Shown here: piece by piece, positions 1 through 64,000 of the stretch | Layout: the number at the start of each line of letters is the position of its first letter | Position numbering within the stretch: the stretch's first letter is position 1 | Virus record (IMG/VR): IMGVR_UViG_3300027509_000014 | Length of the DNA stretch: 64,000 nucleotides | Direction: 5' to 3' (one strand) | Source: a virus | The notes under the pieces: model-generated | What the model was told of the DNA's origin: nothing | Databases searched by the model: none | Seen by the model: the letters and a program-made list of their open reading frames with translations, nothing else | Program-made: the position numbers and the translations under genes

Positions 1-2
1 AT

Positions 3-518
3 CTAAACGAAGGTAATGTTGAGGGTTGGGTGTTTGAGTTTAGGGTGCCTGATAATGGTCATATGGTCACTAAGCGAATAAAGCTAAAGACCGAGCAATA
101 TCGCAACCTACATTACATCGTCACTGGCTGGACTATGGGTAGTGGTGATTTACAAAGCCGGGTTCTGAAGGCTTTGTTGGCAGGTGCTGATCTAGAAGCG
201 CTTGAGTCAATTATTCCACAGGATCTTTACTTTGAGATACGTCAAGCTGAACTTGATGTTCACATGGACATGGCTAGAGCTAAAAACTTTACAAGTCGAA
301 ATTTCTTACAGGCGCTTAAGGCCGTCAAGAGCGAGGTTAATGATCCAGCAATTACTCGGGATATGATTGCTAATGAAGCCAAGTATAGAAAGATGTTTAT
401 TGTGCGGTCCGAAGCCTACAACAATAGCGAACTCCTTATGTCGATGCTTGACGGCAAAGACATTGATTGGTTGATTTTTTTGAAAGATCATTCTGATGGA
501 TCGCTGTATGATGGATAG
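3..518 (+). CDS. RNA ligase 1 (T4 Rnl1-like), C-terminal part; gene starts before the window
   Basis: Frame is open from base 3. EGWVFEF (motif IV-like) and RIKLKTEQYRNLH (motif V-like) are followed by a helical tail typical of phage Rnl1 ligases. Confidence 0.65.
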   Translation, partial: LNEGNVEGWVFEFRVPDNGHMVTKRIKLKTEQYRNLHYIVTGWTMGSGDLQSRVLKALLAGADLEALESIIPQDLYFEIRQAELDVHMDMARAKNFTSRNFLQALKAVKSEVNDPAITRDMIANEAKYRKMFIVRSEAYNNSELLMSMLDGKDIDWLIFLKDHSDGSLYDG

Positions 519-969
519 GTTTGCTTGGTTCGAGGGCCAGGCTAAAGAAGCGGGCGGCAGGTGGAGTCGCAGCTCTGCGACCAGAAAGCCTTTTCGTTGC
601 CCGACTTGCAAGAGAAAGCATTCTGGATTTATAGGCTTAGGCAAAAATGGAAAACTTTATCAATTTAAAACTTATAGACATGGTCGGATTAGTGAGCGAA
701 CTAAGCTGAACGCAAAGGCTAACAATCCTAATCTGGTTACATATGCCGGGAATACGTATGACTGGAAACGCAGTTATGGATATGTAGAGATTTTGAAGTG
801 TGTTGACCCTTATCATAACTCTCTTTGGGGCGATAGGAGAAGTGGCGAACCAGAAAGTATTCCAGACGGTTGGCGTAAAATGAACAAGGAAGACCACGAG
901 GCCGTCAAACTCCGTGCCCAAAAAACCAAGAAACGCAATCGCAAACGACAAGGGAAAAGCAAGAGATGA
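496..969 (+). CDS. basic hypothetical protein with a CxxC knuckle
   Basis: ORF overlaps both neighbours; CPTCKRKH; K/R-rich C-terminus. Confidence 0.6.
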   Translation: MDRCMMDRFAWFEGQAKEAGGRWSRSSATRKPFRCPTCKRKHSGFIGLGKNGKLYQFKTYRHGRISERTKLNAKANNPNLVTYAGNTYDWKRSYGYVEILKCVDPYHNSLWGDRRSGEPESIPDGWRKMNKEDHEAVKLRAQKTKKRNRKRQGKSKR

Positions 970-1232
970 AACCAATAGAATTCATGGAAAGTCTGGAAGA
1001 TTCTTATCTTTCCCGAGGAATAAATGGTTGGGACGGCAGAATCCTAGGCGTCGATGGCAACAGTTGGACGCTTTATTCATCCGAAATACACAGGTGGAGA
1101 ATCACGCTAAACGAGGACCCGCCCTGGGATTCAGAAGACGACCTAGAGCTTTACGAGAAGACATTTGAGTTTGAATCAGAAGCCGAAGTCCTGGCAGCAT
1201 GGTCTTCTCTAGTCATGGTGGTGAATGCGTAA
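966..1232 (+). CDS. hypothetical protein, paralog of 1459-1797
   Basis: Shares W-x-LY...WRI-x-LNED...F-x-SE-x-E...AW pattern with 1459-1797. Confidence 0.75.
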   Translation: MKPIEFMESLEDSYLSRGINGWDGRILGVDGNSWTLYSSEIHRWRITLNEDPPWDSEDDLELYEKTFEFESEAEVLAAWSSLVMVVNA

Positions 1233-1459
1233 TAGATATTTCAAGAAGAAAATTTTTCAGAACAGCTGGAGCAGGAGCCGCAGCCACCGCTGTTGCGGTC
1301 GCTACTAAGGACATTTCTTTAACTGATTCGCCTGATTTGTCTAACTCTAGCGCCATGAATACTTTAGTGATGTATAATAATTCGACGGGAATGATTAAAG
1401 ACAAATTTTTTAAATGCTCTCAACATTACCGCCGAAAGACTAGAAAAAGAAAAATATAA
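1199..1459 (+). CDS. small protein with twin-arginine (Tat)-like signal peptide; start uncertain
   Basis: SRRKFFRTAGAGAAATAVAVATK. Confidence 0.6.
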   Translation: MVFSSHGGECVIDISRRKFFRTAGAGAAATAVAVATKDISLTDSPDLSNSSAMNTLVMYNNSTGMIKDKFFKCSQHYRRKTRKRKI

Positions 1460-1797
1460 TGAACAACTCAAGAATAAAGATAATGAACAACTCAAGAATA
1501 ACTTTCCTGACCGCCTTAATGCGCTCAAATCATACGCAAAACGGTAAAGTCGATTGGCTGAACTACTTTGAGGACGATCAGGGAGATGAATGGAAGCTCT
1601 ATGGAGCTAGTTCAAATCATGATTGGAGGATTGTGCTTAATGAAGACTATATTTTTGACTCGTCCACAGAGGGCTGGATGAACGAATACAAAGCCAAAGT
1701 AAGCTTTGCTTTTAATTCTGAAATTGAGGCTAGGTCTGCTTGGGCGGTATTGATAGCCATGTCTACAACTAATGAAATAAGTAATCATGTCGATTAA
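1459..1797 (+). CDS. hypothetical protein, paralog of 966-1232
   Basis: Shared motifs as above; 24-bp duplication at its start (MNNSRIKI-MNNSRIT). Confidence 0.75.
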   Translation: MNNSRIKIMNNSRITFLTALMRSNHTQNGKVDWLNYFEDDQGDEWKLYGASSNHDWRIVLNEDYIFDSSTEGWMNEYKAKVSFAFNSEIEARSAWAVLIAMSTTNEISNHVD

Positions 1798-2146
1798 TCA
1801 ATCGAGACGGGGATTCTTCAGAACAGCTGGAGCAGGAGCCGCAGCCACCGCTGTTGCGGTCGCCACTAAGGACATTTCTTTAATCTCACAACCGGAAGAA
1901 GTTGTTAGTGGTGCGATGTGCAAGCCAGCGGAAGTAGAATTTGAGATAACTGGTACGGGTATGGCTGATGATCCGTATGTGTTTGAAGCTGTTGATCTAA
2001 ATGATAAACGTTCGATAACAGTTAGTAGAAGTGAGGGCATCTATACTTATGAATATTCTGATGGAGAAAAAGTTGAAATAGATCATTGCGCTGTAGTACG
2101 ATCTCATTACGAAGACCAACGCAAATTGAAAGGAAATACACAATGA
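1787..2146 (+). CDS. small protein with twin-arginine (Tat)-like signal peptide
   Basis: MSINQSRRGFFRTAGAGAAATAVAVATK. Confidence 0.75.
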   Translation: MSINQSRRGFFRTAGAGAAATAVAVATKDISLISQPEEVVSGAMCKPAEVEFEITGTGMADDPYVFEAVDLNDKRSITVSRSEGIYTYEYSDGEKVEIDHCAVVRSHYEDQRKLKGNTQ

Positions 2147-2670
2147 CGGTATTTGTAGTAGATGTGGAAAGCGATGGCCCCTGCCCTGGGCTTTATTCAA
2201 TGCTTTCTTTTGGAGCAGTGGCTTTGACGCCAGAGTTGGACAGAACATATTATATTGAGCTTAAACCAGTGACTGATAACTTTATACCAGAGGCTTTGGC
2301 TGTTAGCGGACTTGACCGTGAAGGGCTTAGACTTTATGGCCGTGATCCAGCTTGGGCTATGAATAATTTTGCGAGCTGGGTTACCGCAACGTCTAAAGGT
2401 CGACCTGTATTTATATCAGACAACAACGGATTCGATTTCGCTTTCATTAATTATTACTTTCACAAGTTTACCCCAGGAAACCCCTTCGGTTGGTCGAGCA
2501 GGAGATTGGGCGATCTTTGGTGCGGAATGCAAAGCGACACCTTTGCTGGCTGGAAACACCTTAGAGACACCAAGCATACGCACAACGCACTTGACGATGC
2601 TATGGGTAATGCTGAGGTCCTGCTAAAGATGAAAGATATGGGACTAAAGATTAACACGAAGGCAGACTGA
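2143..2670 (+). CDS. DEDDh 3'-5' exonuclease (Rv2179c-like exoribonuclease)
   Basis: VDVESDG (ExoI), NGFDFAF (ExoII), HNALDDA (ExoIII); SD AAGGA before ATG 2143. Confidence 0.85.
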   Translation: MTVFVVDVESDGPCPGLYSMLSFGAVALTPELDRTYYIELKPVTDNFIPEALAVSGLDREGLRLYGRDPAWAMNNFASWVTATSKGRPVFISDNNGFDFAFINYYFHKFTPGNPFGWSSRRLGDLWCGMQSDTFAGWKHLRDTKHTHNALDDAMGNAEVLLKMKDMGLKINTKAD

Positions 2671-2671
2671 T

Positions 2672-2902
2672 ATGGTTATATTTTTTATGCTTTGGGTATT
2701 TATTGGCCTTTGCTTTGCCATTCCAAATCTTGTAGACACATATTATAGAGACGGCTATGGTGGCGTTAAATACGAAGGCAAAAATTATCGCATTGTGAGA
2801 AAAGAATATTATGCTTTCGTTTTTTCAATATTATTTGTTTGTGTGTTGTGGCCACTGTTTACTATATATGATGTATACAACTTTATGGAAGAAAGGCGCT
2901 AA
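2672..2902 (+). CDS. small membrane protein
   Basis: Two hydrophobic segments. Confidence 0.65.
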   Translation: MVIFFMLWVFIGLCFAIPNLVDTYYRDGYGGVKYEGKNYRIVRKEYYAFVFSILFVCVLWPLFTIYDVYNFMEERR

Positions 2903-3197
2903 ATGATATTAATAGACGCCCGACCTCTTCTGGCTTGGCTTGACAATGAAGTTAAGTATGAGGACGCAATCTACTCTCAAGCCATCATAGATGTTATAGA
3001 TCACGTCAAGATGATGTGCGAAACAGAATCTTATGAAGAGGCAGATTTCAGAGACTGAGGTTGGTTTCGTTGCTCAGCAGTATACACTCAAAATATGGCA
3101 AAACCTAATCAGACTATTAAGGGTCTTGACAGAGCTGGCTGGCTGGGGATATGATGTATGGAGACCTGGCAACGATCAAAAGATTTAGAAAGAGAAA

Positions 3198-4403
3198 GTG
3201 GTAGTAACTATGTCCAATCAAATAGAAGTCAAGGCGTACCCAGTGCGCATCGAAGAACACCCAAGTGCCGACAGGCTAGAACTTGCCTTTGTGGGCGACT
3301 TCTCGTCTATTGTGCTCAAGGACAAGCACAAGACTGGCGAGCGAGTTCTGTTCATTCCAGCTATGGCCGTGCTGCCTGAGCCGGTGCTTAGGGGTTGTGG
3401 CCTATGGGACGAAGAAGCCGGTACTGGGGTGTTGTCGGGCAAGGATAAGAATCGGGTTAAGCCAATGAGGCTTAGGTCTGTGCTGTCGGAAGGCATCGTT
3501 GCTTCTTTTGATGACGTTGGTGTCGAAGAGTCTGATGACCCAGACCACAACTATGCCCATGAGCTGAGTATTACTAAGTATACTCCACGCATCCCAGAAA
3601 GCTTCTCCGGCCAGGTTTTTGCTGCTGTGGACTCACCACGTATGTGGGATACTCCAAACATGAAGCATCCTGAATACGTTGATATCTTTTCCGAGGGCGA
3701 GCTTGTCCAGATCACCGAGAAGATTCACGGCACTTGCCTGATTGCTCATTTCGAGCCAGAAGTTTATGGCGAACCCAACAGCGTCGTGTTTACTATTTCT
3801 TCCAAGGGTCAGTCTCAGGGCATGAAGGCCTTGGTTGAGTCCGATGCTAACGTTTACTGGAACGCCGCTCGCAAGTTTTATGTAGAATCAATCTCTGGAT
3901 ATATTTCTACTGTGGCTCAGAACTACGTAAAGCGCAACTGTGAGGGCTATGATGTTGGCGAGCACCCTACTGTGTCTATCTTTGGCGAAGTCTTTGGCCC
4001 CGGCATTCAGGGCGGATTTGCTTATGCCCAAGAAGAGAAAAAGCTGGCTATATTCAGCGTTGTGTTGAACAAGGGTAAGTCAAACGAGTTTGATTTTTCA
4101 GAAGTCTTGTCTTCTGTATTGCTGCGGGAAGCTTCGAGCGTGTTGGGGATTCCCGTTGAGGAGACGCCCATCACCGTTCCGCTTCTTTACAGCGGCCCCT
4201 GGTCGCCAGATTTGCTTGACAAGCATTTGGCAGGCAACAGTGTTGTTAGCAAAATGTTTGACCTCAACGCTGGTCCTGGCAATATTCGAGAAGGTGTTGT
4301 CATCAAAAGCCTTGAAGTCCCACCGGGCGATAGGCCAAAATTTGTCAAAATGCATAGTCCTGATTTCTTAACTCGGGGCGGAGAGGTTACTGAATATGAG
4401 TAG
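3198..4403 (+). CDS. RNA ligase, DRB0094/Rnl5 family
   Basis: N-terminal [12 protein letters not shown]-like domain; TEKIHGT (motif I), [20 protein letters not shown]. Confidence 0.9.
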
Positions 4404-5373
4404 AGTAGTTAATGGTTGTGTGATTAAACCAAACGCTGATTTGCGCAACGCTAATTTGACTGGCGTTGATTTGACTGACGCTAATTTAGCTAGCGCCGAT
4501 TTGACTGACGCTTATTTAAATGGCGCTCGTTTGACTGGAGCTAATTTGCGTGACGCCAATTTGACTGGCGCTCGTTTGACTGGCGCTTATTTGACTGACG
4601 CTGTTTTGACTGGCGCTAATTTAGCTGGCGCTGTTTTAGCTGGCGCTGATTTGACTGACGCTAATTTGCGTGGCGCTGTTTTGACTGGCGCTAATTTAAC
4701 TGGCGCTTATTTAAATGGCGCTAATTTGCGTGACGCCAATTTGCGTGACGCCAATTTGGATCGCGTTAATTTTTACAACGCCAATTTGCTTGGCGCCAGT
4801 TTGCGTGATGCTAATTTGGGTGGTGCTAGTTTGTTTGGCGCTAATTTGCGTGGCGCCAATTTGCGCAACGCCAATTTGCGTGGCGCTAATTTAAATGGCG
4901 CTAATTTGCGTGGTGCCAATTTGCGTGACGCTAGTTTGCTTGGCGCTAATTTAAATGGCGCTGATTTGCGTGAGGCTAATTTGCGTGGCGCTTTTTGGGC
5001 TGAGGCTAATTTGAGTGACGCTTTTTGGGCTGAGGCTAATTTGAGTGGTGTTAATCTTGAGTGCGCTACCCTTCCTGCTGGTTATAACTGGTGGCAGGGA
5101 GGTGCGTTCGGCCCCCGTAAGAGAATGATTAGGGTATTGATTTTATCTGATGATAAATTACACATACAGACTGGTTGTCGAATCCACGATAGCGTCGGCT
5201 CTGCCTGCGCCTTTGTGCAGAGTAGATTTAATGACTGGAAAGCAGAGTACAACTCTGCTGAACGTGCTCAGTTTGAGATAGACTCCGAAATAGCAATAAT
5301 AAATTACGCAGTAGAACTGCTGCAAAAGACTCGTGAGCTAGAGAGAAGATTGACCAATGTCGAAAACAAGTAA
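4396..5373 (+). CDS. pentapeptide-repeat protein with C-terminal domain
   Basis: About 40 A-(N/D)-L-x-x repeats followed by a ...IQTGC... domain. Confidence 0.9.
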
Positions 5374-5635
5374 GAGTCCTAGTAATATTGCTGGTGATTT
5401 AGAACAAGCCGGTGCAGCTATCGAGAAACTAGAAAGTGTTGTTATGTCTATCCATAAAGGAGTAGACAAGATTCTTAATTCTGGTATTTCCGAGTCAGCT
5501 TTGGTAAACATGATCCAGCATGCGGCTCATGGTAAGCCAAAGAAGGCTGATATCATTGCCACAATAGATGGTTTGGCGAATCTTTGGGACTATCTGTACG
5601 GCGAAGACGATGAGCCGTTTCAGGTTCAGCATTAA
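5357..5635 (+). CDS. hypothetical protein
   Basis: ORF in operon context. Confidence 0.65.
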
Positions 5636-5687
5636 TCGGAATCTAAAACAAGTTGCTTTTGGTGGTCATTTAAGATAGGATGCAATC

Positions 5688-6506
5688 ATGAAAGTACTAA
5701 TGGTGGGCGACACCCACGGCAACCCTCGCTGGATGATCAAAGCTGTGTATCCAGCGGCTAAAGCTCTTGAGATAGATTTGATATGCTCCTTAGGTGACTT
5801 CGGTTTTTGGCCAGATCACAACGGGAATAATCCTTTTTTGGATACTGTTTCCGAACTAGCATTTGAATCAGATATTCCGCTTTATTTCATCGACGGCAAC
5901 CACGAGAACCATGACCAGCTTGACCACGATGCCGATGAATTTGTGGAGATCCTTACCAGACTTTACTACATTCCTCGTGGCCATGCTTGGACATGGGGCC
6001 AGACAGACTTTGTGGCGCTTGGTGGTGCTTGGTCTATCGACCACAAGTACCGTACGCTTGGCTTTGATTTATTTAGAGAAGAAGAGCCTGACAAGGCTCA
6101 GATCGAGCGGGCCATGTCACATACGGCTGACGTAGTGCTCACCCATGACTGCACCATCCCGGCCTTTGATTATCTCTATCCTCCCGGCTATGGTCGGGTA
6201 GAGGGCGGCATGGGCACTCGGCGCGCTATTGGCGAAGTTGCAGTCAGTTCTGGCGCAGCGTTAAACATTCATGGCCACCATCATCATAGCTATAGTAAGA
6301 TTGTACGATTGCACGTTGGTCATCCCACTGAAACCTCTTTGCTTTCCGTTGGGCTTGCTAATGAATTCGCCAACAGAAACATGTTGATCCTAAACACTGA
6401 CTTTGATAAAGAAGACCCTAATTGGATCGAAGGATTTGTCCAACCCAAGTGGGGTACATTTCCGCCTGATCAAGGCTACAAAATTAAGAGGCTTGAAGAT
6501 GTATAG
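5688..6506 (+). CDS. calcineurin-like metallophosphoesterase (leaderless)
   Basis: GDTHG, GDFG, GNHEN, THD, HGHHH motifs; TTGCTT-N17-TAGGAT promoter ends 6 nt before the ATG. Confidence 0.9.
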   Translation: MKVLMVGDTHGNPRWMIKAVYPAAKALEIDLICSLGDFGFWPDHNGNNPFLDTVSELAFESDIPLYFIDGNHENHDQLDHDADEFVEILTRLYYIPRGHAWTWGQTDFVALGGAWSIDHKYRTLGFDLFREEEPDKAQIERAMSHTADVVLTHDCTIPAFDYLYPPGYGRVEGGMGTRRAIGEVAVSSGAALNIHGHHHHSYSKIVRLHVGHPTETSLLSVGLANEFANRNMLILNTDFDKEDPNWIEGFVQPKWGTFPPDQGYKIKRLEDV

Positions 6507-6762
6507 GATTTTATCAGAAGGCAATTTGCTTTATAGCGACAAGCACGGATATGCTTTTGTTCATTCATATTGCTGCAATGAGAATGAATCTATTAAATCT
6601 ATTAAGAGGCTTAGGTTGGAAGAAGTCGACGAAAGACCTCTTGTTCTGGCGACTCGCTCAGGCCAGCCTGCTTGGTTTATCAGAGTGGGCAAAGACGGCA
6701 CGTTGGAAGATTCTGATGGAACCTTCTGGGAAGAGAAAGTGGATTATGATTATGTCAGATGA
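6499..6762 (+). CDS. hypothetical protein
   Basis: ATG overlaps the end of the previous gene. Confidence 0.55.
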   Translation: MYRILSEGNLLYSDKHGYAFVHSYCCNENESIKSIKRLRLEEVDERPLVLATRSGQPAWFIRVGKDGTLEDSDGTFWEEKVDYDYVR

Positions 6763-7183
6763 TAGAGACAGTAATAATGTCGAAACCAGCGGTTTCGAAG
6801 CTTGGGCTAGTGGGCCGGTGCATAGAAAGCTTTGGGCGTCAATGGTAAAGTTTAAACATCCTGTGTACAAAGACAATACACTTGTCATGGTTGGGGATAT
6901 GGTTAGGCTAGCCCACACAGATAAGCATATGGGTGGTGACTATATGGTGCTTAATATTAGGGCTGAGCAGAGGGGGCTGGCTGAGGAACCAGTAGTCGAG
7001 CTTGGCGAGCCTTTCGAGGACCCCAAAGATGTTGTGACCGCCTATGCTTCATCTAAGTTGTCTTTGTCTGACTTGGGCGATATAGTGAGGGCAACGCCCA
7101 CTTTTGATTTCAACAAGCTAAGCCATTGGTCTGAATATAGACCAGATATGGAAGGAAAATCCTGGGAACCTTCTGTTGTTTAA
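6752..7183 (+). CDS. hypothetical protein
   Basis: ORF in operon context. Confidence 0.6.
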   Translation: MSDDRDSNNVETSGFEAWASGPVHRKLWASMVKFKHPVYKDNTLVMVGDMVRLAHTDKHMGGDYMVLNIRAEQRGLAEEPVVELGEPFEDPKDVVTAYASSKLSLSDLGDIVRATPTFDFNKLSHWSEYRPDMEGKSWEPSVV

Positions 7184-7211
7184 ATAACAGATATGGATAA
7201 GGAAGTGAAAT

Positions 7212-7937
7212 GTGACTAAGTCAGATGATATTTATAAGCCTACCGATCATTATTGGAAGGCAATGGAAATAGATATTGATATTTGCGAAGAGATAGCTAA
7301 GACCTTGACTGGTCAGGACGATAACGGTAATTTCACTAGACCTGGCCAAAACGTAGCCGTAGTAACGGTTGGTATTTCAGGTTCTGGAAAAACCACTCTT
7401 GCCAACGAAGTCGCTTCCGGTGCTGGATTTGCCGCCACCCAAATTGCTTCTGAGTCGAACTATGGCGGTCCTCAGATTTTGGGTTCCTTTATTCGACTTT
7501 CGAGAGATTCTGTCCGAGATGCTTTATCTAACGGTGAATATTCTGGAGACAATATTTGGGATTGGTCAAGAGAAGAAGAAGTCACTGAATACATTGACGA
7601 TGCGCTAGATTATCTCAGTGAAACTGATCAGCCAAAACACTTAGTCTTGTTTGACGACACGAATCTTAATTCTCGATTCTTTCCACAAATGATTGATAAA
7701 CTTCACGGCTTGGGGTATAAGATCTTTGAAAAAAAGCTGCATACTCCGGTTGATGTATGTGTTAAGCGTATTGTGGATCGATATCATGAGACCGGGCGCG
7801 CTGTGCCGATGAAGGTTTTGGCTTCTCAAATCAAAATGTTTTATGGTAACGAGACGGCAAATGAAATATTAGCCGAACCTGAGATTGTAGAATTAATGAC
7901 TTGGGCTGATAAAGAAATGGAAATCAACAATGGCTAA
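7212..7937 (+). CDS. P-loop kinase, polynucleotide kinase (AAA_33)-like
   Basis: GISGSGKTT Walker A; RLSRDSVR; FDDTN; lid CVKR. Confidence 0.85.
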   Translation: MTKSDDIYKPTDHYWKAMEIDIDICEEIAKTLTGQDDNGNFTRPGQNVAVVTVGISGSGKTTLANEVASGAGFAATQIASESNYGGPQILGSFIRLSRDSVRDALSNGEYSGDNIWDWSREEEVTEYIDDALDYLSETDQPKHLVLFDDTNLNSRFFPQMIDKLHGLGYKIFEKKLHTPVDVCVKRIVDRYHETGRAVPMKVLASQIKMFYGNETANEILAEPEIVELMTWADKEMEINNG

Positions 7938-8013
7938 ATCAACAATGGAGATCAACAATGGAGATCAACAATGGAGATCAACAATGGAGATCAACAATGA
8001 GCGAATCAACAAT
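7921..8013 (+). repeat. tandem 13-bp repeat AGATCAACAATGG; 7 copies of the ATCAACAATG core
   Basis: Read directly; junctions form GGAG-N7-ATG. Confidence 0.95.
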
Positions 8014-8968
8014 GACTGAAGATGTTCAAAAAGGCTGGAAGATAACCGAACTAGACGGGACAACTTATGACGGCTACCGCTGGCCGCTTCCTATGCCTGG
8101 GGAAATAGTAAAGGTCATGGCTGACGATCCCTATATTTCAAATACCTCAGCCTGCCCCAGCTATCCCGGAGACGGTCTCTGCGTCGTCAGGGAAGGAATT
8201 TATCGCCACGTCACATCGGGAGGCATTAGTCTTAATCGTTCTATAGGGCTTAAGCTTGAGTGGGACAAAAAAGACGAGCTTGGTCATGAAGATAACGAAA
8301 AAATCCGTGTTCGAGAAGTAGAAGTAATTGGTATTTTTGATCCTATAAAGGCTCTCAGAGAAGGAGGAATGATTATAGCCAATAATGATGGCTTGCGTGA
8401 CGCTAATTTGCGTGGCGCTGATTTGCTTGGCGCCGATTTGACGGGCGCCGATTTAAATTACGCTAATTTGGGTCGCGCTGTTTTGGCTGGCGCTGTTTTG
8501 GGTGGCGCTGTTCTGACTGGCGCTAATTTGCGTGACGCCAATTTGGCTGGCGCTCGTTTGGCTGGCGCCAATTTGTTTGGCGCTGTTTTGACTGGCGCTG
8601 ATTTGTTTGGCGCTGTTTTGCGCCACGCTAATTTGCGTGGCGCTAGTTTGTTTGGCGCTAATTTGCGTGGTGCTGTTTTGACTGGCGCTAATTTGCGCAA
8701 CGCTGATTTGACTGACGCTCGTTTGACTGGCTCTAATTTGCGTGACGCTAATTTAATTGGCGCTAATTTGACTGACGCTGTTTTAACTGGCGCTGATTTG
8801 CGTGGCGCTAATTTGCGTGACGCCGATTTGCGTAGCGCCGATTTGGATCGCGTTAATTTTTACAACGCCAATTTGACTGGCGCTAGTTTGTTTGGCGCTG
8901 ATTTGCGTGGCGCTAGTTTGGCTGGCGCAATTCATTCAAATCAAGCTGAATTAAAGCCATATGTCTAA
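7997..8968 (+). CDS. pentapeptide-repeat protein with N-terminal domain
   Basis: About 135-aa non-repeat domain, then about 35 A-x-L-x-G/D repeats; last GGAG-N7-ATG gives start 7997. Confidence 0.88.
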   Translation: MSESTMTEDVQKGWKITELDGTTYDGYRWPLPMPGEIVKVMADDPYISNTSACPSYPGDGLCVVREGIYRHVTSGGISLNRSIGLKLEWDKKDELGHEDNEKIRVREVEVIGIFDPIKALREGGMIIANNDGLRDANLRGADLLGADLTGADLNYANLGRAVLAGAVLGGAVLTGANLRDANLAGARLAGANLFGAVLTGADLFGAVLRHANLRGASLFGANLRGAVLTGANLRNADLTDARLTGSNLRDANLIGANLTDAVLTGADLRGANLRDADLRSADLDRVNFYNANLTGASLFGADLRGASLAGAIHSNQAELKPYV

Positions 8969-9064
8969 AATAAGAAACGCTGGCCCTAAAGAAAGCCAAG
9001 TTGTGCTCGCTTTCGGACGAAGAACTTGATAAGCTAATAGCTATATCTACAGAAAGAGAAATCT

Positions 9065-9274
9065 ATGGTTAGCAATTTAGAGTTTCAAAAATCTAGTGCT
9101 AGGCCGAGCAAACTTGGCCCTAAGTCAATTTTAACTTCAGAGCAGATAACGACAAGTGATGAAATAGATCTTTTGTATGAAGCTATTAAAATGCTAGATG
9201 GCGGAAATATAGCTTTGAGCGCCGCCGCTAAGATTATAGCAAACAGAATCAAAGAACGAGAAGGCATAAAGTAA
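9065..9274 (+). CDS. hypothetical protein
   Basis: ORF in operon context. Confidence 0.55.
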   Translation: MVSNLEFQKSSARPSKLGPKSILTSEQITTSDEIDLLYEAIKMLDGGNIALSAAAKIIANRIKEREGIK

Positions 9275-9275
9275 A

Positions 9276-10034
9276 GTGAACGACGTAGACAAGATTAAAG
9301 CAGACGCCGATGCCAGGGATGAAGAGATCCTGCTTATGGGTGTGACTGGCTCAACAGCCTATGGATTGGCTCACGCTGACTCTGACATCGATCGACTGGG
9401 CATCTATGCTGTGCCCACGGAGCGGGTGTTTGACATTGGCTGGAACCAAGGCAAGGCTTCTCGGGTAAGCAACGATCCAGATGTTCAGCTTCACGAAATC
9501 GGCAAGTATCTCAAGCTCATTCTCTCCGGCAATCCAACAATCACCGAACTGCTCTATTTGAATGAATATGATATTGGGCCAAAGACTGATGTTGGATACA
9601 ATGGCTATTGGTCAGGTCGGCTTATGACCAATAGGCAAAAGTTAACCAGCACCAAGGCTGTCAAGGAAGCTTATGTTAGTTATGCTGTAGCTCAAGCCAA
9701 TCGACTAGCTAATCGTCAAGAGAATGGCCAGAAGGGATTTAACTCAGACCTAGCCAAACGCACGGCTAAGCACGGCCGACACTGCTTTAGACTGCTCCTG
9801 CAGGCCGAGCAACTGCTCACCGAGGGTACGATAACCATTGATGTTTCTGGGCACAGAGACGAGCTATTCTCAATGGGTGAGCTAGCTGAAACGAATGTGT
9901 CAAAGTTCCAAGAGGTATTTGAGACTCGCAAGCAAGAAATTGATAACATGGAGTCAGTATTGGCTGATGATCCAGACTACGAATTTGTTCAAGATTTTCT
10001 GAGAAAATTTAGAAAGTCAAGATTGAGAAGATAA
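9276..10034 (+). CDS. Pol-beta-like nucleotidyltransferase, Nuc-transf/RlaP family
   Basis: GSTAYGLAHADSDIDRLGIY; HEIGKY...NPTITELL. Confidence 0.88.
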   Translation: MNDVDKIKADADARDEEILLMGVTGSTAYGLAHADSDIDRLGIYAVPTERVFDIGWNQGKASRVSNDPDVQLHEIGKYLKLILSGNPTITELLYLNEYDIGPKTDVGYNGYWSGRLMTNRQKLTSTKAVKEAYVSYAVAQANRLANRQENGQKGFNSDLAKRTAKHGRHCFRLLLQAEQLLTEGTITIDVSGHRDELFSMGELAETNVSKFQEVFETRKQEIDNMESVLADDPDYEFVQDFLRKFRKSRLRR

Positions 10035-10239
10035 TACGAAAATGAAGATTGGGCGAAGAAATTGATTGGTTTAATGCCGCCGAACTACTTGGCGTTCCCA
10101 ACAAAACAGAAGGATCTAGTTTTAGTGGCTTATTCTCAACCAATAATAGTAAGCAGAGTATTTTGGAAGAACTGAATTTTAGATTAGAACAAGACCTGCA
10201 AGAACAGGCAAAGTTATAAACAAATTCAACTCGTATTGT

Positions 10240-10311
10240 ACTTGTATTGTACTTGTATCATACTTGTATCATACTTGTAGTACTATTATTTGGACTTGTA
10301 CCACACTTGTA
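10240..10311. repeat. six ACTTGTA cores at 11-bp period
   Basis: Cores at 10240, 10251, 10262, 10273, 10294 and 10305. Confidence 0.9.
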
Positions 10312-10619
10312 GTACAAGAAATTTAACGCGCGCGCTAGCCAAAATTTTTTACTCTTTGTACGATATGCGCAAGATTATTCTAAATTTGGCTTGATTTAGC
10401 GGTTTTTCTGCAGAGGCATTGTTGTGATGTTGTTGGATGGGGTTGGCCCCCACATGTAAACTTTCTTTTATATTTGTCTGTAATTTCGTTTTTATACTAA
10501 ATTCCTGGAAGAATCTTCTAATGTTTGTAAGAAATACGCAAGTATAATCTAATATTTAGCTTTTCAATATTTCTGTGCGTTGTAAAGTATTTGGTTTTAC
10601 TTTTTTCTGTGGGTAGATT

Positions 10620-11382
10620 TCGATTTTTCTGAGTGGATTTCAATTTTTCTGACATTTCTGGTGGATTTTCACTTTTCTGAGTGGATTTCAATATTTCTGG
10701 GAGTGTTTTTGGCTTTCTGTGCGGCTCCTTTGCGGTTTTGCAGCGGTCTGACCTGCTTCCTTGCAGTATTTGGACGTAGCTACAGTATAAATCCCTGCTT
10801 GGGTAGTCAATAATTAAATCTTTACACTTTCGGCGTCTGATTTGAGCAGCTTGAGTCGCCGCAGGCGTCATATTGTGTATTATGGGTGGCGCAAATTGTG
10901 TATTGTGGTCAAAAAGACCAACGCCGCCCCGAAATGGAGCGGCGTGTCCGAGCTGCAACACTATTATTGAGACGAGCTTTCTAACCGTCTGCTTTTAGTG
11001 TCTTGACCCCTAGGTCTTTGTATCAAGTGCGGAGCTATCATGGCCCACCCTTGGCCTGCTGGTCAAGCCTTTTGGACATGATTGCTCTAGCTTAGGCTCG
11101 ACTTCGCCCAATCCGCCCGACGCCAGCCCAATTTGTAATATATATTTTACTTTTTGCCATTTGCATATATGTATTTTTGCTTTTATCTGCGCCACAATAT
11201 ATATTTATATATATTTTGTCTTTTCCATCTGCCCCATATAGGCGATGCTAAGAGGCCACCAGAGGCTGAGAATGTAATCTCAGAAATGAGAATGTAATCT
11301 TAGAAATGAGAATGTAATCTCAGAAATGAGACAAAATTATCAAAAGTGATACAGGAGTAAGCCGCCTGAGACCAAAGTCCCA
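10620..11382 (+). other. tripartite element copy 1 (TTTCTG box - 526 bp - CCATCTGCC box - palindrome array)
   Basis: Last ATTTCTG ends 10699; CCATCTG at 11225; TGAGA/TGATA at 11267, 11287, 11307, 11327, 11347, 11367. Confidence 0.75.
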
Positions 11383-11828
11383 GACGGCCAGGCAACACCT
11401 ACATGACTGCCCCACCAATATAGCCTCACTTCACCCCAAAAGCAACCTCAATCTCAGATTTCTTTTTCTTTTGGCGGGTTGCTTTCCACCTTTGGCACCG
11501 CTAGGGTTCTTCCTCGGCGGGGCTGGTCTCCTTCTCCTTGGCCAGTCCCGCTTTCTATTTTCCGGTAACCATCATCCAGGCCACTGTCGCCTGCTCGGCG
11601 TCAGGGAATGTCTGATCGAACGCATGTTCCCCACCCCACCAGATCCGATTGGCTTCGGTGTCGAACCTTGCCAGTGTGTTGTTTGCGGAAACTTTCTCAG
11701 TTCTAATCATTTTGTTTCTCCTTGGTGCCTTCGGTTGTTTGATGTGTTGGTTTGTCAGCGCCGCCGCTCTGTGTCTTTATTCTATCTGTATCGTTAAGGT
11801 TCGTCAACCTGTTTTACAGATTCTTTTA

Positions 11829-12113
11829 TCAATCTTCGCCCTTGTTTGAATCTTCCCACCCCTGCCAGGTTATTTCGCTGAACTGCTCATCGTTGATTTT
11901 GTACTCGGGGTTATCTTGCAGAATCTGCAAAAGTCCCTCGCTGGGCGACCATAGACCCTGCCCGCCACGATTGATGTCTGCGGTCAGCCAGCTTGTCAGC
12001 AGCGCTACCTGATCCGAGCTAGCTGCAATAGGCCCAGTGGCTGCGCCGATTTCGTTACTGATGTTGACTGCCTCCATCATCTCTATGTCTACGTCGTTTG
12101 GTATTCCGTACAT
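11829..12113 (-). CDS. hypothetical acidic protein
   Basis: AAAGGGAGA SD before ATG 12113 (MYGIPND...). Confidence 0.7.
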   Translation of the reverse strand: MYGIPNDVDIEMMEAVNISNEIGAATGPIAASSDQVALLTSWLTADINRGGQGLWSPSEGLLQILQDNPEYKINDEQFSEITWQGWEDSNKGED

Positions 12114-12419
12114 TGTTTTCTCCCTTTGTTTGCCTTGCGGCCTTATTGATATCGTTAGTGTATCACGGACCCATAGTAATGTCCAACGATTTATAGATAA
12201 AATCCGAGAACCCTGCCTACTTATTTTAGGGCGCGTCTGGCGCACCCCTCGCCCCGTGGCCTCGTCACTGACTACTGTATCTGGTTGCGTTGAGGTTTGC
12301 AACCTGTTTATGATATCAGATAGATATATCACGGAACACATAATAGCGAGCAGAACCGGTTCTCTGCCCTTGCGGTCTACAGGTCTCTACCGAAGTACTC
12401 GTTTCGATTGTGATTACAT

Positions 12420-12520
12420 CCTACCGGGTTGCCTCGCAAGAAATAACCCGGTAGGGAAATAACCCGGTAGGGAAATAACCCGGTAGGGAAATAACCCGGT
12501 AGGGAAATAACCCGGTAGGA
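12420..12520. repeat. 5 x 16-bp direct repeat AAATAACCCGGTAGGG plus one inverted partial copy
   Basis: Units start at 12441, 12457, 12473, 12489 and 12505; CCTACCGGGTT at 12420-12430. Confidence 0.95.
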
Positions 12521-12839
12521 AAGAATTTATTGAGCTTCCAGCAGGATCTTTCCGCCTTCTTGCAGAGTCAGTCTCAAGTATGAGAGGAAAATCTCAATTC
12601 CGTAGGCTTCCTCTGATGGATTTGGTTCGCTTGCTAACCATTGGATTTGGTTATCGAGTTCGTGTAGGTCTATATATTGTTTTGCCATGTCGTCACCTTA
12701 TCGGTATCATTAGCTAAACGACAACCCGAGCGCCAAGAAAATATAAAAAACATTCTTTCCTGCTAATGGTTGCCTTATTGGTACAGCTATGTATATACTG
12801 GCTACACATTCATGCAACTACTAAATTGGGAGAACGGGA

Positions 12840-13157
12840 ATGGAATTTAAACTATCAAAGATCTTGCGTGGCGCTATCTACCAAATTAAGCGCAAAGGCC
12901 ATAATAAGGGAGAAGTTTTTGACCCCTCAACGGGGGCCTTTTGTGCTCTGGGTCCCATTGAGCAATCGAACGAAGAACTTGGGGATTCTCGCACACACAC
13001 CTTTGTTGCTGCTTGCAATGAAATGATGGCAGACATACGCCGCTTAACTGATTTCAATTGCGTTTCTGCTTTCAACGATGCCGAAGAAACCACTCGTACT
13101 GACGTGCTCCGCATGATGGGTACTACGGCGCGACGCCTAGAGAAGGAAGGCCGATAA
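12840..13157 (+). CDS. DUF6197-like small protein (paralog 1)
   Basis: LRGAI..IK..G....G..C..G...FND...TRTDVL pattern. Confidence 0.7.
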   Translation: MEFKLSKILRGAIYQIKRKGHNKGEVFDPSTGAFCALGPIEQSNEELGDSRTHTFVAACNEMMADIRRLTDFNCVSAFNDAEETTRTDVLRMMGTTARRLEKEGR

Positions 13158-13159
13158 CG

Positions 13160-13573
13160 ATGGGTCAAGCAAAGACACAGAAAGTAAAAAACTGGTTTAA
13201 CGGCCTCAGTGCTGAAAACCAAGAGATAATCAAGAACGCCCCGAGTCCAAAACGTATCGCCAGACGCGTCATTGCGGCCTACAAAAAAGGTCGTTTCAAT
13301 ATGGCATATTGGGTCAACCACGACCAGCATGGATGCACCACGGCAATGTGTTTGTCTGGCTGGGCTATGCATATGGCTGGACTTGAATCAAGAGTGAATG
13401 TTGGCGATATCGGTCAATTCTTTTTCCCTGACGGCACTTTGGTCGCCAGCGAAGAAGCTGGCTCCTACTTGTTGTCGCTTGGCGTAGACGATGACGGTAA
13501 ACCTGAGTCCGATATCTTTTACGCAACCGAGCGCAAGGCTCTGGATTTCATCAAGAAGCGTTGGAATCTGTAG
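13160..13573 (+). CDS. hypothetical protein
   Basis: ORF; CTTAMCLSGWA motif. Confidence 0.7.
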   Translation: MGQAKTQKVKNWFNGLSAENQEIIKNAPSPKRIARRVIAAYKKGRFNMAYWVNHDQHGCTTAMCLSGWAMHMAGLESRVNVGDIGQFFFPDGTLVASEEAGSYLLSLGVDDDGKPESDIFYATERKALDFIKKRWNL

Positions 13574-13575
13574 CC

Positions 13576-13755
13576 ATGCACAACCCAGTTTATGTGCGCA
13601 AAATGCGCAGCCTTATTGCAGAAACGCAGTCGGCTTGGAAGCGTGTTGAAGCAATGGCCAATAGCAACACGCTTACGCAAAGTGATATAGACAAATGGTC
13701 CAATACCCGAGCTAAAGTGGCGGATTTCGCTATATGGATGTATCTCGAAGAATGA
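13576..13755 (+). CDS. hypothetical protein
   Basis: ATG 2 nt after previous stop. Confidence 0.55.
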   Translation: MHNPVYVRKMRSLIAETQSAWKRVEAMANSNTLTQSDIDKWSNTRAKVADFAIWMYLEE

Positions 13756-13970
13756 TATTTGTTCCCCCTTCGGGGTTGCAACACCTTAGCTAAACCGATA
13801 CACTGTAAGCACACCAAACAAAGGAGAAAACACATGGGTGATCCGAAGGATCAGGTGACAGACCTAATGCAGGTGCTGTTCGACAGTGTCGAAGCCGCTA
13901 GGGCCGAGCGTAAGCGGCGACGCTTGGGCGACGAACAAGACAGAGCCGAGATCATGGAGATGTTTGAGTA

Positions 13971-14516
13971 ATGAGCAACTACGTACTGACGGACGGAACC
14001 AATTTCATAGACCGAGACGGTGGCTCAGGCGGCTATCCGTATGAAGTATCCCAATTGACGTGGGCCGCAATGTGGTCCAGCACGACTGCGGCAGAGGCAT
14101 ATCTTAAAATCATGATGAAATCAAGTGCTGCTAAAGAAAAGCTGGCAGGCTTCAAAATAGCCGAAATTGGGATTATCAATATCATTGATCCCGATCTTCC
14201 AACCAGCTCAGAAATTGAAGTCATGGAACGAGAAGTTGCCGACGAACTGATTGCTAACCCCACCATCACGGCGTTTTTTGTGGACTCTGATGGGATTGTG
14301 GATCACTTGGGTTTGTCTTCTTGCTGTGATAATGAAATAGTTATGGCAAATCAACCTGCAACGCATCCAGGGGTTGCTATCTATGTCGATGAGAAACAAG
14401 GTCTGGGTAAAGGCGAAGTAACCGTATGGGGATTTTGGTCGCAACATGATGGAGAAGACACTTTCGAGGCCGAGGGTAACGGTATAACTGTGCCGGTAAT
14501 CTTTGAGCTTGGCTAA
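13971..14516 (+). CDS. hypothetical protein
   Basis: ORF abutting the previous gene. Confidence 0.65.
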   Translation: MSNYVLTDGTNFIDRDGGSGGYPYEVSQLTWAAMWSSTTAAEAYLKIMMKSSAAKEKLAGFKIAEIGIINIIDPDLPTSSEIEVMEREVADELIANPTITAFFVDSDGIVDHLGLSSCCDNEIVMANQPATHPGVAIYVDEKQGLGKGEVTVWGFWSQHDGEDTFEAEGNGITVPVIFELG

Positions 14517-14593
14517 AAGATTACCCTCTTGAGGTTGCCATACCTTAGCCAAACAGATATAGTGCAAGCACGCCACACAAATAGGAGAAACAA

Positions 14594-15004
14594 ATGACTA
14601 AGCCAGAAATCACCGAAGAGCAGTGGACTCAAATTGACGAAATCATTCAGGCGTCCATCGAGCACGAAAACCCTTACCACGGCGGAGCGACCCGCATCTT
14701 TGTGCTTGGCGAACTGCTCAAACTATTTCCGGCATCGGAAGGCTACAGCCTGATTTACGGCTCCTCTGACGATCTGATCTACTCAGATGGCGCAGTGAGA
14801 GTTGAGCATGACTTCTTCGGCGCTAAAGGTGTACTAATTGAATTTGGTGACACCATCATGAGTTGCACTTTCACCGATGAAGGCAATTGGACTTTTGCTC
14901 CCAAAGTTGGTGAAGCTCAGCTCTTGCTAACTCCGGACCAATTTCCCAGAAAGTGTGGTGGGCAACCAGTAATGTACACCGAGATTTGGCTGATCCAGTC
15001 GTGA
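14594..15004 (+). CDS. hypothetical protein
   Basis: TTGCCA-N17-TATAGT promoter and AGGAGA SD. Confidence 0.75.
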   Translation: MTKPEITEEQWTQIDEIIQASIEHENPYHGGATRIFVLGELLKLFPASEGYSLIYGSSDDLIYSDGAVRVEHDFFGAKGVLIEFGDTIMSCTFTDEGNWTFAPKVGEAQLLLTPDQFPRKCGGQPVMYTEIWLIQS

Positions 15005-15155
15005 CCAAAGTAGCGGCGATACTCTATGAGTGTCCAGATGACAGCGCCCCACTTGAAAGGCTCGGGCCAAAAGAAATCGTTTGGCGTTGCAAAGAATGCA
15101 ACCGCTGCTATACTGTCGATGACCAGCCAAAGAAAACAAAAGGGAGAAAGAAGAA

Positions 15156-15485
15156 ATGAGCCAGACTACAAGAAAGATCACCAAGACATCCCAAGTGTTG
15201 CGTGGTGCAATTGAAATGATTAAGCGCCATGGGTACTGTAAGGGCCAAATGTTAGCCAACGATGGTTCGATGTGCGGTTATGGCGCTATGAGTTTCTATA
15301 TGCATGCTCAAAAATTTGATAGAGATCTCTTTTTTGATGCAGAGTCAGAGATGACCAAAGACATACACCGCTTAACTGATTTCAATTACATTTCCGCTTT
15401 CAACGATGCCGGAGAAACCACTCGTACTGACGTGCTCCGCATGATGGGTACTACGGCGAGACGCCTAGAGAAGGAAGGCCGATAA
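15156..15485 (+). CDS. DUF6197-like small protein (paralog 2)
   Basis: Last 127 bp differ from 12840-13157 at 6 positions. Confidence 0.75.
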   Translation: MSQTTRKITKTSQVLRGAIEMIKRHGYCKGQMLANDGSMCGYGAMSFYMHAQKFDRDLFFDAESEMTKDIHRLTDFNYISAFNDAGETTRTDVLRMMGTTARRLEKEGR

Positions 15486-16216
15486 TGACAGACTCAAACA
15501 ACGCCGGGCACTTGAACGTTGGGGACCACAACGCCGGGGACCACAACGCCGGGGACTACAACGCCGGGCACTACAACGCCGGGCACTACAACGCAGGGGA
15601 CCGCAACGCAGGGAGCCGCAACACCGGGCACTTCAACACCGGGCACTACAACGCCGGGAGCAGCAACGCAGAACACAGCAACACCGGGAGCAGCAACGCA
15701 GGACACAGCAACACTGGGCACTGCAACATCGGGCACCGCAACACCGGAAGCTACAACACCGGGAACTACAACGCCGGAAGCTACAACGCCGGGGACCATA
15801 ACATTGGATATTTCATGACCGGTAAAAACACCTCAATGGTGCCGGTGTTCAACAATTCGGCCATGGTCGACCGCAATGAATTCATTGACGCTTTGCCCGT
15901 CTGGATCGACAGTATTGGTTCAGGAACTGAGTGGGTGGAGGCGGAAGAAATGACTGACCAAGAAAAGCTATCTCATGCCGATTACAAAACGACTGGTGGG
16001 TTCTTGCGTGTAGTGTCTTTGCCGGAAGCGTTTGCCAAAGCCTGGGCCGAAGATGAAGCCCAAGACGTAGGACTAGTTGAGGCTCTGCCTGGTTTTGATC
16101 GTGATGTATGGCTAGAAATTACTGAGCTTGATCTGTGGTCTGACGCCGAACCGCCCTGCCGTCCATCAGAAGTAGTGATCGATGGCGTACGCTATGTGAA
16201 GGCTAAGGACCAATGA
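15485..16216 (+). CDS. N-(A/T)-G-x-x pentapeptide-repeat protein with conserved C-terminal domain
   Basis: 21 NxGxx units, then MTDQEK...DYKTTGGFL...LPGFD...EITEL domain. Confidence 0.85.
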   Translation: MTDSNNAGHLNVGDHNAGDHNAGDYNAGHYNAGHYNAGDRNAGSRNTGHFNTGHYNAGSSNAEHSNTGSSNAGHSNTGHCNIGHRNTGSYNTGNYNAGSYNAGDHNIGYFMTGKNTSMVPVFNNSAMVDRNEFIDALPVWIDSIGSGTEWVEAEEMTDQEKLSHADYKTTGGFLRVVSLPEAFAKAWAEDEAQDVGLVEALPGFDRDVWLEITELDLWSDAEPPCRPSEVVIDGVRYVKAKDQ

Positions 16217-16395
16217 CGATAACAGTTATTCTTTACATACTGGGTATGTGGCCCATGATGCATCTTATGACCGAAGAAGCCTACAGATTTTGGCTTTCGG
16301 TCGTGATGGTAGTTATTTGGCCAGTCACAGTGACTCTCTCTGTGGTTCTTGCCTTTCATGCACGGATCTTCTACGACAGAAAGTTTTTCACATAG
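16213..16395 (+). CDS. small membrane protein
   Basis: Two hydrophobic helices. Confidence 0.6.
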   Translation: MTITVILYILGMWPMMHLMTEEAYRFWLSVVMVVIWPVTVTLSVVLAFHARIFYDRKFFT

Positions 16396-16479
16396 AGGTT
16401 GTGTTAAGCTATTCATACCGCTAAGATGTCCATATCGAGCTAGCCAAGTTGGCCAGCCCAACAAATAGGAGATATACAC

Positions 16480-17499
16480 ATGTCATACACCACCGAACTC
16501 GACAAGATCGTCCAAATAACTGACGGTTCTGTCTGGTCTGCCCCTAAGGGTACGCCAAGCCAATCTGTCATCACTGTCGAAGACGTCAGCCGAGTCTTTG
16601 ATTTCGACCTGGTGCAGGTTGAGACCCAAACGGTTCCGTTCGTCCACACGAACAACGATCTAATTGACCGCCTCGACGTCCCCAAGAAGCTCGCTATTGC
16701 TCGGGTTGGCGGAACGCTTCAAGATGGTTCCCCATCGCCAGCTACGGTGCTGAGCACCATGGGCAAGAGCTACAACATCAACCACTACAACCAGTACTTC
16801 CCTGATCTCGCTGAGATCCTGATCGGCCTTGGTTGTCGCATCGTGTTTGCTGGCACCTTGGGTGGTGGCGAACGTGCCTACATGTCAGTATCGCTTCCTG
16901 GCGACGGTTCAGAGCTGTGCCTGCCCGGTGCCGAAAAGGGCCGTACGCTGATCCATATTGGCGAAAGCGTCAACGGTTCAACTTCCTCGCGCTGCTCGCT
17001 GAACTTCGAGCGCCTCCGTTGCATGAACGCTATCAACAGCTCGTTGATGGGACTGAATGCAGTGTGGGCCATCCCTCACACCTCCGGCGCAACCAAGCGT
17101 CTGGCTGAGGCTGAGGCCATGCTGACCAATGCAATTTCTGAGGCCAACCTGATTCATCACACGATTGAGCGTCTTGCAAACGCCGACTTTTTTGAAGCTG
17201 ACTTTGCCAAGCTGGTCAAGTCTGTCATGAAAGACCGCCCCGGTCCAGCCGAAGAGGAGAATCGCAAGCGTGCGGCTTGGGACTCTAAGTTCGACGGTAT
17301 CATGAGCCGCTACCACGCCGACGACATTGACGGCGTGCGTGATACCAAGTGGGGCGCATTCAACGCCCTGCAAGGCTACAGCCAGCACGTGCGTGGCACT
17401 CGTGGCGGAGATCGGTTTAGCCGTTCGGTCAACGAAACTGTGTTCGGCGGCGAAGACCCATTCCTGGCCAAGGCAGCCAAGGAGCTGATCCTGGCATAA
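16480..17499 (+). CDS. DUF932/TIGR03299-like phage/plasmid protein
   Basis: AGTLGGGERAYM, ESVNGSTS...ERLRCMNA, IPHTSG, TKWGAFNAL. Confidence 0.85.
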   Translation: MSYTTELDKIVQITDGSVWSAPKGTPSQSVITVEDVSRVFDFDLVQVETQTVPFVHTNNDLIDRLDVPKKLAIARVGGTLQDGSPSPATVLSTMGKSYNINHYNQYFPDLAEILIGLGCRIVFAGTLGGGERAYMSVSLPGDGSELCLPGAEKGRTLIHIGESVNGSTSSRCSLNFERLRCMNAINSSLMGLNAVWAIPHTSGATKRLAEAEAMLTNAISEANLIHHTIERLANADFFEADFAKLVKSVMKDRPGPAEEENRKRAAWDSKFDGIMSRYHADDIDGVRDTKWGAFNALQGYSQHVRGTRGGDRFSRSVNETVFGGEDPFLAKAAKELILA

Positions 17500-17502
17500 G
17501 AG

Positions 17503-17690
17503 CTAAGATAACTCCTATCTGTTCTGTTAGGTCATAAGGGTGACACGATAAGTGCCTGGAAGCCAGTACGGAGAAACGATAGGGGTAACAGCAGCCCGCA
17601 AGGGCCGCTACCCGCAAGGGTAGTGAACCAGAAGAAGCGATGGCGACTGATGAGGATCGGCCATTGCTTCTTCGCTTTTTCTTCTTTCCG
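17503..17690 (+). ncRNA. candidate structured intergenic RNA ending in a 14-bp terminator hairpin
   Basis: Two GCAA-tetraloop hairpins, crossed complementary segments, GAAGAAGCGATGGC/GCCATTGCTTCTTC stem plus U-tract. Confidence 0.4.
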
Positions 17691-17766
17691 GGGTTGCAAA
17701 CCATATCGTTAAGGTGTAGGATTGTATTTGTTGAGGGAGAGACCCGAGACGGAAAGCACACACACA

Positions 17767-17961
17767 ATGTACAGCAACCGAGATATGAAGGCAATCAAGT
17801 CCGCAGCACGAACTGCTCGCCTGGCTGTGACCGCAGGTGACTTTGGTCGCCGCAACGCAGGTGGCGCTAGTGGCTTCGCTGATCGCCACGACGCAATCAA
17901 CGCCCGTACCCCTAAGCACCGCGGTGCTGGTGGGTCCCACTGGCTCGCTGAGTGGGAATAG
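17767..17961 (+). CDS. small basic protein
   Basis: Downstream of TTGCAA-N17-TAGGAT promoter. Confidence 0.65.
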   Translation: MYSNRDMKAIKSAARTARLAVTAGDFGRRNAGGASGFADRHDAINARTPKHRGAGGSHWLAEWE

Positions 17962-17973
17962 AAAGGAAACAAA

Positions 17974-18192
17974 ATGACATACCCAGTTTACGACACCGAG
18001 AACGAGTACCCAGCTATGTTCGCATCGGCGGCTCTGGATGAGTATCTAGAAGAAGAATATCAGCACAATCTCGCTAGCGACGAGGCGAATTTCGCCCGTG
18101 CTGAGCTTGAGGCCGAGATGGCTGCCGAACGCTACTATGAGCATCAGCGTACGGTGCGGGACTTCAACAGCGATTACGGATATGGTTACTGA
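17974..18192 (+). CDS. small acidic protein
   Basis: AAGGA SD. Confidence 0.7.
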   Translation: MTYPVYDTENEYPAMFASAALDEYLEEEYQHNLASDEANFARAELEAEMAAERYYEHQRTVRDFNSDYGYGY

Positions 18193-18454
18193 TATGACCC
18201 ACAAAACGTCATACGGTAAATTCAGCGGCGGCAAACTGGATGGACAGCGCTGGGGGCTACAAAATTACGGCTACGCTCCTGAGTCAATTTGCATTTGGGG
18301 GCAAACGTACGTTCGCGGTAGCCGAATTGGAACAACATCTTATTGGAATTACCAATTAGAAATGTGATAAATAAGGGCAAGAGGTTGCGACAGCAGCCTT
18401 GTGCCGATAGAGTGTAGTCACACGCAAGCAACCAAACCAGGGAGAAGTGCAGTA

Positions 18455-18718
18455 ATGGAAACCTATTTTGAGATCTGGTACGAAAGGGTCGACACCGATG
18501 GCAACAAGACCACTGTCGGCTCTGAAGGCATGGTAGATTTGCAACGGAGCGCTGACCGCAAACTGGTTGCCGATCTGGTTGATGAGTTGGCCCGCAACCG
18601 CAAGCCTTTTCTTAGCGGCTTTCTGGTCATTGGGCAAATTCCGCCAGAAAGCGAAAATGAAAATGCATCAGAATCAGTTGTTGAGTTTCTATTTCGAAAC
18701 CAATCCGATAGGATATAG
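18455..18718 (+). CDS. hypothetical protein
   Basis: TTGCGA-N17-TAGAGT promoter; GGGAGA SD. Confidence 0.65.
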   Translation: METYFEIWYERVDTDGNKTTVGSEGMVDLQRSADRKLVADLVDELARNRKPFLSGFLVIGQIPPESENENASESVVEFLFRNQSDRI

Positions 18719-18720
18719 AT

Positions 18721-19272
18721 ATGGAAATCAACATGACCAACCAAACGTTCGACATATCCATTCCGGTAGAGGGCACAAACGTGACTCTATCAGCTTCCGG
18801 TAGTGGTGATTTGGATTACGCAATAACCGTCTTGAAAGGACTGGCCACTGCCGCTAATAGCATTGGCGCAGAAAGCTTGACCCAACATGCTGATCGCATC
18901 GCAGCTATGTTTCCTGACTACAAAATTCCAGCGATCAAAGAGTTGCGCAATTTTATTGGTACTTCCAATCTGGGACTCAAGGAGGCCAAGGAGTTGATTG
19001 AAGATGCCCAAATGCGAGCACGCGTTTCCAAAACAGTAGACATTGATGAGGTTGCGATTAGAGCCAAAAGGGCCGGAGCCGACCGCATTATAGCCCGCTT
19101 TCCAGAGGATCAAAAGACTCACGCTGTTAGGGAAATGCGTAGCGCTTATTCAATGACCCTAAAACAAGCCAGAGATTTCATTTGGGAGGCTTACGGTCGA
19201 GCAGGCATTGAGGTTAAAGATTATCGAGATAATCGTCCTGAAACAGTAGACATTGATGAGGTTATGGGTTAA
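18721..19272 (+). CDS. protein with two ribosomal bL12 (L7/L12) C-terminal-like motifs
   Basis: KIPAIKELRNFIGTSNLGLKEAKELIE and KTHAVREMRSAYSMTLKQARDFIW. Confidence 0.65.
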   Translation: MEINMTNQTFDISIPVEGTNVTLSASGSGDLDYAITVLKGLATAANSIGAESLTQHADRIAAMFPDYKIPAIKELRNFIGTSNLGLKEAKELIEDAQMRARVSKTVDIDEVAIRAKRAGADRIIARFPEDQKTHAVREMRSAYSMTLKQARDFIWEAYGRAGIEVKDYRDNRPETVDIDEVMG

Positions 19273-19281
19273 GATAATCAT

Positions 19282-19509
19282 ATGACTACACACCGACTTC
19301 CAGAACAAAGAACTCGTGATATCTTCACCGGGGCGTATCTTGACAAGCGAGATAACAGCTTTGAAAAAGCTGAGGCTTATGCTTACGCTCTCGATTACAC
19401 CGACCGTCTTTGTGGCTCACACGAAGCGTGTCTAGTACACGCCAGCTTCTTTGGCACACTTGACGAGTACGACCTACCAACCAACGACCAGTTAGGATTT
19501 CTAGCATGA
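19282..19509 (+). CDS. hypothetical protein
   Basis: ORF in operon context. Confidence 0.6.
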   Translation: MTTHRLPEQRTRDIFTGAYLDKRDNSFEKAEAYAYALDYTDRLCGSHEACLVHASFFGTLDEYDLPTNDQLGFLA

Positions 19510-19823
19510 TGGAAGATAAAGAGGTTGATGATATCAAGAATATTATAAATGAAGTCCACTACACCGAGACGCCAGAGGATGCCCTGATTATCTTGGAACA
19601 TGCCAGAAGTGAGTTGACCGCCAACATCGACAGGCTAAGGGATTTGGCCGAAGCCAACAAAGTAAAAACGTTTCAGGTCATGATCACCAGAGAAGAAAGT
19701 TACCGCATGACCGTTGAAGCCAAAAACGAAGAAGAAGCCAAGGAATTAGCCGAAAGCGATTATGGCGATGACCATTCATTGGGCGGAGAAACTAAAGTAA
19801 TTTCGGCTTATCGGGTTGTGTAG
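19506..19823 (+). CDS. hypothetical protein
   Basis: C-terminal YRMTVEAKNEEEAKELA motif common in small phage proteins. Confidence 0.65.
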   Translation: MMEDKEVDDIKNIINEVHYTETPEDALIILEHARSELTANIDRLRDLAEANKVKTFQVMITREESYRMTVEAKNEEEAKELAESDYGDDHSLGGETKVISAYRVV

Positions 19824-19899
19824 CCTTAGCGAAACCGATATGCTGTAAGCACACCAGGCTGTGGGTACACCAACCCGAAGGCCCCAAGAGGAGAAACTC

Positions 19900-20586
19900 A
19901 TGACAATCAATATAGACGACATCAGCTTGGACGAAGAACCAGAGCGCATGACGATGGAAGAGTTTCGTGCGCTGCTAGACGAAACCAAGCCGGGTCTAGT
20001 GACAGAAGAGTCCCAGGTTGCAGCTAGGGACGAAACCGTAACACCTGCGGCTCCCGCCAGCTTTACTGACGCTGTCACCAAGGCTGTCGATGTCGAAGCC
20101 GTGGTGCCCACGCCTAGTCGCCCCGCCGCTAAACCAGCTGGCTCTACTAAGACAGCTGGCTCTACTAAGCCAGCTCGACCGACTCGCCAGTCTCTTGTTG
20201 GGGCCAAGCAGTCCAGGCAAGAACCTGAGCGCAAACCATTCCGCAACAAGGCCATTAAGGGCAACAAGCGCCGCCAGTTTGCCTTAGGTGTTGTTCCTTC
20301 GCTGATGCTATTCGCTGTTATATCGGCGTTCATTTGGGGATGGGCCGTTGGGGGTAGTCCATTGGGCGGCTTCTATGTCATTATGGTCCCGCTATTGTTG
20401 GCACTGATGTTTTTCATTCCTGTACTTGTCTTTTACGTAGCGGTACTGTTAGCCCTTTGGATGATCGTAGAAGCATTTGGTATTGAGGCTAAGCGCGAGA
20501 CTTACGAGCGTGTTAAAGAAGTAGTGCCAACATCTACCGAAGCCGCTAAGCTGATGGTCCGCAACGCAATGTACAAGGTGATATAA
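19900..20586 (+). CDS. membrane protein with low-complexity N-terminal region
   Basis: GAGGAG SD; P/A/T/K-rich linker followed by 2-3 hydrophobic segments. Confidence 0.7.
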   Translation: MTINIDDISLDEEPERMTMEEFRALLDETKPGLVTEESQVAARDETVTPAAPASFTDAVTKAVDVEAVVPTPSRPAAKPAGSTKTAGSTKPARPTRQSLVGAKQSRQEPERKPFRNKAIKGNKRRQFALGVVPSLMLFAVISAFIWGWAVGGSPLGGFYVIMVPLLLALMFFIPVLVFYVAVLLALWMIVEAFGIEAKRETYERVKEVVPTSTEAAKLMVRNAMYKVI

Positions 20587-20587
20587 G

Positions 20588-20959
20588 ATGACTGAGAATC
20601 TAGGGCACCTATTGAAACGAGCTAGGGAGGCTAAGGTAAAGGCCACATCTAATAGAATCCCTTATGCAATTCCCAATGGCATTGAGCCAAACGTAGCCGA
20701 GTGGTACGAAATCATTGAGAGCTTTGCCGACATGGAACCAATGATCCGAGAACGGAGAGGCCGTGGTGGCCACTCATGTGTATCTTGTGGTGCGGGTTCT
20801 GTGCACCACTCTGACTGCGCATGGCGGCGCGCCCGAGAAATCACGGGCCAGTCTGAAAAGCAACGCCAGGCCAAAGCCGAAGCGATCAGAAAAGATATTG
20901 AAAAATTACAGACTGAAATGTTGAAAAAGGAAGCCGAACTAACTAAGCTAGATCTATGA
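20588..20959 (+). CDS. hypothetical protein with CxxC-x7-HxxxC motif and coiled coil
   Basis: CVSCGAGSVHHSDC. Confidence 0.65.
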   Translation: MTENLGHLLKRAREAKVKATSNRIPYAIPNGIEPNVAEWYEIIESFADMEPMIRERRGRGGHSCVSCGAGSVHHSDCAWRRAREITGQSEKQRQAKAEAIRKDIEKLQTEMLKKEAELTKLDL

Positions 20960-21219
20960 GCAAAGCACCCAAGGTATACGCAAATGAATCAAGCGTTCTG
21001 GGAAACGAGCGCAACATCACTCTTCTTGAGGCGACCAACCTAGCTAAAGGCCTTATAGTTAACTTGCCACCAATGCCCATGCCAAGAATGGCTGTGGACT
21101 CGGCAAAAGCTTTTGGCTGTGCAACGTGCGAGTATTCAACAGGAACGATTGTGTTTGCTGCCCATATCGAACCAGGCACTGTGGTGCATGAACTTGCTCA
21201 CTGGGCCAAAGCCGTCTGA
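20956..21219 (+). CDS. short HExxH (zincin-like) protein, possibly a fragment
   Basis: TVVHELAHW close to the C-terminus. Confidence 0.55.
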   Translation: MSKAPKVYANESSVLGNERNITLLEATNLAKGLIVNLPPMPMPRMAVDSAKAFGCATCEYSTGTIVFAAHIEPGTVVHELAHWAKAV

Positions 21220-21443
21220 TGAAGACTCGAACCGAGATTGACGAAGCCAACGATGGTTCGTACCTGCCAATGCTCATGAGCGACTATCAGCGAGCCAAAG
21301 ACATGCAGGGCAAGCTGCGCACTGGCAGCGACTACGGCTCAGGCTCTAGCGCTGGCCGCTCTGCTGGCTCAGCGGCTGCACGTAGTGCTTCGCTTGGTGG
21401 ATCGTCTATGCCAAGTGCACCACGAGCGCTGGGTGCTGGCTGA
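21219..21443 (+). CDS. hypothetical protein resembling a DUF2786-type C-terminal tail
   Basis: GSSAGRSAGSAAARSASLGG. Confidence 0.5.
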   Translation: MKTRTEIDEANDGSYLPMLMSDYQRAKDMQGKLRTGSDYGSGSSAGRSAGSAAARSASLGGSSMPSAPRALGAG

Positions 21444-21703
21444 TGGCTTGGTATGAGATTGTAGGCATTGTGATTTTGATCATTGGCGCTCTTTATATGG
21501 TTGCGAGTTTCCCTGAAATCATATTGATTGTAGGCGCACTTATTGGGATAGCTGCAATCGGCAGCGCGATTGATCGAAGAGAAGCTATCGAGGGAGCGCC
21601 TCAGGGAATCATATGCACTGACGGCATTGCCTTCAAAAATGGTGGAATGTTCAGCGCTGATACAAGAGTGGCCGATTGGGACTCTTGGTGCATGAAGCCG
21701 TAA
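21443..21703 (+). CDS. small membrane protein
   Basis: N-terminal hydrophobic helices. Confidence 0.65.
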   Translation: MAWYEIVGIVILIIGALYMVASFPEIILIVGALIGIAAIGSAIDRREAIEGAPQGIICTDGIAFKNGGMFSADTRVADWDSWCMKP

Positions 21704-21909
21704 CATAATTCGCAGGGCGGTGGGGTTTCCGTGTGGTGTGGACCCCGCCGCCCTTGGTGAGATAAATCTTGGGTGAGATAAATCTTGGATGAGAGAAAAA
21801 TCTTAGATGAGAAATTTTATATTTCTCACCCATTCACGTTGCTAAACCAAATAGCCTCACGATAGGCTGACCGTATCAACAACCAAACGAAGGTATTAAG
21901 GAGAACGCA

Positions 21910-22137
21910 ATGGAAGATGTAAGCCACAACCGAAGCTGGGATCACCAAGACTTTACAGTCTCGCTTAGTGATGGCAGAGTGGCAAAGATTTATCTGGCTA
22001 CAGAGCAAGTGTGGAGGGTCGATACGGTGATTGGCCAAGACGGCGCACTTGTTGCCCGTGGTCCATTTTACGATGACTTCAATCGTATCGAACATGCCCA
22101 TCTGCATGACGCAATTATGTTCGCAAGTTCACTGTAG
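21910..22137 (+). CDS. hypothetical protein
   Basis: AAGGAG SD and upstream promoter. Confidence 0.7.
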   Translation: MEDVSHNRSWDHQDFTVSLSDGRVAKIYLATEQVWRVDTVIGQDGALVARGPFYDDFNRIEHAHLHDAIMFASSL

Positions 22138-22143
22138 GTTGAC

Positions 22144-22335
22144 ATGACCGACTACAATTCTTTCGAAAAGAGGCTAGAGCGTTTGCGCTGGGCAGCTAAG
22201 CCCCAATATCATCTCGACGGTGAGCCTGACAATCACGAGCATGTCGAGCGAGCAGACATAGCAGCGCTATTACTCAAGTATGATGATATGCGCCAAACTC
22301 TCGAAGAGTTTCGTCGTCAGGGGTTATTGCGATAA
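22144..22335 (+). CDS. hypothetical protein
   Basis: ORF in operon context. Confidence 0.6.
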   Translation: MTDYNSFEKRLERLRWAAKPQYHLDGEPDNHEHVERADIAALLLKYDDMRQTLEEFRRQGLLR

Positions 22336-22381
22336 CCAAGGTCAAGTTGCAAACCATATCAATAGGAGATAGGATACTCAT

Positions 22382-22639
22382 ATGACTACAAACGACAACC
22401 AAGCAAGCGGAATCGAACGACTACGCCAAACCCAGAAGGCTCACAAGGCTTTTGCTATCCTGGCGGCGCAGGGCCGTCTGGGTACTCGCAGCGATGTCAA
22501 GAAGCTCACTGATGAGCTTGAGTACGGCCAGAAGATTCTGGACCAGTTGGCTCAACTGGTCGGACGCCGAACGTTCAGCCATACAACTGGGCTGATCCTG
22601 CGGACGATGCTGCTTGAATACGCATTGTACCTGCCATGA
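22382..22639 (+). CDS. hypothetical protein (leaderless)
   Basis: TTGCAA-N17-TAGGAT-N6-ATG. Confidence 0.7.
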   Translation: MTTNDNQASGIERLRQTQKAHKAFAILAAQGRLGTRSDVKKLTDELEYGQKILDQLAQLVGRRTFSHTTGLILRTMLLEYALYLP

Positions 22640-22871
22640 AAGGTCTCACTGAAAGAGAAATCAATTTCATTATTGAATGCATGGATAGCCATATTGGATA
22701 TGTCGCTAATGAACTCAATCGTGGTGTTAAAGGGATGGCTGAGCTTGAAGATTCTATCATTCAAAAGCTGAATCTGCAGGAGGATTTATAACGAGATAGC
22801 TGTATAGTGATGCCACCAACAACCCAGGGGACACTGGGGATATCGAGGCCAGAAGTACTGGCCCTGAACTA

Positions 22872-22951
22872 GCCTCCGTACCGAGCGGGCCTTCTAAGCT
22901 TGACATTCGTAGTGGAAGTTGAAATCGCAGGTTCGAATCCTGCCGGGGGCG
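22872..22951 (+). tRNA. D-arm-less tRNA-like RNA, anticodon TCT (Arg), long variable region
   Basis: Acceptor GCCTCCG/CGGGGGC; loop CTTCTAA; T-arm GCAGG-TTCGAAT-CCTGC; only 7 nt between acceptor and anticodon stems. Confidence 0.6.
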
Positions 22952-22976
22952 CTAATCAAATAGGAGATATAAAAAC

Positions 22977-23735
22977 ATGAGTCATTTTTCAGTCATCGTA
23001 ATTGGCGATAACGTCGAAGAGCAACTACAGCCATATCACGAATATGAATGCACCGGCATTAGAGATCAGTACGTCGTACACGTAGATATTACCAATGAGG
23101 TAGTCGAGAGCCACAAGGATCATTTAGGCAGGTGGCCATTGCTTGCTGACTTTGCAAAGGATTACTACGGAGCCGACATTAACCCAGACGGCACTATCAT
23201 TCGATACACAAACCCAAACGCTCAGTGGGACTGGTGGTGCATTGGTGGTCGCTGGTCTGGCTGGCTTGGGCTTAACCAGGGCCTGCGTAAGGATTTTGAC
23301 TTCGAAGGGATCGAGGCAGCAAAACGCCTAGAGGCTGCTGCGGATTACGCATACTACTGCCCCGAGGGTGAGCCGCCATTGCTGTGGGATCAATATCGTG
23401 AACAGTTTGACACTATTGATCTTGCCCGCTCAGCTTGGGCGGAAGAACCAATGGTCAAAGAAATCAGACGAAGGGCAAGCGCTCGCGACACCTTCATAAT
23501 GAGACCGGACAAATATTTTGTCCCAGTAGAAGAATTTGTCAACGCAGCCGCCGCTGGCTCCATAGTGCCCTACGCTATGGTAATGGAAGGCGTTTGGTCG
23601 TCTAAGGGCGAAATGGGCTGGTTTGGCATTTCTGACGACAAGGTAAGCCAAGAAGAGTGGAACACTAAGGCTCGGAATATTTTGCTAAACGTTCCTGACG
23701 ATATGCTCATCACCGTAGTGGATTGCCACATCTGA
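22977..23735 (+). CDS. conserved phage hypothetical protein
   Basis: MSHFSVIV...NPNAQWDWWCIGGRW...MGWFG...VVDCHI pattern. Confidence 0.8.
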   Translation: MSHFSVIVIGDNVEEQLQPYHEYECTGIRDQYVVHVDITNEVVESHKDHLGRWPLLADFAKDYYGADINPDGTIIRYTNPNAQWDWWCIGGRWSGWLGLNQGLRKDFDFEGIEAAKRLEAAADYAYYCPEGEPPLLWDQYREQFDTIDLARSAWAEEPMVKEIRRRASARDTFIMRPDKYFVPVEEFVNAAAAGSIVPYAMVMEGVWSSKGEMGWFGISDDKVSQEEWNTKARNILLNVPDDMLITVVDCHI

Positions 23736-23839
23736 TAAAAAGAAAATTGCAAAAGAGGTTGCAAAGCAATCTCGAACACGCTAAAGTAATCATTGTTAGC
23801 CAAAGAGGCTAACGATAAACAAATAGGAGATACAAAGAA

Positions 23840-24244
23840 ATGACTACCAAGACCCGAGCTTATGTTCACAATCCAGCCAAGCCTGCTGACTTCCTGACTC
23901 GCCTGCTAAACCGTGGCGTCGTCAACGTTGATTTGGCCAAAGCTGTGGAACAGTACGCAGCCGAAGGCGTGACTCGCACCGAAGATCAGGTTGCCAACAA
24001 CGTTCGTGCAGCTATCCGCATGGCTGGCAACCAGATGTTTGCTGGCGCACTCGACACCAAGATCACCGGCTCCAAGCTGCGCATCGAACTCAACGGCCAG
24101 CCCGTTGCTGTACCCGCTGACAGCTTTCCTAAGGTGCTTTCCAACATGATTAACAACGGCAAGAAGGTCAGCCCGACCATCGCCGCCGCTGTGGCTGCTG
24201 TTGGCGGTCCTGCACTTCCGGTCAATCCTCAGGCCAAGGTGTAA
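23840..24244 (+). CDS. hypothetical protein
   Basis: TTGCAA-N17-TAAAGT promoter; AGGAGA SD. Confidence 0.75.
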   Translation: MTTKTRAYVHNPAKPADFLTRLLNRGVVNVDLAKAVEQYAAEGVTRTEDQVANNVRAAIRMAGNQMFAGALDTKITGSKLRIELNGQPVAVPADSFPKVLSNMINNGKKVSPTIAAAVAAVGGPALPVNPQAKV

Positions 24245-24316
24245 AGATCTATCCACCGCAGAGCCGGATCAATTTAGGGACGTGATAGACCCTATACACA
24301 AGGTTCGTGCGGTTGG

Positions 24317-24385
24317 TCCTCACTAGCTCAACTGGTAGAGCTGGCCCGAAGGGGTTGAGACTGGGTTCAAGTCCCAGGTGAGGAA
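24317..24385 (+). ncRNA. tRNA-like RNA lacking an anticodon loop
   Basis: Acceptor TCCTCAC/GTGAGGA; D-arm GCTC-AACTGGTA-GAGC; T-arm CTGGG-TTCAAGT-CCCAG; only 19 nt between D and T arms, containing a CCC-GAA-GGG mini-hairpin. Confidence 0.75.
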
Positions 24386-24400
24386 CTCGTTTAAACCAAT

Positions 24401-24456
24401 CTAGAAATTCCTACCCCTTGTTGTTGTTCCCTCAGGGGTAGGAATTTCTACTTTTT
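24401..24456 (+). terminator. intrinsic terminator
   Basis: TAGAAATTCCTACCCCT/AGGGGTAGGAATTTCTA 17-bp stem followed by CTTTTT. Confidence 0.85.
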
Positions 24457-24503
24457 ATATAAACCACGTTGCAATGCCCTATTCGATCCGATAAGATGTC
24501 TTT

Positions 24504-24761
24504 ATGGAAACCACACAGAATGCCAATCCAATCCGCCGCATCGTCGTACTGGTGCCAACGGCAACTAATATCCCCGAAATCGAGCGTATCGAGGCCTACC
24601 TCTACGGCAACTTCGAAGTCACCGATCAGCGTCGTGAGTCCATGCTGGACGATCACTACACCGAGGTCACCATCTCGGGTCGTGACTCTGCTGGCTTCAC
24701 CGCAGAAGCTCAGGCCGATAGGTTGTGGTCTGGCATGATTGGTGCTAGAGTAGTGGCGTGA
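24504..24761 (+). CDS. hypothetical protein (leaderless)
   Basis: TTGCAA-N17-TAAGAT-N6-ATG. Confidence 0.75.
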   Translation: METTQNANPIRRIVVLVPTATNIPEIERIEAYLYGNFEVTDQRRESMLDDHYTEVTISGRDSAGFTAEAQADRLWSGMIGARVVA

Positions 24762-25165
24762 AGAACCTCGCCCGAGCCGAAGGCGCAGAGCCGGTAGATC
24801 ATCAGGTCTCAACCGAGCTAACAAACGCCGGTATAGACACCCACATTTCGCCATTTGCGATTCCTGGCGAGGTGCCCACCAGCGTCTTTGGCCTAGTTGG
24901 CCCCTGGCGCTTCATAAGGGCTTGGCGCTATTGGGTCGCAGAAGGCCCTGGCATTCCAGTAAAGCTCGCAGAGCAGCTATGGGAGTCTCACGGCAAGCAA
25001 GTGAGGGTTAGGGGCCACGCTGGTGGTATGACGCCCAGAAATCAGTACGATGGCTTTGGCGTAGGCATGTATCACGTGGATACTATCGAAGGCCTAAGGG
25101 CTTTGGCCGACGTAATCAAATTGATTGTGAGAGAAAATCAAATTGTTCTTGACTCACGCAATTAA
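24758..25165 (+). CDS. hypothetical protein
   Basis: GTG overlapping previous stop; WRFIRAWRYWVAEG...YHVDT pattern. Confidence 0.7.
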   Translation: MKNLARAEGAEPVDHQVSTELTNAGIDTHISPFAIPGEVPTSVFGLVGPWRFIRAWRYWVAEGPGIPVKLAEQLWESHGKQVRVRGHAGGMTPRNQYDGFGVGMYHVDTIEGLRALADVIKLIVRENQIVLDSRN

Positions 25166-25202
25166 CGCTATAGAGTGTGTGAAGAACTAAAGGAGTAGCA
25201 CA

Positions 25203-26000
25203 ATGGAAACTAAAGACTTGAAGCATGAGGTAGAACAGCTTGGACCTATCGAGTTAGAAGATCTTGATATGCAGATCTTAAAGGTCGGAGGTTGTGTGCG
25301 AGACGAGATTATGGGCACGCCTACCAAGGATGTTGACTTTGTCGTTCTTGTAGATTTGGAGCGTTTTACTACAGTTGAAGAAGGCTTCAACCATATGTAC
25401 TCAGAGCTTCAGATGGCTGGATTCAAGATTTTTGTGGAAACCCCCGAGCACGCCACCATACGTGCTCAGTTCCCGCCTCACATGCGTGACGCCTTTGGAG
25501 GGGTGCGTGACGCAGACTTTGTACTCGCACGCAGAGATGGCCCCTACACCGATGGTCGCAGACCTGACTGGGTGAAGCTGGGCACGCTAGAAGATGATTT
25601 GGCCAGGCGTGATTTCACCATGAACGCCATTGCTCAAGATTCAAACGGCAACCTGATTGATCCCTATCATGGCCAGGTTGACATTAGCGTCAAGGTGCTG
25701 GAATTTGTGGGTGCCCCCATGGATCGTATCACCGAGGACGCTTTGCGTGTTATACGTGGGCTTCGCTTCATGATCACCAAAGACCTTGTAGCATCGCCCA
25801 GCGCGTGGAGCGCTATGTTGAGCGATGAGTCTGCAAAGGCCCTAGCTCTCATTGCTGAAGAGCGAAGAGAGTCAGAGCTTCGCAAGATGATCGAACATGA
25901 TCCTATTGAAGCGATCAGCCTGTTGGATTCTTTGCCACGAGGGTTGCGGGAAGCTATCTTTGCTGGTAGGGTGAGGCTCACAACAACACTGAAGAAGTGA
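25203..26000 (+). CDS. cca: class II tRNA nucleotidyltransferase (CCA-adding/poly(A) polymerase family), short form
   Basis: VGGCVRD, DVDFVV, EDDLARRDFTMNAIA, EDALRVIRGLRF. Confidence 0.88.
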   Translation: METKDLKHEVEQLGPIELEDLDMQILKVGGCVRDEIMGTPTKDVDFVVLVDLERFTTVEEGFNHMYSELQMAGFKIFVETPEHATIRAQFPPHMRDAFGGVRDADFVLARRDGPYTDGRRPDWVKLGTLEDDLARRDFTMNAIAQDSNGNLIDPYHGQVDISVKVLEFVGAPMDRITEDALRVIRGLRFMITKDLVASPSAWSAMLSDESAKALALIAEERRESELRKMIEHDPIEAISLLDSLPRGLREAIFAGRVRLTTTLKK

Positions 26001-26048
26001 CAACAACGCTAAAGAATTAAAATCGACCCGTAGTAACATTGGCACGAC

Positions 26049-26195
26049 TCGCCGCAACCGGCTCCTACCTAGGATGGAGCGTATCGCTTGCAAAGAGTAC
26101 GGCTAGGAACAAATTCATAGACCAAAGCCACAGATCTTTTATCCGGTGTGGTGGGCAAACTATGCGTTGGTGAGTTCGACCCTCACCTGCGGGAC
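26049..26195 (+). ncRNA. possible expanded tRNA-like RNA
   Basis: T-arm GGTGAG-TTCGACC-CTCACC; 3' TGCGGGA pairs with TC(G)CCGCA at 26049; 5-bp hairpin at the D-arm position. Confidence 0.35.
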
Positions 26196-26226
26196 TAAAT
26201 AAGGACACAAACAAGAAGAAACGCAA

Positions 26227-26445
26227 ATGAGTGATAAAACAGATCAAGTACACAACGATAAGGCGTACAACAAGAACGCACTAACCGCTGCCTATCTCAT
26301 GGGTGCGATAGATGTAATAGGTGATCTTGTTTCCGTTCTTGCAGAATCAGGCTTGGTTGTTGAAGGAACCCCCAACGGCGATGCCATTCTCGATAAGGCA
26401 ATGTCCATGGTCAAAATAATCGAATCTAAGGCAGAAGAGCTATGA
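26227..26445 (+). CDS. hypothetical protein
   Basis: ORF in context. Confidence 0.6.
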   Translation: MSDKTDQVHNDKAYNKNALTAAYLMGAIDVIGDLVSVLAESGLVVEGTPNGDAILDKAMSMVKIIESKAEEL

Positions 26446-26593
26446 GTAGTTGCGACGGAGACATGAACTACGAAAACGGCTATGAAGCTGGTATGGATTT
26501 CGGCAAGCTAAACGTTTGCTGGTAACACCCCAGAGCTGCTTGAACATATCGAGCAAGTTAAGAAGAATACTGATCACAGGTGGTAAAGAATCC

Positions 26594-27380
26594 AATTCAG
26601 TAATCTCTGTAAAAATTGAAATAATTCAATATATCCAATTTCTATATTTCTGACAACGTCGATTTAGACATTTCTGACATTTCTGACATTTCTGACGAAC
26701 TTTCGGTTTTCCTCACTTGGCCGGAAGTTTCGTCGCGTCTGGGGTTGTGTTTCGTCTGAGTGTGCTGTATGCTGTATGTATGGACGATATATTCAAAGTA
26801 CACCTATTGCCCTCAGAGCTTCTATCTGACGCTATTGAGATCATCGAAGATAGAGGCTGGCGACAGTATGGCAATTACGATATTGCGATTAAGGATGGCG
26901 ATCTTTGTGGCCGCGTGTGCATGATGGGTGCCTGTAGCGCCGCTGTGAGTTTGGCTGGCTCAGCCATAATCCCTTACTTCCAAAACCCTTTTGATCAAGA
27001 GCCTGACAATTTTAGAGAGGCTACAGAAGAGTTGGTTGCTCAAGTCAATGGTCGAGTACCCCAATTCTGGAACGACAATGAGGGCCGAACCAAAGAAGAG
27101 GTTATCACATTGCTAAACAAAGCACGAGTCGCTCTAGAAGCCCGAGGCCGCTAAGCCCGCTCCCGAAGCGGCTCGCCCGAGCCGCCCGCCGAACATACAT
27201 ACTATATACTTTTCTGTTTTCCCATCTGCCATATTGGCGCCCCGCTGACCGAACCAGGAGGCTCTGAGACTAAAATCTCAAAAATGAGAAATGTGTATCA
27301 CAAAAGATACGAGTGTCTCAAAGCAGAGACATTGTTCTCATAATAGAGATTACATTCTCAAAAGTGAAACCAAAACGCCA
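26594..27380 (+). other. tripartite element copy 2
   Basis: (CATTTCTGA)x3 with last ATTTCTG ending 26694; CCATCTG at 27222; palindromes at 27265, 27285, 27305, 27325, 27345. Confidence 0.85.
26780..27154 (+). CDS. DUF6197-like small protein (paralog 3, leaderless), filler of element copy 2
   Basis: TTGTGT-N17-TATGCT-N6-ATG; AIEIIEDRGW...VCMMGAC...WNDNEGRTKEEV. Confidence 0.75.
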   Translation: MDDIFKVHLLPSELLSDAIEIIEDRGWRQYGNYDIAIKDGDLCGRVCMMGACSAAVSLAGSAIIPYFQNPFDQEPDNFREATEELVAQVNGRVPQFWNDNEGRTKEEVITLLNKARVALEARGR

Positions 27381-27462
27381 AAAGCGCCTATGCTCGCTAG
27401 CCCCTTTTGGGACCGGCGAGCAATAGGCTAGGCGCTAGGCGTTGCGTTGTCAAGTGATTTTT

Positions 27463-27681
27463 TCATCGTGTCCGATCTAGTGCCACAAATTCGAGCTTGG
27501 TAGCACCATCGTCACCGAGAAAAGTTCGGGTGAAAACCCTACGGCCGTTGTCGTCGCGTGGGTTTCCGATGGCAGCATCGAAACCCCCATCACGAGTGAA
27601 TTCGCTACGTGCGATGAGTCGCACCGGAGTAGGTCCGAAGCGAAAGTGGTCAAATATTGAGTGTGTGTGTGTGTTTCTCAT
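27463..27681 (-). CDS. hypothetical protein (leaderless)
   Basis: TTGACG-N18-TATAAT-N6-ATG on the minus strand. Confidence 0.6.
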   Translation of the reverse strand: MRNTHTHSIFDHFRFGPTPVRLIARSEFTRDGGFDAAIGNPRDDNGRRVFTRTFLGDDGATKLEFVALDRTR

Positions 27682-27828
27682 AACGACATTATAGACACAC
27701 TCAAAACAGAACGTCAACCCGTGTTATAAAGTTTGTGTGTGACAAGCGTCACGTTGCTATTGGGTGTAATTTTGATATGGTGTCTCTATGCAAACGAACG
27801 CAAGTTACTATACAAAAGGAGAAACACA

Positions 27829-28041
27829 ATGGAGTCACTAACGGTAGGCGGAGCCTATGGGCGAGATTACAAGTCCAAAAAGGCCGTTCTGGCAGACTGG
27901 AACGCAAACAAGGATTTTCAAATTCTGAATATGGGTCCTGATTGTGGGAGATATCTCTCAAAATCAGACACCGAAGGGATGATGATTCACGTTCGGTACA
28001 ATGCTCTCATGAGCATTACGTCGGTGCCATCCGAGGAATAA
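27829..28041 (+). CDS. hypothetical protein
   Basis: AAGGAG SD; AYGRDYKSKKAVLADW pattern. Confidence 0.75.
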   Translation: MESLTVGGAYGRDYKSKKAVLADWNANKDFQILNMGPDCGRYLSKSDTEGMMIHVRYNALMSITSVPSEE

Positions 28042-28122
28042 AAGAAACTTTACTCGATAGGTTGCAACGTCGCACCCTATCGAGTAAGGTAATCATCACA
28101 AGCCAATAAGGAGAAACACACA

Positions 28123-28368
28123 ATGAACAAGCCAGCAGATTACACCAAAACATTTTCAAAAGAGGCCGCTTTTGCCTTCGCCGCCATTGTTTGCCCTATG
28201 GGTTTGAGCGGCGACGTTGACGACTGGCACAACTTTCGCGAGTGGGCCGTGGATCACGCTTTCGGGTTTGCATACGATGGGCCAGCGACACCGGCGCTGA
28301 TGAGTCATGTTGCTGAATGGGCCGATATGGAATCGGAATCCGCATGGATGCGAACGCAAGCTGAATAA
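28123..28368 (+). CDS. hypothetical protein
   Basis: Own TTGCAA promoter; AAGGAG SD. Confidence 0.75.
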   Translation: MNKPADYTKTFSKEAAFAFAAIVCPMGLSGDVDDWHNFREWAVDHAFGFAYDGPATPALMSHVAEWADMESESAWMRTQAE

Positions 28369-28392
28369 ATTTTAGAAAATCCCCCCGATAGG

Positions 28393-28470
28393 TTGGCATA
28401 GCGGGCCAAACCCGCTATGCTGGCCTTATCGGAGGGAGGAAGGACGACACGCCCCCTGCATGGCTTTATT
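28393..28470 (+). ncRNA. promoter plus GGAGGGAGGA-leader short RNA, copy a
   Basis: TTGGCA-N17-TATGCT; GGAGGGAGGA starts 10 nt after the -10 box. Confidence 0.5.
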
Positions 28471-28660
28471 TAATATATTTTAGGGGTCCTCCCGTCCTAC
28501 CCCTCTGCGTTTTGCGCTGGGGCCGCTTGGGCTGCTGCCTAAGCGTACCGACTTTACAACGAAAAACCAACTTTCGCTAGAAAGAAATAACCTGTAAAGA
28601 AAACTTTTGTTCCCCAATTTTGGGGTTGGCATAGGGTGTGTAATCCTATAAGATACTCAT

Positions 28661-28879
28661 ATGAACAACACACACACACCAGCCAGCAGAATCATACAGG
28701 ACTTTCTCACCGAAAATCCGGGCACCACGTTTGGTGCGCTGCGATCACACGTGGCGCTTATGGACGCCCTGCCCATGCGCCAGGTGTCTCGCGAGCTTCG
28801 CACATTGCGTGAGCTTGGCGACGTTCTCACGAACGGCATCGACGGCAACAACGGCATCCTATGGTGGAACGAGCGCTAA
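28661..28879 (+). CDS. small HTH-like protein (leaderless)
   Basis: TTGGCA-N17-TAAGAT-N6-ATG; VSRELRTLRELG helix pattern. Confidence 0.7.
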   Translation: MNNTHTPASRIIQDFLTENPGTTFGALRSHVALMDALPMRQVSRELRTLRELGDVLTNGIDGNNGILWWNER

Positions 28880-28984
28880 GACAAAGTTCTCAAAAGAATT
28901 AGCGCTTAGGGTTGCAAGTCGTAGCTTTAAGCGCTAGATTACTACTCACAAGCCCGCAAGGGACACACACAAGGAGTACACACA

Positions 28985-29869
28985 ATGACTACGCAATTCG
29001 CCATCATGAAAACCTCAGAGTATCGTGCAGAAGTCAAGCGATGTAAGGCCGTGCAGGCCAGCCACCGCGTTGCCAACGGTATGGCCGCAACGACTCCTCG
29101 GGTTCTATCCGCACCTAAGGATATCTCAAAACTCGATAAGTCCGACACGGCTATCTACGGCCTAGCATTGGCCCAGAGTCGTCTTAGCGGGTTCAACGTT
29201 TGCCCACACTCCACACCGGACTGTGTGTCGTCTTGCGTAGGCAAGAATGGCAACGGTGCATTTAAGAGTGTCAAGCATGCTCGCATCGTTCGGACAAAAT
29301 TCTGGATCGACCACCCACAAGAGTTTCGCTTTCTCATAGCTCACGAAATCCGTTCGGCGCTGGTGCGCCATAACGGAAACGTAGAGTTTCGTCTCAACAC
29401 GTTTAGCGACGTTGAGTGGCAGACAGTAGCGCCAGAATGGTTTGCTATCGACGGCGCACACTTTTACGACTACACCAAAAATTGGGATCGTGTCGATATC
29501 TTCGGGAATTACTCACTGTGCTACTCGGTGACCGAACACACCACCGATGAGCAGATTGTCTCACGTTTGAGCGCAGGCGATACCGTTGCTATGGTTATCA
29601 ACGTACGCGGTGGCTACATCGCCAAAACTACAGACCTTCGACCTATCCCGACCAGCTTCGCAGGGTTCGATATCATCGATGGCGATAAGGAAGAAAACCG
29701 AGCCAGCGATCCCGCTAGCACGATTGTTGGCCTACGGGCAAAAGGATCTATGTTGCGCAAGAGCATGGCGCGACGTGTTGACACCATCGACGGTACGCTT
29801 GCCGTACTGCCAAAAGAAGCGCACACGGTTGCGGTCAAGCTTGGCCGCGGAGGTAAGGTACTGGCCTAG
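28985..29869 (+). CDS. GP88-like protein (radical-SAM-like fold)
   Basis: VCPHSTPDCVSSC; FRLNTFSDV; FYDYTK; IVGLRAKG. Confidence 0.8.
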   Translation: MTTQFAIMKTSEYRAEVKRCKAVQASHRVANGMAATTPRVLSAPKDISKLDKSDTAIYGLALAQSRLSGFNVCPHSTPDCVSSCVGKNGNGAFKSVKHARIVRTKFWIDHPQEFRFLIAHEIRSALVRHNGNVEFRLNTFSDVEWQTVAPEWFAIDGAHFYDYTKNWDRVDIFGNYSLCYSVTEHTTDEQIVSRLSAGDTVAMVINVRGGYIAKTTDLRPIPTSFAGFDIIDGDKEENRASDPASTIVGLRAKGSMLRKSMARRVDTIDGTLAVLPKEAHTVAVKLGRGGKVLA

Positions 29870-30187
29870 GCTAAGGCCGGTCTTAGATCGGCTCTAAGGG
29901 TTAGTGTGTGACCCTTAGAGCATCATTGCAGTGAGCTAGTCGGTATGTGTGGCCGACTAGCTCACTTTGCTTTTTGCGCTCATTTTTGAGAGTAAAGTCT
30001 CAAACCTAAGACTCACTAAAAAAACTCGGGATTAGCCCTCGTGGTCCATTCTGACTTAAAAAAAAAGAAAGTCAAGTAGTTTTGTAAAGTTTCTTTTACC
30101 CAAAATTGGGGTGCGAAATAGGTTGCTATTCTGTTGGCAATGTGTCTATAATGTGCATACACACAACCGGCTACGGAAGGCTTAGTA

Positions 30188-30526
30188 ATGATAGACATAA
30201 ATACAGATGAGGTATTTGACACCAGGGATTTGATTGAATGGCTCGAAGATGAAGATAACAAAGAAGACGATCCAGAACGCTATCAATTTATGAAGAGATT
30301 AGCCTCTGAACTCATCGACAACTGTGTCGATTATAGCTACGGTGAGACCGTCATCCCTAAGTCGGAATTCACCGAATACGCCAAGCAGCTGGCCGAAGAT
30401 GTCTTCGAAATGCCGAGTGACCTTCGCTGGCCGCTCACCTGCATCGATTGGGATGAAGCGGCCAGCGAGCTACTGATAGACTACACAGAGATTGAATTGG
30501 ATGGGGAAAACTGGTTTGTGAGATAA
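30188..30526 (+). CDS. acidic ArdA-like antirestriction protein candidate
   Basis: Very D/E-rich; EYAKQLAED...IDWDEAASEL resembles the ArdA C-terminal domain. Confidence 0.6.
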   Translation: MIDINTDEVFDTRDLIEWLEDEDNKEDDPERYQFMKRLASELIDNCVDYSYGETVIPKSEFTEYAKQLAEDVFEMPSDLRWPLTCIDWDEAASELLIDYTEIELDGENWFVR

Positions 30527-30812
30527 GGCTTTTCAAAACATTTCTGAAACATCCCGTCGCTCCAAAAGTGGGGTGGCGGGATGTTTCTCGGTTTTGGGGT
30601 TGTAAAGTCGTGGCCCCTAGGCTATGATGTAATCACACAAGCAAAAGGAACACACAATGAGCTTTTCACACTGGTATAACATCGACAACATGACCGACGA
30701 GGAAATTTGGGAACTCGAAGAGTCGTTGGCCGACGCTGAAATCGACCGCCAGATTGACGCACGTCGAGAGGAGGCTTGGAACTAAATTCTCACAAAAACT
30801 TTACCCCCGAGG

Positions 30813-30951
30813 TTGCCAAACGGTAGTCTCGGGGGTACACTTCGTTTTACGGAGGGAGGAACGAACACACCGCCCCTGCACTGGTTTGATTTACAAAATC
30901 TCTGGGTGGCCCGTCGTAGTTCATTCTGACGACCTTACCGTCGAATGTCAA
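30813..30951. ncRNA. convergent promoters enclosing GGAGGGAGGA-leader short RNA, copy b
   Basis: Plus: TTGCCA-N17-TACACT. Minus: TTGACA-N17-CAGAAT. Conserved sequence between them. Confidence 0.6.
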
Positions 30952-31043
30952 GACATTTGTAAAGTTTCTTTTACCCAAAGTTGGGGTTGCAAACCGTTTG
31001 TGGTCTGCCTATAATGTAGTCACACACAAGTAAAGGAACCAGT

Positions 31044-31376
31044 ATGAGCAATTATCCCGCACCCCTTACCATCGCAGAACTTCGCACAGCTCGCAGCTCG
31101 GTACTGTTCTCACTTGATCAAGCCACCACCAACGGTGAGCGCGCTGCGCTGCACCTCCTCGTGAAACGTCTTGATGCACTGATTCCTGCCGAATTGCAGG
31201 AAGTCGCCCGCATGGCCGACATCGTTGTACGGTACCATGCAACAAAGGACTATATCGACGCTATTGGCGACCTCCGCGCCCACTACCCAAGCCTGTCACT
31301 GCGTGAGGCTTATCACGCTGTAAAGAAGGCATACGACGACATCGGTCGCCCTATCCCTGCTCGGCCATCTCGATAG
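31044..31376 (+). CDS. hypothetical protein with bL12-CTD-like C-terminus
   Basis: YIDAIGDLRAHYPSLSLREAYHAVK. Confidence 0.65.
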   Translation: MSNYPAPLTIAELRTARSSVLFSLDQATTNGERAALHLLVKRLDALIPAELQEVARMADIVVRYHATKDYIDAIGDLRAHYPSLSLREAYHAVKKAYDDIGRPIPARPSR

Positions 31377-31412
31377 TTTCACGTGAAACATCCCGCCGTC
31401 CCAAAAATGGGG

Positions 31413-31550
31413 TTGCCAAAAGGTAGCCTCGGTGATAAAGTTTTGCCTACGGAGGGAGGAACGACCACACCACCCCTGCACTGGTTTGATTTATAAAATC
31501 TCTGGATGGCCCGTCGTGGTTCATTCTAACTGACCGATAGGCAAAGTCAA
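31413..31550. ncRNA. convergent promoters enclosing GGAGGGAGGA-leader short RNA, copy c
   Basis: Plus: TTGCCA-N17-TAAAGT. Minus: TTGACT-N16-TAGAAT. Offset 600 bp from copy b. Confidence 0.6.
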
Positions 31551-31658
31551 GAGATATATAAAAGTTTGTTTTACCCAATATTGGGGGTGCGAATAGGTTG
31601 CGAAAATGTTTGCAACCTGCTTATAATATAGACACACACATCCAACGAAGGAACTAGT

Positions 31659-32153
31659 ATGATAATCGAGACCGAATACAAGACGGCAAGCAACCTTGCC
31701 GAATACCTAGACCACAAGGCGACCGACCCCGAATGGGTATCCGAACAGGGTGGCCAATGGGCTTGGAACCATGCTGGCCTCATTGCAGTCACCCGAGTCC
31801 GTGAGTACGTCATTCTCACTGGTGACACCTTCTACGAAGGTGTCATAAAGTGCGAGAATGTTGACGCCGCGATCAAACTCGAAATGGAGTATGGTGTCTA
31901 CAGTGAGCATGACATTACGGTCAACGCTTACGAACGTCGGATCTACGATGGCGATTCACGCCAAGGCATCGACGTACCCAAAACCGATGGCGGTGATGCC
32001 GAGTGGCTCAAGCTGGCCGCTAAGGCTGTAGATGAGTACTGCGAGGCAACAGGGTGCTACCCCACCCCATGGGTTAGCTATGACTACTACGGAACCCCTG
32101 TGGGCTACCTTCACAACGATGGCAGTGTCAACCAAATGAAGGTGTTGTCATGA
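31659..32153 (+). CDS. hypothetical protein
   Basis: Own promoter; GAAGGA SD. Confidence 0.75.
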   Translation: MIIETEYKTASNLAEYLDHKATDPEWVSEQGGQWAWNHAGLIAVTRVREYVILTGDTFYEGVIKCENVDAAIKLEMEYGVYSEHDITVNAYERRIYDGDSRQGIDVPKTDGGDAEWLKLAAKAVDEYCEATGCYPTPWVSYDYYGTPVGYLHNDGSVNQMKVLS

Positions 32154-32257
32154 CTTAGGCACAACGACTCCAAGCCCGCCACCCCAGTTTTGGGGTGGCG
32201 GGATGTTTCTCGTTTTACAGGTTGCTTTTGTGTTGGCCATGCTCCTATAATGTTGAT

Positions 32258-32806
32258 ATGACAAACACACAAACAATCCCAAGCCCACGGACCCAAGCAA
32301 TTGCAGCGATGGACGCCAAAATTGCAGCCGGTGAAAAATTCGCTCCGCACGAGGTAACTTCGGAGCTGCACCGTATTGCGGTCAACTACGTTGAGCACTA
32401 CTCTGGCGATTTCTCCTACTTGGTGTCGATGACTGATCGTCTTGCCAACGGCTACGCAATCAACGCCAATCAGGCTAAGGGCATTCTTAACTGCTTGCTG
32501 GCCGAGCGCCGTCGCAATCAGCGCAGCACCGAGCCAGCGCCCGAGGGTATCCACCTTTTCCAAAACGAAGTTTACAAAGTACAGGCTAACAAGGCCGGGA
32601 CCGCAACGTACGCCAAGAAGCGTGTGGGGAGCCGTTGGGAGTACGTTGGCCAAGTAGCCTCACTGTCACCAGCCACGCTGCTTACATTGGCTCAAGCCAA
32701 GGCCATCGGCCATGAGACGGGCCACTGTGTAATGTGTGGCCGTGAGCTTACGGTCCCCGAGTCCGTCGCCGCTGGGATCGGCCCAGTGTGCGCTAAGAAG
32801 TTCTAA
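32258..32806 (+). CDS. DUF6011-like zinc-finger protein (leaderless)
   Basis: CVMCGRELTVPESVAAGIGPVCAKK; TATAAT-N6-ATG. Confidence 0.8.
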   Translation: MTNTQTIPSPRTQAIAAMDAKIAAGEKFAPHEVTSELHRIAVNYVEHYSGDFSYLVSMTDRLANGYAINANQAKGILNCLLAERRRNQRSTEPAPEGIHLFQNEVYKVQANKAGTATYAKKRVGSRWEYVGQVASLSPATLLTLAQAKAIGHETGHCVMCGRELTVPESVAAGIGPVCAKKF

Positions 32807-33024
32807 GACACTCGCTAGCGCCCCCGCCATAATGGCGGGGGTTGTTTGCGTTTTGCTCACCGTCGAGCACGCCAGTGTGCGCAGACTGTGGGCCTGCAAA
32901 AACTCGGGGTGGCCCGTCGTGGTTCATTCTAACTGACCTATAGGCAAAGTCAAGACATTTGTAAAGTTTATTTTTCTTCCTCGACAGGTTGCAAAACCGT
33001 TTGCGATGTGCCTATAATGTGTAC

Positions 33025-33201
33025 ATGACAAACACCAAAGACCCACGTTCCTTCAAAGAAGCACTTGATGCCCTCCACTCATCGGCTGACCGCAACGGAC
33101 GCCTACACCATGGGGATCACTCGCACGGCCGACAGGGCCAAGCGCTTGACCGTAGCGCAGCCAACGACTTGCGCATTCTGAGCAAGTTTTCCCAAAGTTG
33201 A
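33025..33201 (+). CDS. small His-rich protein (leaderless)
   Basis: TTGCAA-N18-TATAAT-N6-ATG. Confidence 0.65.
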   Translation: MTNTKDPRSFKEALDALHSSADRNGRLHHGDHSHGRQGQALDRSAANDLRILSKFSQS

Positions 33202-33367
33202 TAATCCAATTGCGAAAAGAGTCCCGATCACTTAGGTCGGGACCCTATCGCGTTTTGAGTTTTGTGACAAAATCTTTGGGTGGCCCGTCGTGGTTCATTC
33301 TAGTATATCCACAGACAAAGTCAAGACATTTGTAAAGTTTGTTTACTCACGACACTCATAAAAACCG

Positions 33368-34209
33368 AATTCAGTAATTACTGAGAAATTCAAAAAATTC
33401 AATATATCCAATTTCGGTATTTCTGGTGAGACTGAAATACCTTTTTCTGACATTTCTGACATTTCTGAGGCAATCTATCAAAACCTGATAACAAATTATC
33501 TCACGACAGGGTTGGCATTTCATCACTGCTGCCCCTATAATGTCTATACACACCTAAACGAAGGAAACGCTATGAACGTAACCGCAGACAACCTGAACGA
33601 TTTCATGACACTTGACCGTGTGGTCACTGTCCACAACGACGGCACCGTGAGCGATGCGCCAGGCCTAAGCGCCCCTGAGATTTGGGATGGCGAACTCGAA
33701 TCTTCCAATTGGGAGATCTTTACTAACCATACGGCCCAGCAGGGTGGTGGGAGCACCATGCACAACTGCGAGCATATAGGCGGCAGGCTGGCTAATGACA
33801 TACTGGCCGAACCGGGCACCTATGCAGCCGTAGGGTGTTGGTGGCATCCTGAGACGCTAGACGATGATGTAGATATGGAGGGATGGGCGGTAGTCAAGCT
33901 GATCGATGCCTAATCGGGCCTTAGCGCCTAGCGCCCCGAGCGCCGCGCCGGTGCGCCGCCGAAAAGTATAGTATATATATACTTTTGTTTTCCCATCTGC
34001 CATATTGGGGCGCCCCGGCCGAGAAAGAGAAAATTTTTGAGACTAGAATCTCAAAAATACCCCAATTATAGTATACCACGAAAACTTGGGGGTGTCAACC
34101 CCCAATATTGGGGTATAGCGATATTTTCTTGCGCGAGAATATTTTCTCACAGCTGAGACATGGGTTTCACAGCTGAGCGCGCAATATCAGTTTTGAGAAT
34201 AGCCTCTCT
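33368..34209 (+). other. tripartite element copy 3
   Basis: CATTTCTGA repeats with last ATTTCTG ending 33467; CCATCTG at 33993; palindromes at 34038, then 34134, 34154, 34174, 34194. Confidence 0.85.
33572..33913 (+). CDS. hypothetical acidic protein, filler of element copy 3
   Basis: TTGGCA-N18-TATAAT promoter; GAAGGA SD. Confidence 0.75.
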   Translation: MNVTADNLNDFMTLDRVVTVHNDGTVSDAPGLSAPEIWDGELESSNWEIFTNHTAQQGGGSTMHNCEHIGGRLANDILAEPGTYAAVGCWWHPETLDDDVDMEGWAVVKLIDA

Positions 34210-34354
34210 TTTGGCTGGCTTGTTTGGGAGTGTATCCGACCCTAGGCTTTTTCCCGATGTGACAAGCGTCACCTTTAAACCACTTGTAATTTTGCTATAG
34301 TGGCACCTGTCGGAGCGCAACGGGCGCACGACACACACACATAGGAGAAAAATT

Positions 34355-34588
34355 GTGAATGACGCAACTATCGTGCAGGATTTCGAGCTGGCCGAACGCA
34401 CTAGCCGGTTACCGAGCGAGGCCGTATTCGTTGGGTATCATCGTTTGGTGAATACGCTGGTCGGCGAAGATATGGCTATCGTCGTTAATGCGGTGGCCCC
34501 TACTCGACTCCCCGCCGATAGCCTGATGCGAATGACTGCTTTGGTCCACGACAACGTTCGCAAGGATCTCCGTAGTCTCTACCTCTAA
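34355..34588 (+). CDS. hypothetical protein
   Basis: ACACAC-AGGAGA leader. Confidence 0.65.
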   Translation: MNDATIVQDFELAERTSRLPSEAVFVGYHRLVNTLVGEDMAIVVNAVAPTRLPADSLMRMTALVHDNVRKDLRSLYL

Positions 34589-34674
34589 GCGCTAGTAGCT
34601 AGCTAGGCCGTACGGTAGCCCCCACTACCGTACGGCCTATGGTACTTACTAACCTCAAAAGAGAGATAATCACC

Positions 34675-34953
34675 ATGTTTGCATACACAATTACCATCAC
34701 TTCGCCTTACGCTACGCACAGCGAGACTGTTCTTGCGATGAACGCAAGAGACGCCGCGACCGAAGCTGTTGCCCTTATGGAGCATTTCACCGATCTCGAA
34801 AACGGAGTCTCATTTTCGGTCGAAGAGTCTACGGATAGTTTCGTGGGTGAGCGGTGGGAAGATCTAAAGGGTATCGCTCGTTGGGTTGGCACCGCTCGAT
34901 GTCTAGGTGCTGGCTCATCGCAAAACGGGGTCGTACCAGAGCCGCCCCTATAG
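34675..34953 (+). CDS. hypothetical protein
   Basis: Follows the hairpin/extended -10 element. Confidence 0.65.
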   Translation: MFAYTITITSPYATHSETVLAMNARDAATEAVALMEHFTDLENGVSFSVEESTDSFVGERWEDLKGIARWVGTARCLGAGSSQNGVVPEPPL

Positions 34954-35311
34954 GGTTGTTCACCGTAAAGACACCACCCCAAAAACGGGGTGGTGTCTTT
35001 TGCGTTTTGAACCGATACACTCAAGCCACACACACACATATAGGAGAATAAAATGGCAGTAGTAACCTACAAAGAGGCAGAAGTTCAGCTAGATACGGAG
35101 AATGGAATTTTTGCCGGTGGCAACGTTCAGGCAATTTTTGACCTAGTTGCATCCGTCGATGGCCACGGCAATTACGTCGCGAACGAGCGCAACGTTGACA
35201 GGTTGCTAAGTGACCTGATCGCAGACTAGTAGCTAGCTAGGCCCTACGGTAGCCCCCAATACCGTAGGGCCTATGGTACTTACTAACCACCCACACACAT
35301 AGGAGATTTTC

Positions 35312-35656
35312 ATGAGAGACAAAATTATAAACATCGCTACATTGGCCCTAGTGCTAGCGCTTATCCTGCTTATGGCTGGCGCTGTTGCCCGAAACGCCGA
35401 AAATGAATCGCACCTAATCGGCGCTAATGGCCATATTGTTTCGAGCTGCGACCCGGCCGACTTTACTGCCATGGCCGAAGATGACCCTTGTTGGCTCATA
35501 CAGTCGCCATGGTCCGACTACGTAGCCCCTTGGTACGCTATCGGCTCTGCTGACTACAGGACCGAACCTACGGCCGACATGTTGGCCGAACGTGATGAGT
35601 GGCTGGCCAGTATCGCAGACCAAGGATACGCAATTATTACGTACGCCAACGAATAA
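35312..35656 (+). CDS. secreted or membrane-anchored protein
   Basis: N-terminal hydrophobic signal; AGGAGA SD. Confidence 0.7.
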   Translation: MRDKIINIATLALVLALILLMAGAVARNAENESHLIGANGHIVSSCDPADFTAMAEDDPCWLIQSPWSDYVAPWYAIGSADYRTEPTADMLAERDEWLASIADQGYAIITYANE

Positions 35657-35687
35657 GCCAGCCAGCCAGCGAGCCAGCCAGCGAGAT

Positions 35688-35720
35688 AAAAGTCCCGGTT
35701 CCTAGAGCCGGGACTTTTTC
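35688..35720. terminator. bidirectional intrinsic terminator
   Basis: AAAAGTCCCGG-TTCCTAGAG-CCGGGACTTTTT. Confidence 0.8.
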
Positions 35721-35902
35721 GCGCTACTGCTCTCTAGCTCTCACAGTCCGTGGACTGTGGAACCGCATAAAAAACCGGTCGGTGGGTACGTACCCTATAC
35801 TACCCTATGCCACCAAAATGTCAAGACCCCAAAATTGGGGTTGAGGCATTCGCCCCTTAACCCGATACACTCAAACCACACACACATAGGGAGATTTACA
35901 AA

Positions 35903-36169
35903 ATGACCTTCACATCAATTATCGGATACTGGACAGACCGCAACGGCACTCCGCAACGCGAGATAGTCCAAAGCTGTAAGGATCGCGACGAGGCTTATGG
36001 CATCTACGTCGATACGGTAGCTGCTGGCACCTACGACTACGTGGGCATGGTTATAGGCGAGCAGTGCGAAGAACCCGTGGAATCCCACGGTGACCCTGCC
36101 CCTTTCCTTGGCCAAGACTACAGCTTTGGCCGCTGCGAAGGTGGTGAAAAGTTTTACGCTGATCTCTAG
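35903..36169 (+). CDS. hypothetical protein
   Basis: AGGAGA SD. Confidence 0.7.
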   Translation: MTFTSIIGYWTDRNGTPQREIVQSCKDRDEAYGIYVDTVAAGTYDYVGMVIGEQCEEPVESHGDPAPFLGQDYSFGRCEGGEKFYADL

Positions 36170-36293
36170 GCCAGCCAGCCAGCCAGCCAGCCAGCCAGAC
36201 ACGCCCCTAGGATTTTATTCCTAGGGGCGTGTTGCGTTTTGTCATGCTCGTGTGCTTATACTGTGGACACACACAACGAAAGAAGAAAATAAA

Positions 36294-36776
36294 ATGTCAG
36301 TTATCAAATTTGCACGCGGCACACGAGTACGGGTTGCAACCACTAATGGTGGCCGCGTTACTGGCGTTATCGCCAATGAGGTTAGCGTGGACCTGAGTCT
36401 TACCGATGCGCCACGCGGCTTCGCCTGCTCCGATGTTCGCATGACTTCAGTGATGAACATGTCCAACCCCTCGTCTCGATACACAATTGATGGTTATCGG
36501 GTTAGCTCAATTGTTGAGCTTGATAAGCAAACACATACCGCCGATGAACTTGCAAAGATCATCATGGGTAATGGTTGGGTAGCTATCTGGCACACTATGC
36601 GTAAAGGGGTATTCGTTCTCGCTTCCGACGAAAACGAATATCATGCTGGCGTCAGGGTTCCCGCAATTCAATACCTGTCAACCACTAGCGGAAAGGTTGC
36701 AACAAAAAACTACGGTAGCGTAATGATGTGCCCCACCAAGGCTATGGACTTCACGCCATCGGCACCCATTCTGTAG
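36294..36776 (+). CDS. hypothetical protein
   Basis: Follows hairpin and TATACT box. Confidence 0.65.
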   Translation: MSVIKFARGTRVRVATTNGGRVTGVIANEVSVDLSLTDAPRGFACSDVRMTSVMNMSNPSSRYTIDGYRVSSIVELDKQTHTADELAKIIMGNGWVAIWHTMRKGVFVLASDENEYHAGVRVPAIQYLSTTSGKVATKNYGSVMMCPTKAMDFTPSAPIL

Positions 36777-36786
36777 AATCCACTTT

Positions 36787-37011
36787 CGGCTAATCGCCAC
36801 CTAGGCCACTATCGGCCTAGGTGGCTTTTGTGTTTTTCTATGGCGGATTGCCAGCCTGCCAAGTCGCTCGACTCAGTAGAGATTTTGCCATAGTCAAGTA
36901 AAATCCAACACCGGCTAATCGCCACTTGGGCCACTATCGGCTTAGGTGGCTTTTGCAGTTTTCTATGACGGATTGCTCGCCTGACTAGTCGCTCGACTCA
37001 GTAGAGATTTT
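36787..37011. repeat. two about 100-bp imperfect direct repeats (125-bp period), each with a hairpin
   Basis: CGGCTAATCGCCAC...CTCGACTCAGTAGAGATTTT at 36787 and 36912. Confidence 0.9.
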
Positions 37012-37751
37012 CCCGCAATTCCCCTGATGCGTTCCAGCCTGTCTGATTTCGTTTGTGAGGCTTCACGGTATCTGTCGGCACCTACCTATCCCTAGGCTCT
37101 GCGGGCGATCTAGTAGGGCTATCCTGCTGGCTGTAACAAGCGATCTAGCCCACCGTGTCCCCTTGCTGTAGCTAGGCCAGCCATAGGACTAGATGCTTTG
37201 CAGTTTTCCTACGGTATTACCGCGCCAAACCTGTAAACCATGGGCTAGACTCTGGCCATGGCTACCAACGATGCTTGTAACTTCACGACCATACGCAAGT
37301 ATAGCGTGCGACCAGTGAGGGTAGTAGGTGCTAGCGCCACCCTATGGGCGGCGCGGCCCACCACTGCCACCGTGGCGCAGCTGGTCGACCACGTAGGCGC
37401 GGCGCACGTGGTCGAGCGGTACGACCCAGTGCTAGACCGATGGCGCCACGTCGAGACTGTGGGCCTAGCACGGTAACGCGTTCGCTCTTCTGCGAGACAA
37501 AAGTCTCTGGCGGGGCGCTATCATAGACCTCACCCAAAGTCAAGTCATGGACCGAAGGTCTCGTCTCTCTTTGTTGCCTCCGGGTCAATACCCATACATT
37601 TTCTGAGCACTTTTTCGATAATAAAAGAAGTGTCGGCTTCATTACACAACGGCGCCCAAGCTCTTTGGTAAAAATAATTTTTGAAAAAAATTTTCTATAT
37701 TTTTTGGAAGCCCTATTTGCACTGCAGTAAACTAAATGTTATAATATTTAA

Positions 37752-38144
37752 ATGGCAGTAAAGATACCTTATATAGTTGGCGAAAATAATACTACCGATA
37801 TGGTCGAAGGCGATCCTGACGATAGAAGCCTTGCCAGAATGGGCGGACTCAACCGCCAACGCAACGCTATGCTTGCGTCTCGTGAAACGATCCAAGGTCA
37901 ACTTATTGCCCAGCTTGAATTGGTTGCCAAGATATCTAACGAATTATCTGAGATACCCTCAGATAGTCCAGATCATCCCATAAAGGAGATGCGGGTCAAT
38001 CAGGCAAGGCGCAGGTTGGCAGAAATCGTAACAGATTTGGACGATTTAGAGTCTCGCATAGAGCAGTATCAAGAACAAATGCTGTCTATGGTGTCAATTC
38101 GTGAAACCGGCGAGATTGTCAATAAAGAAGAACTTGACGGATAA
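37752..38144 (+). CDS. coiled-coil hypothetical protein (leaderless)
   Basis: TTGCAC-N17-TATAAT-N6-ATG. Confidence 0.7.
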   Translation: MAVKIPYIVGENNTTDMVEGDPDDRSLARMGGLNRQRNAMLASRETIQGQLIAQLELVAKISNELSEIPSDSPDHPIKEMRVNQARRRLAEIVTDLDDLESRIEQYQEQMLSMVSIRETGEIVNKEELDG

Positions 38145-38162
38145 TGCCATAAACTAATGGCC

Positions 38163-39266
38163 TCACAGCTTAGTGCCGTCAGTAAAGTTGTCTAGAATAT
38201 CTTCTAGCTGATTAGCCATTGACTGCATGTCTATTAAGGTTTGCAACGGTGGGCCTTCACTAGCCAGCCACGTAGCCAAGGTCGCGACCAACGAGTGGTC
38301 TTTTCCGCTGCGGATTTCCAAGTACACAATCTTTTGTTCTGGGAATCTGATAGCTGATTGGGGAGTGGCTTCTCTGAGTCCAATTATATAGTCAGACTCA
38401 GGCTCTGAAATTAGGCCGTTGAGGCTTAGGTTATACCGAATGCCCAGTAACGTTTCTTCTTCTACCCCAAATCCCTTAAGCGCCGCAAGCGCCGCCTCTG
38501 GGGTAATTGCGCCTTCGGTGTTTCTTGGGCTACCGTATTCGTAAGCCCAAGGCTCTATTTTGTTAGAGTTGTAACCATTAGTATTTAAACCATCTTGAGA
38601 TCCAGGGTGCTCAGACTGAATATTATTGTGTCCATCATCTAACGATTCATCAGTCTCGCCGCCCATAAAGCCAAACGAAACGTCCATGAGCCTACCGCTG
38701 GGGTCATCAGCTCTAGGCTCTATTTGCAGAGCAAGAGGCTCCGTGGAAACCCGCTCGACATCGGAATCTAGTAATTGTATATCCATTGCTTCTTCTGTCT
38801 CCAATGTGGTTGCTCCCGCATTTCCTTCCTGAGTAATATTTCCGCTTTCCGCAACCACACCGAGGCTTCTCAAAAACCCAGCAATGCTTTTTGTCGGATT
38901 GGCTGTTGAGCATTCTAAATCTATTTCATCAAACTGATGAGGTTCCCCAAATTCAACAGTATGTAAAGGCTCTTCATTCGCTATCTTTTGCCATCTTGGA
39001 ATTTTGCCATCAATGTTACAGTTTGTAAAATCATAACTGGTGGGGCTATAGCCAAGTTTTGCAAGATGGTCTGCTCTTTGAGTTGCCCAAGAATAAACAA
39101 AGCTATAGTGCTTGATTTTGATATCTTTAAATTCTTCTTCTGTGGGTTCTCTTGATTTGAATATGCCGAACATGTGGCTCAGATCAAAAAGATATTCTTT
39201 AGTTACCTCAGAGACATAATTGATCAACCAGTTATTTATGTCTGCTTCTGCTTCATTTTCAATCAT
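38163..39266 (-). CDS. hypothetical acidic protein
   Basis: Long ORF; TTGACT-N17-TATCCT box ends 7 nt before ATG 39266. Confidence 0.7.
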   Translation of the reverse strand: MIENEAEADINNWLINYVSEVTKEYLFDLSHMFGIFKSREPTEEEFKDIKIKHYSFVYSWATQRADHLAKLGYSPTSYDFTNCNIDGKIPRWQKIANEEPLHTVEFGEPHQFDEIDLECSTANPTKSIAGFLRSLGVVAESGNITQEGNAGATTLETEEAMDIQLLDSDVERVSTEPLALQIEPRADDPSGRLMDVSFGFMGGETDESLDDGHNNIQSEHPGSQDGLNTNGYNSNKIEPWAYEYGSPRNTEGAITPEAALAALKGFGVEEETLLGIRYNLSLNGLISEPESDYIIGLREATPQSAIRFPEQKIVYLEIRSGKDHSLVATLATWLASEGPPLQTLIDMQSMANQLEDILDNFTDGTKL

Positions 39267-39518
39267 ATCAAATAGGATACACGACTTTAAGCAAAAAGTC
39301 AATAGCGGTTTAGTTCGTAGCTTAAGCGGGCGGACAAGATTCCAGGTTTTCTAAACGAGATTAATCCGCCCGCTTTTTATACCCAATGGTAAACATATAT
39401 TTATTAATCAACCTTCATGCACTTTCCATCTGTCAAACTTTGGTAAACTTGTTTTAAGTGGTACTCGCCGCAGTTTTACATCTGCGTTACGGCCACAAGT
39501 TGTAATAACCGAACCAGG

Positions 39519-42077
39519 ATGAGAACATTGGCAGCATATAACCTACCAGATGATCTTAGCGCTGTTGAGGCAGATGAGCTTGAGTCTTTCGAGACCATTA
39601 TTTTCATGGAGCTTACTCGCTTCCAGGAACAAACACTTGCCGACGCCGAAGCTGAGATTCCCCTAGAAACTATTCAATCACTGACTAATGACCTAAAGTC
39701 TGTCCGTGCTGAACTAGCAGCTAAGGCCGATAAAGTTGAAGTTGAGAAGGCGAAGGGTGAGATTCTGGCAGATGCCTTTGCTCTACTTGAGACCAACTCA
39801 GAAGAAACCACCACTGAAGTAGCCGCCGCTGCCGAAGTGGCTGAAGTCGCGCCGGAAGAGACCCTCCAGACCGAAGAGGCTCCCGCTGATGAAGTGACCG
39901 AACAGACACTGGAAACCGCAGCAGCCGTACTTGAACTTGAGGCAGTTGAGGCTCCGGCTGCTCAAAATGTTTACTTGACTGTAAACCTTGGCAAAGACGG
40001 TGACATCGAAACCCTTTCCACCCCTGCAGGCGCTCCTGCTGATGCAGAAGTGACTCAAGAGACAGTCACTGAAGAGGTCGCTGAGACTCTTGAAACTGAG
40101 CCTAAAAAGGCTGCTTCTGAAAAGCTAGCCGACGAAGGCGCTCCTGAGGCTGCTCCTGAGACTGCTCCTGAAACTGCTCCTGAGGCTGGAGCCGAAGAGG
40201 CTCTTTCCGAGGAATCAACTGTCGAAGAAGAGGTAGAGGCTCCCGTAGCCGACGAAGCTACTTCTGAAACTTTAGCAGACGAAGCCGCAACCGAGACCGA
40301 AGCTGTCGAAGGCAATAATGCCCAGGCTGCTGAAGAAACCGCAACCGAAGAGCTGGGCGATAAAACAGTCGCCACAGACGAGGCTGCACAAGAATCTCAG
40401 TCAGAGGAAGCTTTGACTGACGCTGATAGCACCGAAGGCGCAACCGCTGAAGATGTTACCAGTGAGGCCACCGAAGTCTTAGACGACGCCACGGCCACCG
40501 ACGAACAATCGGTAACTGATAATGAAACCCAAACAAACGCCGTGTCGTCAGACGAGGTGGAGGATATGACAGAAACTCTTAATTCCGAACTAGCGCCTAC
40601 CGAAGTCGTTGAACTTCCTGGTAACGCAACTATGAACCCAGCAGTTGACGGCATGAACTTTGCCGCCGCTGCGACAGGCGGAAGTATCAAGGACTACAGC
40701 GATGTAACCAAGATCTTCAGCTCTGCTTTTGAATCACTTGGTGGTAGTAACCAGTGGCGTGGAGTCCGTCAGGGCGCCAGCGACTTTATTCGCCTTGTGA
40801 CCGTAGAAGCCGATAACGCTCAGGATGTCCCAAGTCTTGGCCTAACCAACGAAGTCAACACTGCTGTTCTTGAACAAGTGGCTGACGACTTTGTCGCAAA
40901 GCGTAGCGAAGACCAGTATGGAGCGCTTGTTGCCTCTGGTGGCATCTGCGCTCCTTGTCCAATTGACTTCTCGCTCAACCGCATTGCGGTAGCGATGAAC
41001 CCAATTGAGTCTTCTCTTCCAGTTGTGCGTGCGCCTCGTGGCTGCTATGCCTACACTCGTAGAGTAAACTGGACTCAGGCTGCTCGTGAGGGCATAGCTG
41101 TCATCACGCCCGCTGACGACGCTGCTGGCTACGTCAGTACTCCTGCTCCAGACGGTCCTGGCCCAACGCCAGACAAGCCATGTGTCACCGTTCCTTGTCC
41201 AGACACCGACAAGAAGTGCTGCATCAAGGCCATCTGGTGGTGTATGCGAGTATCGAACTTCCAGCTAATCACCTGGCCAGAGCACATCGATGCTTTCCTT
41301 CAGGATCTGCTGGTTGCATTCGCTGCTGAAAAAGAGCAAACCTACCTATATGAGATCGACGCAGCTTCGGTTGTCCAGTTCTCTAACGCTGCTGGTTACA
41401 ACCTGCGCAGCAACCTTGAGTGGATCTTGCGCAACGCAATGATCAACTACCGTAAGTCAATGCACTTGCCTCTTGATGGTGGCGCTCGCATGACCGCTCT
41501 TATTCCTGACTGGCTTGTTGAAGCAGTAAAGCAGGACTACGCTAACTTCACTGGTGGCGCTGACAGCCTCAGCACCGCTGACGTTGATCGCTGGTTCCGC
41601 AATATTGGCAACATTGACCCAACGTACTACTACGACGGCATCGCATGTGGCGATCCGGCTGATATGATGGCCGAGTGTAAAGAGGACGGCGCTCCAGTTG
41701 CTGAATTCCCCTCACAGGCTTGCATCTACTTCTGGAACCCAGGCGATGTTATCCGCTTGTTCACCACTACTCTTGACTTTGGTATGGTCCGTGACCACAT
41801 CCTGAACTCAACTAACGATGTTATTATGGCCGCTGAGGAATTCACTTCTCTCTGCATCAAAGAGCCACCTTGCAAGATCGTATTCCCAGTATGCCCATCA
41901 GGCGCTCACCCACCTCGTGCGGCAGAGCCAGTCTGTGGCCATAATGGCGAAATTGATCCATTCGAAGAGCCAGAAGGTTATGGAAACATTCCATTCTGTG
42001 CTGAGCCTGAGCAAGACGGCCCTGGTTCGATCTGTAATGATCCCGCCATGTACAGCGACATTGTTTGCCCCGAGTAA
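39519..42077 (+). CDS. major capsid (hexamer-type) protein with long acidic N-terminal scaffold-like region
   Basis: LVASGGICAP motif of actinophage HK97-type capsids; FGMVRDHILNSTND; N-terminal 350 aa are E/A/T-rich. Confidence 0.8.
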   Translation: MRTLAAYNLPDDLSAVEADELESFETIIFMELTRFQEQTLADAEAEIPLETIQSLTNDLKSVRAELAAKADKVEVEKAKGEILADAFALLETNSEETTTEVAAAAEVAEVAPEETLQTEEAPADEVTEQTLETAAAVLELEAVEAPAAQNVYLTVNLGKDGDIETLSTPAGAPADAEVTQETVTEEVAETLETEPKKAASEKLADEGAPEAAPETAPETAPEAGAEEALSEESTVEEEVEAPVADEATSETLADEAATETEAVEGNNAQAAEETATEELGDKTVATDEAAQESQSEEALTDADSTEGATAEDVTSEATEVLDDATATDEQSVTDNETQTNAVSSDEVEDMTETLNSELAPTEVVELPGNATMNPAVDGMNFAAAATGGSIKDYSDVTKIFSSAFESLGGSNQWRGVRQGASDFIRLVTVEADNAQDVPSLGLTNEVNTAVLEQVADDFVAKRSEDQYGALVASGGICAPCPIDFSLNRIAVAMNPIESSLPVVRAPRGCYAYTRRVNWTQAAREGIAVITPADDAAGYVSTPAPDGPGPTPDKPCVTVPCPDTDKKCCIKAIWWCMRVSNFQLITWPEHIDAFLQDLLVAFAAEKEQTYLYEIDAASVVQFSNAAGYNLRSNLEWILRNAMINYRKSMHLPLDGGARMTALIPDWLVEAVKQDYANFTGGADSLSTADVDRWFRNIGNIDPTYYYDGIACGDPADMMAECKEDGAPVAEFPSQACIYFWNPGDVIRLFTTTLDFGMVRDHILNSTNDVIMAAEEFTSLCIKEPPCKIVFPVCPSGAHPPRAAEPVCGHNGEIDPFEEPEGYGNIPFCAEPEQDGPGSICNDPAMYSDIVCPE

Positions 42078-42090
42078 ACAAAGAACACAA

Positions 42091-42137
42091 TACCAGACGA
42101 GCGGAGCAATACTTGCGATAGCTCCGCTCGTCTGGTA
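42091..42137 (+). terminator. 17-bp hairpin between the two capsid genes
   Basis: TACCAGACGAGCGGAGC/GCTCCGCTCGTCTGGTA, weak U-tract. Confidence 0.75.
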
Positions 42138-42187
42138 TAATTTTAGCTAGGGTCTTTCCGCCCAGTTATCGAGAGAGGCCTCCAGAA

Positions 42188-43528
42188 ATGGAGGCTTTCT
42201 TATTTTTTGAAATTGAAACCAAGCAAGCAGGATTTTACATGACTCAACTAGATCTGCCAAATTTAAGCAGTATACTAAGACAAAGTGGCGGTCTGTGGAC
42301 AAGCGCCTATCACTTAGTCCACCCTGAAGGTTCAAACTTCAACAGCGTGGAGAACTTTTATGATGTGTCGACCATAATTCACAAAAACTTCGCTCCGCTT
42401 TCTGAGATCATAGAATCCCGAAAAGATTTTGAAGAATCAGGCGAAGGTACTCTTTCGACTAATGCGCCTAACTTAGTTCAATACAGCACTCCTTTCAATC
42501 CTACGCCACTAGCTGATGCTGCGGGAAGCACTAGCGACCTGAGAGGCAACACAGTTTATTTCTCAAGTCACTGCTCAGAGGGCAGCGGAATCTACAACCC
42601 CAAATGCTTTATTGGAGACCCGGATGCGGACTTGCCGGAGTGTCCCGATAAAAATTGTGGATGCGTAAAGCTTGACGAAGAGGGCAACCCCGTCGAGCCA
42701 CCTGAGCCAGATTGTGATGAGCCAGCTGAGCCGGGAGTGTCAACTAATGGCAATCAGCTGAGCCGAATTAAGGGCAACACAATATGCTCTACATTTGAAG
42801 AATTTTGTGTTCCTGTAATTTATCAAGGTGATCATCTTTCAACTTTCCAACTTTTGGGAAACCAAAGAAACCCCTGGGATATTGTCAGCGCTCAGCTTGT
42901 AAACAAAAGATCTAATGACATTGAGGGCATGCTAATCAACGGCGTTGGTCAGGTTGACTGTAATGGAGTGCCTACCTTTGGTGGTTTGGGTGGCGGGAAC
43001 ATCACCCAGCCAGGCTCTGTTAGCGTAATTGCCGGTGGCTGTGCTGTTGCACTTGAGTGTGGAATCAATCTTCTCGAAGAGGCTTTGGCTGGTTGTTTGG
43101 GTGGCGAAATAGGAATGATTCACTCTAGCCCTGCGCCATCGTTGGATTCATGCGATAAATTTTATACCGAAACAGTTGATTATGGCGATGGGATGGGTCC
43201 TAGGCTTATAACCAGAACCAAGACCAGAGGTAATATTCTTGTCACTGGCGGCGGCTACGATGGTGGCATAGGGCCAGATGGCTGTCCATGTAAACCAGGC
43301 GAGGCCTGGATGTATGGAACGGGCATGGTTCACCTGGTGTACGGACACCCCATGTACACACCCGATCGCCAAAACATCAATTTTAATGGCGAGATTATTG
43401 AAATTGGCGGGGCTGCCGGTGCTCCGACCACAAACGATATTTATGTTATTGCCGAACAAGCTATTGTTCCGGTCTATGAAAAATGCTGCATATTTGCGGT
43501 TAAGGTATCTCTTAAAAACTGCTACTAA
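42188..43528 (+). CDS. second capsid protein (pentamer/minor capsid type); alternative start 42239
   Basis: Directly after the MCP; C-terminal WMYGTGMV...TNDIYVIAEQ...CCIFAVKV as in cluster-B-like pentamer proteins. Confidence 0.65.
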   Translation: MEAFLFFEIETKQAGFYMTQLDLPNLSSILRQSGGLWTSAYHLVHPEGSNFNSVENFYDVSTIIHKNFAPLSEIIESRKDFEESGEGTLSTNAPNLVQYSTPFNPTPLADAAGSTSDLRGNTVYFSSHCSEGSGIYNPKCFIGDPDADLPECPDKNCGCVKLDEEGNPVEPPEPDCDEPAEPGVSTNGNQLSRIKGNTICSTFEEFCVPVIYQGDHLSTFQLLGNQRNPWDIVSAQLVNKRSNDIEGMLINGVGQVDCNGVPTFGGLGGGNITQPGSVSVIAGGCAVALECGINLLEEALAGCLGGEIGMIHSSPAPSLDSCDKFYTETVDYGDGMGPRLITRTKTRGNILVTGGGYDGGIGPDGCPCKPGEAWMYGTGMVHLVYGHPMYTPDRQNINFNGEIIEIGGAAGAPTTNDIYVIAEQAIVPVYEKCCIFAVKVSLKNCY

Positions 43529-43551
43529 ATTTACGATATAAGGATTTTAAA

Positions 43552-44382
43552 ATGAGTGAACTGCTGACTTTCCAAGATGGCTGCCCAGAAGATTTTATCA
43601 TGACCTATCCGGTCACTGATAATAATTTTCCACCGACCAAAGGCTCTCGTCTAGTAAGCCCTAGGATTGGTAAACCAAACGGATTAGCTAGGCCAACGTT
43701 TCCTGGCGAAGAGGGATTCGAAGAAGAGCTTACCGAGGTTTACTCTGCCAGATTTGCTGTTATGAAAGGTATAGTACCTGAGTGGATATTCGAACGTTAT
43801 GGTATTCAGGTAGAAATTACTGCACCGCTTGCACGTGAAGCAAGTTTTACAGCAGAATTGTTGGGCGTTAGCACGGCAGAGGCTTTGGCCGATTTGGTTC
43901 GCATGGATTCTCCTACCGATTTAGGCAGAGTGCTTATTCGTGAGCTGGCTAGTCAAGGCGCTCAGCTGAAAGAAGCCCCTGAAGGTCATGTAAACTTTTT
44001 GGAAATTCACTCAAAAAGCTTAGACACCTTGGGGCGGGCGCAAGCCGCTGCGCTAGAAGCCGCCTTTGAGGCAAAGTACTACTTCGGTCGCCCCCGCCCT
44101 GGTGCTGTGGCCAGAGATCGTGATCCAGCCCTTACTAGCGGCCTGTTTGCCCAATACCCTTGGCCTAATCACCCAGCATATCCTGCTGGTCACGGTGCGG
44201 CTGCTGGAGCTACTGTAGCTGCGCTCAACGAGGTATTTGAGCTATCATCTGAGCAGAAGGCGATGGTGCTTCATTCAGCGGCTCAGTTTGCTATGGCAAG
44301 GACCCTCTCGGGTATGCACTATACCTCAGACAATGAGAGTGGCTTCATCTTAGGATATTTAGCCGCTAAGTCCGCAATCTAA
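43552..44382 (+). CDS. PAP2/vanadium-haloperoxidase-fold phosphatase-like protein
   Basis: KYYFGRPRP, HPAYPAGH, RTLSGMHYTSD. Confidence 0.8.
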   Translation: MSELLTFQDGCPEDFIMTYPVTDNNFPPTKGSRLVSPRIGKPNGLARPTFPGEEGFEEELTEVYSARFAVMKGIVPEWIFERYGIQVEITAPLAREASFTAELLGVSTAEALADLVRMDSPTDLGRVLIRELASQGAQLKEAPEGHVNFLEIHSKSLDTLGRAQAAALEAAFEAKYYFGRPRPGAVARDRDPALTSGLFAQYPWPNHPAYPAGHGAAAGATVAALNEVFELSSEQKAMVLHSAAQFAMARTLSGMHYTSDNESGFILGYLAAKSAI

Positions 44383-44477
44383 ACACATTCGTTTCTTGAA
44401 TCGAGCGACTTGTCGTAGGGTCGTTCGATTCATCTATTTTGCAAAATCTACGACAACTACGACAAAGATTATTATTA

Positions 44478-45308
44478 ATGACTACGACGCGAAATCCATG
44501 CCCTACTATTGATTGCACTTATTCGGGAAAGCGGAGGAAGAGCGGGGAAATTGTTCCGTGTTCCCTTTGCACATATGGTAGGTGTATTAAGGACGATTGC
44601 ACCCGACCGGCTTCTGCATTTCACGGGTTTTGCGGACCTTGTCGAAGGGGTAGATGTAAGAAAGAGAAATGTAACGCGGAGGCCAGAAGCGCTTCGGGTC
44701 TCTGTAATAAGTGTTCATACGGAGTGTGTATAAGTTCAGATTGTTCTGGTTGGGCAAATGGTCCTCACGGAATGTGTGCTCTCTGTTATTATGGAGAATG
44801 TCAAACAGAAGACTGTTCAAGAAAAGCAGTATCTCCAAAAAAATTATGCCAATCATGCCTGCATGGAGTCTGTGTTTCCGAAAATTGTAATAGGATGGCT
44901 GATTGCTCAGAAGGGCTTTGTCATGGATGCACCATCAACAACAGGGCTTTGCCTTGCGTGACTTTAAATTGTAAAGGATTTGCCACTTCTACAAAAAATG
45001 GCTCACATTGCGTTAGCTGTTATAATATTTTTAAAAATTTAAAAAAATGGAAAACTCCTGAAGGCAAAATACAAAAAATAGTAGACAAGCACAGGGCTTC
45101 TACCCACTGCCCCATTTGTTTAAATAAGTTTGATTTAATTAATACCAACTGCCGCAAAGCCAAAGCCTTAGATCACTGTCATGAAGAGCTAATACCTAGA
45201 GGTACTATTTGTAAAGGCTGCAATATTGGGCTAGGTGGATTTTCTGATAATATAGATAATTTAGCTAGAGCGACCAAATATTTAAAAAATAAAGGAAACT
45301 TATTGTAA
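44478..45308 (+). CDS. endonuclease VII-family HNH nuclease with Cys-rich N-terminal repeats
   Basis: CPIC...LDHCH...RGTICKGCNIGLG...ATKYL; about 7 C-x4-C-x(9-10)-C-x2-C repeats. Confidence 0.85.
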   Translation: MTTTRNPCPTIDCTYSGKRRKSGEIVPCSLCTYGRCIKDDCTRPASAFHGFCGPCRRGRCKKEKCNAEARSASGLCNKCSYGVCISSDCSGWANGPHGMCALCYYGECQTEDCSRKAVSPKKLCQSCLHGVCVSENCNRMADCSEGLCHGCTINNRALPCVTLNCKGFATSTKNGSHCVSCYNIFKNLKKWKTPEGKIQKIVDKHRASTHCPICLNKFDLINTNCRKAKALDHCHEELIPRGTICKGCNIGLGGFSDNIDNLARATKYLKNKGNLL

Positions 45309-45364
45309 TACAATATAGCCGGATTTATGTTGGGATATGGGGCTGCGCTAGAAGTTATAGGCGA

Positions 45365-45775
45365 TTAAGCACTCGGCGGAGAGTAATTTAGCCCATAAGA
45401 ATCAGCTAAATTTTCTAATCTAAATTCGCCCCGCTGGCTTAAACCATTATCATCCCAACTACCTTGAACGTCATGAACTGATTGTAGACCAGACAATAAT
45501 TCTAGCCCCATCTTTTGCGAAAACTCTTTAGGAACTAAACGATCAAGTAGATCTGGATATTTTTTAGTTAGTGCATATACATTACCTATATAGTGTTGTC
45601 CGGAATGACCATCAGGAATTAGGCAACCAATGGCACACTTAAGTCCAGTTTCGTTCAAATAGAGGCACGTAGGGGGCATATGCAATCTATCATCTTTAAG
45701 CTCTGTGGTTGCAGATCTCTCGCCCTGGCTTCTAAGATGATTTACCACAAAGTCAAATGTTTCTTGTTTATTCAT
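45365..45775 (-). CDS. conserved phage hypothetical protein
   Basis: MNKQETFD.V.NHL..QG...C.Y...GLKCAIGCLIPD...LQSVHD pattern. Confidence 0.75.
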   Translation of the reverse strand: MNKQETFDFVVNHLRSQGERSATTELKDDRLHMPPTCLYLNETGLKCAIGCLIPDGHSGQHYIGNVYALTKKYPDLLDRLVPKEFSQKMGLELLSGLQSVHDVQGSWDDNGLSQRGEFRLENLADSYGLNYSPPSA

Positions 45776-46461
45776 TTAAACGAACCTGTTGTTAAGGCTT
45801 TCACAATAGTCTTAATAATTTTGTCGATCTCGTCTGTGTATTCTGGAATTAGGTTGGGATCAAAGTCCAAAGGGGGAGTCATAGAGCCAGGTCCGTCAAG
45901 CCTCTCTATGAATACCCGACCCTGCACGTGGTCAAACTCGTGTTGAAGTACATGGGCAAATAAGCCTGTGTAATATCCCCTAAATCGTTGAGGCCTTTCG
46001 TGCTTGGACCCCATTATAAAACCACTAGCTTCAACGCTTGGGTATCTCAAAGTCCTTGCTGGAAAGATATGTGGAAAAGAGAGACAGCCTTCAGTCCTTG
46101 TTTCCTTATCGCCAATATATTGTTCGATATTCAGATTTTGGATAAGTCCAGTTCGAGGCAAAGGTGTTTGAGGTGGCGATTGAGGCGTGCCCTCGGTTTC
46201 GAATAAACTTTCTTGATCAGCAATACCGTCTGGATAGTGTGATTTAAGATCATAAAACACTGCGTTAATATTAAAGCCCGTTTGCGGAGCCGCTACGGCA
46301 AAGCCGGGATGATCAGCCTCTTGGCAGTCTTCAAGCACGCCCTGCATCATGTCCCACAGTGCTACAAATACATGTTTGCTAGGATCTACATTTACCGAAC
46401 GAGAGTATAATTTTGGGTCTTCATAGCCAACAAGATTTTGGCTCAAGGGGTTGAGGATCAT
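45772..46461 (-). CDS. def: peptide deformylase
   Basis: GFAVAAPQTG, EGCLSF, QHEFDH motifs; true start ATG 46461, below the tRNA genes. Confidence 0.92.
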   Translation of the reverse strand: MILNPLSQNLVGYEDPKLYSRSVNVDPSKHVFVALWDMMQGVLEDCQEADHPGFAVAAPQTGFNINAVFYDLKSHYPDGIADQESLFETEGTPQSPPQTPLPRTGLIQNLNIEQYIGDKETRTEGCLSFPHIFPARTLRYPSVEASGFIMGSKHERPQRFRGYYTGLFAHVLQHEFDHVQGRVFIERLDGPGSMTPPLDFDPNLIPEYTDEIDKIIKTIVKALTTGSFK

Positions 46462-46507
46462 ATTTATGAGATTAGCACAGGTGCAGTGGCTTGTCAAGTT
46501 GATTGAG

Positions 46508-46588
46508 AGCGTGGAGGGGGATTCGAACCCCCGAAGCTTTCGCATGTGGGTTGCAACCACATCCCTTTGTCCGCTTAGGTATCCACGC
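46508..46588 (-). tRNA. tRNA-Cys(GCA) with extended variable arm
   Basis: Cloverleaf; loop TTGCAAC; U73; CCA not encoded. Confidence 0.88.
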
Positions 46589-46590
46589 GT

Positions 46591-46668
46591 TGGTAGCTCC
46601 CCTGGGACTCGAACCCAGACTGTCCACTGTTTGAAGGTGGTGCCTCCTGCCAATTGGGCTAGAGAGCC
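46591..46668 (-). tRNA. tRNA-Leu(CAA), short variable loop, CCA encoded
   Basis: Loop TTCAAAC; A73; T-loop TTCGAGT. Confidence 0.8.
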
Positions 46669-46679
46669 ATATAATTTTG

Positions 46680-46752
46680 TAGCCCTACTCGGATTCGAAC
46701 CGAGACTGTAAGATGTTTAAGATCTTTTTCTCTGCCTTTGGAATACAGGGCC
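46680..46752 (-). tRNA. tRNA-Leu(TAA), short variable loop
   Basis: Stem AAGAT/ATCTT; loop CTTAAAC; A73. Confidence 0.85.
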
Positions 46753-46770
46753 GTGATTATTGATTTTAAG

Positions 46771-46845
46771 TGCCGATGATGGGAGTCAGGCCCATAAATT
46801 TTGTCGTTTTAGGGACAACACCTTTGCCTGTTTGATCACATCGAC
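46771..46845 (-). pseudogene. degenerate tRNA (8-nt anticodon loop CCTAAAAC, T-loop CCTGACT)
   Basis: Acceptor GTCGATG/CATCGGC and stems intact; loops non-canonical. Confidence 0.65.
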
Positions 46846-46846
46846 C

Positions 46847-46933
46847 TGGTACTTACGATGGGAGTCGAACCCATACGAGGTTTCCCTCACAGCCCCCTCA
46901 AGGCTGCGCGCCTACCAATTACGCCACGTAAGT
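46847..46933 (-). tRNA. tRNA-Leu(GAG), long variable arm, CCA encoded
   Basis: Loop TTGAGGG; canonical class II cloverleaf. Confidence 0.92.
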
Positions 46934-46937
46934 ATAG

Positions 46938-47019
46938 TACTCTCGATGGGAGTCGAACCCATACACCTCAAGGATACTGGTTCCTAAGACCAGCGCGTCT
47001 ACCATTCCGCCACGAGAGC
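46938..47019 (-). tRNA. tRNA-Leu(TAG), long variable arm
   Basis: Loop CTTAGGA; canonical class II cloverleaf. Confidence 0.92.
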
Positions 47020-47142
47020 AAAATTTGTTGAATGGTCTCTAACTAGAGAGCCTGGGTCTTAAACGCTCAGGAGCGCGAATAAACCGGCTGAGATACAACA
47101 CAATAAGTTGCTTAACTTTGAAAGGTTCGTTCGCATAGGTTC

Positions 47143-47171
47143 CAGTATAGCAGGTCGAAATACGCCGGTCA
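47143..47171 (-). promoter_or_regulatory. sigma70-type promoter for the tRNA cluster
   Basis: TTGACC-N17-TATACT on the minus strand. Confidence 0.75.
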
Positions 47172-47173
47172 AG

Positions 47174-47677
47174 CTATTCATCAATATTTTTTCCAAAGTC
47201 TGTTATTCCCATGGCTAACGCCAAAGCCCGCTGCTCGTGTGGCAGTAGATACAGTTCGTCAAAGTCTCTCCTGGATAAATCTGTGTTGTGCCTTCGATAC
47301 TTCGCAAGCAAGTTGAACATAGTAGCACAATGCACTCTATCTTCAAGAGTTAGAGCTTCCCATCTCTCAAGCTCTTTGGAATTCATTTTGCTAGTCGAGT
47401 GTGCGCTGGCCCCGTTCGGATATTTATTAACAAATACAGCTTTAAGAAAGTCATCTAAAATATTATTTGCCGAATTCATTAACGTAGACAGTCTTTCAAA
47501 ACCTATCTTGAAAATCAAAATTCCTAAGCCTATGAGCAGTATTGTAAATTCATAAGCCGCCAGTGTTAAATAAGCGACACCAAAAAAGAATCCCAGCACC
47601 CACCCTGTTGATTGGACGCACATTGTAACAAAAACAATGGCGGGCAATATATTTTTAATATCTTTTAGGTGTTTCAT
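47174..47677 (-). CDS. membrane protein
   Basis: N-terminal hydrophobic helices. Confidence 0.7.
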   Translation of the reverse strand: MKHLKDIKNILPAIVFVTMCVQSTGWVLGFFFGVAYLTLAAYEFTILLIGLGILIFKIGFERLSTLMNSANNILDDFLKAVFVNKYPNGASAHSTSKMNSKELERWEALTLEDRVHCATMFNLLAKYRRHNTDLSRRDFDELYLLPHEQRALALAMGITDFGKNIDE

Positions 47678-47695
47678 TGTTCAACTATATTATTT

Positions 47696-48115
47696 TCAAA
47701 CGGAGATGGCAACCTTTTCGGCCAACTTTTCTCTTCTGTGTTTAGTTCTCATCCTGTGGCAGTTAGCGCATACCAGTTCGCACTTATCTATTTCTTTAAG
47801 AATGGTTTTCCAGCCATTTCTATTATCGACCATTGCAGAAATAGAGCTTACCTTTGCCCCTCTGGATTCTATATGATCGAATTCCATAACTTCAGTATCA
47901 TACGACATACCGCAATCTTCGCAAGGAGTCTTTCTCTTTATATCTGAAACCCTATCTCTATATTCAGCTTTCCTTTCCTTGCTTCTCTTCGAATGGCAGG
48001 CTTTGCACATATTGCGAATACCGTTCTTGCTATTTTTCTTTTTGCCAAATTCAGACACCAACTTTTCGATACCGCAAAACCGGCAAAATTTATTATTTGA
48101 TTCTTCAGAAGGCAA
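47696..48115 (-). CDS. HNH endonuclease
   Basis: CRFC...CKAC; CEDC...EFDH...LVCANCHR. Confidence 0.85.
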   Translation of the reverse strand: MPSEESNNKFCRFCGIEKLVSEFGKKKNSKNGIRNMCKACHSKRSKERKAEYRDRVSDIKRKTPCEDCGMSYDTEVMEFDHIESRGAKVSSISAMVDNRNGWKTILKEIDKCELVCANCHRMRTKHRREKLAEKVAISV

Positions 48116-48300
48116 AGCGGCTCACAGTCGAATTATCCACTATATGGATAATATTATTCAAATAGTGGATACGTGCGAGTCCGGGGTTCATATTGTCGCA
48201 GATTATACACTGTGTGTGTCGATAAGTCAATACCAATATAAAAATTAAATCACCCGCCAAGTTTGCACTTGACGGGTGTATGCCTAGGGGCATATTTAAG

Positions 48301-48373
48301 AGGCGCAGTTTGGATTCGAACCAAAAATTCAGGCTTATGAGGCCAGCGTCGTACCAGATTGGACCACCGCGCT
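48301..48373 (-). tRNA. tRNA with CAT anticodon (elongator Met or Ile2)
   Basis: Loop CTCATAA; no GGG/CCC initiator stem; A1:C72 mismatch. Confidence 0.8.
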
Positions 48374-48417
48374 AGATTATAGTTTATCACAGAACATCTG
48401 AATCGTCAAGCTTATTT

Positions 48418-48657
48418 TTAAAAAAAACTATTAGATATTTCTTCTATGAGTTCGGCGAAAGTCTTGTCTTTGTCGTAGTTGTCAATATTAGCAAGGATCA
48501 AGAAGTTTCTCACGAATTCAAGTACGGCAATCAGAAGTAGCATTGCGGCCCAAAATAAATAGCCTTCGTGGGCGGCTACTGCTGATGCGAAAACCAAAAC
48601 CACGATTAATATTGGCGGCAGCCATTCTTGAATTTTTTTAAGAATAGTTCTTTTCAT
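48418..48657 (-). CDS. small membrane protein
   Basis: Two hydrophobic helices. Confidence 0.65.
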   Translation of the reverse strand: MKRTILKKIQEWLPPILIVVLVFASAVAAHEGYLFWAAMLLLIAVLEFVRNFLILANIDNYDKDKTFAELIEEISNSFF

Positions 48658-48698
48658 ATCATCTATCTTAACTCAAGTACTGGAGCTTGTCAATCTAT

Positions 48699-49010
48699 TT
48701 AGAGATATCCACCATGAGAGTTAAATGCATCAGCGTTAAATAGCGCTTGTGGCTCCCCAGAGCCGCCCTGCTGGGCCTCTGCATCGCCTGCTTGTGTGGC
48801 TTTGTAGGCCGCAACCATGGGGCCTTCGCCGGTAGTTATTCGCTTTCTGAATTCTTCTTGAGCTTCATAAGTCTGTCGGGCCTCCACAACAAATTCAAAT
48901 AAGTTACTACCTCGGTCTATCTTTAGGCGGTCCTTAGCCCAAGAATTTATTTTATGAGCGGTGGCAAGAGAGCCAATGAATAAACCAGCGACTAACGAAA
49001 CAGGATTCAT
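48699..49010 (-). CDS. hypothetical protein
   Basis: ORF in operon context. Confidence 0.65.
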   Translation of the reverse strand: MNPVSLVAGLFIGSLATAHKINSWAKDRLKIDRGSNLFEFVVEARQTYEAQEEFRKRITTGEGPMVAAYKATQAGDAEAQQGGSGEPQALFNADAFNSHGGYL

Positions 49011-49321
49011 TAGAACATCACCACCGAATCATTATCGCTTATAGCTTCGTCTATAGTCATACAATCCATATTCATAACATCGTCATCAGAAAGAACGTAA
49101 AGATCAGCTTCTTCACCTAGTATGTCTTCAGCGGTGAGTTCGGTGTCAAAGTCGTCGGATTCTAGGTCATCGCTATCGCCCACTTCTACAGGATCAGACC
49201 CGTTAAGTATAAAGTTTCGCATAACCTCCCAGTGCCTCTCTCCGTACACTTCTAACATACTAGCCCTGAATTCTGTTGGCGTCTCCCCACCTCTTCGACT
49301 TGGCTCATTTTTTTCTGTCAT
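49010..49321 (-). CDS. acidic hypothetical protein
   Basis: ORF in operon context. Confidence 0.65.
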   Translation of the reverse strand: MTEKNEPSRRGGETPTEFRASMLEVYGERHWEVMRNFILNGSDPVEVGDSDDLESDDFDTELTAEDILGEEADLYVLSDDDVMNMDCMTIDEAISDNDSVVMF

Positions 49322-49327
49322 TATAAA

Positions 49328-51091
49328 TTACCTTCTTGCCTGCTTTAGTGCCTGCATTCGACTAACTCGATTCTTACTGCCTTGACGAGCTTGGGCTAAG
49401 GTGGCCCGCTTTCCGTGTCTTGTTTGGCGACCAGCTATTGGCCCCAAGCTGGCAGCGTTGATTTCCCCGCCCAGGCGTTTGCCTGAATATGTTTTGCCAG
49501 CTCTGCCAATTCCGTCCACGAAGAGATGATTGAAAGCACCGGAAGCACCGTCAATCTGGTCATCGTTCTTGCCGGTAGTGCCACCAATTGTGCAGCTGCT
49601 CATTTCGCTTATAAACGCTTCAGTCCATTCCGGAGCGGTAAAGCCAACCACTTCTTTTTCCATAACAATGTAAACATTGCCTTTGGCCTGATAGGCGGAA
49701 AGCGCCCTAGCTTCGTTTACCTTTGAGCCAGTTTTCTTTATAGTTTTAACATTGAAGTCTTTAAGCACGACATTTTTATAGTTGGCTACCGCTGATTTGC
49801 CTAGCCCGCCAACATCTTCAAGCACGATGTCTACCTTGTTGCCAAATCTTTCTCGATCGGCGGCGCACGTTGATATAAGCGTTGATTCGATTTGCATCTG
49901 GGCATCTGCTTCGGTGAACTTTTCTCGCACTAAATCAACAATGTAACAAAAATTATCTTTGTCCTTAGCCATAAGCAAACCGACTAGGTAATCAGATTCC
50001 TTGCCTCCGCCGCTTAGGTCCCAATACCTAACAAGCTTGACGCCGCTTGGCACAGGCCTAATTTCGTGAAGCCACTTCAGTCCAGATACCTGAATGTATT
50101 TGCCGTACTTGTTGGTGTCTTCTGTGGGTATATACTTAGGATAATATTTCCACTTATTGGGATCAAACATCGAGTCTTTGAGGGACACAGGTTCTTGTTG
50201 GAACTGGCAAGCCCAAATCATATCGCCAACGTCAGCACGCAGTGCCTTGAGGCCATTAACATCATAGCGCTCTGGCCAGATCGGTATACCTGCGTGCTTA
50301 CGTCCCGTAAATTCGCATGCTCCAGTAGAAAGAGCGGGAACTTTTATTTCAACGAAAGTAGTCTTGTCGGTATTTTCTTTAGCCGAGTCAATTAGCCAAC
50401 CAGCCAAATCATCAGTTGCCCAACGAGCCAGAACCAAAATAATCGAACCGCCCGGTTCAAGACGGTGGCGCATTGACTGAGTCCACCATTCTCTGATTTT
50501 ATCATTGTAGTTTTTAGAAAAGGCCTGCTCTGAGTCTTTGTACATATCGTCACAAATGATTATTTTACCACCGTGGCCAATAATGGAGGAACCTACTCCA
50601 GAGGCCCTAACCAATCCATCTGGAAAACCTTCCACGCCCCACAATGCTTTAGCGTTTCTGGTCCGATCTATTTTGTGGTCAAACAAATCTTGGTTTTCTA
50701 CATATATATCCCTAGCCTTGGACGTAAAAGAAGTTGAGGTGTCCTTGTTGTATGAAGCAATCATCATTTTTTCATGGGGAAATTGCGACATATACCAAGC
50801 TGGAAAATAATTAGAAGAGAGGAACGACTTTCCCATTCTTACTGGAAGAGACATTATAACAAACAACGGCTCTTTAGTTGACTGAACTAATGTTTGATTT
50901 AATATTTCAAGGTGAGGCGCTCTTGATAAAGTGCCGCCCGAAGATACTTCCATAAAATCCAATGGTGATCTTGAAGCCTTGAGTTTGGCTATACCGGCTA
51001 GAAGAATTTTTCTTTCTTCAGAAGGTATGTGAGCAAAAGCTTTGTGCAAATCAGCTATTGGGACATCTATAAATTCAGTTAAGTCAGACAT
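49328..51091 (-). CDS. terL: terminase large subunit
   Basis: PVRMGKS Walker A; IICDD Walker B; YWDLSGG and NDDQIDG nuclease acidic residues. Confidence 0.92.
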   Translation of the reverse strand: MSDLTEFIDVPIADLHKAFAHIPSEERKILLAGIAKLKASRSPLDFMEVSSGGTLSRAPHLEILNQTLVQSTKEPLFVIMSLPVRMGKSFLSSNYFPAWYMSQFPHEKMMIASYNKDTSTSFTSKARDIYVENQDLFDHKIDRTRNAKALWGVEGFPDGLVRASGVGSSIIGHGGKIIICDDMYKDSEQAFSKNYNDKIREWWTQSMRHRLEPGGSIILVLARWATDDLAGWLIDSAKENTDKTTFVEIKVPALSTGACEFTGRKHAGIPIWPERYDVNGLKALRADVGDMIWACQFQQEPVSLKDSMFDPNKWKYYPKYIPTEDTNKYGKYIQVSGLKWLHEIRPVPSGVKLVRYWDLSGGGKESDYLVGLLMAKDKDNFCYIVDLVREKFTEADAQMQIESTLISTCAADRERFGNKVDIVLEDVGGLGKSAVANYKNVVLKDFNVKTIKKTGSKVNEARALSAYQAKGNVYIVMEKEVVGFTAPEWTEAFISEMSSCTIGGTTGKNDDQIDGASGAFNHLFVDGIGRAGKTYSGKRLGGEINAASLGPIAGRQTRHGKRATLAQARQGSKNRVSRMQALKQARR

Positions 51092-51094
51092 TTA

Positions 51095-51934
51095 CTATTC
51101 TGATTCTATATCTGGATCTATGGAAAGACCATTCTCGTTCAAGAAATCATAGTCAATAAGGACCGGATCAGATCCTTCTTCTTGAATATTATTATCTTCT
51201 CTATTCCTTTGCAAAAGTTCAAGCAAAGCTGGGTTGTACTCAACTTCTAAGTCTGGTGGCGGCGGAGCGTCCTCTTTGATAATTTCTGCGTCTATGATAT
51301 TTCCAGAACTTCCATATCGCTCCAGAATCTCATTAGCCGCCTCACCAAGATCTACCTTTACAGTAGATACTGTTTCGGTCTTCTTGGTTTGGACTTCATC
51401 AACTCCATTGAGCTTGCGCTTTTCAGCCAGGGCGCTAAGAAGTATTTTAGCTGCTCGCTCATCTAGCTGTTGTGTGGCCGGATCGTACCAAGACTCGATA
51501 ATCTTATCATACTGGGCATTGGACATCGCTCGCAGAGATTCAGCGTCTTCTTGAGGATAAATTTCCCTTAAAGCCGTTTCCACTAAGCGCCTAGCGTGAT
51601 TAGGATGAATGCCAAAATTTTGAGCTATTGTGTTATAGCTCATGCCCGACATTCTGGCTCGAACCAGTCTTCCAGACAGAATCCGATTTTTGGCCGCAAA
51701 CGGGCCTGTGGCAGGGCTTGTGCGGAAATCAAACGGGGCGAAGTCCCCAGATAGCCTAGGATCGCTTGTGCCGGTCCTGAGGGCCTTGTGGGCCTTTAGC
51801 TCGGGCGGAACTACATAGCCGCTGTCTTTGATGTCTTTGTCGTGAGGATAGTTTTTTCGTGGAAGCTGGTTTTTTCTCTTCTTAAGAGCATAAACCGTTT
51901 CATTTTCTGCGGTTTCAACAACAACTTTAGTCAT
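51095..51934 (-). CDS. terminase small subunit-like HTH protein
   Basis: GMSYNTIAQNFGI HTH; directly upstream of terL; leaderless TATAAT-N6-ATG. Confidence 0.7.
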   Translation of the reverse strand: MTKVVVETAENETVYALKKRKNQLPRKNYPHDKDIKDSGYVVPPELKAHKALRTGTSDPRLSGDFAPFDFRTSPATGPFAAKNRILSGRLVRARMSGMSYNTIAQNFGIHPNHARRLVETALREIYPQEDAESLRAMSNAQYDKIIESWYDPATQQLDERAAKILLSALAEKRKLNGVDEVQTKKTETVSTVKVDLGEAANEILERYGSSGNIIDAEIIKEDAPPPPDLEVEYNPALLELLQRNREDNNIQEEGSDPVLIDYDFLNENGLSIDPDIESE

Positions 51935-52132
51935 ACAAACATTATATCACATATGTTTACTGGTAGCCAAAAAGTGAACGGTTTAAGTGTCTAAGTACAG
52001 CAAAAGTAAGGCAAAACACGCAAAAAAGACTAAATGACGGGAAATGTGTCCCGCCATCTAGTCTCAGGGTTGGCCTTGGCCTCCGTTTTTTAGATATTAA
52101 AAACTAACTACATATGTTAGAATTTTACAAGA

Positions 52133-52987
52133 TTAGATCTTGGCATGCTTTGAAACCCAGGCGCCATCTGGATCATCATCAGTTTGGACAAGTTTAAAAT
52201 CTTGAAACAGCTCAGGCTCTTCGGTTTTCATAATACTACCAACTTCACGAAAAACATTGCGAATTTCAATCTCGGCATGAGGCGATGTTCGCATCTCAAT
52301 GATGTGGCGCAAGGAACGAATATTGGCCGTCCACATCATTGAAGTGGAAATGCCAATTGGGGCAAATCTACGCATTGCAGAAGTTATTAGCTTCTTGTCG
52401 GCGAAATCCATATCTTCATCAAACAAACGCTCGCCACAGATAATCTGAAAATCTTCCATTAGCTTTAGCAAAACACTAGCCTCTTCTGATACCGGCTCAA
52501 GAAGCGCCGGAAGCCAAACCCTTAGCTCTTCAAGACGAACATAACGCATCGACTCCTGGCTTATGGCTTCGTGGCGATGTCGAACAAGCTCGTGGGTAAA
52601 GACTCTTGAAACATCAGCAAAAATAAACCCGTAGTTTACGTGCTCGGTAACCGAGCCGTGACCCGAGGCAATGATGTTACCCAAGTACTGTCCTGGATCA
52701 TCTCGCACCTTGGACACATTTGGGTTAAGCCCAGGCTCAAAAGACTTGTAACATAGCTTGCCTCCGATCATCACAAGCTCAGCGCCATCAGAAAGCAGCT
52801 CATCGGCCTGGCGTTCGCCCAAAACCTCTTTGTACTCGTGCGCCCCAATATGGTCAAGGTAAGCGCCCACGCCTTCTTGATCCATCTCGGTTCTGCTAAC
52901 CAAAAATACTGGCTGGCCGTCAGTGAATCGACTCCGGTCAGTTGCCAAGTCATCATTTTCTTGAGTTAGCTGTTCTAGCAATTTCAT
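52133..52987 (-). CDS. thyX: FAD-dependent thymidylate synthase
   Basis: GHGSVTEH; RHRHEAISQESMRY; NIRSLRH..EMR. Confidence 0.93.
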   Translation of the reverse strand: MKLLEQLTQENDDLATDRSRFTDGQPVFLVSRTEMDQEGVGAYLDHIGAHEYKEVLGERQADELLSDGAELVMIGGKLCYKSFEPGLNPNVSKVRDDPGQYLGNIIASGHGSVTEHVNYGFIFADVSRVFTHELVRHRHEAISQESMRYVRLEELRVWLPALLEPVSEEASVLLKLMEDFQIICGERLFDEDMDFADKKLITSAMRRFAPIGISTSMMWTANIRSLRHIIEMRTSPHAEIEIRNVFREVGSIMKTEEPELFQDFKLVQTDDDPDGAWVSKHAKI

Positions 52988-53014
52988 TATTTATTATCCT
53001 TATGTTTGTAAAAT

Positions 53015-53716
53015 TTAATTTATATGAGATTTGTCGCCGTTGGGGCCATACTCTTGAACTAATTTAAAGAGGGTCATTAGGCTGGATATCCGGTATCCAA
53101 TGGAAGCCTTTAGTACGCCTTCATCATTCCACTTTACTGTGATTAGTTCTTGCCCTTTGCCCAGCATTAGTTTGTCTGGATCTTTAGAATCGCCTTGAAT
53201 GTCCCACAAACCCAGCACAGATCTCTCTATAACCTGTTCGTACTGATCTTCGATCTCGTCTTCTGAAATAGCTTCTGCAGCTTGTTCTAAATCAGGTCTT
53301 TGAAAATCAAAGCTTTGGTCTATTGCCATAAATAAAGATTCCAAAGAAGCACACTGTCGCATAAAGAAACATTCTTCCACGCCAGAGCCTCCCGGCTCAA
53401 GATTTGCGCTAAACGCTAGTCTATCTTTGCGAACCAACAAAGATAGAGACTCTTTGTCGAAACTGTAAACCCACTCATTATTTTCGCAAATTTCAGAAAG
53501 GTTATCTAGCGCCATTTCTTGAGGCGTGCGATGATCTTCAATTATTTCCTGGCCTTCTCGCTTTAACATCCAGCGCTTTGTTTTTGCGGCTAGCGCTGAC
53601 TTCTTGGCCCTTTGCTGCGGCGTAAGTCGCTCCGCGTACGCATTTTGAGGAATGTAGGTTTCATCTTTATGTTCGGTCGGGGTTAGCTCAACTCCAAGGG
53701 TATCACTATTGCTCAT
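53015..53716 (-). CDS. hypothetical protein
   Basis: Long ORF in operon context. Confidence 0.7.
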   Translation of the reverse strand: MSNSDTLGVELTPTEHKDETYIPQNAYAERLTPQQRAKKSALAAKTKRWMLKREGQEIIEDHRTPQEMALDNLSEICENNEWVYSFDKESLSLLVRKDRLAFSANLEPGGSGVEECFFMRQCASLESLFMAIDQSFDFQRPDLEQAAEAISEDEIEDQYEQVIERSVLGLWDIQGDSKDPDKLMLGKGQELITVKWNDEGVLKASIGYRISSLMTLFKLVQEYGPNGDKSHIN

Positions 53717-54317
53717 TTTGCAGCGCTTCCAATCTTTCTAGTTCATATTCGGCTATGGTTTCATGGCCGTTGCCGTTTTTGATAAAGTCTTCGTACTGTC
53801 TAGCTCTTTCGCCAGATACAGTAGTGCCACCGCTTGTTTTTGGCGGTATTGGCGGCTGGTAGTTTGCGTCAGGAGCTGGGCCTGTCAATTCAGAATCATC
53901 TAGTAAAAAACCAAACGGCTCATAACGATTGTCCATCCAGCGATTAAAGGCTTCAGGCAAACACTGGCTGCATGGGAAGGCTAGGTTTTTGCTGACCTTA
54001 TTCCAGGTAGTTCCGCCGCATTCATTGCACGCAGTTGCCGATCTTTGTTCAGCCTCTTTTATGGCCCTGTTGTTATAAATTGAGTTAACAGCTGCACTTA
54101 TTTCTTTGAGTGTCGGCACCCAACTGCTAGCCGGAGCCTGCTGGATAAATTTTTCCACAGCCTCAGTAAGAACCTTAGCATCTGATTTATCTAAGAAGTC
54201 TTTCCAGACGGCCCACTCTTCGACCGTGTAGCTGCCCTTAAAATATGCAACCAACTCGTCATGAATACGAGTCCTAATTGCTTCTTTGCTCAAATTTGAA
54301 ATACCAGTTAAGCTCAA
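53706..54317 (-). CDS. replication-associated protein (helicase-loader-inhibitor-like N-terminus, CxxC..CxxC)
   Basis: AVEKFI....WVPTLKEI; CNECGG...CSQC. Confidence 0.5.
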   Translation of the reverse strand: MSLTGISNLSKEAIRTRIHDELVAYFKGSYTVEEWAVWKDFLDKSDAKVLTEAVEKFIQQAPASSWVPTLKEISAAVNSIYNNRAIKEAEQRSATACNECGGTTWNKVSKNLAFPCSQCLPEAFNRWMDNRYEPFGFLLDDSELTGPAPDANYQPPIPPKTSGGTTVSGERARQYEDFIKNGNGHETIAEYELERLEALQNEQ

Positions 54318-55036
54318 AGTTTACTCCTGTCTATTTTTGGTCTTGATGAGTTGGCCATTTTTCTTGCTTCTCGACCTTGTTTCACTCTCTCTGCTGTTGT
54401 CTTAGAGCTAAGGATTTTTTGATAATTTCTATAAAGCCCTGGAGCGTCTTTGATAACCCCTGACCAAAAACTGTCAGCGGCGATGTTTTTTTCTGTCGAA
54501 CCAAATATGTAATCGAATGTGTTTTCCAAAGATGCATCTGACACATCGGGCCGATCCATTATGTCTGAAATGCTTTTCAGCCAAAGGTCTGTTCGGTTTA
54601 TGTTTTTATCATTCCGGCCAGGATCAACTTGTTGGACTTCTCTTTCTAAACGACGTGAGAAATCAGCAACTATCTTTGGATACTTATTACCGCCAGATGG
54701 GCTGTTGCGATTTGTGCGCTTCGCACTCTTTGTCCGACACGCCCACATCACAAAGAGGGTAGAATTATCAAATGGACGAGTGCCACAGATGTCCTGAGCA
54801 AACACATGCAATTCTTGGGGCAAATTGGAAATGTCCCTGACGCCAATTTCAAACAAAACTCCAGAGACGTTGTTAAGATAAGATAACTCAAAATCATTTT
54901 TTGAACTCAGCCCCACAATAAACCACTTACCTCTATTATGGGTCAGTTTATTTATAACAGCTCTTTCGGCTGCGGAAGGCTTCTCCGAAGGCGGAGCACT
55001 TTCAAAAAGTAAATGGTTATTCAAAATCACATACAA
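54314..55036 (-). CDS. hypothetical protein, possible replication initiator C-terminal-like
   Basis: FWSGVIKDAPGLYRNYQKI resembles replisome-organiser tails. Confidence 0.45.
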   Translation of the reverse strand: MYVILNNHLLFESAPPSEKPSAAERAVINKLTHNRGKWFIVGLSSKNDFELSYLNNVSGVLFEIGVRDISNLPQELHVFAQDICGTRPFDNSTLFVMWACRTKSAKRTNRNSPSGGNKYPKIVADFSRRLEREVQQVDPGRNDKNINRTDLWLKSISDIMDRPDVSDASLENTFDYIFGSTEKNIAADSFWSGVIKDAPGLYRNYQKILSSKTTAERVKQGREARKMANSSRPKIDRSKL

Positions 55037-55076
55037 AACATACCACAGATTGACTTAGCGGTCAAGGGCTTTAATT

Positions 55077-55547
55077 TCATTCGAGGTCATGGTATTCGAC
55101 ATGTCGAGCCAGCCAATAAGCGTCGGCTTCGTTGTCATTTTCAACCTCAAGGCCAATGTCTCTACACGCCTCAAGCATATCTTCCTTAGAGGCCCTACCA
55201 GACCCTGTCGCTTCTTTCTTTATGGTGCTTGGCGATACCTCCACCATTTCGCAGCTAGCCGGATTCCAGAGCTTAATGCCTGCCCGTAGCGCACCCACAA
55301 ATTGATGAAGGTGCGCTGAAGACCCCCGACCATACACGATTGGTTTTTCTATAAATATAATTGTGGTATCACTCGGTATGTTTTTGCAAACTAATCTAGC
55401 GACGCTAAGCCCACGATCAATCGCATCGCCGTCTTTGGGCTTAGTCTTAAATGTATAAAGCCCACGCCTTGTTGCCAGGCCGGTGCCGGTCATAGATGGA
55501 TCTAAGCCAACAACTGTATCGAGTACTTTTAGAGGGTCTTTGCTCAC
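55077..55547 (-). CDS. ruvC: RuvC-like Holliday junction resolvase
   Basis: VGLDPS; FIEKP; PSTIKKEATGSGRASKEDM; NEADA. Confidence 0.88.
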   Translation of the reverse strand: MSKDPLKVLDTVVGLDPSMTGTGLATRRGLYTFKTKPKDGDAIDRGLSVARLVCKNIPSDTTIIFIEKPIVYGRGSSAHLHQFVGALRAGIKLWNPASCEMVEVSPSTIKKEATGSGRASKEDMLEACRDIGLEVENDNEADAYWLARHVEYHDLE

Positions 55548-55633
55548 ATAAAATTATAGCAGAAAACGCACTCAGAGCGCAAGGTTGCCCCTGCGCTCTG
55601 AGAATTAACTACCTAAAGTGACTAAGTGTTTGA

Positions 55634-56113
55634 CTACCAGTCAGGTCCGCCCTGAGAGCCGGAGTCCAAAGGATTGCTCTGGTTGCCAGAGTTTCCTCTA
55701 TTGGAGTTTCCGCCGCCAGAGTTGGAGCCACCGTTGATTTCTTCGTAAGAAGAGAATCGCTGAGTGCGAACAACATCTTGGTTTGGATTGCTCACGACGA
55801 TAAGGTGCTTACTGCGCTTATCACCGGTGTCTCTGTCTTCCCAGCGCTCGTGATCGATGCGCCCGGTGACAACTACGCCATCACCTTGGCTAAGATCATG
55901 AGGAATCTTGGTGACAAGAGCCTTCTTCCAAACCTTGACATCAAAGTAGGAAACCTCTTCGTTGTACTCGCCATCAATAATGTTATTACTGTTATCGCGC
56001 TTTGGCCAGCGTCGATTGTTGGCGATCCCAAGAAGAACGTACTCAGAGTTGCCAGCGGTCTTGACCTCTGGGTCACGAGTAAGATTTCCCGATACCATAA
56101 ATTGATTAATCAT
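55634..56113 (-). CDS. ssb: single-stranded DNA-binding protein
   Basis: SGNLTRDPE; YFDVKVW; G-rich acidic tail. Confidence 0.92.
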   Translation of the reverse strand: MINQFMVSGNLTRDPEVKTAGNSEYVLLGIANNRRWPKRDNSNNIIDGEYNEEVSYFDVKVWKKALVTKIPHDLSQGDGVVVTGRIDHERWEDRDTGDKRSKHLIVVSNPNQDVVRTQRFSSYEEINGGSNSGGGNSNRGNSGNQSNPLDSGSQGGPDW

Positions 56114-56235
56114 TTTTTACCTTTTTATTTCTAAGTGTTAGTTGTTTGTTGTTTGTCTAACCGCTACACTGGGTGTAGCTGAAAGAATTTGTAGCGAACC
56201 CCTTGAAAGGGGTCGGACGGCCTTGTGGCCGAGAA

Positions 56236-57249
56236 TTAAGCTGCTAATTCAGCTAGTGCCTTGTTGACAATAGAGTTGGCCTCTTCAACAGCGCTATTAT
56301 AGCGCCCCGCACTAATCTTGTCAAGATGCGGGTAAGCATTTTTAAATTGATTCTTTGCGGCGGTAAGGCTTGGCCCCTCTGGAATCTGCTGGAAGATCTC
56401 CACAATAGACTTGAACTGATCTTCGCTAATAATGTCAGCGGCGGCATCTTCTTCGGTAAGGTCACCTGCGGCCTGAGCTGCGTTCTCCATAGCTTCATTG
56501 GTGGCATCAGCCATTGACTGCTGGGCGGCAATCGCCTCAGAGTTGTCTACGTTAAGCCATGCCTTTACCTTGCGACCAAGGGCGCGCACGTCGCCAGGTG
56601 TCTGGAAGGTGTGGCCGTCAATTTCACGCATTCTGGTCTTAGAGACCGATGATGCATGAGAGTCCTTCTCTACTTCAAGAACAATAGTAAATTCGTAAAT
56701 TACGTCTTCACGCTGAACAGCTTTGAGGCCGAACGTGCGAACCTGAAGTCGGCCCTTATTGTCTTTCTCTAGTTGAGTGTCGACCTTGGCACGAGTCGTG
56801 CAAATAATATGACACGGAGCATTGAGGATAGAAGAAATCATTCTGTCCTGCATCGGAGTGGCTGTGCGCCAACCCTGAATTTTGTTTGACGCACGATCAG
56901 CAATTTCTAGAATGCCACCGGGGCCGTTCCAGAAGTGGCTAAGCGAGTCAACGATAATTACGTCGTAAGCGCCACCGTTTGTGTCGATTTCGTCAGCCAG
57001 ATCAAGTGGAGCATAAGGAGGCTGGAAATCCATATGTTGGAAAACAGTTCCTTCGCCATCGGAGCCTGGTGGCTTTGAGTAAAGCTTGGCAGATCCGCGC
57101 TCAGTATCGATCACCAAGATCCTGCCGTCATCAGCCAACTCTTCAGCTAGCCAGAGAGCTTGTGAGGTCTTACCCGAACCCGAAGGTGCGCTAATTGCAA
57201 TACGGGCTTTGAGATTATCTCTTTGAGCTTGTACAATCTTACGTGCCAT
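56236..57249 (-). CDS. AAA_24/Sak4-like ATPase (recombination)
   Basis: APSGSGKT; IDTERGS; IIVDSLSHFW; YEFT. Confidence 0.85.
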   Translation of the reverse strand: MARKIVQAQRDNLKARIAISAPSGSGKTSQALWLAEELADDGRILVIDTERGSAKLYSKPPGSDGEGTVFQHMDFQPPYAPLDLADEIDTNGGAYDVIIVDSLSHFWNGPGGILEIADRASNKIQGWRTATPMQDRMISSILNAPCHIICTTRAKVDTQLEKDNKGRLQVRTFGLKAVQREDVIYEFTIVLEVEKDSHASSVSKTRMREIDGHTFQTPGDVRALGRKVKAWLNVDNSEAIAAQQSMADATNEAMENAAQAAGDLTEEDAAADIISEDQFKSIVEIFQQIPEGPSLTAAKNQFKNAYPHLDKISAGRYNSAVEEANSIVNKALAELAA

Positions 57250-57407
57250 AATTATCTAACTTTCTATTTACTACTACTTGTTAAGTAATTACTATAGCAC
57301 AAACATTATTGCAGCGCAAGGGCAAAATAAAATTTATGGATAAAAATACTAAAGACCCAATTGCTTCCAGCGGAATGAGGCAACTAGGTCTTTAGATTTG
57401 TGCTTGC

Positions 57408-57677
57408 TTAATTAGAAAATCTAATCTTCTTCAATCTGAAAACAACACCGGGATGTAGTTCATTAAGACGATGTCTATTTCTGTTTACATCCTGCAGCGC
57501 TTTAAGAGCTAGATCTTTATCAGCTTCTGGCCATCTTTCGTACTCAGTAGCTCTTTCGTCTTCAAGCACAAAAAAAATGTCACCTGGCGTAGACGTTCCT
57601 AGATCAGAGCTAGTGGGCACCCTACTGGCTGCTTTATGAGCGGGGTTATTTCTTGTAACCTGCGAACTCGCAGGCAC
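57408..57677 (-). CDS. hypothetical protein
   Basis: ORF. Confidence 0.5.
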   Translation of the reverse strand: MPASSQVTRNNPAHKAASRVPTSSDLGTSTPGDIFFVLEDERATEYERWPEADKDLALKALQDVNRNRHRLNELHPGVVFRLKKIRFSN

Positions 57678-57860
57678 GCGACCGACAAGGTTGCGTTTGC
57701 TATTGTTGTCACCTCAACCCATTTTATTTACCTTCTTTTATAACTAGTTTTAGAAACTCTGGTTTTGAGCCTGCGCGTTTTGGCTGAATTGATATTGTTC
57801 CTTGCCTGCGAACTCACTGGCTTGGCGAGGCTTAGATTGCGCCGCTTTTTTTCTTTTCAT

Positions 57861-58355
57861 CTACTCATTGCCTGCCAGCAAAGAATCTTGCTGCGGATTG
57901 CTGTCCGTTCCTTCAGTCTTTGAGTCAACTACTACTTCAGCCACCTCGGCAGCTTCTTTAGCCTTTAGGCCTAGATCATCTTCATTATCATCATTATTAT
58001 CATCATTATTATTATCATTTTTGGATTCAGGCTTTACTTCAGGCTTTACTTCAGGTTTTACTTCAGGCTTTACTTCAGGCCTTATCTTTGCCTTGCCCTT
58101 TGGTTTGGGTGCCGGTTTGCGATTCTTGCGATTGTTGTTGAGCGTCTCGGTCGATGGGGCTGGCGGCTTATCACGATATGGTGCCGCATATCCAGAAGAT
58201 ATTAGACCACGAGCTTTATTCTCTGGAATATCGTATATTCCATTGCGCGTGATATCATTTATATCAACAAGTCCAATAATTCTTAACGTTTTTTCTGACA
58301 TGAAAAGCCCTCCGGCTAGATAACTAGTATACCACAAATTTAACTTTACTGACAA
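57861..58355 (-). CDS. low-complexity protein with PEVK and N/D repeats
   Basis: (PEVK)x4 from 12-bp repeats; NDNNNDDNNDDN. Confidence 0.65.
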   Translation of the reverse strand: MSVKLNLWYTSYLAGGLFMSEKTLRIIGLVDINDITRNGIYDIPENKARGLISSGYAAPYRDKPPAPSTETLNNNRKNRKPAPKPKGKAKIRPEVKPEVKPEVKPEVKPESKNDNNNDDNNDDNEDDLGLKAKEAAEVAEVVVDSKTEGTDSNPQQDSLLAGNE

Positions 58356-58359
58356 ACAA

Positions 58360-58662
58360 TTATATCTGATCGAGAATGTCCTGCACGACTTCGGTTAGCT
58401 CCAGCAACGATTCTCTAAGCTCGATATTTTGCTGCTGAAGGTCATCAGCCCTCTGTCGCTCACTAGCAATATCTGATTTTACAGTAGAATAATCTTCGAC
58501 CTCTACCATTTGACGACGCTGGCCGTCTGAGGTTCTCAATACCTCAACGTCTTGACCCTTTTCTTCTAAAGTAAATTGAAAATTTGAAGGCAGTATGGAC
58601 CTAGTTTGCCTATGGTTTCTCCTGATCTCTCTGCGCGGATCGGAGTGAATTGTTCTTCTCAT
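58360..58662 (-). CDS. hypothetical protein with C-terminal coiled coil
   Basis: Abuts the tail genes. Confidence 0.65.
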   Translation of the reverse strand: MRRTIHSDPRREIRRNHRQTRSILPSNFQFTLEEKGQDVEVLRTSDGQRRQMVEVEDYSTVKSDIASERQRADDLQQQNIELRESLLELTEVVQDILDQI

Positions 58663-59816
58663 TATTGCACCACCTCTGTTAATTCTGTATCTCCAAACGC
58701 AGCCGAAGTAGGCTCTAGAGATAGAGTGAATGCGCCTGCTGCTATATCGTAATTAATTTCCCTTATTCTCAGTATCCCTCTGAACTCTCTGCAGGAAGCC
58801 GAAACATCGACATACACTTTAACGCCAGCAACAAGTGACGCAACATCTATTGGCGTTCCCGGCCTTAACACGGCGCCGCTTTCTGAAGATATGTAAAAAG
58901 GATCAGAGAATGTTTTTAAATAAGCCTGAGCGGCCAGGGTAAGATCTTTTTTGTTTGTTAGCTGCAGAAACTCAACGACTCTTTCGATTACTCCATAATT
59001 CGATATAGTCGCTTCATCAGCCTGAACCGTTACCGGGTCCCCAGATTCCCCAAATGCTATAATTCTAGTGGCAAACCCTTGACGGGGGCCGAGCATTTCT
59101 ATCTTTAAAGCCGAGCTGAAGTCCCTGTCTGTGAATTCATATTGCAAAGTAGGAAAAGATGATGGCGGGCCGATTATTACTTTGCGACCGACTGCGGTAT
59201 AGTCAATTCCGAAATCAGCTATTTCATCAATCGCATCTGACGCCGTGCGCTTGTCATCAGCTTCGACTACCGTCTCTGCGTACTGGCCTGTTTCAGAAGT
59301 GACGATTTGAAAACCATTTACTTGATTGAGTTCCATTGCGCTTAGATGATACAGTCTAACAATGTCAGTAAGATCCTGAGCTGTACGAATATTGATCCTG
59401 GGAAGAACTCTCGAAGCCCACCAAGATGTATTATCTTCAGCCTCTATGGTCATTAGTCCATCAGACCAAGAAATGTATTGTATAGGCCCAGCCCAAAATA
59501 CATAATCTCCGAACCTAAACTCTAGCTCTTGCTTGCCAATAGATATGTCATCAAGATTTTCGCACTCCTGAATCTTCTTGGCTTCCTGGCCAGCTACGTT
59601 ATTTGCGCTACCCCAGTCTAATATCATAGTCACTGTGGCTGTAGATGTTCCATCAATCAACCGATTAAAATTTCCAGCAGTTGGGTACAGTCTGGCGATT
59701 TCAGAAAGGCCACCTTGAGTTGTAACTCTGACTTGAAGATCAGATCCGTCAGTCAGCTTGGCTTCAATTGACTTTTGACTTGGCCCAAACGAAGGCGCTA
59801 ATTGTATTCCAGCCAT
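58662..59816 (-). CDS. minor tail protein (ReqiPepy6 gp37-like hub)
   Basis: Position after tape measure; WAGPI, FATRIIAFG, YGVIERVV patterns. Confidence 0.75.
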   Translation of the reverse strand: MAGIQLAPSFGPSQKSIEAKLTDGSDLQVRVTTQGGLSEIARLYPTAGNFNRLIDGTSTATVTMILDWGSANNVAGQEAKKIQECENLDDISIGKQELEFRFGDYVFWAGPIQYISWSDGLMTIEAEDNTSWWASRVLPRINIRTAQDLTDIVRLYHLSAMELNQVNGFQIVTSETGQYAETVVEADDKRTASDAIDEIADFGIDYTAVGRKVIIGPPSSFPTLQYEFTDRDFSSALKIEMLGPRQGFATRIIAFGESGDPVTVQADEATISNYGVIERVVEFLQLTNKKDLTLAAQAYLKTFSDPFYISSESGAVLRPGTPIDVASLVAGVKVYVDVSASCREFRGILRIREINYDIAAGAFTLSLEPTSAAFGDTELTEVVQ

Positions 59817-62656
59817 TAAAAACCGCCACCGCTGTTGCCGAGCGTTAGCCCACCAGAAGAACTTGATCTTTTGGCGAACTTGATTTGGTAATTGAGGTCA
59901 GGCGCAGAGTTTTCACAATCTATTTCTACTTGTATGAAATACGTCTTACAAGGCTCTGCTACAAAATCTCTGTATGGCTGACTACAACCACCACTTATGT
60001 AGCGGTTAGCAGCTTCAGGGATCTTGCCTGGCCTAGCTAGAGTTATGCGTCCAGACTCTCCATCAATTGTTAAAGTAGAATTTTCTGGCAAAATGCCGAT
60101 CTCTAGAGACCACACCTCTTCCTGGTCACAGTAGAAAGATCCGGTAAAAGCATCACATACCGTAAAGTCGATTAAAGGGCCACAGTCTTGGAAAGGTGAA
60201 GGTGAAGGGGTTAAGATAATTGGCTCGCCATCTTCACTAAAAAATTCTGGCTGGCCTTCGACCAACAGCCTCGGGCAAGCTCTGGAAAATGGAAGAGGAA
60301 CAAATTCTGAATCTATATCAGGTTGATATGCTCCATCATCGGTAAAACTAATCGCCCCTACAACACCAAGACAGTTAGCATATATTGACCATTTTTGCCG
60401 AAGCTCAAATGAGCCTAGTCCTGTTGTATTTATATATCCGTCACCGCTTATGATGAATCCTGAAGATTCGGCACATCGTAAATATTCACATTGTTGAGGA
60501 TTATAGTTTGGATTTTCAAGAACTCCAGCATCACATGGTGATATCTGAGCCTCACTAAGTTTTTCCCAAGCCCTAACTCTGAAATTCCTCATATCTGAAG
60601 ATCCAGTATTTAGTGTTAGTTGCTGCACCGCAGAGAATGTAGTTGAATTGTTTTCATATTCGCAGCAGTCCAAAGAGACCATTTCTGGATCAGTAAAACA
60701 CGAACTGGGGCCAGTGCTTGTATCAGTAGGCAGCGCAACAGTTTCCCAACAAGCCTCTTCACAATCGCCCACAGCGAAGCTCGGGAAGATCAGCCTTGGA
60801 ACGCCCTCTTTACCGGCTGGAATTTCAGCGCAAGGCGGAAGGTCCACGAGAACTTCAAGATTGCGACATACCTTGCCAGTGTTTTGCTCCTTGTTCAAAA
60901 CATAATTGCACAAAGGGTCCGGAAATTGCGCCCAACAATCTCTTTCGAAATTAATCGGAACCCAAAGATTATTAATTGTGTCTATTTCTATTCTGCAATC
61001 TTTTACAAACTCACACTCAACGCCCTCACACGAAGTGCGATCAATTGTTAAGGTGGCTCCAATTGGGGGAAATGGGTTTACCCTAAAGTCGCTACAAGTG
61101 CGATCAAATAGCCCTGGAGGCGGTGTGCCATTAGGCGGTGGGCATTCCTCTTCTTCTTTTGGACAAGAGCAATCTACGGCCTCACAAGGAGGCAATGCAC
61201 CAACGGCTGGCGCCCAATTCAAGGGAGTCCAAGTGCCGCAGTTAGGGCCAGAGAAATTTAGTTTAACAAGTGCGCAGTTATCGCCAGAAGACGGAGACTC
61301 TGTCATCCATTTTTCATTACCTTCGCATTCGCCATCACAGGGATTAAATCCTGGGTTGCGCACAATTAGTTCTTCGACAACAATATCGCAGTCACACGGT
61401 ATTTCGCCGTCAGAAGACCAGCGAATTGTAGAGAACGCCGTCTCTCCCGTCTCTGCGTCGTAGGCAAGAATAACTTGATATGGAGAACACTCCGGGCCTT
61501 CTTCTTCTTCGAAATCAGCAATGACTACAACGCCATCGCCGCCGCCAAACTGAGTCTGCTCCCAATCCCAGTCACCAATTTTGCAGACACCACCACAGCG
61601 CTGAAGCATGATTGGAAACCTATCACGCTCTACTAGAAATTCACGCTCTTGATAGACTGGACGTGGCTTCGGGCAACTGAAAGCTTTATCGCAGGAAAGA
61701 TTATTCAGTACATTTTCCAAACAAACTTCTGGCTCTTGGTAAATCCAAGGGTCTTCAGAGCAGAGGGTGAATTGCACGCGGGCGTAATAGCGGCCTTCAC
61801 CGTGTTGCCTGCCGCTATCACCCATCCTGATAGTTTCTGTGACTTCAGGACCAAGACTTACACTAACATTGCGAATGTGTCTTACGGCGTCTTTTGGATC
61901 TGTTTCGCCTGGAGGGCAAAATGCTGCGGAGTAAAGATCAAACTTTCCGCAGTTTGCCATAATAGTGAAGAGGTTGTCGTAATAAGAAACCCCATACTCT
62001 ATAGCGCTCTCGCTGCAACCTATCAAATAAAAGTCAAACGTTAGACAGCGGCCGTCTCTTCTGGAAAGCCCATGAGAGGACCCGCTAAGCGCATTTGGCG
62101 TAATTACCCTAGAGAATGTAGAACCCCAGCCCCCAACATCAAATAGTATGGGGCCAGTTAGTTGATAACTGGCAGGATGACAGTCATCCCACCAAGGGGC
62201 GACAGAGAATTCCAATTCTTCATCACCAAAATCACAACCGCTGCCAGCCTTGGGTACGGCATAACATTTACTAACTCCTGGCTGAATATCAAATGGTAAT
62301 TCGTTAACAATATCAAGTGGCTCTGGAGGCTCGCTTAATCCAGTGTTATTTACCTGGACGACCGCTGGCTCGCCAGAGTCATCATCGCAATCGAGTGTAA
62401 AGGTGGTGGTTGTATCTATATCTGGCCCGTCAGCAACAGCGGCCCTCTGAGCGGCCAGCGCTGAGATATCTTTATATACTGGCGTGTCGGTTATGTAAGG
62501 ACCGGGGTCTGTGGGTATCCGAGACGCGCCTGGGCAGGATTTGAACTTTTCAATCTGCTTGATACCCATTGCTTGAGCGTAGGCAACCGTTCGCTGATTA
62601 TTAAACAGTTCATAGGTTTTGCCATTTATAACTATCTCGTACCATTCGGCCAACAT
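59816..62656 (-). CDS. large Cys-rich minor tail / distal tail protein
   Basis: Immediately after tape measure; LFNNQRTVAYA...PWWD...FTLCSEDPWIY pattern of actinophage distal tail proteins. Confidence 0.7.
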   Translation of the reverse strand: MLAEWYEIVINGKTYELFNNQRTVAYAQAMGIKQIEKFKSCPGASRIPTDPGPYITDTPVYKDISALAAQRAAVADGPDIDTTTTFTLDCDDDSGEPAVVQVNNTGLSEPPEPLDIVNELPFDIQPGVSKCYAVPKAGSGCDFGDEELEFSVAPWWDDCHPASYQLTGPILFDVGGWGSTFSRVITPNALSGSSHGLSRRDGRCLTFDFYLIGCSESAIEYGVSYYDNLFTIMANCGKFDLYSAAFCPPGETDPKDAVRHIRNVSVSLGPEVTETIRMGDSGRQHGEGRYYARVQFTLCSEDPWIYQEPEVCLENVLNNLSCDKAFSCPKPRPVYQEREFLVERDRFPIMLQRCGGVCKIGDWDWEQTQFGGGDGVVVIADFEEEEGPECSPYQVILAYDAETGETAFSTIRWSSDGEIPCDCDIVVEELIVRNPGFNPCDGECEGNEKWMTESPSSGDNCALVKLNFSGPNCGTWTPLNWAPAVGALPPCEAVDCSCPKEEEECPPPNGTPPPGLFDRTCSDFRVNPFPPIGATLTIDRTSCEGVECEFVKDCRIEIDTINNLWVPINFERDCWAQFPDPLCNYVLNKEQNTGKVCRNLEVLVDLPPCAEIPAGKEGVPRLIFPSFAVGDCEEACWETVALPTDTSTGPSSCFTDPEMVSLDCCEYENNSTTFSAVQQLTLNTGSSDMRNFRVRAWEKLSEAQISPCDAGVLENPNYNPQQCEYLRCAESSGFIISGDGYINTTGLGSFELRQKWSIYANCLGVVGAISFTDDGAYQPDIDSEFVPLPFSRACPRLLVEGQPEFFSEDGEPIILTPSPSPFQDCGPLIDFTVCDAFTGSFYCDQEEVWSLEIGILPENSTLTIDGESGRITLARPGKIPEAANRYISGGCSQPYRDFVAEPCKTYFIQVEIDCENSAPDLNYQIKFAKRSSSSGGLTLGNSGGGF

Positions 62657-64000
62657 TTAAATTACACGACCGTTTCTGCGCCTAGAGGCTTCTTCTGCTG
62701 CTTGAATTCTCATCATTACTTGATCGGCGTCCACACCATAAATATTATAAGTGTTGCCATTGCCAGATTCTTCAAATCCAGCCGCACCCATCATACCACT
62801 TCCAGCTAATATACCAGCGACTCCTGCGCTGCGCATAAGATTAGCCATACGTGCGGGTCGGGTCAGCGGCAAGATGGCTTCTCGACCAGCTTCGCCGTAT
62901 ATACCCAAAGTTGCTCTGTCAAAGATGCCACCAGATGCGTTGAGGCCAATCGCACCGCCCACACTACCTATGGCACCGCCGACGCTGCCTATGGCGCCGC
63001 CCACACCGCCTAATACGCCGCCCGCAAAGTCGAGAGGCGCTGTTACGATTGACTTTAGATCCTCCCAAGCGCCTTTGATTGGGTCTATGACTGTCTCTGT
63101 AAACCAAGTAGCTATACCGCCCCAAGCTTCAACTATAAGATCCTTGGCGGCAACAAAGAGATTACCTATTGACTTGGCTAGTTCTATTATTTTTTCAATA
63201 GCCCAGGTGAATGGGTTTATAAATATTGTTTCAATAACTGTCCAAATAGCGCTAAAGATTGCGCTAAACATATCGACCAGCCAATTAAAGGCGGCGACAG
63301 CGGCGTCAGCGGCGGCTCTAGCGGCTGAGCCTATGCCGCCCCAAACCGCAGAAGCTATTCCACCAAGTCCCTGGAGCAGCCCACCTACCAACTCCACCAT
63401 AAACCCAATGGCCGACCCAATAGCTGAAATCACAACATCAAAACCAATCTTCAAGCCCTCGAACAGAACAACAAACAGTGTCATTATGAATTTGGTGCTT
63501 CGCTCAAGTCCCTGACCGATGCCGAGCCATTTGGCTCCAATCTTTTGAAAGAATCCAATTATTACATCAAATACTTCTTTAAATACTTTTCCTATTATTG
63601 GGATTCTCTTTAATACACTAGTGAATTTACCAAGAAATTTAGCAATAGGCACAAGCTGGATGCCTTCCCAAATAGCTCTGAAGAAGTTAATCGCAGCTTC
63701 TTTCCACTCGCCCCTGAACAAAGCGGAAATCGTATCCATGATTCTCGCCAGGAATCGGAAAGGAGTCGCAACAATTTCGCCAAGTATTCTAAACGCTCCC
63801 ATCACAATTTTGAGAGCCACTTCATTACCTTGTATTGAAGAAACCAAGCCATTGAAGGAGCCTATTAAGTCTAATATGGCTGCCATTACTGTAGCTACAG
63901 CTGGTGCTATCAAGCCAATAAATCCAATAATTCCAGGCAGCAACCTGCCCAAAGCCTCAAAGGCAACGATTAGAGTTTCGCCAAAGTTGCCAATTCCGGC
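62657..64000 (-). CDS. tape measure protein, C-terminal part (gene starts beyond the window)
   Basis: Amphipathic G/A/I/W-rich helices; NASGGIF...GEAGREAILPL; frame open to the edge. Confidence 0.88.
   Translation of the reverse strand, partial: AGIGNFGETLIVAFEALGRLLPGIIGFIGLIAPAVATVMAAILDLIGSFNGLVSSIQGNEVALKIVMGAFRILGEIVATPFRFLARIMDTISALFRGEWKEAAINFFRAIWEGIQLVPIAKFLGKFTSVLKRIPIIGKVFKEVFDVIIGFFQKIGAKWLGIGQGLERSTKFIMTLFVVLFEGLKIGFDVVISAIGSAIGFMVELVGGLLQGLGGIASAVWGGIGSAARAAADAAVAAFNWLVDMFSAIFSAIWTVIETIFINPFTWAIEKIIELAKSIGNLFVAAKDLIVEAWGGIATWFTETVIDPIKGAWEDLKSIVTAPLDFAGGVLGGVGGAIGSVGGAIGSVGGAIGLNASGGIFDRATLGIYGEAGREAILPLTRPARMANLMRSAGVAGILAGSGMMGAAGFEESGNGNTYNIYGVDADQVMMRIQAAEEASRRRNGRVI

Follow-up and report, generated by a model that had tools for sequence, protein, structure and literature searches.

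In the genome of an uncultured marine phage, palindromic iterons stand beside a TA tract in a module that occurs three times. We tentatively read these two parts (boxes C and B) as a lambda-type origin-like module, whose iterons and unwinding element would be reached by a promoter behind a further upstream array (box A); the chance that this reading is right seems to us somewhat short of even. It builds on the anatomy of the loci, their extremes of duplex stability, and the identity of their repeat type with arrays that lie in initiator-like genes. The window is the whole 64-kb stretch that was analysed, and searches were extended to the approximately 77 kb rebuilt from its contig. The parts of the three loci are as follows.

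10558-10720, plus strand: copy 1 box A, an AT-rich array of about six units of 20 bp (TGGATTTCAAtTTTTCTGAG) in which TTTCTG occurs eight times.
10761-10791, plus strand: weak promoter-like site of copy 1, TTGCAG-19-TATAAA, a putative assignment made by reading, directed toward box B with no ORF after it.
10921-10945, minus strand: strong terminator hairpin in the copy 1 filler, 10 pairs (8 G-C) followed by a T run.
11094-11245, plus strand: copy 1 box B, a GC tract rich in C (11094-11129), then 95 bp of AT-rich sequence, then CTTTTCCATCTGCC.
11267-11382, no strand assigned: copy 1 box C, where TGAGA-N6-TCTCA occurs five times, separated by GAAA or AAAG and all in the same 20-bp phase.
26594-26695, plus strand: copy 2 box A, AATTCAGTAAT and AATTCAATATATCCAATTTC, then CATTTCTGA three times in tandem.
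26745-27154, plus strand: copy 2 filler, a weak promoter-like site (TTGTGT-17-TATGCT) and a DUF6197 gene (26780-27154).
27140-27241, plus strand: copy 2 box B, GC tract, TA tract, then TTTTCCCATCTGCCATATTGG.
27265-27380, no strand assigned: copy 2 box C, whose five or six units share a 20-bp phase.
27738-27782, plus strand: copy 2 box D, palindrome GTGACAAGCGTCAC at the -35 position of an extended -10 promoter.
33368-33468, plus strand: copy 3 box A, homologous to that of copy 2 (78% identity).
33512-33913, plus strand: copy 3 filler, a promoter (TTGGCA-18-TATAAT, matching at 11 of 12 positions) with a gene of 113 aa (33572-33913).
33913-34012, plus strand: copy 3 box B, in which a GC tract is followed by a TA tract, the window's fifth least stable 20-mer, and by TTTTCCCATCTGCCATATTGG.
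34038-34209, no strand assigned: copy 3 box C, a palindrome at 34038, an insert of about 80 bp, and units at 34134, 34154, (34174) and 34194.
34258-34302, plus strand: copy 3 box D, homologous to that of copy 2, with palindrome GTGACAAGCGTCAC and promoter likewise, before a gene at 34355.

As a first-pass annotation had proposed, the three loci share their motifs in one orientation. CCATCTGCC is found at 11225, 27222 and 33993, on the plus strand each time and nowhere else in the window or the rebuilt 77 kb; a GC-rich tract and then a TA tract precede it in all three copies, and TTTCTG repeats lie upstream at every locus. The TA tract is flanked by 45-50 bp of about 80% GC and by the conserved CCATCTGCC box. 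When duplex stability was computed over the 64 kb, the least stable 20-mer fell at 11196, inside the AT-rich tract of copy 1, which is also the second least stable 100-mer, while the most stable and second most stable 40-mers were the GC tracts of copy 3 and copy 2, respectively; the meltability of box B is thereby a computed property and the unwinding element a predicted one. Together with the first palindrome, box B is alike in copies 2 and 3 over 130 bp (72% identity).

Box A had been reported for all copies. Copies 2 and 3 do share it, over 110 bp at 78% identity that include AATTCAGTAAT and AATTCAATATATCCAATTTC, but copy 1 has a different array, the region of which ranks with the least stable 100-bp stretches in the window; its eight TTTCTG fall within 10570-10719, and one of them, at 10714, lies beyond the repeat originally taken as the last. 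Throughout the rebuilt 77 kb, box A was seen solely alongside B and C. In copy 3 it is flanked by a leftward promoter of a 78-nt repeat family (33324) and by the filler promoter.

The fillers between the boxes are indeed non-homologous, as was first thought: BLASTP gave E = 5.7, the copy 2 gene encoding a DUF6197 protein (E = 1.7e-15), the 113-aa gene of copy 3 matching no family, and copy 1 having no convincing ORF. The copy 2 gene starts at an ATG 6 nt past the -10 box, a leaderless layout. In the copy 1 filler, the minus-strand hairpin (10921-10945) and a promoter-like site at 11066-11037 could give rise to a short leftward RNA. Promoter-like sites are aimed at the module in each of the three copies, that of copy 1 having a 19-nt spacer longer than the limit of the promoter scan. 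The sole sign of cassette mobility is one variant contig elsewhere (L113).

With one mismatch permitted, TGAGA-N6-TCTCA occurs at 19 sites against 2.2 expected, a number reached by no shuffle. Each of the three loci has four to six dyad-symmetric units in one 20-bp phase, which agrees with a lambda-type array; in-frame TAA codons can be read inside the units of copy 1, and the insert of copy 3 bears a hairpin as well as a promoter that reads leftward, TTGACA-17-TGgTATACT (34098-34070). The arrays begin 42, 43 and 45 bp past CCATCTG in copies 1, 2 and 3, in agreement with the original measurements, and keep their 20-bp phase; the TA or AT tract is 45-60 bp from the first box C unit. Both this B-to-C spacing, held in all three copies, and the promoter-like sites aimed at each module favour an origin. 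Box C is not tied to A and B; a variant array and two single sites stand alone:

21757-21830, no strand assigned: fourth, variant array, TGAGATAAATCTTGG twice, TGAGAGAAAAATCTTA and TGAGA-N11-TCTCA, without boxes A and B.
12581-12596, no strand assigned: lone exact palindrome TGAGAGGAAAATCTCA, within a minus-strand ORF of 53 aa.
29987-30002, no strand assigned: lone exact palindrome TGAGAGTAAAGTCTCA, bounded by a terminator and a member of the 78-nt repeat family.

The fourth array has a terminator on one side and, on the other, a promoter of the TTGC(A/T)A...GATAnnCT type, and such sites, which come without an unwinding element, fit a transcription regulator better than an origin. It is credible, if unlikely, that all of the arrays are operators of a phage regulator with no replication role: a dimeric protein on the 20-bp-phased palindromes would block or insulate transcription at the meeting points of rightward cassettes and leftward units, box B would be a conserved transcription-unit end (RNA rich first in C and then in U, with possible Rho dependence), box A would be an upstream control region for the cassette promoter, and the loci would be duplicated regulatory flanks around swapped genes, equal in length by chance. 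Consistent with this, a leftward unit lies to the right of box C at every locus, the strong leftward promoter of copy 3 is directed into the first palindrome, and the early region is crowded with other repeated regulatory cassettes around unrelated small genes; the filler genes have no hairpin terminators, and the GC tracts are C-rich on the plus strand. However, a search of box B for conserved RNA structure, an intrinsic terminator or a conserved stem-loop found none. Nor do the palindromes overlap promoters in the way that the lambda OL and OR operators overlap those that they control; no sigma-70-like promoter lies inside the arrays of copies 1 and 2, and that of copy 3 is on the insert between units. 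Operators would also leave unexplained the stability extremes of box B and its 42-45 bp coupling to box C. Against them, too, is the presence elsewhere of this exact repeat type in initiator-like genes beside helicase genes.

These genes emerged when a fixed pattern derived from box C was run on a genome contig collection, giving matches at 32 loci, 12 of them cyanobacterial. The cyanobacterial arrays have TGAGA/TCTCA half-sites, a 6-bp core, an A-rich 4-bp spacer and a 20-bp period; 2 to 5 units were counted at these loci, and arrays inside genes of the family run to 4-6 units. At one locus (L165), a single strict site is followed by TGCGA-variant units. Read side by side, the phage arrays and the 12 cyanobacterial arrays have the same unit, spacer, period and degenerate last unit, the final unit of copy 2, TGAAACCAAAACGCCA, resembling the cyanobacterial ones. 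At 11 of the 12 loci the array adjoins a conserved 87-aa N-domain (HMM E 1e-38 to 1e-49), with which it is in frame at 10, in genes of 258-529 aa. The N-domain is a predicted winged helix (pLDDT 88.9, order H-H-H-H-beta-beta), and its best fold matches are the winged-helix domains of MarR, ArsR, CRP, CodY and ORC. At two loci (L161 and L167) the next gene encodes a DnaB-type helicase (E = 3e-71); at others a phage-type Dam methylase lies downstream and a divergent XRE-type regulator upstream. The carriers of this initiator-like family are cyanobacterial plasmids and prophage-like regions, one member being on Anabaena plasmid pANACY.03 in the order regulator, small gene, family gene, large gene. 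The family numbers at least 241 members, all named hypothetical, and had no match in Pfam, NCBIfam or PHROG.

Within the phage, the six-frame translation of the 77 kb contained no homologue of the winged-helix initiator (best HMM E = 0.08; best hhalign probability 19%) and no copy of its recognition-helix motif, and no in-frame repeats follow an N-domain of the FYPLT...SKATFYRAIAKF type. The gene content (ThyX, TerL, DUF6197 and GP88) points to actinobacterial-type phages, not cyanophages, and so the link to the cyanobacterial family is by motif alone.

From these features we infer that the sites may fire as origins in the phage, that a protein binds them, and whatever role box A or its spacing may have. 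In the proposed origin-like module, box C would offer four to six dyad-symmetric iterons to a dimeric winged-helix initiator, and the two-turn site spacing with A-rich spacers would align the bound dimers along the same face of the helix. Box B, 42-45 bp off, would be the unwinding element, made of the TA tract and a pyrimidine-rich conserved 20-mer, with very GC-rich flanks that could restrict melting to a single spot. Each module would be the end of a short rightward transcription unit with its promoter 44-62 bp behind box A; transcription would enter the module, comparable to the pR transcription that activates the lambda ori, and the filler may be merely a transcribed spacer, free to hold any small gene. 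Box A could be an upstream array for regulatory or accessory proteins.

Among the proteins that were scanned, none was recognised as a DNA polymerase, a primase or a helicase, which makes the use of host replication machinery, and with it the need for an origin, plausible. Against an origin argue the intergenic position of the arrays, outside any initiator gene, the TA tract of merely about 20 bp in copies 2 and 3, and the lack of an initiator homologue in the 77 kb, which come from a contig judged incomplete on the evidence of its capsid gene, recorded on a 112.7-kb contig as well. Three or four lambda-type origins in one phage would, moreover, be unusual. The earlier suggestion of multiple replication origins with a melting element is supported in part, by the occurrence of box C-type repeats in lambda-O-like genes near DnaB and by the stability extremes of box B.

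Three or four arrays in 77 kb with no initiator homologue would also be expected of orphan iterons that borrow or titrate the initiator of a resident plasmid or prophage, the phage either replicating at the resident's expense or disabling a competitor by titration. Detached intergenic arrays exist in Laspinema (L137), where no initiator gene lies within 8 kb, and an iteron-centred conflict between phage and parasite is reported for ICP1 and PLE (PMC8263062). We regard such a relationship as distinctly improbable and purely conjectural; the initiator gene may sit in the missing part of the contig.

The first-pass annotation had further described a fixed ruler of about 526 bp between boxes A and B. 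Its arithmetic (526, 528 and 526 bp) is correct, but the value for copy 1 depends on the anchor; homologous anchors lengthen the copy 1 distance by 27-80 bp relative to copies 2 and 3, so that the ruler rests on two copies, and a fixed ruler in three copies is not established. Copies 2 and 3 both have a span of exactly 569 bp between box A and the first palindrome, for which the chance is about 0.13-0.24% (equality) or 0.65-1.2% (a difference of at most 2 bp), in a comparison that is post hoc and has two informative copies. Within this identical span the 5' UTR, the gene and the 3' part each differ in length between copies 2 and 3, and box B moves by 2 bp. Given the exact identity, a length constraint is possible.

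Taken further, proteins bound to boxes A and C might need 569 bp for looping or wrapping, with any sequence between. The differing parts within a constant span and the 2-bp shift of box B agree with a true long-range ruler of this kind, as do the constant company of B and C wherever box A occurs and the box A 9-mer CATTTCTGA, which is the reverse complement of the inter-palindrome junction of copy 1. We nevertheless think it improbable: TTTCTG, the motif that box A actually conserves, is not kept in the box C arrays of copies 2 and 3, copy 1 fits with the chosen anchor alone, and a search for relatives of these loci in which spacing might be conserved found none. In known looping systems it is helical phase, not absolute length, that is constrained.

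The shared orientation of all three copies, and a TerS-like protein with a weak HTH match that adjoins TerL, would suit packaging recognition or cut sites, strand-specific nicks, or T5-type stepwise ejection stops. We find this scarcely credible, as the terminase genes are distant from the sites and the array type is bound up with initiator genes elsewhere; no link between the TerS-like protein and the sites emerged, a comparison of the region with assembled contigs of one DNA run reported no molecule ends, and three pac or cos sites per genome would be counterproductive.

The original remark that no described element has this layout was too strong for boxes B and C, which match lambda-type iterons beside an AT-rich region. 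The lambda ori lies within gene O, and the P22 ori within gene 18, alongside the DnaB-like gp12. The phage loci resemble these in having at least four dyad-symmetric sites about two turns apart, A-rich spacers, an AT-rich, predicted unwinding region and putative transcription toward the origin, and the cyanobacterial relatives of box C reproduce both the in-gene layout and the initiator-helicase gene pair of lambda O and P22 gp18. The phage arrays differ in being intergenic, in three to four copies, with no initiator gene near and with flanking genes that are unrelated and small; their unwinding tract is a short GC-clamped TA run plus the CCATCTGCC box, and, judged by the A-rich spacer strand, their AT tract is on the side opposite to that of lambda.

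SPP1 (oriL/oriR) and P4 (ori/crr) likewise have more than one dispersed set of a single initiator-binding repeat with an AT-rich region in one genome; their repeats are direct and their initiators known and phage-encoded, and neither is known to have a fixed spacer. RK2 oriV comprises iterons, an AT-rich region and a GC-rich region, the same order as box C, TA tract and GC tract read from right to left. Its iterons, however, are direct repeats bound by monomers and accompanied by DnaA boxes, whereas the phage sites are palindromes with no convincing DnaA box seen. Finally, in the PeSL cassettes of T4, conserved promoter and stem-loop flanks surround swapped small ORFs. The phage loci similarly enclose unrelated small genes between conserved flanks (box A to the left, boxes B, C and D to the right), and there are many such cassettes in the genome, but here the right flank is a GC/TA/box/iteron module instead of a terminator stem-loop.

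Three same-orientation loci, copies 1, 2 and 3 (about 10620-11382, 26594-27380 and 33368-34209), had been described in the first-pass annotation as sharing box A (TTTCTG-type repeats), box B (a GC-rich tract, a TA tract and a conserved box containing CCATCTG) and box C (an array of TGAGA-N6-TCTCA palindromes), with filler DNA between A and B; all of its sequence statements on these loci held on re-examination. The conserved box, CCATCTGCC, lies at 11225, 27222 and 33993, always on the + strand, is preceded each time by the GC-rich and TA tracts, and is absent elsewhere in the approximately 77 kb rebuilt from the contig. With up to one mismatch, TGAGA-N6-TCTCA occurs 19 times against 2.2 expected, a count reached in none of 100 shuffles, and all 19 sites lie within 11267-34209. 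The arrays begin 42, 43 and 45 bp past CCATCTG, as reported, and their sites share one 20-bp phase within each locus:

Box C sites, each line in a single 20-bp phase
11267, 11287, 11307, 11327, 11367: copy 1
27265, 27285, 27325, 27345: copy 2
34134, 34154, 34194: copy 3

Copies 2 and 3 have in common 110 bp of box A (78% identity), 130 bp comprising the GC tract, box B and the first palindrome (72% identity), and a further 45-bp piece, box D, which contains a promoter whose -35 position is occupied by the palindrome GTGACAAGCGTCAC. This palindrome is so placed in two homologous promoters with extended -10 boxes (27741-27754 and 34259-34272), and is a candidate second type of operator, distinct from TGAGA-N6-TCTCA.

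A nearest-neighbour scan of duplex stability across the whole window found that copy 1 has both the least stable 20-mer, in its TA tract (11196), and the second least stable 100-mer, in its AT tract (11130); the TA tract of copy 3 ranks as the fifth least stable 20-mer, and the two most stable 40-mers are the GC tracts of copies 3 and 2. A tract that melts very readily, set between blocks of very stable DNA and at a fixed 42-45 bp from an iteron array, has the look of an unwinding element. Box B is pyrimidine-rich on the + strand, and C exceeds G in the GC tract of all three copies; the element is therefore strand-asymmetric. Several other roles for box B were considered and rejected. Neither strand has an acceptable -35/-10 pair for a promoter, and no terminator was found; the only Rfam matches were tRNAs, and folds of both strands gave z-scores of -1.5 to +0.7 with no shared structure. 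The reverse complement, read as the start of a minus-strand ORF (ATG; MADGKT...), lacks a ribosome-binding site, and its peptides show no conservation. In viral contigs a box B 18-mer had only unrelated matches, at the beginning of another gene (MADGK...), 86 contigs being affected; box B combined with the palindrome gave three chance matches, and a degenerate box B gave 11 chance matches in coding DNA of metagenome contigs. No paper containing TCTCAAAAATGAGA was found in the literature.

The fillers had been called unrelated, and this stands: the gene in copy 2 encodes a DUF6197 protein (E = 1.7e-15), copy 3 carries a 113-aa gene without a family, the two align by BLASTP only at E = 5.7, and no convincing ORF was found in the copy 1 filler. 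Hidden homology was rejected on the same BLASTP value and on an ungapped identity of 0.34 versus a shuffle maximum of 0.334, most of it contributed by the flanks. An GGATGGCGA motif at equal codon offset in both filler genes was treated as chance, and a transposon with terminal inverted repeats was discarded, the complementarity of A and C being only short. DUF6197 has three paralogues in the phage (12840-13157, 15156-15485 and 26780-27154), the first two of which have a 141-nt stretch at their 3' ends in common (91% identity).

Across these fillers a fixed distance from box A to CCATCTG of 526, 528 and 526 bp had been claimed; the arithmetic is right, yet copy 1 carries no weight, leaving copies 2 and 3 as the support. 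Box A of copy 1 is a different array, of approximately 20-bp units with eight TTTCTG in 10570-10719, one of them beyond the repeat taken as the last; its match to 526 is uninformative because such units put one of them within 10 bp of any target distance. When sequence-homologous anchors are used (17 identical bases at 10644-10660 and 33442-33458; 10544-10575 and 26621-26652), the span of copy 1 exceeds those of copies 2 and 3 by 27-80 bp. As copy 1 depends on the anchor, the ruler rests on copies 2 and 3, whose agreement is better than first seen: each has exactly 569 bp between its last CATTTCTGA and its first TGAGA, made up of parts of differing length.

Lengths of sub-parts, copy 2 versus copy 3
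5' part: 84 versus 103 bp
Gene: 375 versus 342 bp
Gene end to CCATCTG: 68 versus 80 bp
CCATCTG to TGAGA: 43 versus 45 bp

In a simulation drawing on this phage's own early-gene lengths, the chance of an equal A-to-C span was 0.13-0.24%, and that of a difference of at most 2 bp 0.65-1.2%, both being post hoc values for one pair. Box B shifts by 2 bp within the fixed span, so that any constraint would join A and C. We consider a real length constraint between A and C improbable, and the 569-bp identity remains unexplained; across unrelated fillers it is a small, sharply testable puzzle. Quite improbable, too, is the stronger proposal that all three loci function as replication origins activated by transcription, or as sites of initiator loading, and represent a novel, composite type. 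In such a type the direct repeats of A and the palindromic iterons of C would have to stand exactly 569 bp apart whatever the intervening DNA, leaving the spacer free for swappable small genes, and the initiator would come from another part of the phage genome or from a different element. Packaging and ejection-stop sites, which had been offered to account for a fixed spacing, found no support, nor did nicking sites; all three are barely credible.

A rightward promoter-like site lies 44-62 bp past box A in each locus, and a leftward unit is predicted to the right of each box C:

Promoter-like sites and units
Copy 1, rightward: weak TTGCAG-19-TATAAA, read from the sequence
Copy 2, rightward: weak TTGTGT-17-TATGCT, with an ATG 6 nt past the -10 box
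Copy 3, rightward: TTGGCA-18-TATAAT, 11 of 12 matches
Copy 1, leftward: TTGACG-17-TAGAAT at 11807, followed by a 51-aa gene that has a good ribosome-binding site
Copy 2, leftward: 72-aa ORF or RNA, behind TTGACG-18-TATAAT at 27717, with a terminator-like hairpin directly before box C
Copy 3, leftward: promoter TTGACA-17-TGgTATACT at 34098, on an 80-bp insert within box C

The B-C modules thus sit where predicted transcription converges. Further observations were made in these regions. A leaderless mRNA layout (-10 box, 6 nt, ATG, no ribosome-binding site) is found at 26768-26782 and, on the minus strand, at 27681-27693. In the one public run that contains the phage, a minor contig (depth 5.8 versus 41.8) skips or replaces 27435-27670 (236 bp), which make up the body of the 72-aa leftward ORF next to the copy 2 box C. 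Within the copy 1 filler, a promoter-like TTGACC-18-CATGAT on the minus strand lies approximately 100 nt from a strong terminator hairpin (10921-11066), and the pair could define a small leftward RNA. A 78-nt repeat occurs five times in 30020-33346, each time with a conserved leftward promoter, TTGACT-16-TAGAAT; four of the five copies stand back-to-back with rightward promoters, flanking unrelated small genes, and in the fifth (33269-33346) the promoter pair is split by box A. In one JGI contig (L113), approximately 31570 is followed immediately by 32898, as would result from a deletion or from the assembly jumping from one repeat to another.

Box C is an independent module: at 21757-21830, flanked by a terminator and a promoter, there is a fourth array, of variant type, that lacks boxes A and B, and exact single palindromes occur at 12581 and 29987 against approximately 0.06 expected. 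The extra array and single sites look more like operators than parts of an origin, and the main rival to an origin is that the arrays act purely in transcription, as operators or insulators. This we regard as rather unlikely, given the meltable, GC-clamped tract beside the arrays and the company that such arrays keep in cyanobacteria.

The scan pattern TGAGANNNNNNTCTCARAAATGAGA matched 32 loci in a collection of one genome per prokaryotic species; 12 of these are cyanobacterial, and cyanobacteria account for no more than a few percent of the species sampled there. The non-cyanobacterial matches are single or double palindromes, in approximately the number expected by chance (9 by rough estimate). 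The cyanobacterial arrays have 2 to 5 units and agree with box C in half-sites, 6-bp core, A-rich 4-bp spacer and 20-bp period; their degenerate last unit, TGCGAAAATCAACCGCCA, resembles TGAAACCAAAACGCCA of copy 2, and at one locus (L165) a single strict site is followed by units in which TGCGA replaces TGAGA. At 10 loci the array is embedded in a gene of 258-529 aa, immediately downstream of a conserved N-domain of 87 aa (FYPLT..LR..KLTAAEWRIWSYLVEIDPWGDRY...SKATFYRAIAKFQELEIFDFQD.GF.IRNL.G), is translated as SLKNETxFSxMRxxSQxCEN repeats, and is followed by a variable C-terminal part; at an eleventh (L138) the N-domain adjoins the array in a different frame. The N-domain was modelled as a winged helix (pLDDT 88.9) with generic winged-helix DNA-binding domains as fold neighbours; no model of the family was found in Pfam, PHROGs or NCBIfam, and its members, at least 241 in a large protein database, are all named hypothetical.

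Positions of family genes in six of the loci
L141: 4520-5461
L160: 1571-2347
L145: 5162-6724
L167: 2257-3399
L161: 3957-4841
L169 (Anabaena cylindrica plasmid pANACY.03): 5726-6484

At L161 and L167 the family gene overlaps slightly, by a few bases, with the gene that follows it, which encodes a DnaB-type replicative helicase (E = 3e-71); other cyanobacterial loci have a phage-type Dam methylase downstream and a divergent XRE-type regulator upstream. On pANACY.03 the order is regulator, small gene, family gene and a 1009-aa gene, and the array inside this family gene was the only, short, blastn match of the B-C region to plasmids. In lambda O and P22 gp18/gp12, too, a DNA-binding N-domain is followed by sites in the gene's own linker, a variable C-terminus and an adjacent helicase gene; owing to this match of layout we interpret the family members as replication initiators whose iterons are the 20-bp arrays, the genes likely being lambda-O-like initiators with an intragenic origin. 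They form a large and wholly unannotated winged-helix family, in part plasmid-borne and in part with a DnaB gene next, whose genes hold their own presumed binding-site arrays, and they offer a ready hypothesis of where replication starts in cyanobacterial plasmids and prophage-like regions; such origins are ill-defined and important to the design of vectors. The TCAGACT repeats that follow the arrays in cyanobacteria were rejected as a counterpart of box A (only a 5-mer in common; conserved coding sequence in homologous genes) and kept as a lead only. In Laspinema (L137), a six-unit array is intergenic with no family gene within 8 kb, so detached arrays are not unique to the phage; CCCATCTGCC at that locus is coding DNA and was put down to chance.

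The 64-kb window is part of a 77.3-kb contig from an uncultured marine siphovirus-like phage, in which TerL, major head protein, tape-measure protein, six or seven tRNA genes, ThyX and SSB were recognised, and of which four assemblies hold identical copies. The contig is incomplete; a 112.7-kb contig is on record with the identical capsid and ThyX proteins, and no overlap between the two contig ends was found that would close a circle. Between 12.8 and 38 kb almost every gene is small and lies on the + strand, and 10.2-12.8 kb is repeat-packed and almost non-coding. Directly left of copy 1, in this almost gene-free 2.5 kb, approximately seven ACTTGTA-containing repeats recur with an 11-bp period (10235-10320), and a 16-bp tandem repeat, GAAATAACCCGGTAGG, is present in approximately 5.6 copies at 12433-12523. 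The ENA assembly is approximately 47 bp shorter at the latter (an estimated three units), and two JGI contigs end approximately 80 bp short of it; this may reflect variation in the number of units or collapse of the repeat during assembly. Protein and DNA searches found no diverged relatives of the phage, and megablast and blastn against phages gave no match; relatives of TerL, GP88 and capsid are at best 26-33% identical, and none of boxes A, B and C was found with them. The nearest named relatives of ThyX are from Solirubrobacteraceae and the nearest of TerL from Microbacterium phages; the phage also has DUF6197, GP88 and DUF6011, and several of its small genes are from families of actinophage type. 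The indications of the host disagree, the iterons pointing by their type to cyanobacterial elements and ThyX, TerL and the small genes to the actinobacterial side. Gene content looks actinophage-like, and the cyanobacterial link is therefore one of motif only.

We tentatively prefer, at somewhat less than even confidence, a reading in which B and C would form a lambda-type origin-like module of iterons plus unwinding element, box A and its promoter would supply regulated transcription into that module, and the filler would be a transcribed spacer, free to carry any small gene. Its weak points are that the phage arrays are intergenic, that three or four copies of the module is an unusual number, that the extra array and single sites resemble operators more, that the actinophage-like gene content leaves the cyanobacterial link to the motif, and that no initiator homologue was found in the available 77 kb. 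Among approximately 70 phage proteins scanned with Pfam and PHROGs, none emerged as a convincing HTH or ribbon-helix-helix candidate for binding the arrays; a variant that we hold to be decidedly improbable, which the detached Laspinema array may recall, has orphan iterons borrowing or titrating the initiator of a resident element. If the B-C modules are origins, one phage would have three or four of lambda type, detached from any initiator gene, and into each of them a separate small cassette of promoter and gene would feed; this would be a useful natural setting in which to study origin multiplicity and the transcriptional activation of origins. The architecture itself is that already known from lambda-type origins; what is new in the phage is the detachment from an initiator gene, the multiple copies, the GC-clamped TA tract and the conserved box.

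Follow-up and report, generated by a model that had tools for sequence, protein, structure and literature searches.

In the 64,000-nt viral sequence analysed here (IMG/VR record IMGVR_UViG_3300027509_000014; hereafter, the window), an open reading frame (ORF) of the CCA-adding type and three tRNA look-alikes, RNA1–3, lie on one strand within 3.3 kb. The look-alikes are on the coding strand and sit between same-strand genes in gaps of 185, 259 and 226 nt, the widest three that this stretch leaves without coding sequence, in a phage genome that is compact elsewhere. Canonical tRNA genes form a cluster approximately 20 kb from RNA1–3 and the enzyme gene, on the opposite strand, and the layout agrees with a preliminary description that had placed a nucleotidyltransferase gene amid three non-canonical RNAs at about this distance from the normal tRNAs. 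The features referred to below are as follows:

2086–10034, + strand: RNA-repair gene set (search within the window)
22823–22863, + strand: two small hairpins (22823–22838 and 22847–22863), just 5′ of RNA1 (sequence and fold)
22872–22951, + strand: RNA1, tRNA-derived, with a perfect 7-bp acceptor, a 5-bp T-arm (loop TTCGAAT) and discriminator G (Rfam, fold, scan)
24317–24385, + strand: RNA2, tRNA-shaped, with four fully paired stems, a GAAG tetraloop replacing the anticodon loop, and discriminator A (fold, ARAGORN)
24403–24457, + strand: 16-bp hairpin followed by a T-run, a putative intrinsic terminator (read by eye)
25149–25176, + strand: sigma-70-like promoter, TTGACT-16-TAGAGT, ahead of the enzyme gene, with similar boxes (TTGCAA-17-TAAAGT / TAAGAT) at 23759–23787 and 24469–24497 (sequence)
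25203–26000, + strand: predicted class II tRNA nucleotidyltransferase (CCA-adding type) of 265 aa, head and neck only (profiles, motifs, model)
26027–26194, + strand: RNA3, 168 nt, with a 7-bp acceptor, U8–A9, a T-arm and discriminator A (acceptor and T-arm scan)
46507–48373, − strand: six tRNA genes, namely Cys, four Leu anticodons and Met (ARAGORN and Rfam)

Three RNAs with a tRNA top half

A strict scan for an acceptor combined with a T-arm produced nine hits in the window, where 0.33 were expected by chance, and a scan for the T-arm only returned exactly nine (the six tRNAs and RNA1–3) against 0.3 expected. In each of RNA1–3 a 7-bp acceptor stacks on a 5-bp T-arm, and all 36 base pairs of these acceptors and T-stems are intact; these perfect top halves partly reflect the scanner's own selection criterion, while Rfam and ARAGORN picked up RNA1 and RNA2 independently of it. 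Below the top half, the three RNAs differ.

RNA1 scores 32 bits on the Rfam tRNA model (gathering score 29) in a D-armless alignment that reads CUUCUAA in the loop and allots 24 nt to the variable region. Its partition function, however, gives more weight (pair probability ~0.36 versus ~0.03) to a cloverleaf in which the D-stem has 5 bp and the 'anticodon' loop 6 nt, so that the D-armless form, as which this RNA was originally described, is one of two readings. On neither of them is RNA1 a canonical tRNA, since the RF00005 score needs the D-armless alignment and the alternative fold lacks a 7-nt loop. Shuffled sequence folds just as stably (z = −0.4), and ARAGORN at default settings did not call the RNA. 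The two hairpins just upstream of it may represent the protected 3′ end of the preceding mRNA after RNase P cleavage.

The earlier designation of RNA2 as an anticodon-less RNA holds: the GAAG tetraloop occupies the anticodon-loop position of a cloverleaf (minimum free energy −31.7 kcal/mol, z = −3.4) that was equalled in stability by 1 of 200 shuffles. The D-loop retains GG, the T-loop reads TTCAAGT, and ARAGORN labels the molecule 'tRNA-???', i.e. with an undefined anticodon. Neither RNA2 nor RNA3 matched RF00005 at E up to 10, and our literature search found no description of tetraloop-capped phage tRNA-like RNAs. A 64-nt hairpin domain 5′ of RNA2 was not significant (z = −1.5). Judging from its sequence, the hairpin and T-run at 24403–24457 would close the transcription unit that ends in RNA2; a simple terminator scanner with a loop limit of 8 missed it, that scan being otherwise empty, and the palindrome also gives rise to a spurious miRNA-type hit.

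RNA3 starts 27 nt past the stop codon of the enzyme gene and carries an insert of ~130 nt in place of the D and anticodon arms. The preliminary description had bounded this third element at 26049–26195 and assigned it a T-arm and a bulged acceptor; the T-arm (GTGAG-TTCGACC-CTCAC) stands, but the acceptor (CCCGTAG / CTGCGGG) is perfect over 7 bp, and the bounds are now 26027–26194. As with RNA1, stability does not exceed that of shuffled sequence (z = −0.9). A tmRNA identity was rejected, as RF00023 gave no match and the acceptor contains C1–G72, C2–G71 and C3–G70 rather than G3:U70. A Y-RNA-like element or an intron-bearing tRNA was likewise rejected for want of Rfam or ARAGORN support; the lone call nearby came from a low-threshold intron model with another 5′ end, inside the enzyme gene.

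No CCA is encoded after RNA1, RNA2 or RNA3 (trailers G-CUA, A-CUC and A-CUA), as had been noted before. The same is true of four of the six normal tRNAs in the window, the other two encoding CCA, which brings the tRNA-type genes without CCA to seven of nine and makes these four normal tRNAs equally dependent on a CCA-adding enzyme. Class II CCA-adding enzymes recognise the acceptor/T-arm minihelix of a tRNA. Because RNA1–3 keep this minihelix intact and encode no CCA, it is plausible that their CCA has to be added after transcription and that the neighbouring enzyme is able to supply it.

A short tRNA nucleotidyltransferase and its family

The 265-aa protein matches the head domain PF01743 (E = 2.8e-18; 66.9 bits against a cut-off of 23) as well as phrog_24229, 'tRNA nucleotidyltransferase' (E = 1.7e-50, profile positions 7–216 of 245). 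It contains GGxVRD (residues 29–34), DxD (43/45), RRD (135–137), D153/G157 and EDxxR (178–182), and in an alignment of 50 homologues motifs A–E are invariant, with G29, G30, R33, D34, D43, D45, R135, R136, D137, E178, D179 and R182 invariant or nearly so. In a phmmer search against the PDB, residues 109–236 aligned to residues 83–208 of the 404-aa Bacillus stearothermophilus CCA-adding enzyme 1MIV, and the GGxVRD, DxD, RRD and EDxxR motifs of the two proteins align. An AlphaFold model built from the alignment reached a pLDDT of 93.9 and was used instead of a single-sequence fold (pLDDT 44). The model superposes on the class II CCA-adding enzymes 1MIV, 6QXN and 4X4W with a TM-score of ~0.65–0.7 over the query and ~0.47 over the targets, which, together with the 1MIV alignment, argues that the head and neck are present and the body and tail absent. 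Indeed, the C-terminus lies ~30 residues past the neck, and profile search found no HD domain. Thus, while 1MIV and the Planococcus enzyme 6QXN have in common with the window enzyme the head and neck fold and the DxD, RRD and EDxxR motifs, the bacterial class II enzymes (~370–420 aa) hold the tRNA elbow with body and tail domains that are missing here. Profiles, alignment and model agree that the ORF is a predicted class II tRNA nucleotidyltransferase reduced to head and neck with its catalytic motifs all present, much as the preliminary description had it (a short enzyme with head/neck motifs, no long body/tail and no HD domain). Identity with the Gad2 anti-Gabija nucleotidyltransferase (PF26128) was considered and rejected, as searches at E up to 10 returned only PF01743 and two noise hits. 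A literature search for a biochemical study of this short phage clade found none.

The shortness of the enzyme is shared by its relatives. More than 1,700 homologues were retrieved, the best 120 of which are 232–300 aa long, and the short enzyme occurs in 441 isolated phage records; 265 aa is the normal length for a large phage family. Gp018 of the cultured Synechococcus phage S-CBWM1 and gp209 of phage B23 (phrog_24229 / phrog_2244), for example, have ~245–265 aa, the same motifs and 39–46% identity to the window enzyme. In S-CBWM1, the enzyme gene adjoins a metallophosphoesterase gene and heads an array of 21 normal tRNAs just downstream, whereas the neighbours of the window enzyme are three non-canonical RNAs. 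The whole contigs of five close homologues encode 50, 33, 0, 27 and 27 ordinary tRNAs, and tRNAs lie within 3.5–4 kb of the enzyme gene at 34 of 160 homologue loci. The short enzyme is thus usually found in tRNA-rich phages, often beside ordinary tRNA arrays, and dispersed same-strand tRNA genes flanking it are a common arrangement.

The window itself has no close relatives among the collections searched. Megablast against 50,697 phage records found no match to the region; scans of IMG/VR with the enzyme, the ORF at 22977–23735 and TerL gave best identities of 49%, 36% and 30%, respectively, and no shared neighbours; a metagenome scan with the ORF at 23840–24244 was empty, and one with the enzyme yielded partial matches of at most 56% identity and no syntenic locus. 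The closest enzyme homologues (55–58% identity) come from Logan assemblies, and none of the 160 homologue loci has neighbouring genes in common with the window. For a covariation test, neither the IMG/VR nor the metagenome scans contained a relative close enough. Homologues of the ORF at 24758–25165 were found in Ralstonia jumbo phages only.

Known tRNA-like RNAs of phages, organelles and eukaryotes

The nearest counterparts of RNA1–3 are encoded by phages T5 and T4. In T5 (AY543070), RNA1 and RNA2 are annotated as 'tRNA-like stable RNA with unknown functions' and RNA3 as 'putative tRNA-like RNA', and all three have scattered tRNA genes and short early ORFs around them. T5 RNA1 (144 nt) and RNA2 (125 nt) have ends that pair as an acceptor-like stem, a canonical T-arm and long inserts, as in window RNA3, while T5 RNA3 (73 nt) is tRNA-sized, as are window RNA1 and RNA2. 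The T5 RNAs, however, belong to the main tRNA region of their genome, whereas those of the window are 20 kb from theirs; the T5 region examined holds no CCA-adding enzyme gene, and inspection by eye revealed no obvious sequence likeness between the two sets. T4 encodes the small stable species 1 and 2 RNAs (rnaC and rnaD) at the end of its tRNA cluster and depends on the host CCA-adding enzyme. Its rnaC (139 nt) terminates in a canonical T-arm (CCGGG-UUCGAAU-CCCGG) but, unlike the window RNAs, folds without a clean 7-bp acceptor. The window RNAs share with T5 RNA1–3 and T4 rnaC an acceptor-like pairing of the ends, the T-arm, a non-decoding middle and a position among early or tRNA genes. The tRNA-like stable RNAs of T4 and T5 have been known for decades without a function, and the locus is a clean example: three RNA architectures surround a minimal CCA-adding enzyme, and the genome has an RNA-repair kit as well. 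It could serve as a test bed both for the substrate needs of a CCA-adding enzyme devoid of body and tail and for such RNAs as message punctuation, decoys or something else. Both the enzyme and the RNAs are real, each is of a kind already seen in phages, and on present evidence they define no new system.

Outside phages, the mascRNA and MEN-beta RNAs resemble a tRNA in their top half and have a lower half that does not decode; RNase P and RNase Z process them, and they are CCA-tailed. RNA2 matches their model (RF01684) weakly, at 18.6 bits, far under the gathering score of 42.5, and, these RNAs being eukaryotic, the likeness is one of analogy only. In plant mitochondria, non-canonical tRNA-like folds between genes, known as t-elements, are cut by RNase P and RNase Z to make mRNA ends, and the released elements receive non-encoded C, CC or CCA (PMC1920247; Forner et al. 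2007). The t-elements are organellar, whereas the window RNAs belong to a phage; what these show of a t-element-type processing signal is their intergenic, same-strand position.

Possible roles of the enzyme and the look-alikes

The reading we favour, and to which we give slightly better than even chances, combines a general short CCA-adding and repair enzyme with tRNA-derived elements that are cut from early transcripts and act as cleavage signals. The enzyme would add or restore C-C-A on any RNA presenting an acceptor/T-arm helix; its clients would be the four CCA-less phage tRNAs, the three look-alikes and probably host tRNAs with clipped 3′ ends. On the latter it would act together with the gene set at 2086–10034, 15–23 kb upstream, which includes an RNA ligase, a metallophosphoesterase, a P-loop kinase and an RlaP nucleotidyltransferase, along with a weak match to a DEDD exonuclease. 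Phage CCA-adding enzymes have been placed among RNA-repair genes in published work (PMC7824862), and we regard this set as context for a tRNA-repair role of the 265-aa enzyme. The look-alikes would be genes of the T5 RNA1–3 and T4 rnaC kind, most likely transcribed within early polycistronic RNAs. Host RNase P would excise them at the 5′ side and 3′-processing enzymes at the other, before CCA tailing. Their primary role would most likely be that of cleavage signals that split neighbouring mRNAs and define their ends, in the manner of plant mitochondrial t-elements, and the released small RNAs would either be stable by-products or carry a second role. Expression, cleavage, CCA tailing and punctuation are what we infer for RNA1–3. 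A pure punctuation role leaves unexplained the complete D-arm/T-loop elbow of RNA2 as well as the clustering of three non-canonical genes at the enzyme gene, with the canonical tRNAs 20 kb off.

An alternative that we regard as unlikely casts the look-alikes as counter-defence decoys, which would soak up host effectors attacking the acceptor end or the elbow of tRNAs while the enzyme regenerates the 3′ ends of both mimics and tRNAs. What RNA1–3 retain is precisely what such effectors would recognise, the decoding part having been lost, the RNA-repair kit is in the same window, and published defences do cut tRNA 3′ tails (Cas12a3; PMC12851939) or the tRNA variable loop (Septu, for which a decoy role has been discussed; PMC13096335). 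However, the mimics are not conserved, and as products of three single-copy genes they would be up against the entire cellular tRNA pool.

It also seems improbable that the RNAs are decaying, functionless leftovers of a tRNA array that once surrounded the enzyme gene, of the layout seen in S-CBWM1 and in contigs L005–L009. In RNA1 the class II D-arm motif CCGAGCGG is preserved and the whole looks like an internally deleted tRNA; of the hits in the tRNA arrays of other phages, ~3–10% are tRNA-like but sub-threshold; and, as described above, dispersed same-strand tRNA genes commonly flank the enzyme gene. Neutral decay, on the other hand, should also strike stems, and here 36 of 36 acceptor and T-stem pairs are intact, the stems of RNA2 are all perfect with its loop neatly shortened by 3 nt, and the genome is otherwise compact.

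The preliminary description proposed a dedicated system that matures tRNA mimics; on this reading the four parts are a single functional module, and the short enzyme arose for the specific purpose of maturing the three mimics. The compactness of the locus on one strand, apart from the canonical tRNAs, with RNA3 beginning 27 nt after the enzyme stop codon, speaks for it, and parallels exist: in three marine contigs (L005, L006 and L128) a non-canonical tRNA-like RNA begins 10 nt after the homologous enzyme gene, and in a fourth (L009) one lies 139 nt downstream. In L005–L009, however, the odd RNAs are intermixed with normal tRNAs, and the co-occurrence on which the proposal was to be judged is not conserved: eight homologue loci, the closest homologues included, have no tRNA-like hit within 4 kb, and five viral genomes (at least 93% complete) with non-canonical, mostly anticodon-truncated tRNA-like RNAs encode no PF01743 protein. 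Moreover, enzymes of this family are widespread and occur in tRNA-rich phages next to normal arrays, no relative has the same gene order, and the normal tRNAs of this phage need CCA too. The adjacency of enzyme gene and non-canonical RNAs is a recurring association, but a weaker and non-exclusive one, and a system dedicated to the mimics is decidedly unlikely.

A further proposal, which we hold to be similarly doubtful, pairs the short enzyme with the three top-half mimics in counter-defence, the mimics being sacrificed as substrates to host effectors that attack tRNAs at the 3′ end or elbow. Lacking body and tail, the enzyme would need only the acceptor helix and could therefore keep re-tailing mimics and real tRNAs alike. 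If true, this would explain why the non-decoding tRNA-type genes are all found around the enzyme gene.

Finally, it is very improbable that RNA1 is a working, if unusual, decoder, i.e. a D-armless tRNA with a long variable arm and the anticodon UCU reading AGA/AGG, given that its anticodon stem has two G–U pairs and a pair probability of ~0.03 against ~0.36 for the competing fold, that it has no D-arm to form an elbow and that ARAGORN at default settings passes it over, even though the Rfam score exceeds the gathering score, the 7-nt loop CUUCUAA contains U33 and A37, and G73 and the long variable arm recall class II tRNAs, examples being the tRNA-Ser genes following the enzyme gene in L007, L009 and L011.

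tRNA look-alikes around the nucleotidyltransferase gene

Three tRNA look-alikes surround the gene for a short class II tRNA nucleotidyltransferase, ~20 kb from the normal tRNA genes of the phage:

22823-22863, hairpins upstream of RNA1
22872-22951 (+), RNA1, tRNA look-alike
24317-24385 (+), RNA2, tRNA look-alike
24403-24457, 16-bp hairpin with a T-run, 3′ of RNA2
25203-26000 (+), enzyme gene (265 aa)
26027-26194 (+), RNA3, tRNA look-alike
46507-48373 (-), cluster of six normal tRNA genes

A strict scan of the window, in which an acceptor of 7 bp, no more than two of them G-U, had to abut a perfect 5-bp T-stem with the loop TTCRANN within a span of at most 220 nt, returned nine matches (RNA1-3, five of the six tRNAs and an overlapping artefact), compared with a mean of 0.33 in Markov-shuffled sequence. 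When the T-arm alone was sought, with a G53-C61 pair, exactly nine sites were recovered, namely the six tRNAs and RNA1-3, against 0.3 expected. The three widest non-coding gaps of this stretch (185, 259 and 226 nt) hold one look-alike each, in the orientation of the coding strand. As the preliminary description had stated, no CCA is encoded 3′ of RNA1, RNA2 or RNA3; of the six normal tRNAs, two encode it and four do not.

RNA2 is the clearest of the three, with four completely paired stems, U8, GG in the D-loop and the T-loop UUCAAGU. It folds well above shuffled sequence (z = -3.4), ARAGORN calls it a tRNA with an undefined anticodon, and its earlier designation as anticodon-less holds, a GAAG tetraloop replacing the expected 7-nt anticodon loop. 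The acceptor of RNA3, formerly described as bulged, proves to be perfectly paired once the start is set at 26027 (CCCGTAG with CTGCGGG, 26187-26193). The U-A following its 5′ strand matches tRNA positions 8 and 9, and the T-arm GTGAG-TTCGACC-CTCAC lies directly 5′ of CTGCGGG; the insert of ~130 nt has no Rfam match, and its fold does not rise above chance (z = -0.9).

In a region search RNA1 reaches 32 bits against the Rfam tRNA model, whose gathering score is 29, in an alignment that deletes the D-arm, inserts ~20 nt in the variable region and gives the loop CUUCUAA. However, energy evaluation prefers an alternative fold in which a 5-bp D-stem closes an 11-nt loop that includes GGG, and a bulged arm of 5 bp carries a 6-nt loop (-27.0 versus -25.3 kcal/mol for the D-armless fold; pair probability ~0.36 versus ~0.03), so that the name 'D-armless' agrees with the alignment but not with the energies. 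Under either fold, RNA1 is no standard decoder. Because its 5′ part carries CCGAGCGG, the usual class II D-arm start, of which a similar version is found in the phage's own tRNA-Cys, its sequence suggests descent from a long-variable-arm tRNA.

The motif ACGCTAWAG, which overlaps the -10 boxes of local promoters, occurs at 23778, 25165 and 26006 (+), in every case shortly before a gene or RNA3. These are three plus-strand copies in a 3-kb stretch; the window holds four copies versus 0.9 expected.

The short enzyme and its phage

A sigma-70-like promoter (25149-25176) precedes the enzyme gene, whose ribosome-binding site is good. In profile searches the gene product hits PolyA_pol, the Pfam head domain (E = 2.8e-18), and PHROG 24229, 'tRNA nucleotidyltransferase' (E = 1.7e-50). 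Bacterial CCA-adding enzymes are the top matches among PDB sequences, residues 109-236 aligning with 83-208 of the 404-aa 1MIV, and motifs A to E are present as residues invariant across 50 aligned homologues (GGxVRD, DxD, RRD, DxxxG and EDxxR). The fold predicted from this 50-homologue alignment is confident (pLDDT 93.9), and the whole model superposes on class II CCA-adding enzymes while spanning only about half of them; therefore, the head and neck are kept and the body, tail and HD domain are gone, in agreement with the initial reading of the protein. This short form is not peculiar to the phage, judging from more than 1,700 homologues in a protein search, the best 120 of which are 232-300 aa long (mostly ~250 aa), and from tblastn matches in 441 isolated phage records, where the family is annotated as tRNA nucleotidyltransferase. 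The closest proteins share 55-58% identity with the enzyme, and three contigs are on record for the identical protein. An assignment of the enzyme to Gad2 was checked and rejected, since the protein does not match the family profile.

The source is a large tailed phage with recognisable capsid and terminase genes. It has no close relative in any collection searched: the capsid is only ~22-29% identical to actinophage capsids, the best TerL identity in IMG/VR does not exceed 30%, and a megablast search with the region as query returned no match among 50,697 phage records. RNA-repair genes (RNA ligase, metallophosphoesterase, P-loop kinase and RlaP nucleotidyltransferase) lie at 3-10 kb of the window, and a published survey groups phage CCA-adding enzymes with RNA-repair functions (PMC7824862). 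Three separate pentapeptide-repeat proteins are encoded at 4396-5373, 7958-8968 and 15485-16216 (+), two of them within the RNA-repair gene set. For a 183-aa ORF at 18721-19272 (+), the C-terminal domain of ribosomal protein L7/L12 gives a partial match (E = 1.9e-9, covering positions 8-38 of the 67 in the profile), which may point to a mimic that binds translation factors or may be an artefact of composition.

Co-occurrence of the enzyme with tRNA-like genes

The preliminary description had proposed a dedicated early system in which the short enzyme matures the three mimics. Because the data contain no close relatives, co-occurrence was assessed across the enzyme family. At 160 loci with a homologous enzyme, no neighbouring protein is shared with the window, and eight loci, including those of the closest homologues, yielded no tRNA-like match within 4 kb at Rfam E-values up to 5. 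Ordinary tRNAs lie within 3.5-4 kb of the homologue at 34 of the 160 loci; over their entire contigs, five close homologues are accompanied by 50, 33, 0, 27 and 27 tRNAs; and in the cultured cyanophage S-CBWM1 the enzyme gene adjoins a metallophosphoesterase gene directly upstream of 21 tRNA genes. A pattern search of viral contigs for tRNA-likes with too few bases from D-arm to T-arm found sporadic examples, one of which, with a 4-bp stem and a tetraloop, is much like RNA2. PF01743 proteins are absent from five contigs with non-canonical tRNA-likes (four from the pattern search, one from a separate source), all at least 93% complete. The enzyme thus tracks tRNAs in general, and look-alikes exist without it; the conserved co-occurrence expected of a dedicated system is not borne out.

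A looser association of the enzyme with odd tRNA-likes does recur, always mixed with normal tRNAs. In the marine contigs L005, L006 and L128, such an element begins 10 nt past the enzyme gene and is followed by two more, one of which aligns with the tmRNA model at the model's two ends alone. Just downstream of the enzyme in contig L009, between tRNA-His and tRNA-Ser, lies a tRNA-like of 69 nt whose 'anticodon' loop has 5 nt and whose acceptor (CCCGAUG / UGUCGGG-A-CUA) resembles that of RNA3. Two tRNA genes near the enzyme, L138:4641-4755 and L018:1340-1445 (-), carry anticodon-loop inserts of 43 and 36 nt.

Likely affinities and possible roles

The enzyme and the look-alikes each extend kinds already known. 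The best reading of the former is as a CCA-adding/repair enzyme of general use, and that of RNA1-3 as members of a long-known, unexplained class of stable tRNA-like RNAs in phages. In the T5 record, RNA1 and RNA2 are 'tRNA-like stable RNA with unknown functions' and RNA3 a 'putative tRNA-like RNA', all located among dispersed tRNA genes and small ORFs; the T5 RNA1 and RNA2 folds resemble RNA3 of the window in their paired ends, their T-arm and their long inserts, and T4 rnaC has a canonical T-arm at its end.

That the look-alikes act as processing signals is the favoured mechanism, to which we give somewhat less than an even chance. RNase P and 3′-processing enzymes would cut at them, thereby setting where the flanking messages begin and end, and the hairpins upstream of RNA1 would come to form the 3′ end of the upstream message after cutting. 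Plant mitochondrial t-elements have the same end-defining role, and the released elements gain non-encoded C, CC or CCA (PMC1920247).

The layout of the window, an enzyme gene with same-strand tRNA-type genes scattered among small ORFs, is shared with the L005-L009 contigs and S-CBWM1, but here every tRNA-type gene near the enzyme is non-decoding. Since the three non-decoding genes are all gathered around the enzyme gene, at a distance from the normal tRNAs, a real functional pairing of the two retains a small probability. The look-alikes are possibly decoys against defences that attack non-anticodon parts of tRNAs, such as Septu (PMC13096335) or Cas12a3, which cleaves tRNA tails (PMC12851939), but the window offers no support for such a role. 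Plain decay of the three RNAs is opposed by the preservation of all 36 top-half pairs, an argument weakened by the fact that the scanner required such pairs.

Several further tRNA-type genes depart from the usual form. In the complete viral genomes L082/L086/L090, L087 and L091, which lack a CCA-adding enzyme gene, tRNA-likes have only 12-20 nt between D-arm and T-arm, the anticodon arm being missing or a tetraloop. The L138 anticodon-loop insert holds a second T-arm-like GGGTTCGAATCCC. One 62-nt L005 tRNA-like (5329-5394) aligns with no more of the Rfam tmRNA model than its 5′ and 3′ ends (23 bits), and L014:7045-7384, ~2.4 kb from a homologous enzyme gene, is a full-length tmRNA match below threshold (37 bits versus a gathering score of 47). 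Directly downstream of the homologous enzyme in two marine phage contigs lies an 86-nt tRNA-His(GUG) with a long variable arm (L007:5053-5138 and L009:4738-4823). ARAGORN predicts a 97-nt tRNA with a 4-base anticodon (agag) at L096:952-1048; a gene homologous to window ORF 22977-23735 lies ~3 kb downstream of it. The window's own odd tRNAs, at 46507-46752 and 48300-48373 (-), comprise an 82-nt tRNA-Cys(GCA) with a long variable arm, tRNAs with the Leu anticodons CAA and UAA whose variable loops are short and of class I type, and a tRNA-Met whose acceptor is topped by an A1xC72 mismatch.

Follow-up and report, generated by a model that had tools for sequence, protein, structure and literature searches.

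Three gene-less units, each carrying a doubled Shine-Dalgarno (SD) tract behind a promoter, are present in the window analysed here, a stretch of 64,000 nt from an uncultured marine phage (IMG/VR record IMGVR_UViG_3300027509_000014), and as judged from their sequence they probably make short regulatory RNAs. The 10-mer GGAGGGAGGA occurs exactly at 28431 (copy a), 30851 (copy b) and 31451 (copy c), always on the plus strand and at no other site of the window; it was not found in the remainder of the 77.3-kb contig. Extended to the 12-mer CGGAGGGAGGAA the tract is still invariant, with exactly three plus-strand copies at 28430, 30850 and 31450. Chance expectation over both strands under a first-order Markov model is 0.08 copies of GGAGGGAGGA and 0.005 of CGGAGGGAGGAA; since b and c are duplicates, the three tract copies count as only two independent events.

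Four features keep a fixed register in all three units: an early-class promoter, CGGAGGGAGGAA, a CA-rich stretch, and an invariant CCCCUGCA followed by a U-rich stretch. The initial annotation had placed the tract 10 nt past the -10 box of a dedicated promoter at three loci and had described a conserved CAC-containing block downstream; the exact matches and a common 40-nt register confirmed the former, and the latter was found as ACAC and CCCCTGCA, both unchanged across a, b and c. The units and the elements surrounding them are located as follows.

28390..28421, plus strand: promoter P(a), AGGTTGGCA-17-TATGCT
28428..28514, plus strand: predicted RNA a, ~87 nt, from fold, start-site geometry and terminator tail; start A28428, tract 28431-28440
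28452..28461, plus strand: invariant CCCCTGCA block of copy a, complementary to the GGAGGG tract; possible alternative local 5' hairpin
30020..30097, minus strand: D3 copy without a GGAGGGAGGA unit
30802..30837, plus strand: terminator hairpin of the upstream 42-aa gene; overlaps P(b), whose -35 is in the loop; could also end a minus-strand RNA
30810..30841, plus strand: promoter P(b), AGGTTGCCA-17-TACACT
30848..30930, plus strand: predicted RNA b, with tract 30851-30860, CA-rich loop, CCCCUGCA, U-rich 30884-30894 and then the complement of the D3 leader; 3' end approximate
30923..30951, minus strand: D3 promoter facing RNA b, TTGACA-17-CAGAAT
31410..31441, plus strand: promoter P(c), GGGTTGCCA-17-TAAAGT; homology to b starts at the -35
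31448..31530, plus strand: predicted RNA c, with tract 31451-31460; 6/80 positions differ from b
31523..31550, minus strand: D3 promoter facing RNA c, TTGACT-16-TAGAAT
32898..32975, minus strand: D3 copy without a GGAGGGAGGA unit
33269..33346, minus strand: D3 copy without a GGAGGGAGGA unit; its RNA would stop at a bidirectional terminator at ~33225-33247

Promoters and predicted transcripts

The promoter class RGGTTGSCA-17-TAnnnT drives about 14 early genes of this phage; its pattern has 19 plus-strand matches versus 0.55 expected, 14 of them directly upstream of genes. The same pattern lies upstream of each of the three tracts, which bears out the dedicated promoter that had been proposed for every copy. 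All three tracts begin exactly 40 nt downstream of RGGTTG(G/C)CA, and the -10 hexamers TATGCT (a), TACACT (b) and TAAAGT (c) each lie 17 nt past the -35; with this fixed geometry the tract thus starts at the 10th nt after the -10 in every copy. The first 11 nt of P(a) are identical (11/11) to the promoter of a leaderless gene at 28623, 230 nt downstream. The leaderless genes of the phage set the promoter geometry, the ATG being the 7th nt past the -10 in eight of them, and for this reason we infer that each RNA would start 2-3 nt upstream of the tract, which would then lie at +3/+4.

Over the promoter-to-tract stretch copies a and b share only ~43% identity, the -35, the -10 and the tract alone being conserved. 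Between b and c there are 6 differences in 80 transcribed positions versus 8 in 17 of the -10/discriminator region, and copy c resembles a duplication of b with its left end inside b's terminator loop.

RNA a is predicted to form a long hairpin (-28.3 kcal/mol, with a fold z-score of only -1.35) in which the 5' arm GGAGGG..AGGACG, holding the tract, pairs with CGUCCU..CCCCUC at 28493-28505, and which is followed by the tail UGCGUUUUG, a tail shared with eight gene terminators of the phage. A G+C-rich hairpin followed by a U tract is the form of an intrinsic terminator, and copy a would be a complete promoter-to-terminator unit with a predicted RNA of ~87 nt. It has no convergent promoter; the fold-back arm and the terminator tail stand in its place.

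RNAs b and c would be ~45-85 nt long, with uncertain ends, and the genes downstream of both are SD-led. Both units run into a minus-strand TTGAC(A/T)-16/17-(C/T)AGAAT promoter of the D3 family, which has five copies. An identical 29-nt core of D3 is present in marine phage contigs that are otherwise unrelated, and in eight copies, other phages included, the spacer varies whereas the -35, the -10 and the first 25 transcribed nt are conserved; going by its sequence, the D3 promoter is real. Copies b and c had been described as near-identical over ~80 nt and as ending at a convergent promoter with an antisense role. The near-identity and the promoter stand, the latter conserved in the D3 family; but the 3' part of the similarity is a separate five-copy element also found without the tract, and convergent promoters with overlapping predicted transcripts, present by sequence in b and c, are absent from a.

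Coding potential and relatives

No ATG, GTG or TTG lies within 15 nt downstream of the tract in any of the three copies, confirming the reported absence of a start codon at SD spacing. The first start-like codon of copy a is an ATG 20 nt downstream, opening a 7-codon ORF that is absent from b and c, and that of b and c is a TTG ~25 nt downstream; a and b/c have no ORF in common and their reading frames differ. The units are accordingly non-coding, as had been proposed. A micro-ORF or leader peptide on either strand was rejected, the frames showing neither conservation nor a coding-type substitution pattern; between b and c, the 25-codon frame on the minus strand shows five differences, none of them synonymous.

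At Rfam 15 gathering scores only tRNAs match in the window, and at E up to 10 nothing relevant was found between 28300 and 33500. A blastn search of 28000-32000 against 50,697 phage records returned no match, the pattern GGAGGGAGGAANGANNACACNNCCCCTGCA had none in viral, metagenome and genome contigs, and a shorter unit pattern had none in viral contigs. No such unit was present in the GP88 relatives, which have 48-55% identity (L010-L012); the contigs sharing a 164-aa gene (L013 and L014) do not contain unit c, and the neighbouring proteins of 110 aa and 81 aa had no relatives. The phage's other assemblies match it at 100% identity and so offer no population variation. All the capsid relatives are actinophages, suggesting Actinobacteria. 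Two further candidates were discarded: a CRISPR-repeat mimic (RNA anti-CRISPR), with no match in 185,000 genomes, and a retron or tRNA-like RNA, Rfam and ARAGORN giving no match and no reverse transcriptase lying nearby.

Pairing of the tract and the preferred reading

Against a generic 16S 3' end, which may differ from that of the actual host, the tract has a pairing energy of -15.0 kcal/mol, placing it among the five strongest of the window's 128,000 14-mers. The invariant CCCCUG is complementary to the tract, and at every transcript length tried the tract is predicted to be ~70% paired; the local GGAGGG/CCCCUG hairpins are weak (-8 to -9 kcal/mol) and no better than those of shuffled sequences. 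One hairpin is common to a, b and c with two compensatory G-C/C-G exchanges, a covariation drawn from three sequences only and fitting either strand. When the 16S 3' domain was set against the units by eye only GGAGG and CCCCU aligned, and a longer complementarity extending past CCUCC was rejected. Also rejected were a G-quadruplex, four G runs being present in copy a only, and pairing with the CU-rich loop of a hairpin at 11516-11552, which is the terminator of the minus-strand gene 11555..11710 and does not have a, b or c among its best partners.

The explanation that we prefer, tentatively and as something possible rather than probable, is that the units make short non-coding RNAs whose start-codon-less 5' SD docks the 30S subunit as an end protector similar to STAB-SD. 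Host RNA polymerase would transcribe each unit into a short non-coding RNA starting 2-3 nt before the tract; the tract, at the extreme 5' end, would dock 30S through the 16S anti-SD and when undocked would fold onto CCCCUG. Docking would protect the RNA from 5'-end-dependent decay, on the principle of STAB-SD and other polypurine 5' stabilisers, leaving the regulatory work to the RNA body. In b and c this body would be perfectly complementary to the conserved stretch of ~25 nt with which the D3 transcripts begin, and therefore RNA b/c and the D3 RNAs could neutralise each other; the convergent promoters could also interfere mutually. The body of copy a would fold back on the tract and build the terminator.

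We counted in favour of this explanation the register kept in all three copies despite the low identity of a and b, the match of P(a) to a real leaderless-gene promoter, the rank of the anti-SD pairing, the absence of a start codon, the terminator tail of a, the compensatory exchanges, the conserved D3 promoter, and a transcribed part of b and c far better conserved than their -10/discriminator region. Counted against it were the predicted pairing of the tract, which any docking has to overcome, the lack of the downstream message that stabilisers normally protect, the failure of the searches above to turn up a homologue by which conservation could be judged, and the limits already given for the local hairpins and the covariation.

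Stabilisation of RNA by SD-like tracts that lack a start codon and bind 30S is established in Bacillus (PMC4113751); STAB-SD of the cry3A mRNA of Bacillus thuringiensis (Agaisse and Lereclus 1996) is one such case, and the 30S subunit sitting on it blocks the 5'-3' exonuclease RNase J1 (PMC4113751). The tract described here is likewise SD-like, predicted to be near an RNA 5' end, complementary to the 16S 3' end, and directs no translation. The cry3A element, however, is part of a long mRNA's 5' UTR and reaches the 5' terminus through trimming, whereas here a primary 5' end is predicted and no ORF follows; the tract is moreover doubled and maskable by a conserved C-rich partner, and its stabilising role is putative. 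An early RNA of Bacillus phage SP82, which Hue, Cohen and Bechhofer are said to have described in 1995, reportedly has a polypurine tract resembling a ribosome binding site at its 5' end, adjoining a long hairpin, the end being made by RNase III cleavage and the element stabilising the downstream mRNA. The units would share with it a tract of this kind at the start of an early phage RNA, close to a long hairpin, but their 5' end is a predicted promoter start instead of an RNase III cut in an mRNA, and no downstream mRNA follows.

Polypurine stabilisation has been shown in mycobacteria for katG, where it requires translation of at least 20 codons (PMC2358910). The katG case indicates that the principle works in Actinobacteria; its translational requirement cannot be met by the present units. 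Like CsrB, RsmY and RsmZ the units are non-coding, GGA-rich and, by prediction, promoter-driven, but those RNAs display many GGAs in loops of repeated hairpins and here the 5' end packs 3-4 GGAs into 14 nt. Lambda OOP (against cII), P1 c4 and P4 CI are short phage RNAs that remain untranslated and act by complementarity to another phage transcript. By sequence, units b and c resemble these pairs in overlapping the predicted transcript of a convergent promoter, and differ in that no protein-coding target overlaps, an antisense partner is missing for copy a and the sequences are not similar. Copy a, a self-contained promoter-to-terminator unit between two genes, is comparable to phage 'moron' cassettes, except that its cargo would be a predicted hairpin RNA of ~87 nt and not a protein gene.

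Alternative readings and implications

We assign a low probability to a cis-acting leader or attenuator, in which the tract would be a terminator arm (of the long hairpin in a, of the local GGAGGG/CCCCUG hairpin with its U-rich tract in b and c) and a 30S subunit or phage factor bound to it would block the hairpin and permit read-through into the downstream genes. In copy a the tract serves as the terminator hairpin's 5' arm; in b and c UUUGAUUU lies 6 nt past CCCCUG and resembles the spaced terminator tails of the phage; nearly every gene of the region is followed by a terminator, and the SD-led genes after b and c could be translated from a long leader. However, the gene after a lacks both leader and SD and has a promoter of its own, and therefore could not use a read-through transcript; strong promoters precede all the downstream genes, and the local hairpins have the weak, shuffle-like energies given above.

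Rather unlikely in our judgment is that the units are non-functional debris, namely duplicated promoter and leader fragments from illegitimate recombination shuffling gene cassettes. The region is mosaic: the gene after c is 92% identical in nucleotides in two other phage contigs, whose homology begins exactly at the start codon with unit c absent, c looks duplicated from b, with its left end in b's terminator loop, and a homologous unit was found nowhere in the searched collections. Nevertheless, copy a is highly diverged from b and c and has kept the 12-nt and 8-nt blocks and the promoter register, two pairs of the shared hairpin covary, and the start codon is missing in all three copies. 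Even as leader debris the units would document promoter-cassette shuffling in an early region whose small genes almost all carry a promoter and a terminator of their own.

The minus strand could instead be the functional one, a D3-driven small RNA with a single-stranded CCUCCCUCC acting as an anti-SD mimic that pairs with mRNA SDs and blocks translation; we consider this quite unlikely. The layout of copy b would be textbook for it, running from a near-consensus promoter through a 5' hairpin and an unpaired CCUCCCUCC to a strong hairpin and then a U run, and the D3 promoter is conserved across phages. But the D3 promoter is missing from copy a, the minus-strand terminator hairpin has been lost from c, the C-rich segment is absent from three D3 copies, and no Rfam family, the C-rich 6C sRNA family among them, matched at E up to 10; the sole promoter common to the three copies is that of the plus strand.

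Decidedly doubtful, too, is that the RNAs engage 30S through the double SD as decoys or as sensors of free 30S, with the conserved convergent promoter giving antisense control. In the sensor variant the SD tract would double as a terminator arm, and ribosome availability would therefore decide whether transcription stops. Either, if true, would be a novel means by which a phage senses or shifts the translation capacity of a host with many leaderless mRNAs.

We find it very unlikely that the asymmetric 12-mer at +3 to +14 is a DNA-level operator for a phage or host protein that blocks or stalls transcription, similar to the stoperators of cluster A mycobacteriophages: it is invariant without covarying, holds a fixed position just past three start sites and comes from a phage with actinophage capsid relatives, but there are only three sites, none controlling a gene, no candidate repressor was identified, and the tract/CCCCUG complementarity and the hairpin covariation point to RNA.

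The sponges proposed initially, titrating free 30S in favour of leaderless phage mRNAs or a CsrA-type GGA-binding regulator, are unlikely, and as a trans function of the RNAs very improbable: the tract is among the strongest anti-SD complements of the window and about nine early genes are leaderless, but most (~14 of ~23) are SD-led, the annotation itself having cautioned that many early genes have SDs, and titrating tens of thousands of ribosomes would need very high levels of RNA from three units with average -10 boxes, promoters of ordinary strength and a tract predicted to be mostly paired, while the GGAs are contiguous rather than in repeated hairpin loops, with no CsrB/Rsm family match in Rfam at E up to 10. 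CsrA is, to our knowledge, not known in Actinobacteria, the phylum that the capsid relatives suggest for the host, which further disfavours a CsrA sponge.

D3 is the more robust by-product of this analysis, a promoter with a conserved first 25 transcribed nt common to otherwise unrelated marine phages. If the RNAs of the three units are made and bind 30S, as our preferred explanation has it, they would represent the first small RNAs of a phage to be organised around an SD without a start codon; and since this phage mixes leaderless and SD-led genes, the units would then give access to the way in which phages deal with ribosomes or RNA decay in hosts of this kind.

The source phage and its early region

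The window is a portion of a 77.3-kb metagenomic contig (ENA ERZ27241782 k141_177564) whose sequence recurs in three other data sets at 100% identity; a DNA run listed for it carries the label marine metagenome. Judged from its sequence, the source virus is a tailed phage, with genes for a large terminase, a long major head protein, a tape-measure protein, GP88, DUF932 and RNA ligases, and a tRNA cluster. No nucleotide match to the window was detected among 50,697 phage records. The capsid protein search returned 431 records, solely phages of Actinobacteria, and the best terminase matches were Microbacterium phages. Several pentapeptide-repeat genes are also present; such genes are common in cyanobacteria.

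The region from 13 to 34 kb consists of small plus-strand genes, nearly every one with a promoter and a terminator to itself. The promoter pattern RGGTTGNNN-17-TAnnnT occurs 19 times on the plus strand against 0.55 expected, and a second promoter class has an 18-nt spacer and TATAAT. ATG is the seventh nucleotide after the -10 box in eight genes, which are thus leaderless and fix the geometry of the start site. Leaderless early-gene sites were noted at 5681-5690, 22375-22384, 24497-24506, 26773-26782, 28654-28663, 32249-32260 and 33018-33028. CA-rich codons, e.g. ATGAACAACACACACAC and ATGACAAACACAC, come after the leaderless ATGs of many early genes, and CACACA leaders precede the SD in SD-led genes. 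Several early promoters have a palindrome of the type ACCCCAAAATTGGGGT directly adjoining their -35, with a conserved TGTAAAGTTT before the palindrome; the palindrome may be an operator or upstream element. The terminators have an unusual layout, a hairpin followed by 3-8 nt and then (G)CGUUUU(G).

Palindromes and terminators of the window
28606-28626, palindrome
30097-30115, palindrome
30972-30990, palindrome
31572-31592, palindrome
34086-34112, palindrome
29930-29980, terminator
30546-30600, terminator
30802-30850, terminator
32175-32220, terminator
32820-32860, terminator
33225-33262, terminator
34967-35012, terminator
36200-36245, terminator

Three promoter units without a gene

The initial annotation had placed the doubled Shine-Dalgarno-like tract GGAGGGAGGA at three plus-strand units (a, b and c), each behind a promoter in fixed register, and this was confirmed: exact copies stand at 28431, 30851 and 31451, with no further copy in the window or in the 13 kb of contig outside it. 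The block invariant across the units is 12 nt long (CGGAGGGAGGAA; 0.005 copies expected), and all three tracts lie 40 nt after RGGTTG(G/C)CA with a correctly placed TAnnnT box. Over the 40 nt before the tract a and b are only ~43% identical, and their identities sit on the -35, the -10 and the final bases preceding the tract, the pattern expected of a promoter. That the units are recombination debris is unlikely. The promoter of a (28390..28421) shares its first 11 nt with that of the leaderless gene 230 nt downstream. From the leaderless-gene geometry the RNAs are predicted to start at A28428 (a), U/A 30848/9 (b) and U/A 31448/9 (c), so that the tract would span +3/+4 to +13. Equally, no start codon was found at SD spacing, as had been claimed: ATG, GTG and TTG are absent within 15 nt 3' of the tract in all three units, and no reading frame is common to a and b/c.

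No homologous units turned up when viral, metagenome and genome collections were scanned for the pattern, and Rfam gave no match for the units. GP88 relatives (48-55% identity) are without units. The 164-aa gene following c is present in two contigs at 92% nucleotide identity, where homology begins exactly at the start codon and the unit is lacking; no relatives of the other neighbour proteins were found.

The convergent D3 promoter

The 3' parts of b and c belong to a five-copy family, D3, of which three copies lack the GGAGGGAGGA unit. The minus-strand sequence of D3 is CTTGAC(A/T), a 16-17-nt spacer unrelated in sequence, (C/T)AGAAT, a conserved GAACCACGACGGGCCACCCNGAG and a U run, i.e. a near-consensus promoter in which the first ~25 nt predicted to be transcribed are conserved.

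D3 copies in the window and D3 core in two marine phage contigs
30020-30097, minus strand, D3 copy
30895-30972, minus strand, D3 copy
31495-31572, minus strand, D3 copy
32898-32975, minus strand, D3 copy
33269-33346, minus strand, D3 copy
L016:3198-3226, D3 core
L016:3921-3949, D3 core
L015:10904-10932, D3 core

Conservation of -35 and -10 around a free spacer speaks for a genuine promoter whose initial transcribed region is functional, bearing out the earlier observation that b and c face a convergent minus-strand promoter. The 29-nt core is 100% identical in L015 and L016, contigs otherwise without DNA in common with the window; there D3 is co-directional with leaderless genes, whereas in the window it is antisense to gene rows. 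By complementarity, the plus-strand RNAs of b and c would be antisense to the leader common to all D3 transcripts. Read as codons, the conserved start gives ATGAACCACGACGGGCCACCC (MNHDGPP), the next codon being AGA/CGA/AAA. In a cyanobacterial MAG, Leptolyngbya sp. (contig JAYKHF010000129.1, L020:1234-1263), 24 nt of the core, including TAGAAT, lie between divergent genes, a match that may be chance, ~four chance matches being expected for 19 specified bases.

RNA folding, anti-SD pairing and interpretation

An invariant CCCCUG(CA), 12-14 nt 3' of the tract, is complementary to it (CGG-GGG-GG with CC-CCC-CUG), and the mean unpaired probability of the tract is ~0.3 in all transcript lengths modelled. 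Of the two b/c differences within this segment, one lies in the loop and the other in a 1x1 internal loop. The local hairpins, at -8 to -9.5 kcal/mol, are weak, and shuffled sequences fold at least as well. In copy a the tract is predicted to pair instead with a distal arm (CGUCCU..CCCCUC), giving a long hairpin of -28.3 kcal/mol followed by UGCGUUUUG, the tail seen at eight gene terminators of the phage; copy a is thus complete from promoter to terminator, a unit of ~87 nt. A cis attenuator with the tract as terminator arm is unlikely to be the explanation. The tract is invariant where a hairpin arm should covary, which suggests recognition by a trans partner. RNAalifold proposes a hairpin common to a, b and c (A[C/G]GAC with GUC[G/C]U, CCCC with GGGG/GGGU) having two compensatory G-C/C-G exchanges, although from only three sequences and compatible with either strand. 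A C-rich sRNA from the minus strand, well formed at b only, is improbable.

A plus-strand non-coding RNA is indicated by the fixed-register promoter, the invariant purine tract near the predicted RNA start, its invariant C-rich partner and a U-rich stretch, all found in three of three copies. The "obvious" candidate partner for GGAGG would be the anti-SD of 16S rRNA. Set against a generic 16S 3' end, the tract ranks among the five strongest complements of the window's 128,000 14-mers and surpasses the SDs that precede genes of the phage itself. The window's strongest complement, GAGAGGAGG (-15.9 kcal/mol, 30765-30778), sits in the last codons of a 42-aa gene ~75 nt upstream of unit b. Hue et al. 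in 1995 reportedly described a polypurine stabiliser in phage SP82 early RNA that follows the same 5'-protection principle as STAB-SD of cry3A. The latter, a start-codon-less SD-like tract near the RNA 5' end, binds 30S and blocks 5'-end-dependent decay (PMC4113751); katG mRNA in mycobacteria is stabilised by a polypurine tract, translation also being required there (PMC2358910). Given these tracts and the anti-SD as partner, we rank first, tentatively, a short regulatory RNA whose 5' SD tract would dock 30S and so protect the end, while the remainder of the RNA would be antisense to D3 leaders (b, c) or fold into a terminator (a).

Compared with this docking-site RNA, a DNA operator is very unlikely. 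The same holds for the global sponge of the initial annotation, whether for ribosomes or for a GGA-motif binder, which is the least economical model because the units number just three and their -10 boxes are average, the tract is largely paired in predicted folds, the layout differs from that of CsrB/Rsm RNAs, and most early genes are SD-led, a weakness that the annotation had foreseen and that was borne out.

Other gene-less sites were noted. An orphan plus-strand promoter-like site in 11476-11562 precedes a 13-bp hairpin, whose loop is UCUCCUUCUCCUU, and a T run. The hairpin stands immediately beyond the stop codon of minus-strand gene 11555..11710 and may be its terminator. Two orphan promoters on the minus strand of L016 (~2600 and ~740) each precede a leader conserved between them, ACAAGCAAGCAGCCCCCAGGGGCTACCGCTC, with no ORF following; they differ from a, b and c in sequence but share the idea of a promoter without a gene. 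Within the CCA-adding enzyme gene, at its 3' end (25941-26200), a class-I promoter is aimed at a non-coding stretch; the phage would seem to make several non-coding RNAs from promoters of this class.

The units are a real, repeated, lineage-specific element, most likely small non-coding RNA units that place a known principle, the start-codon-less 5' SD, in a new arrangement.
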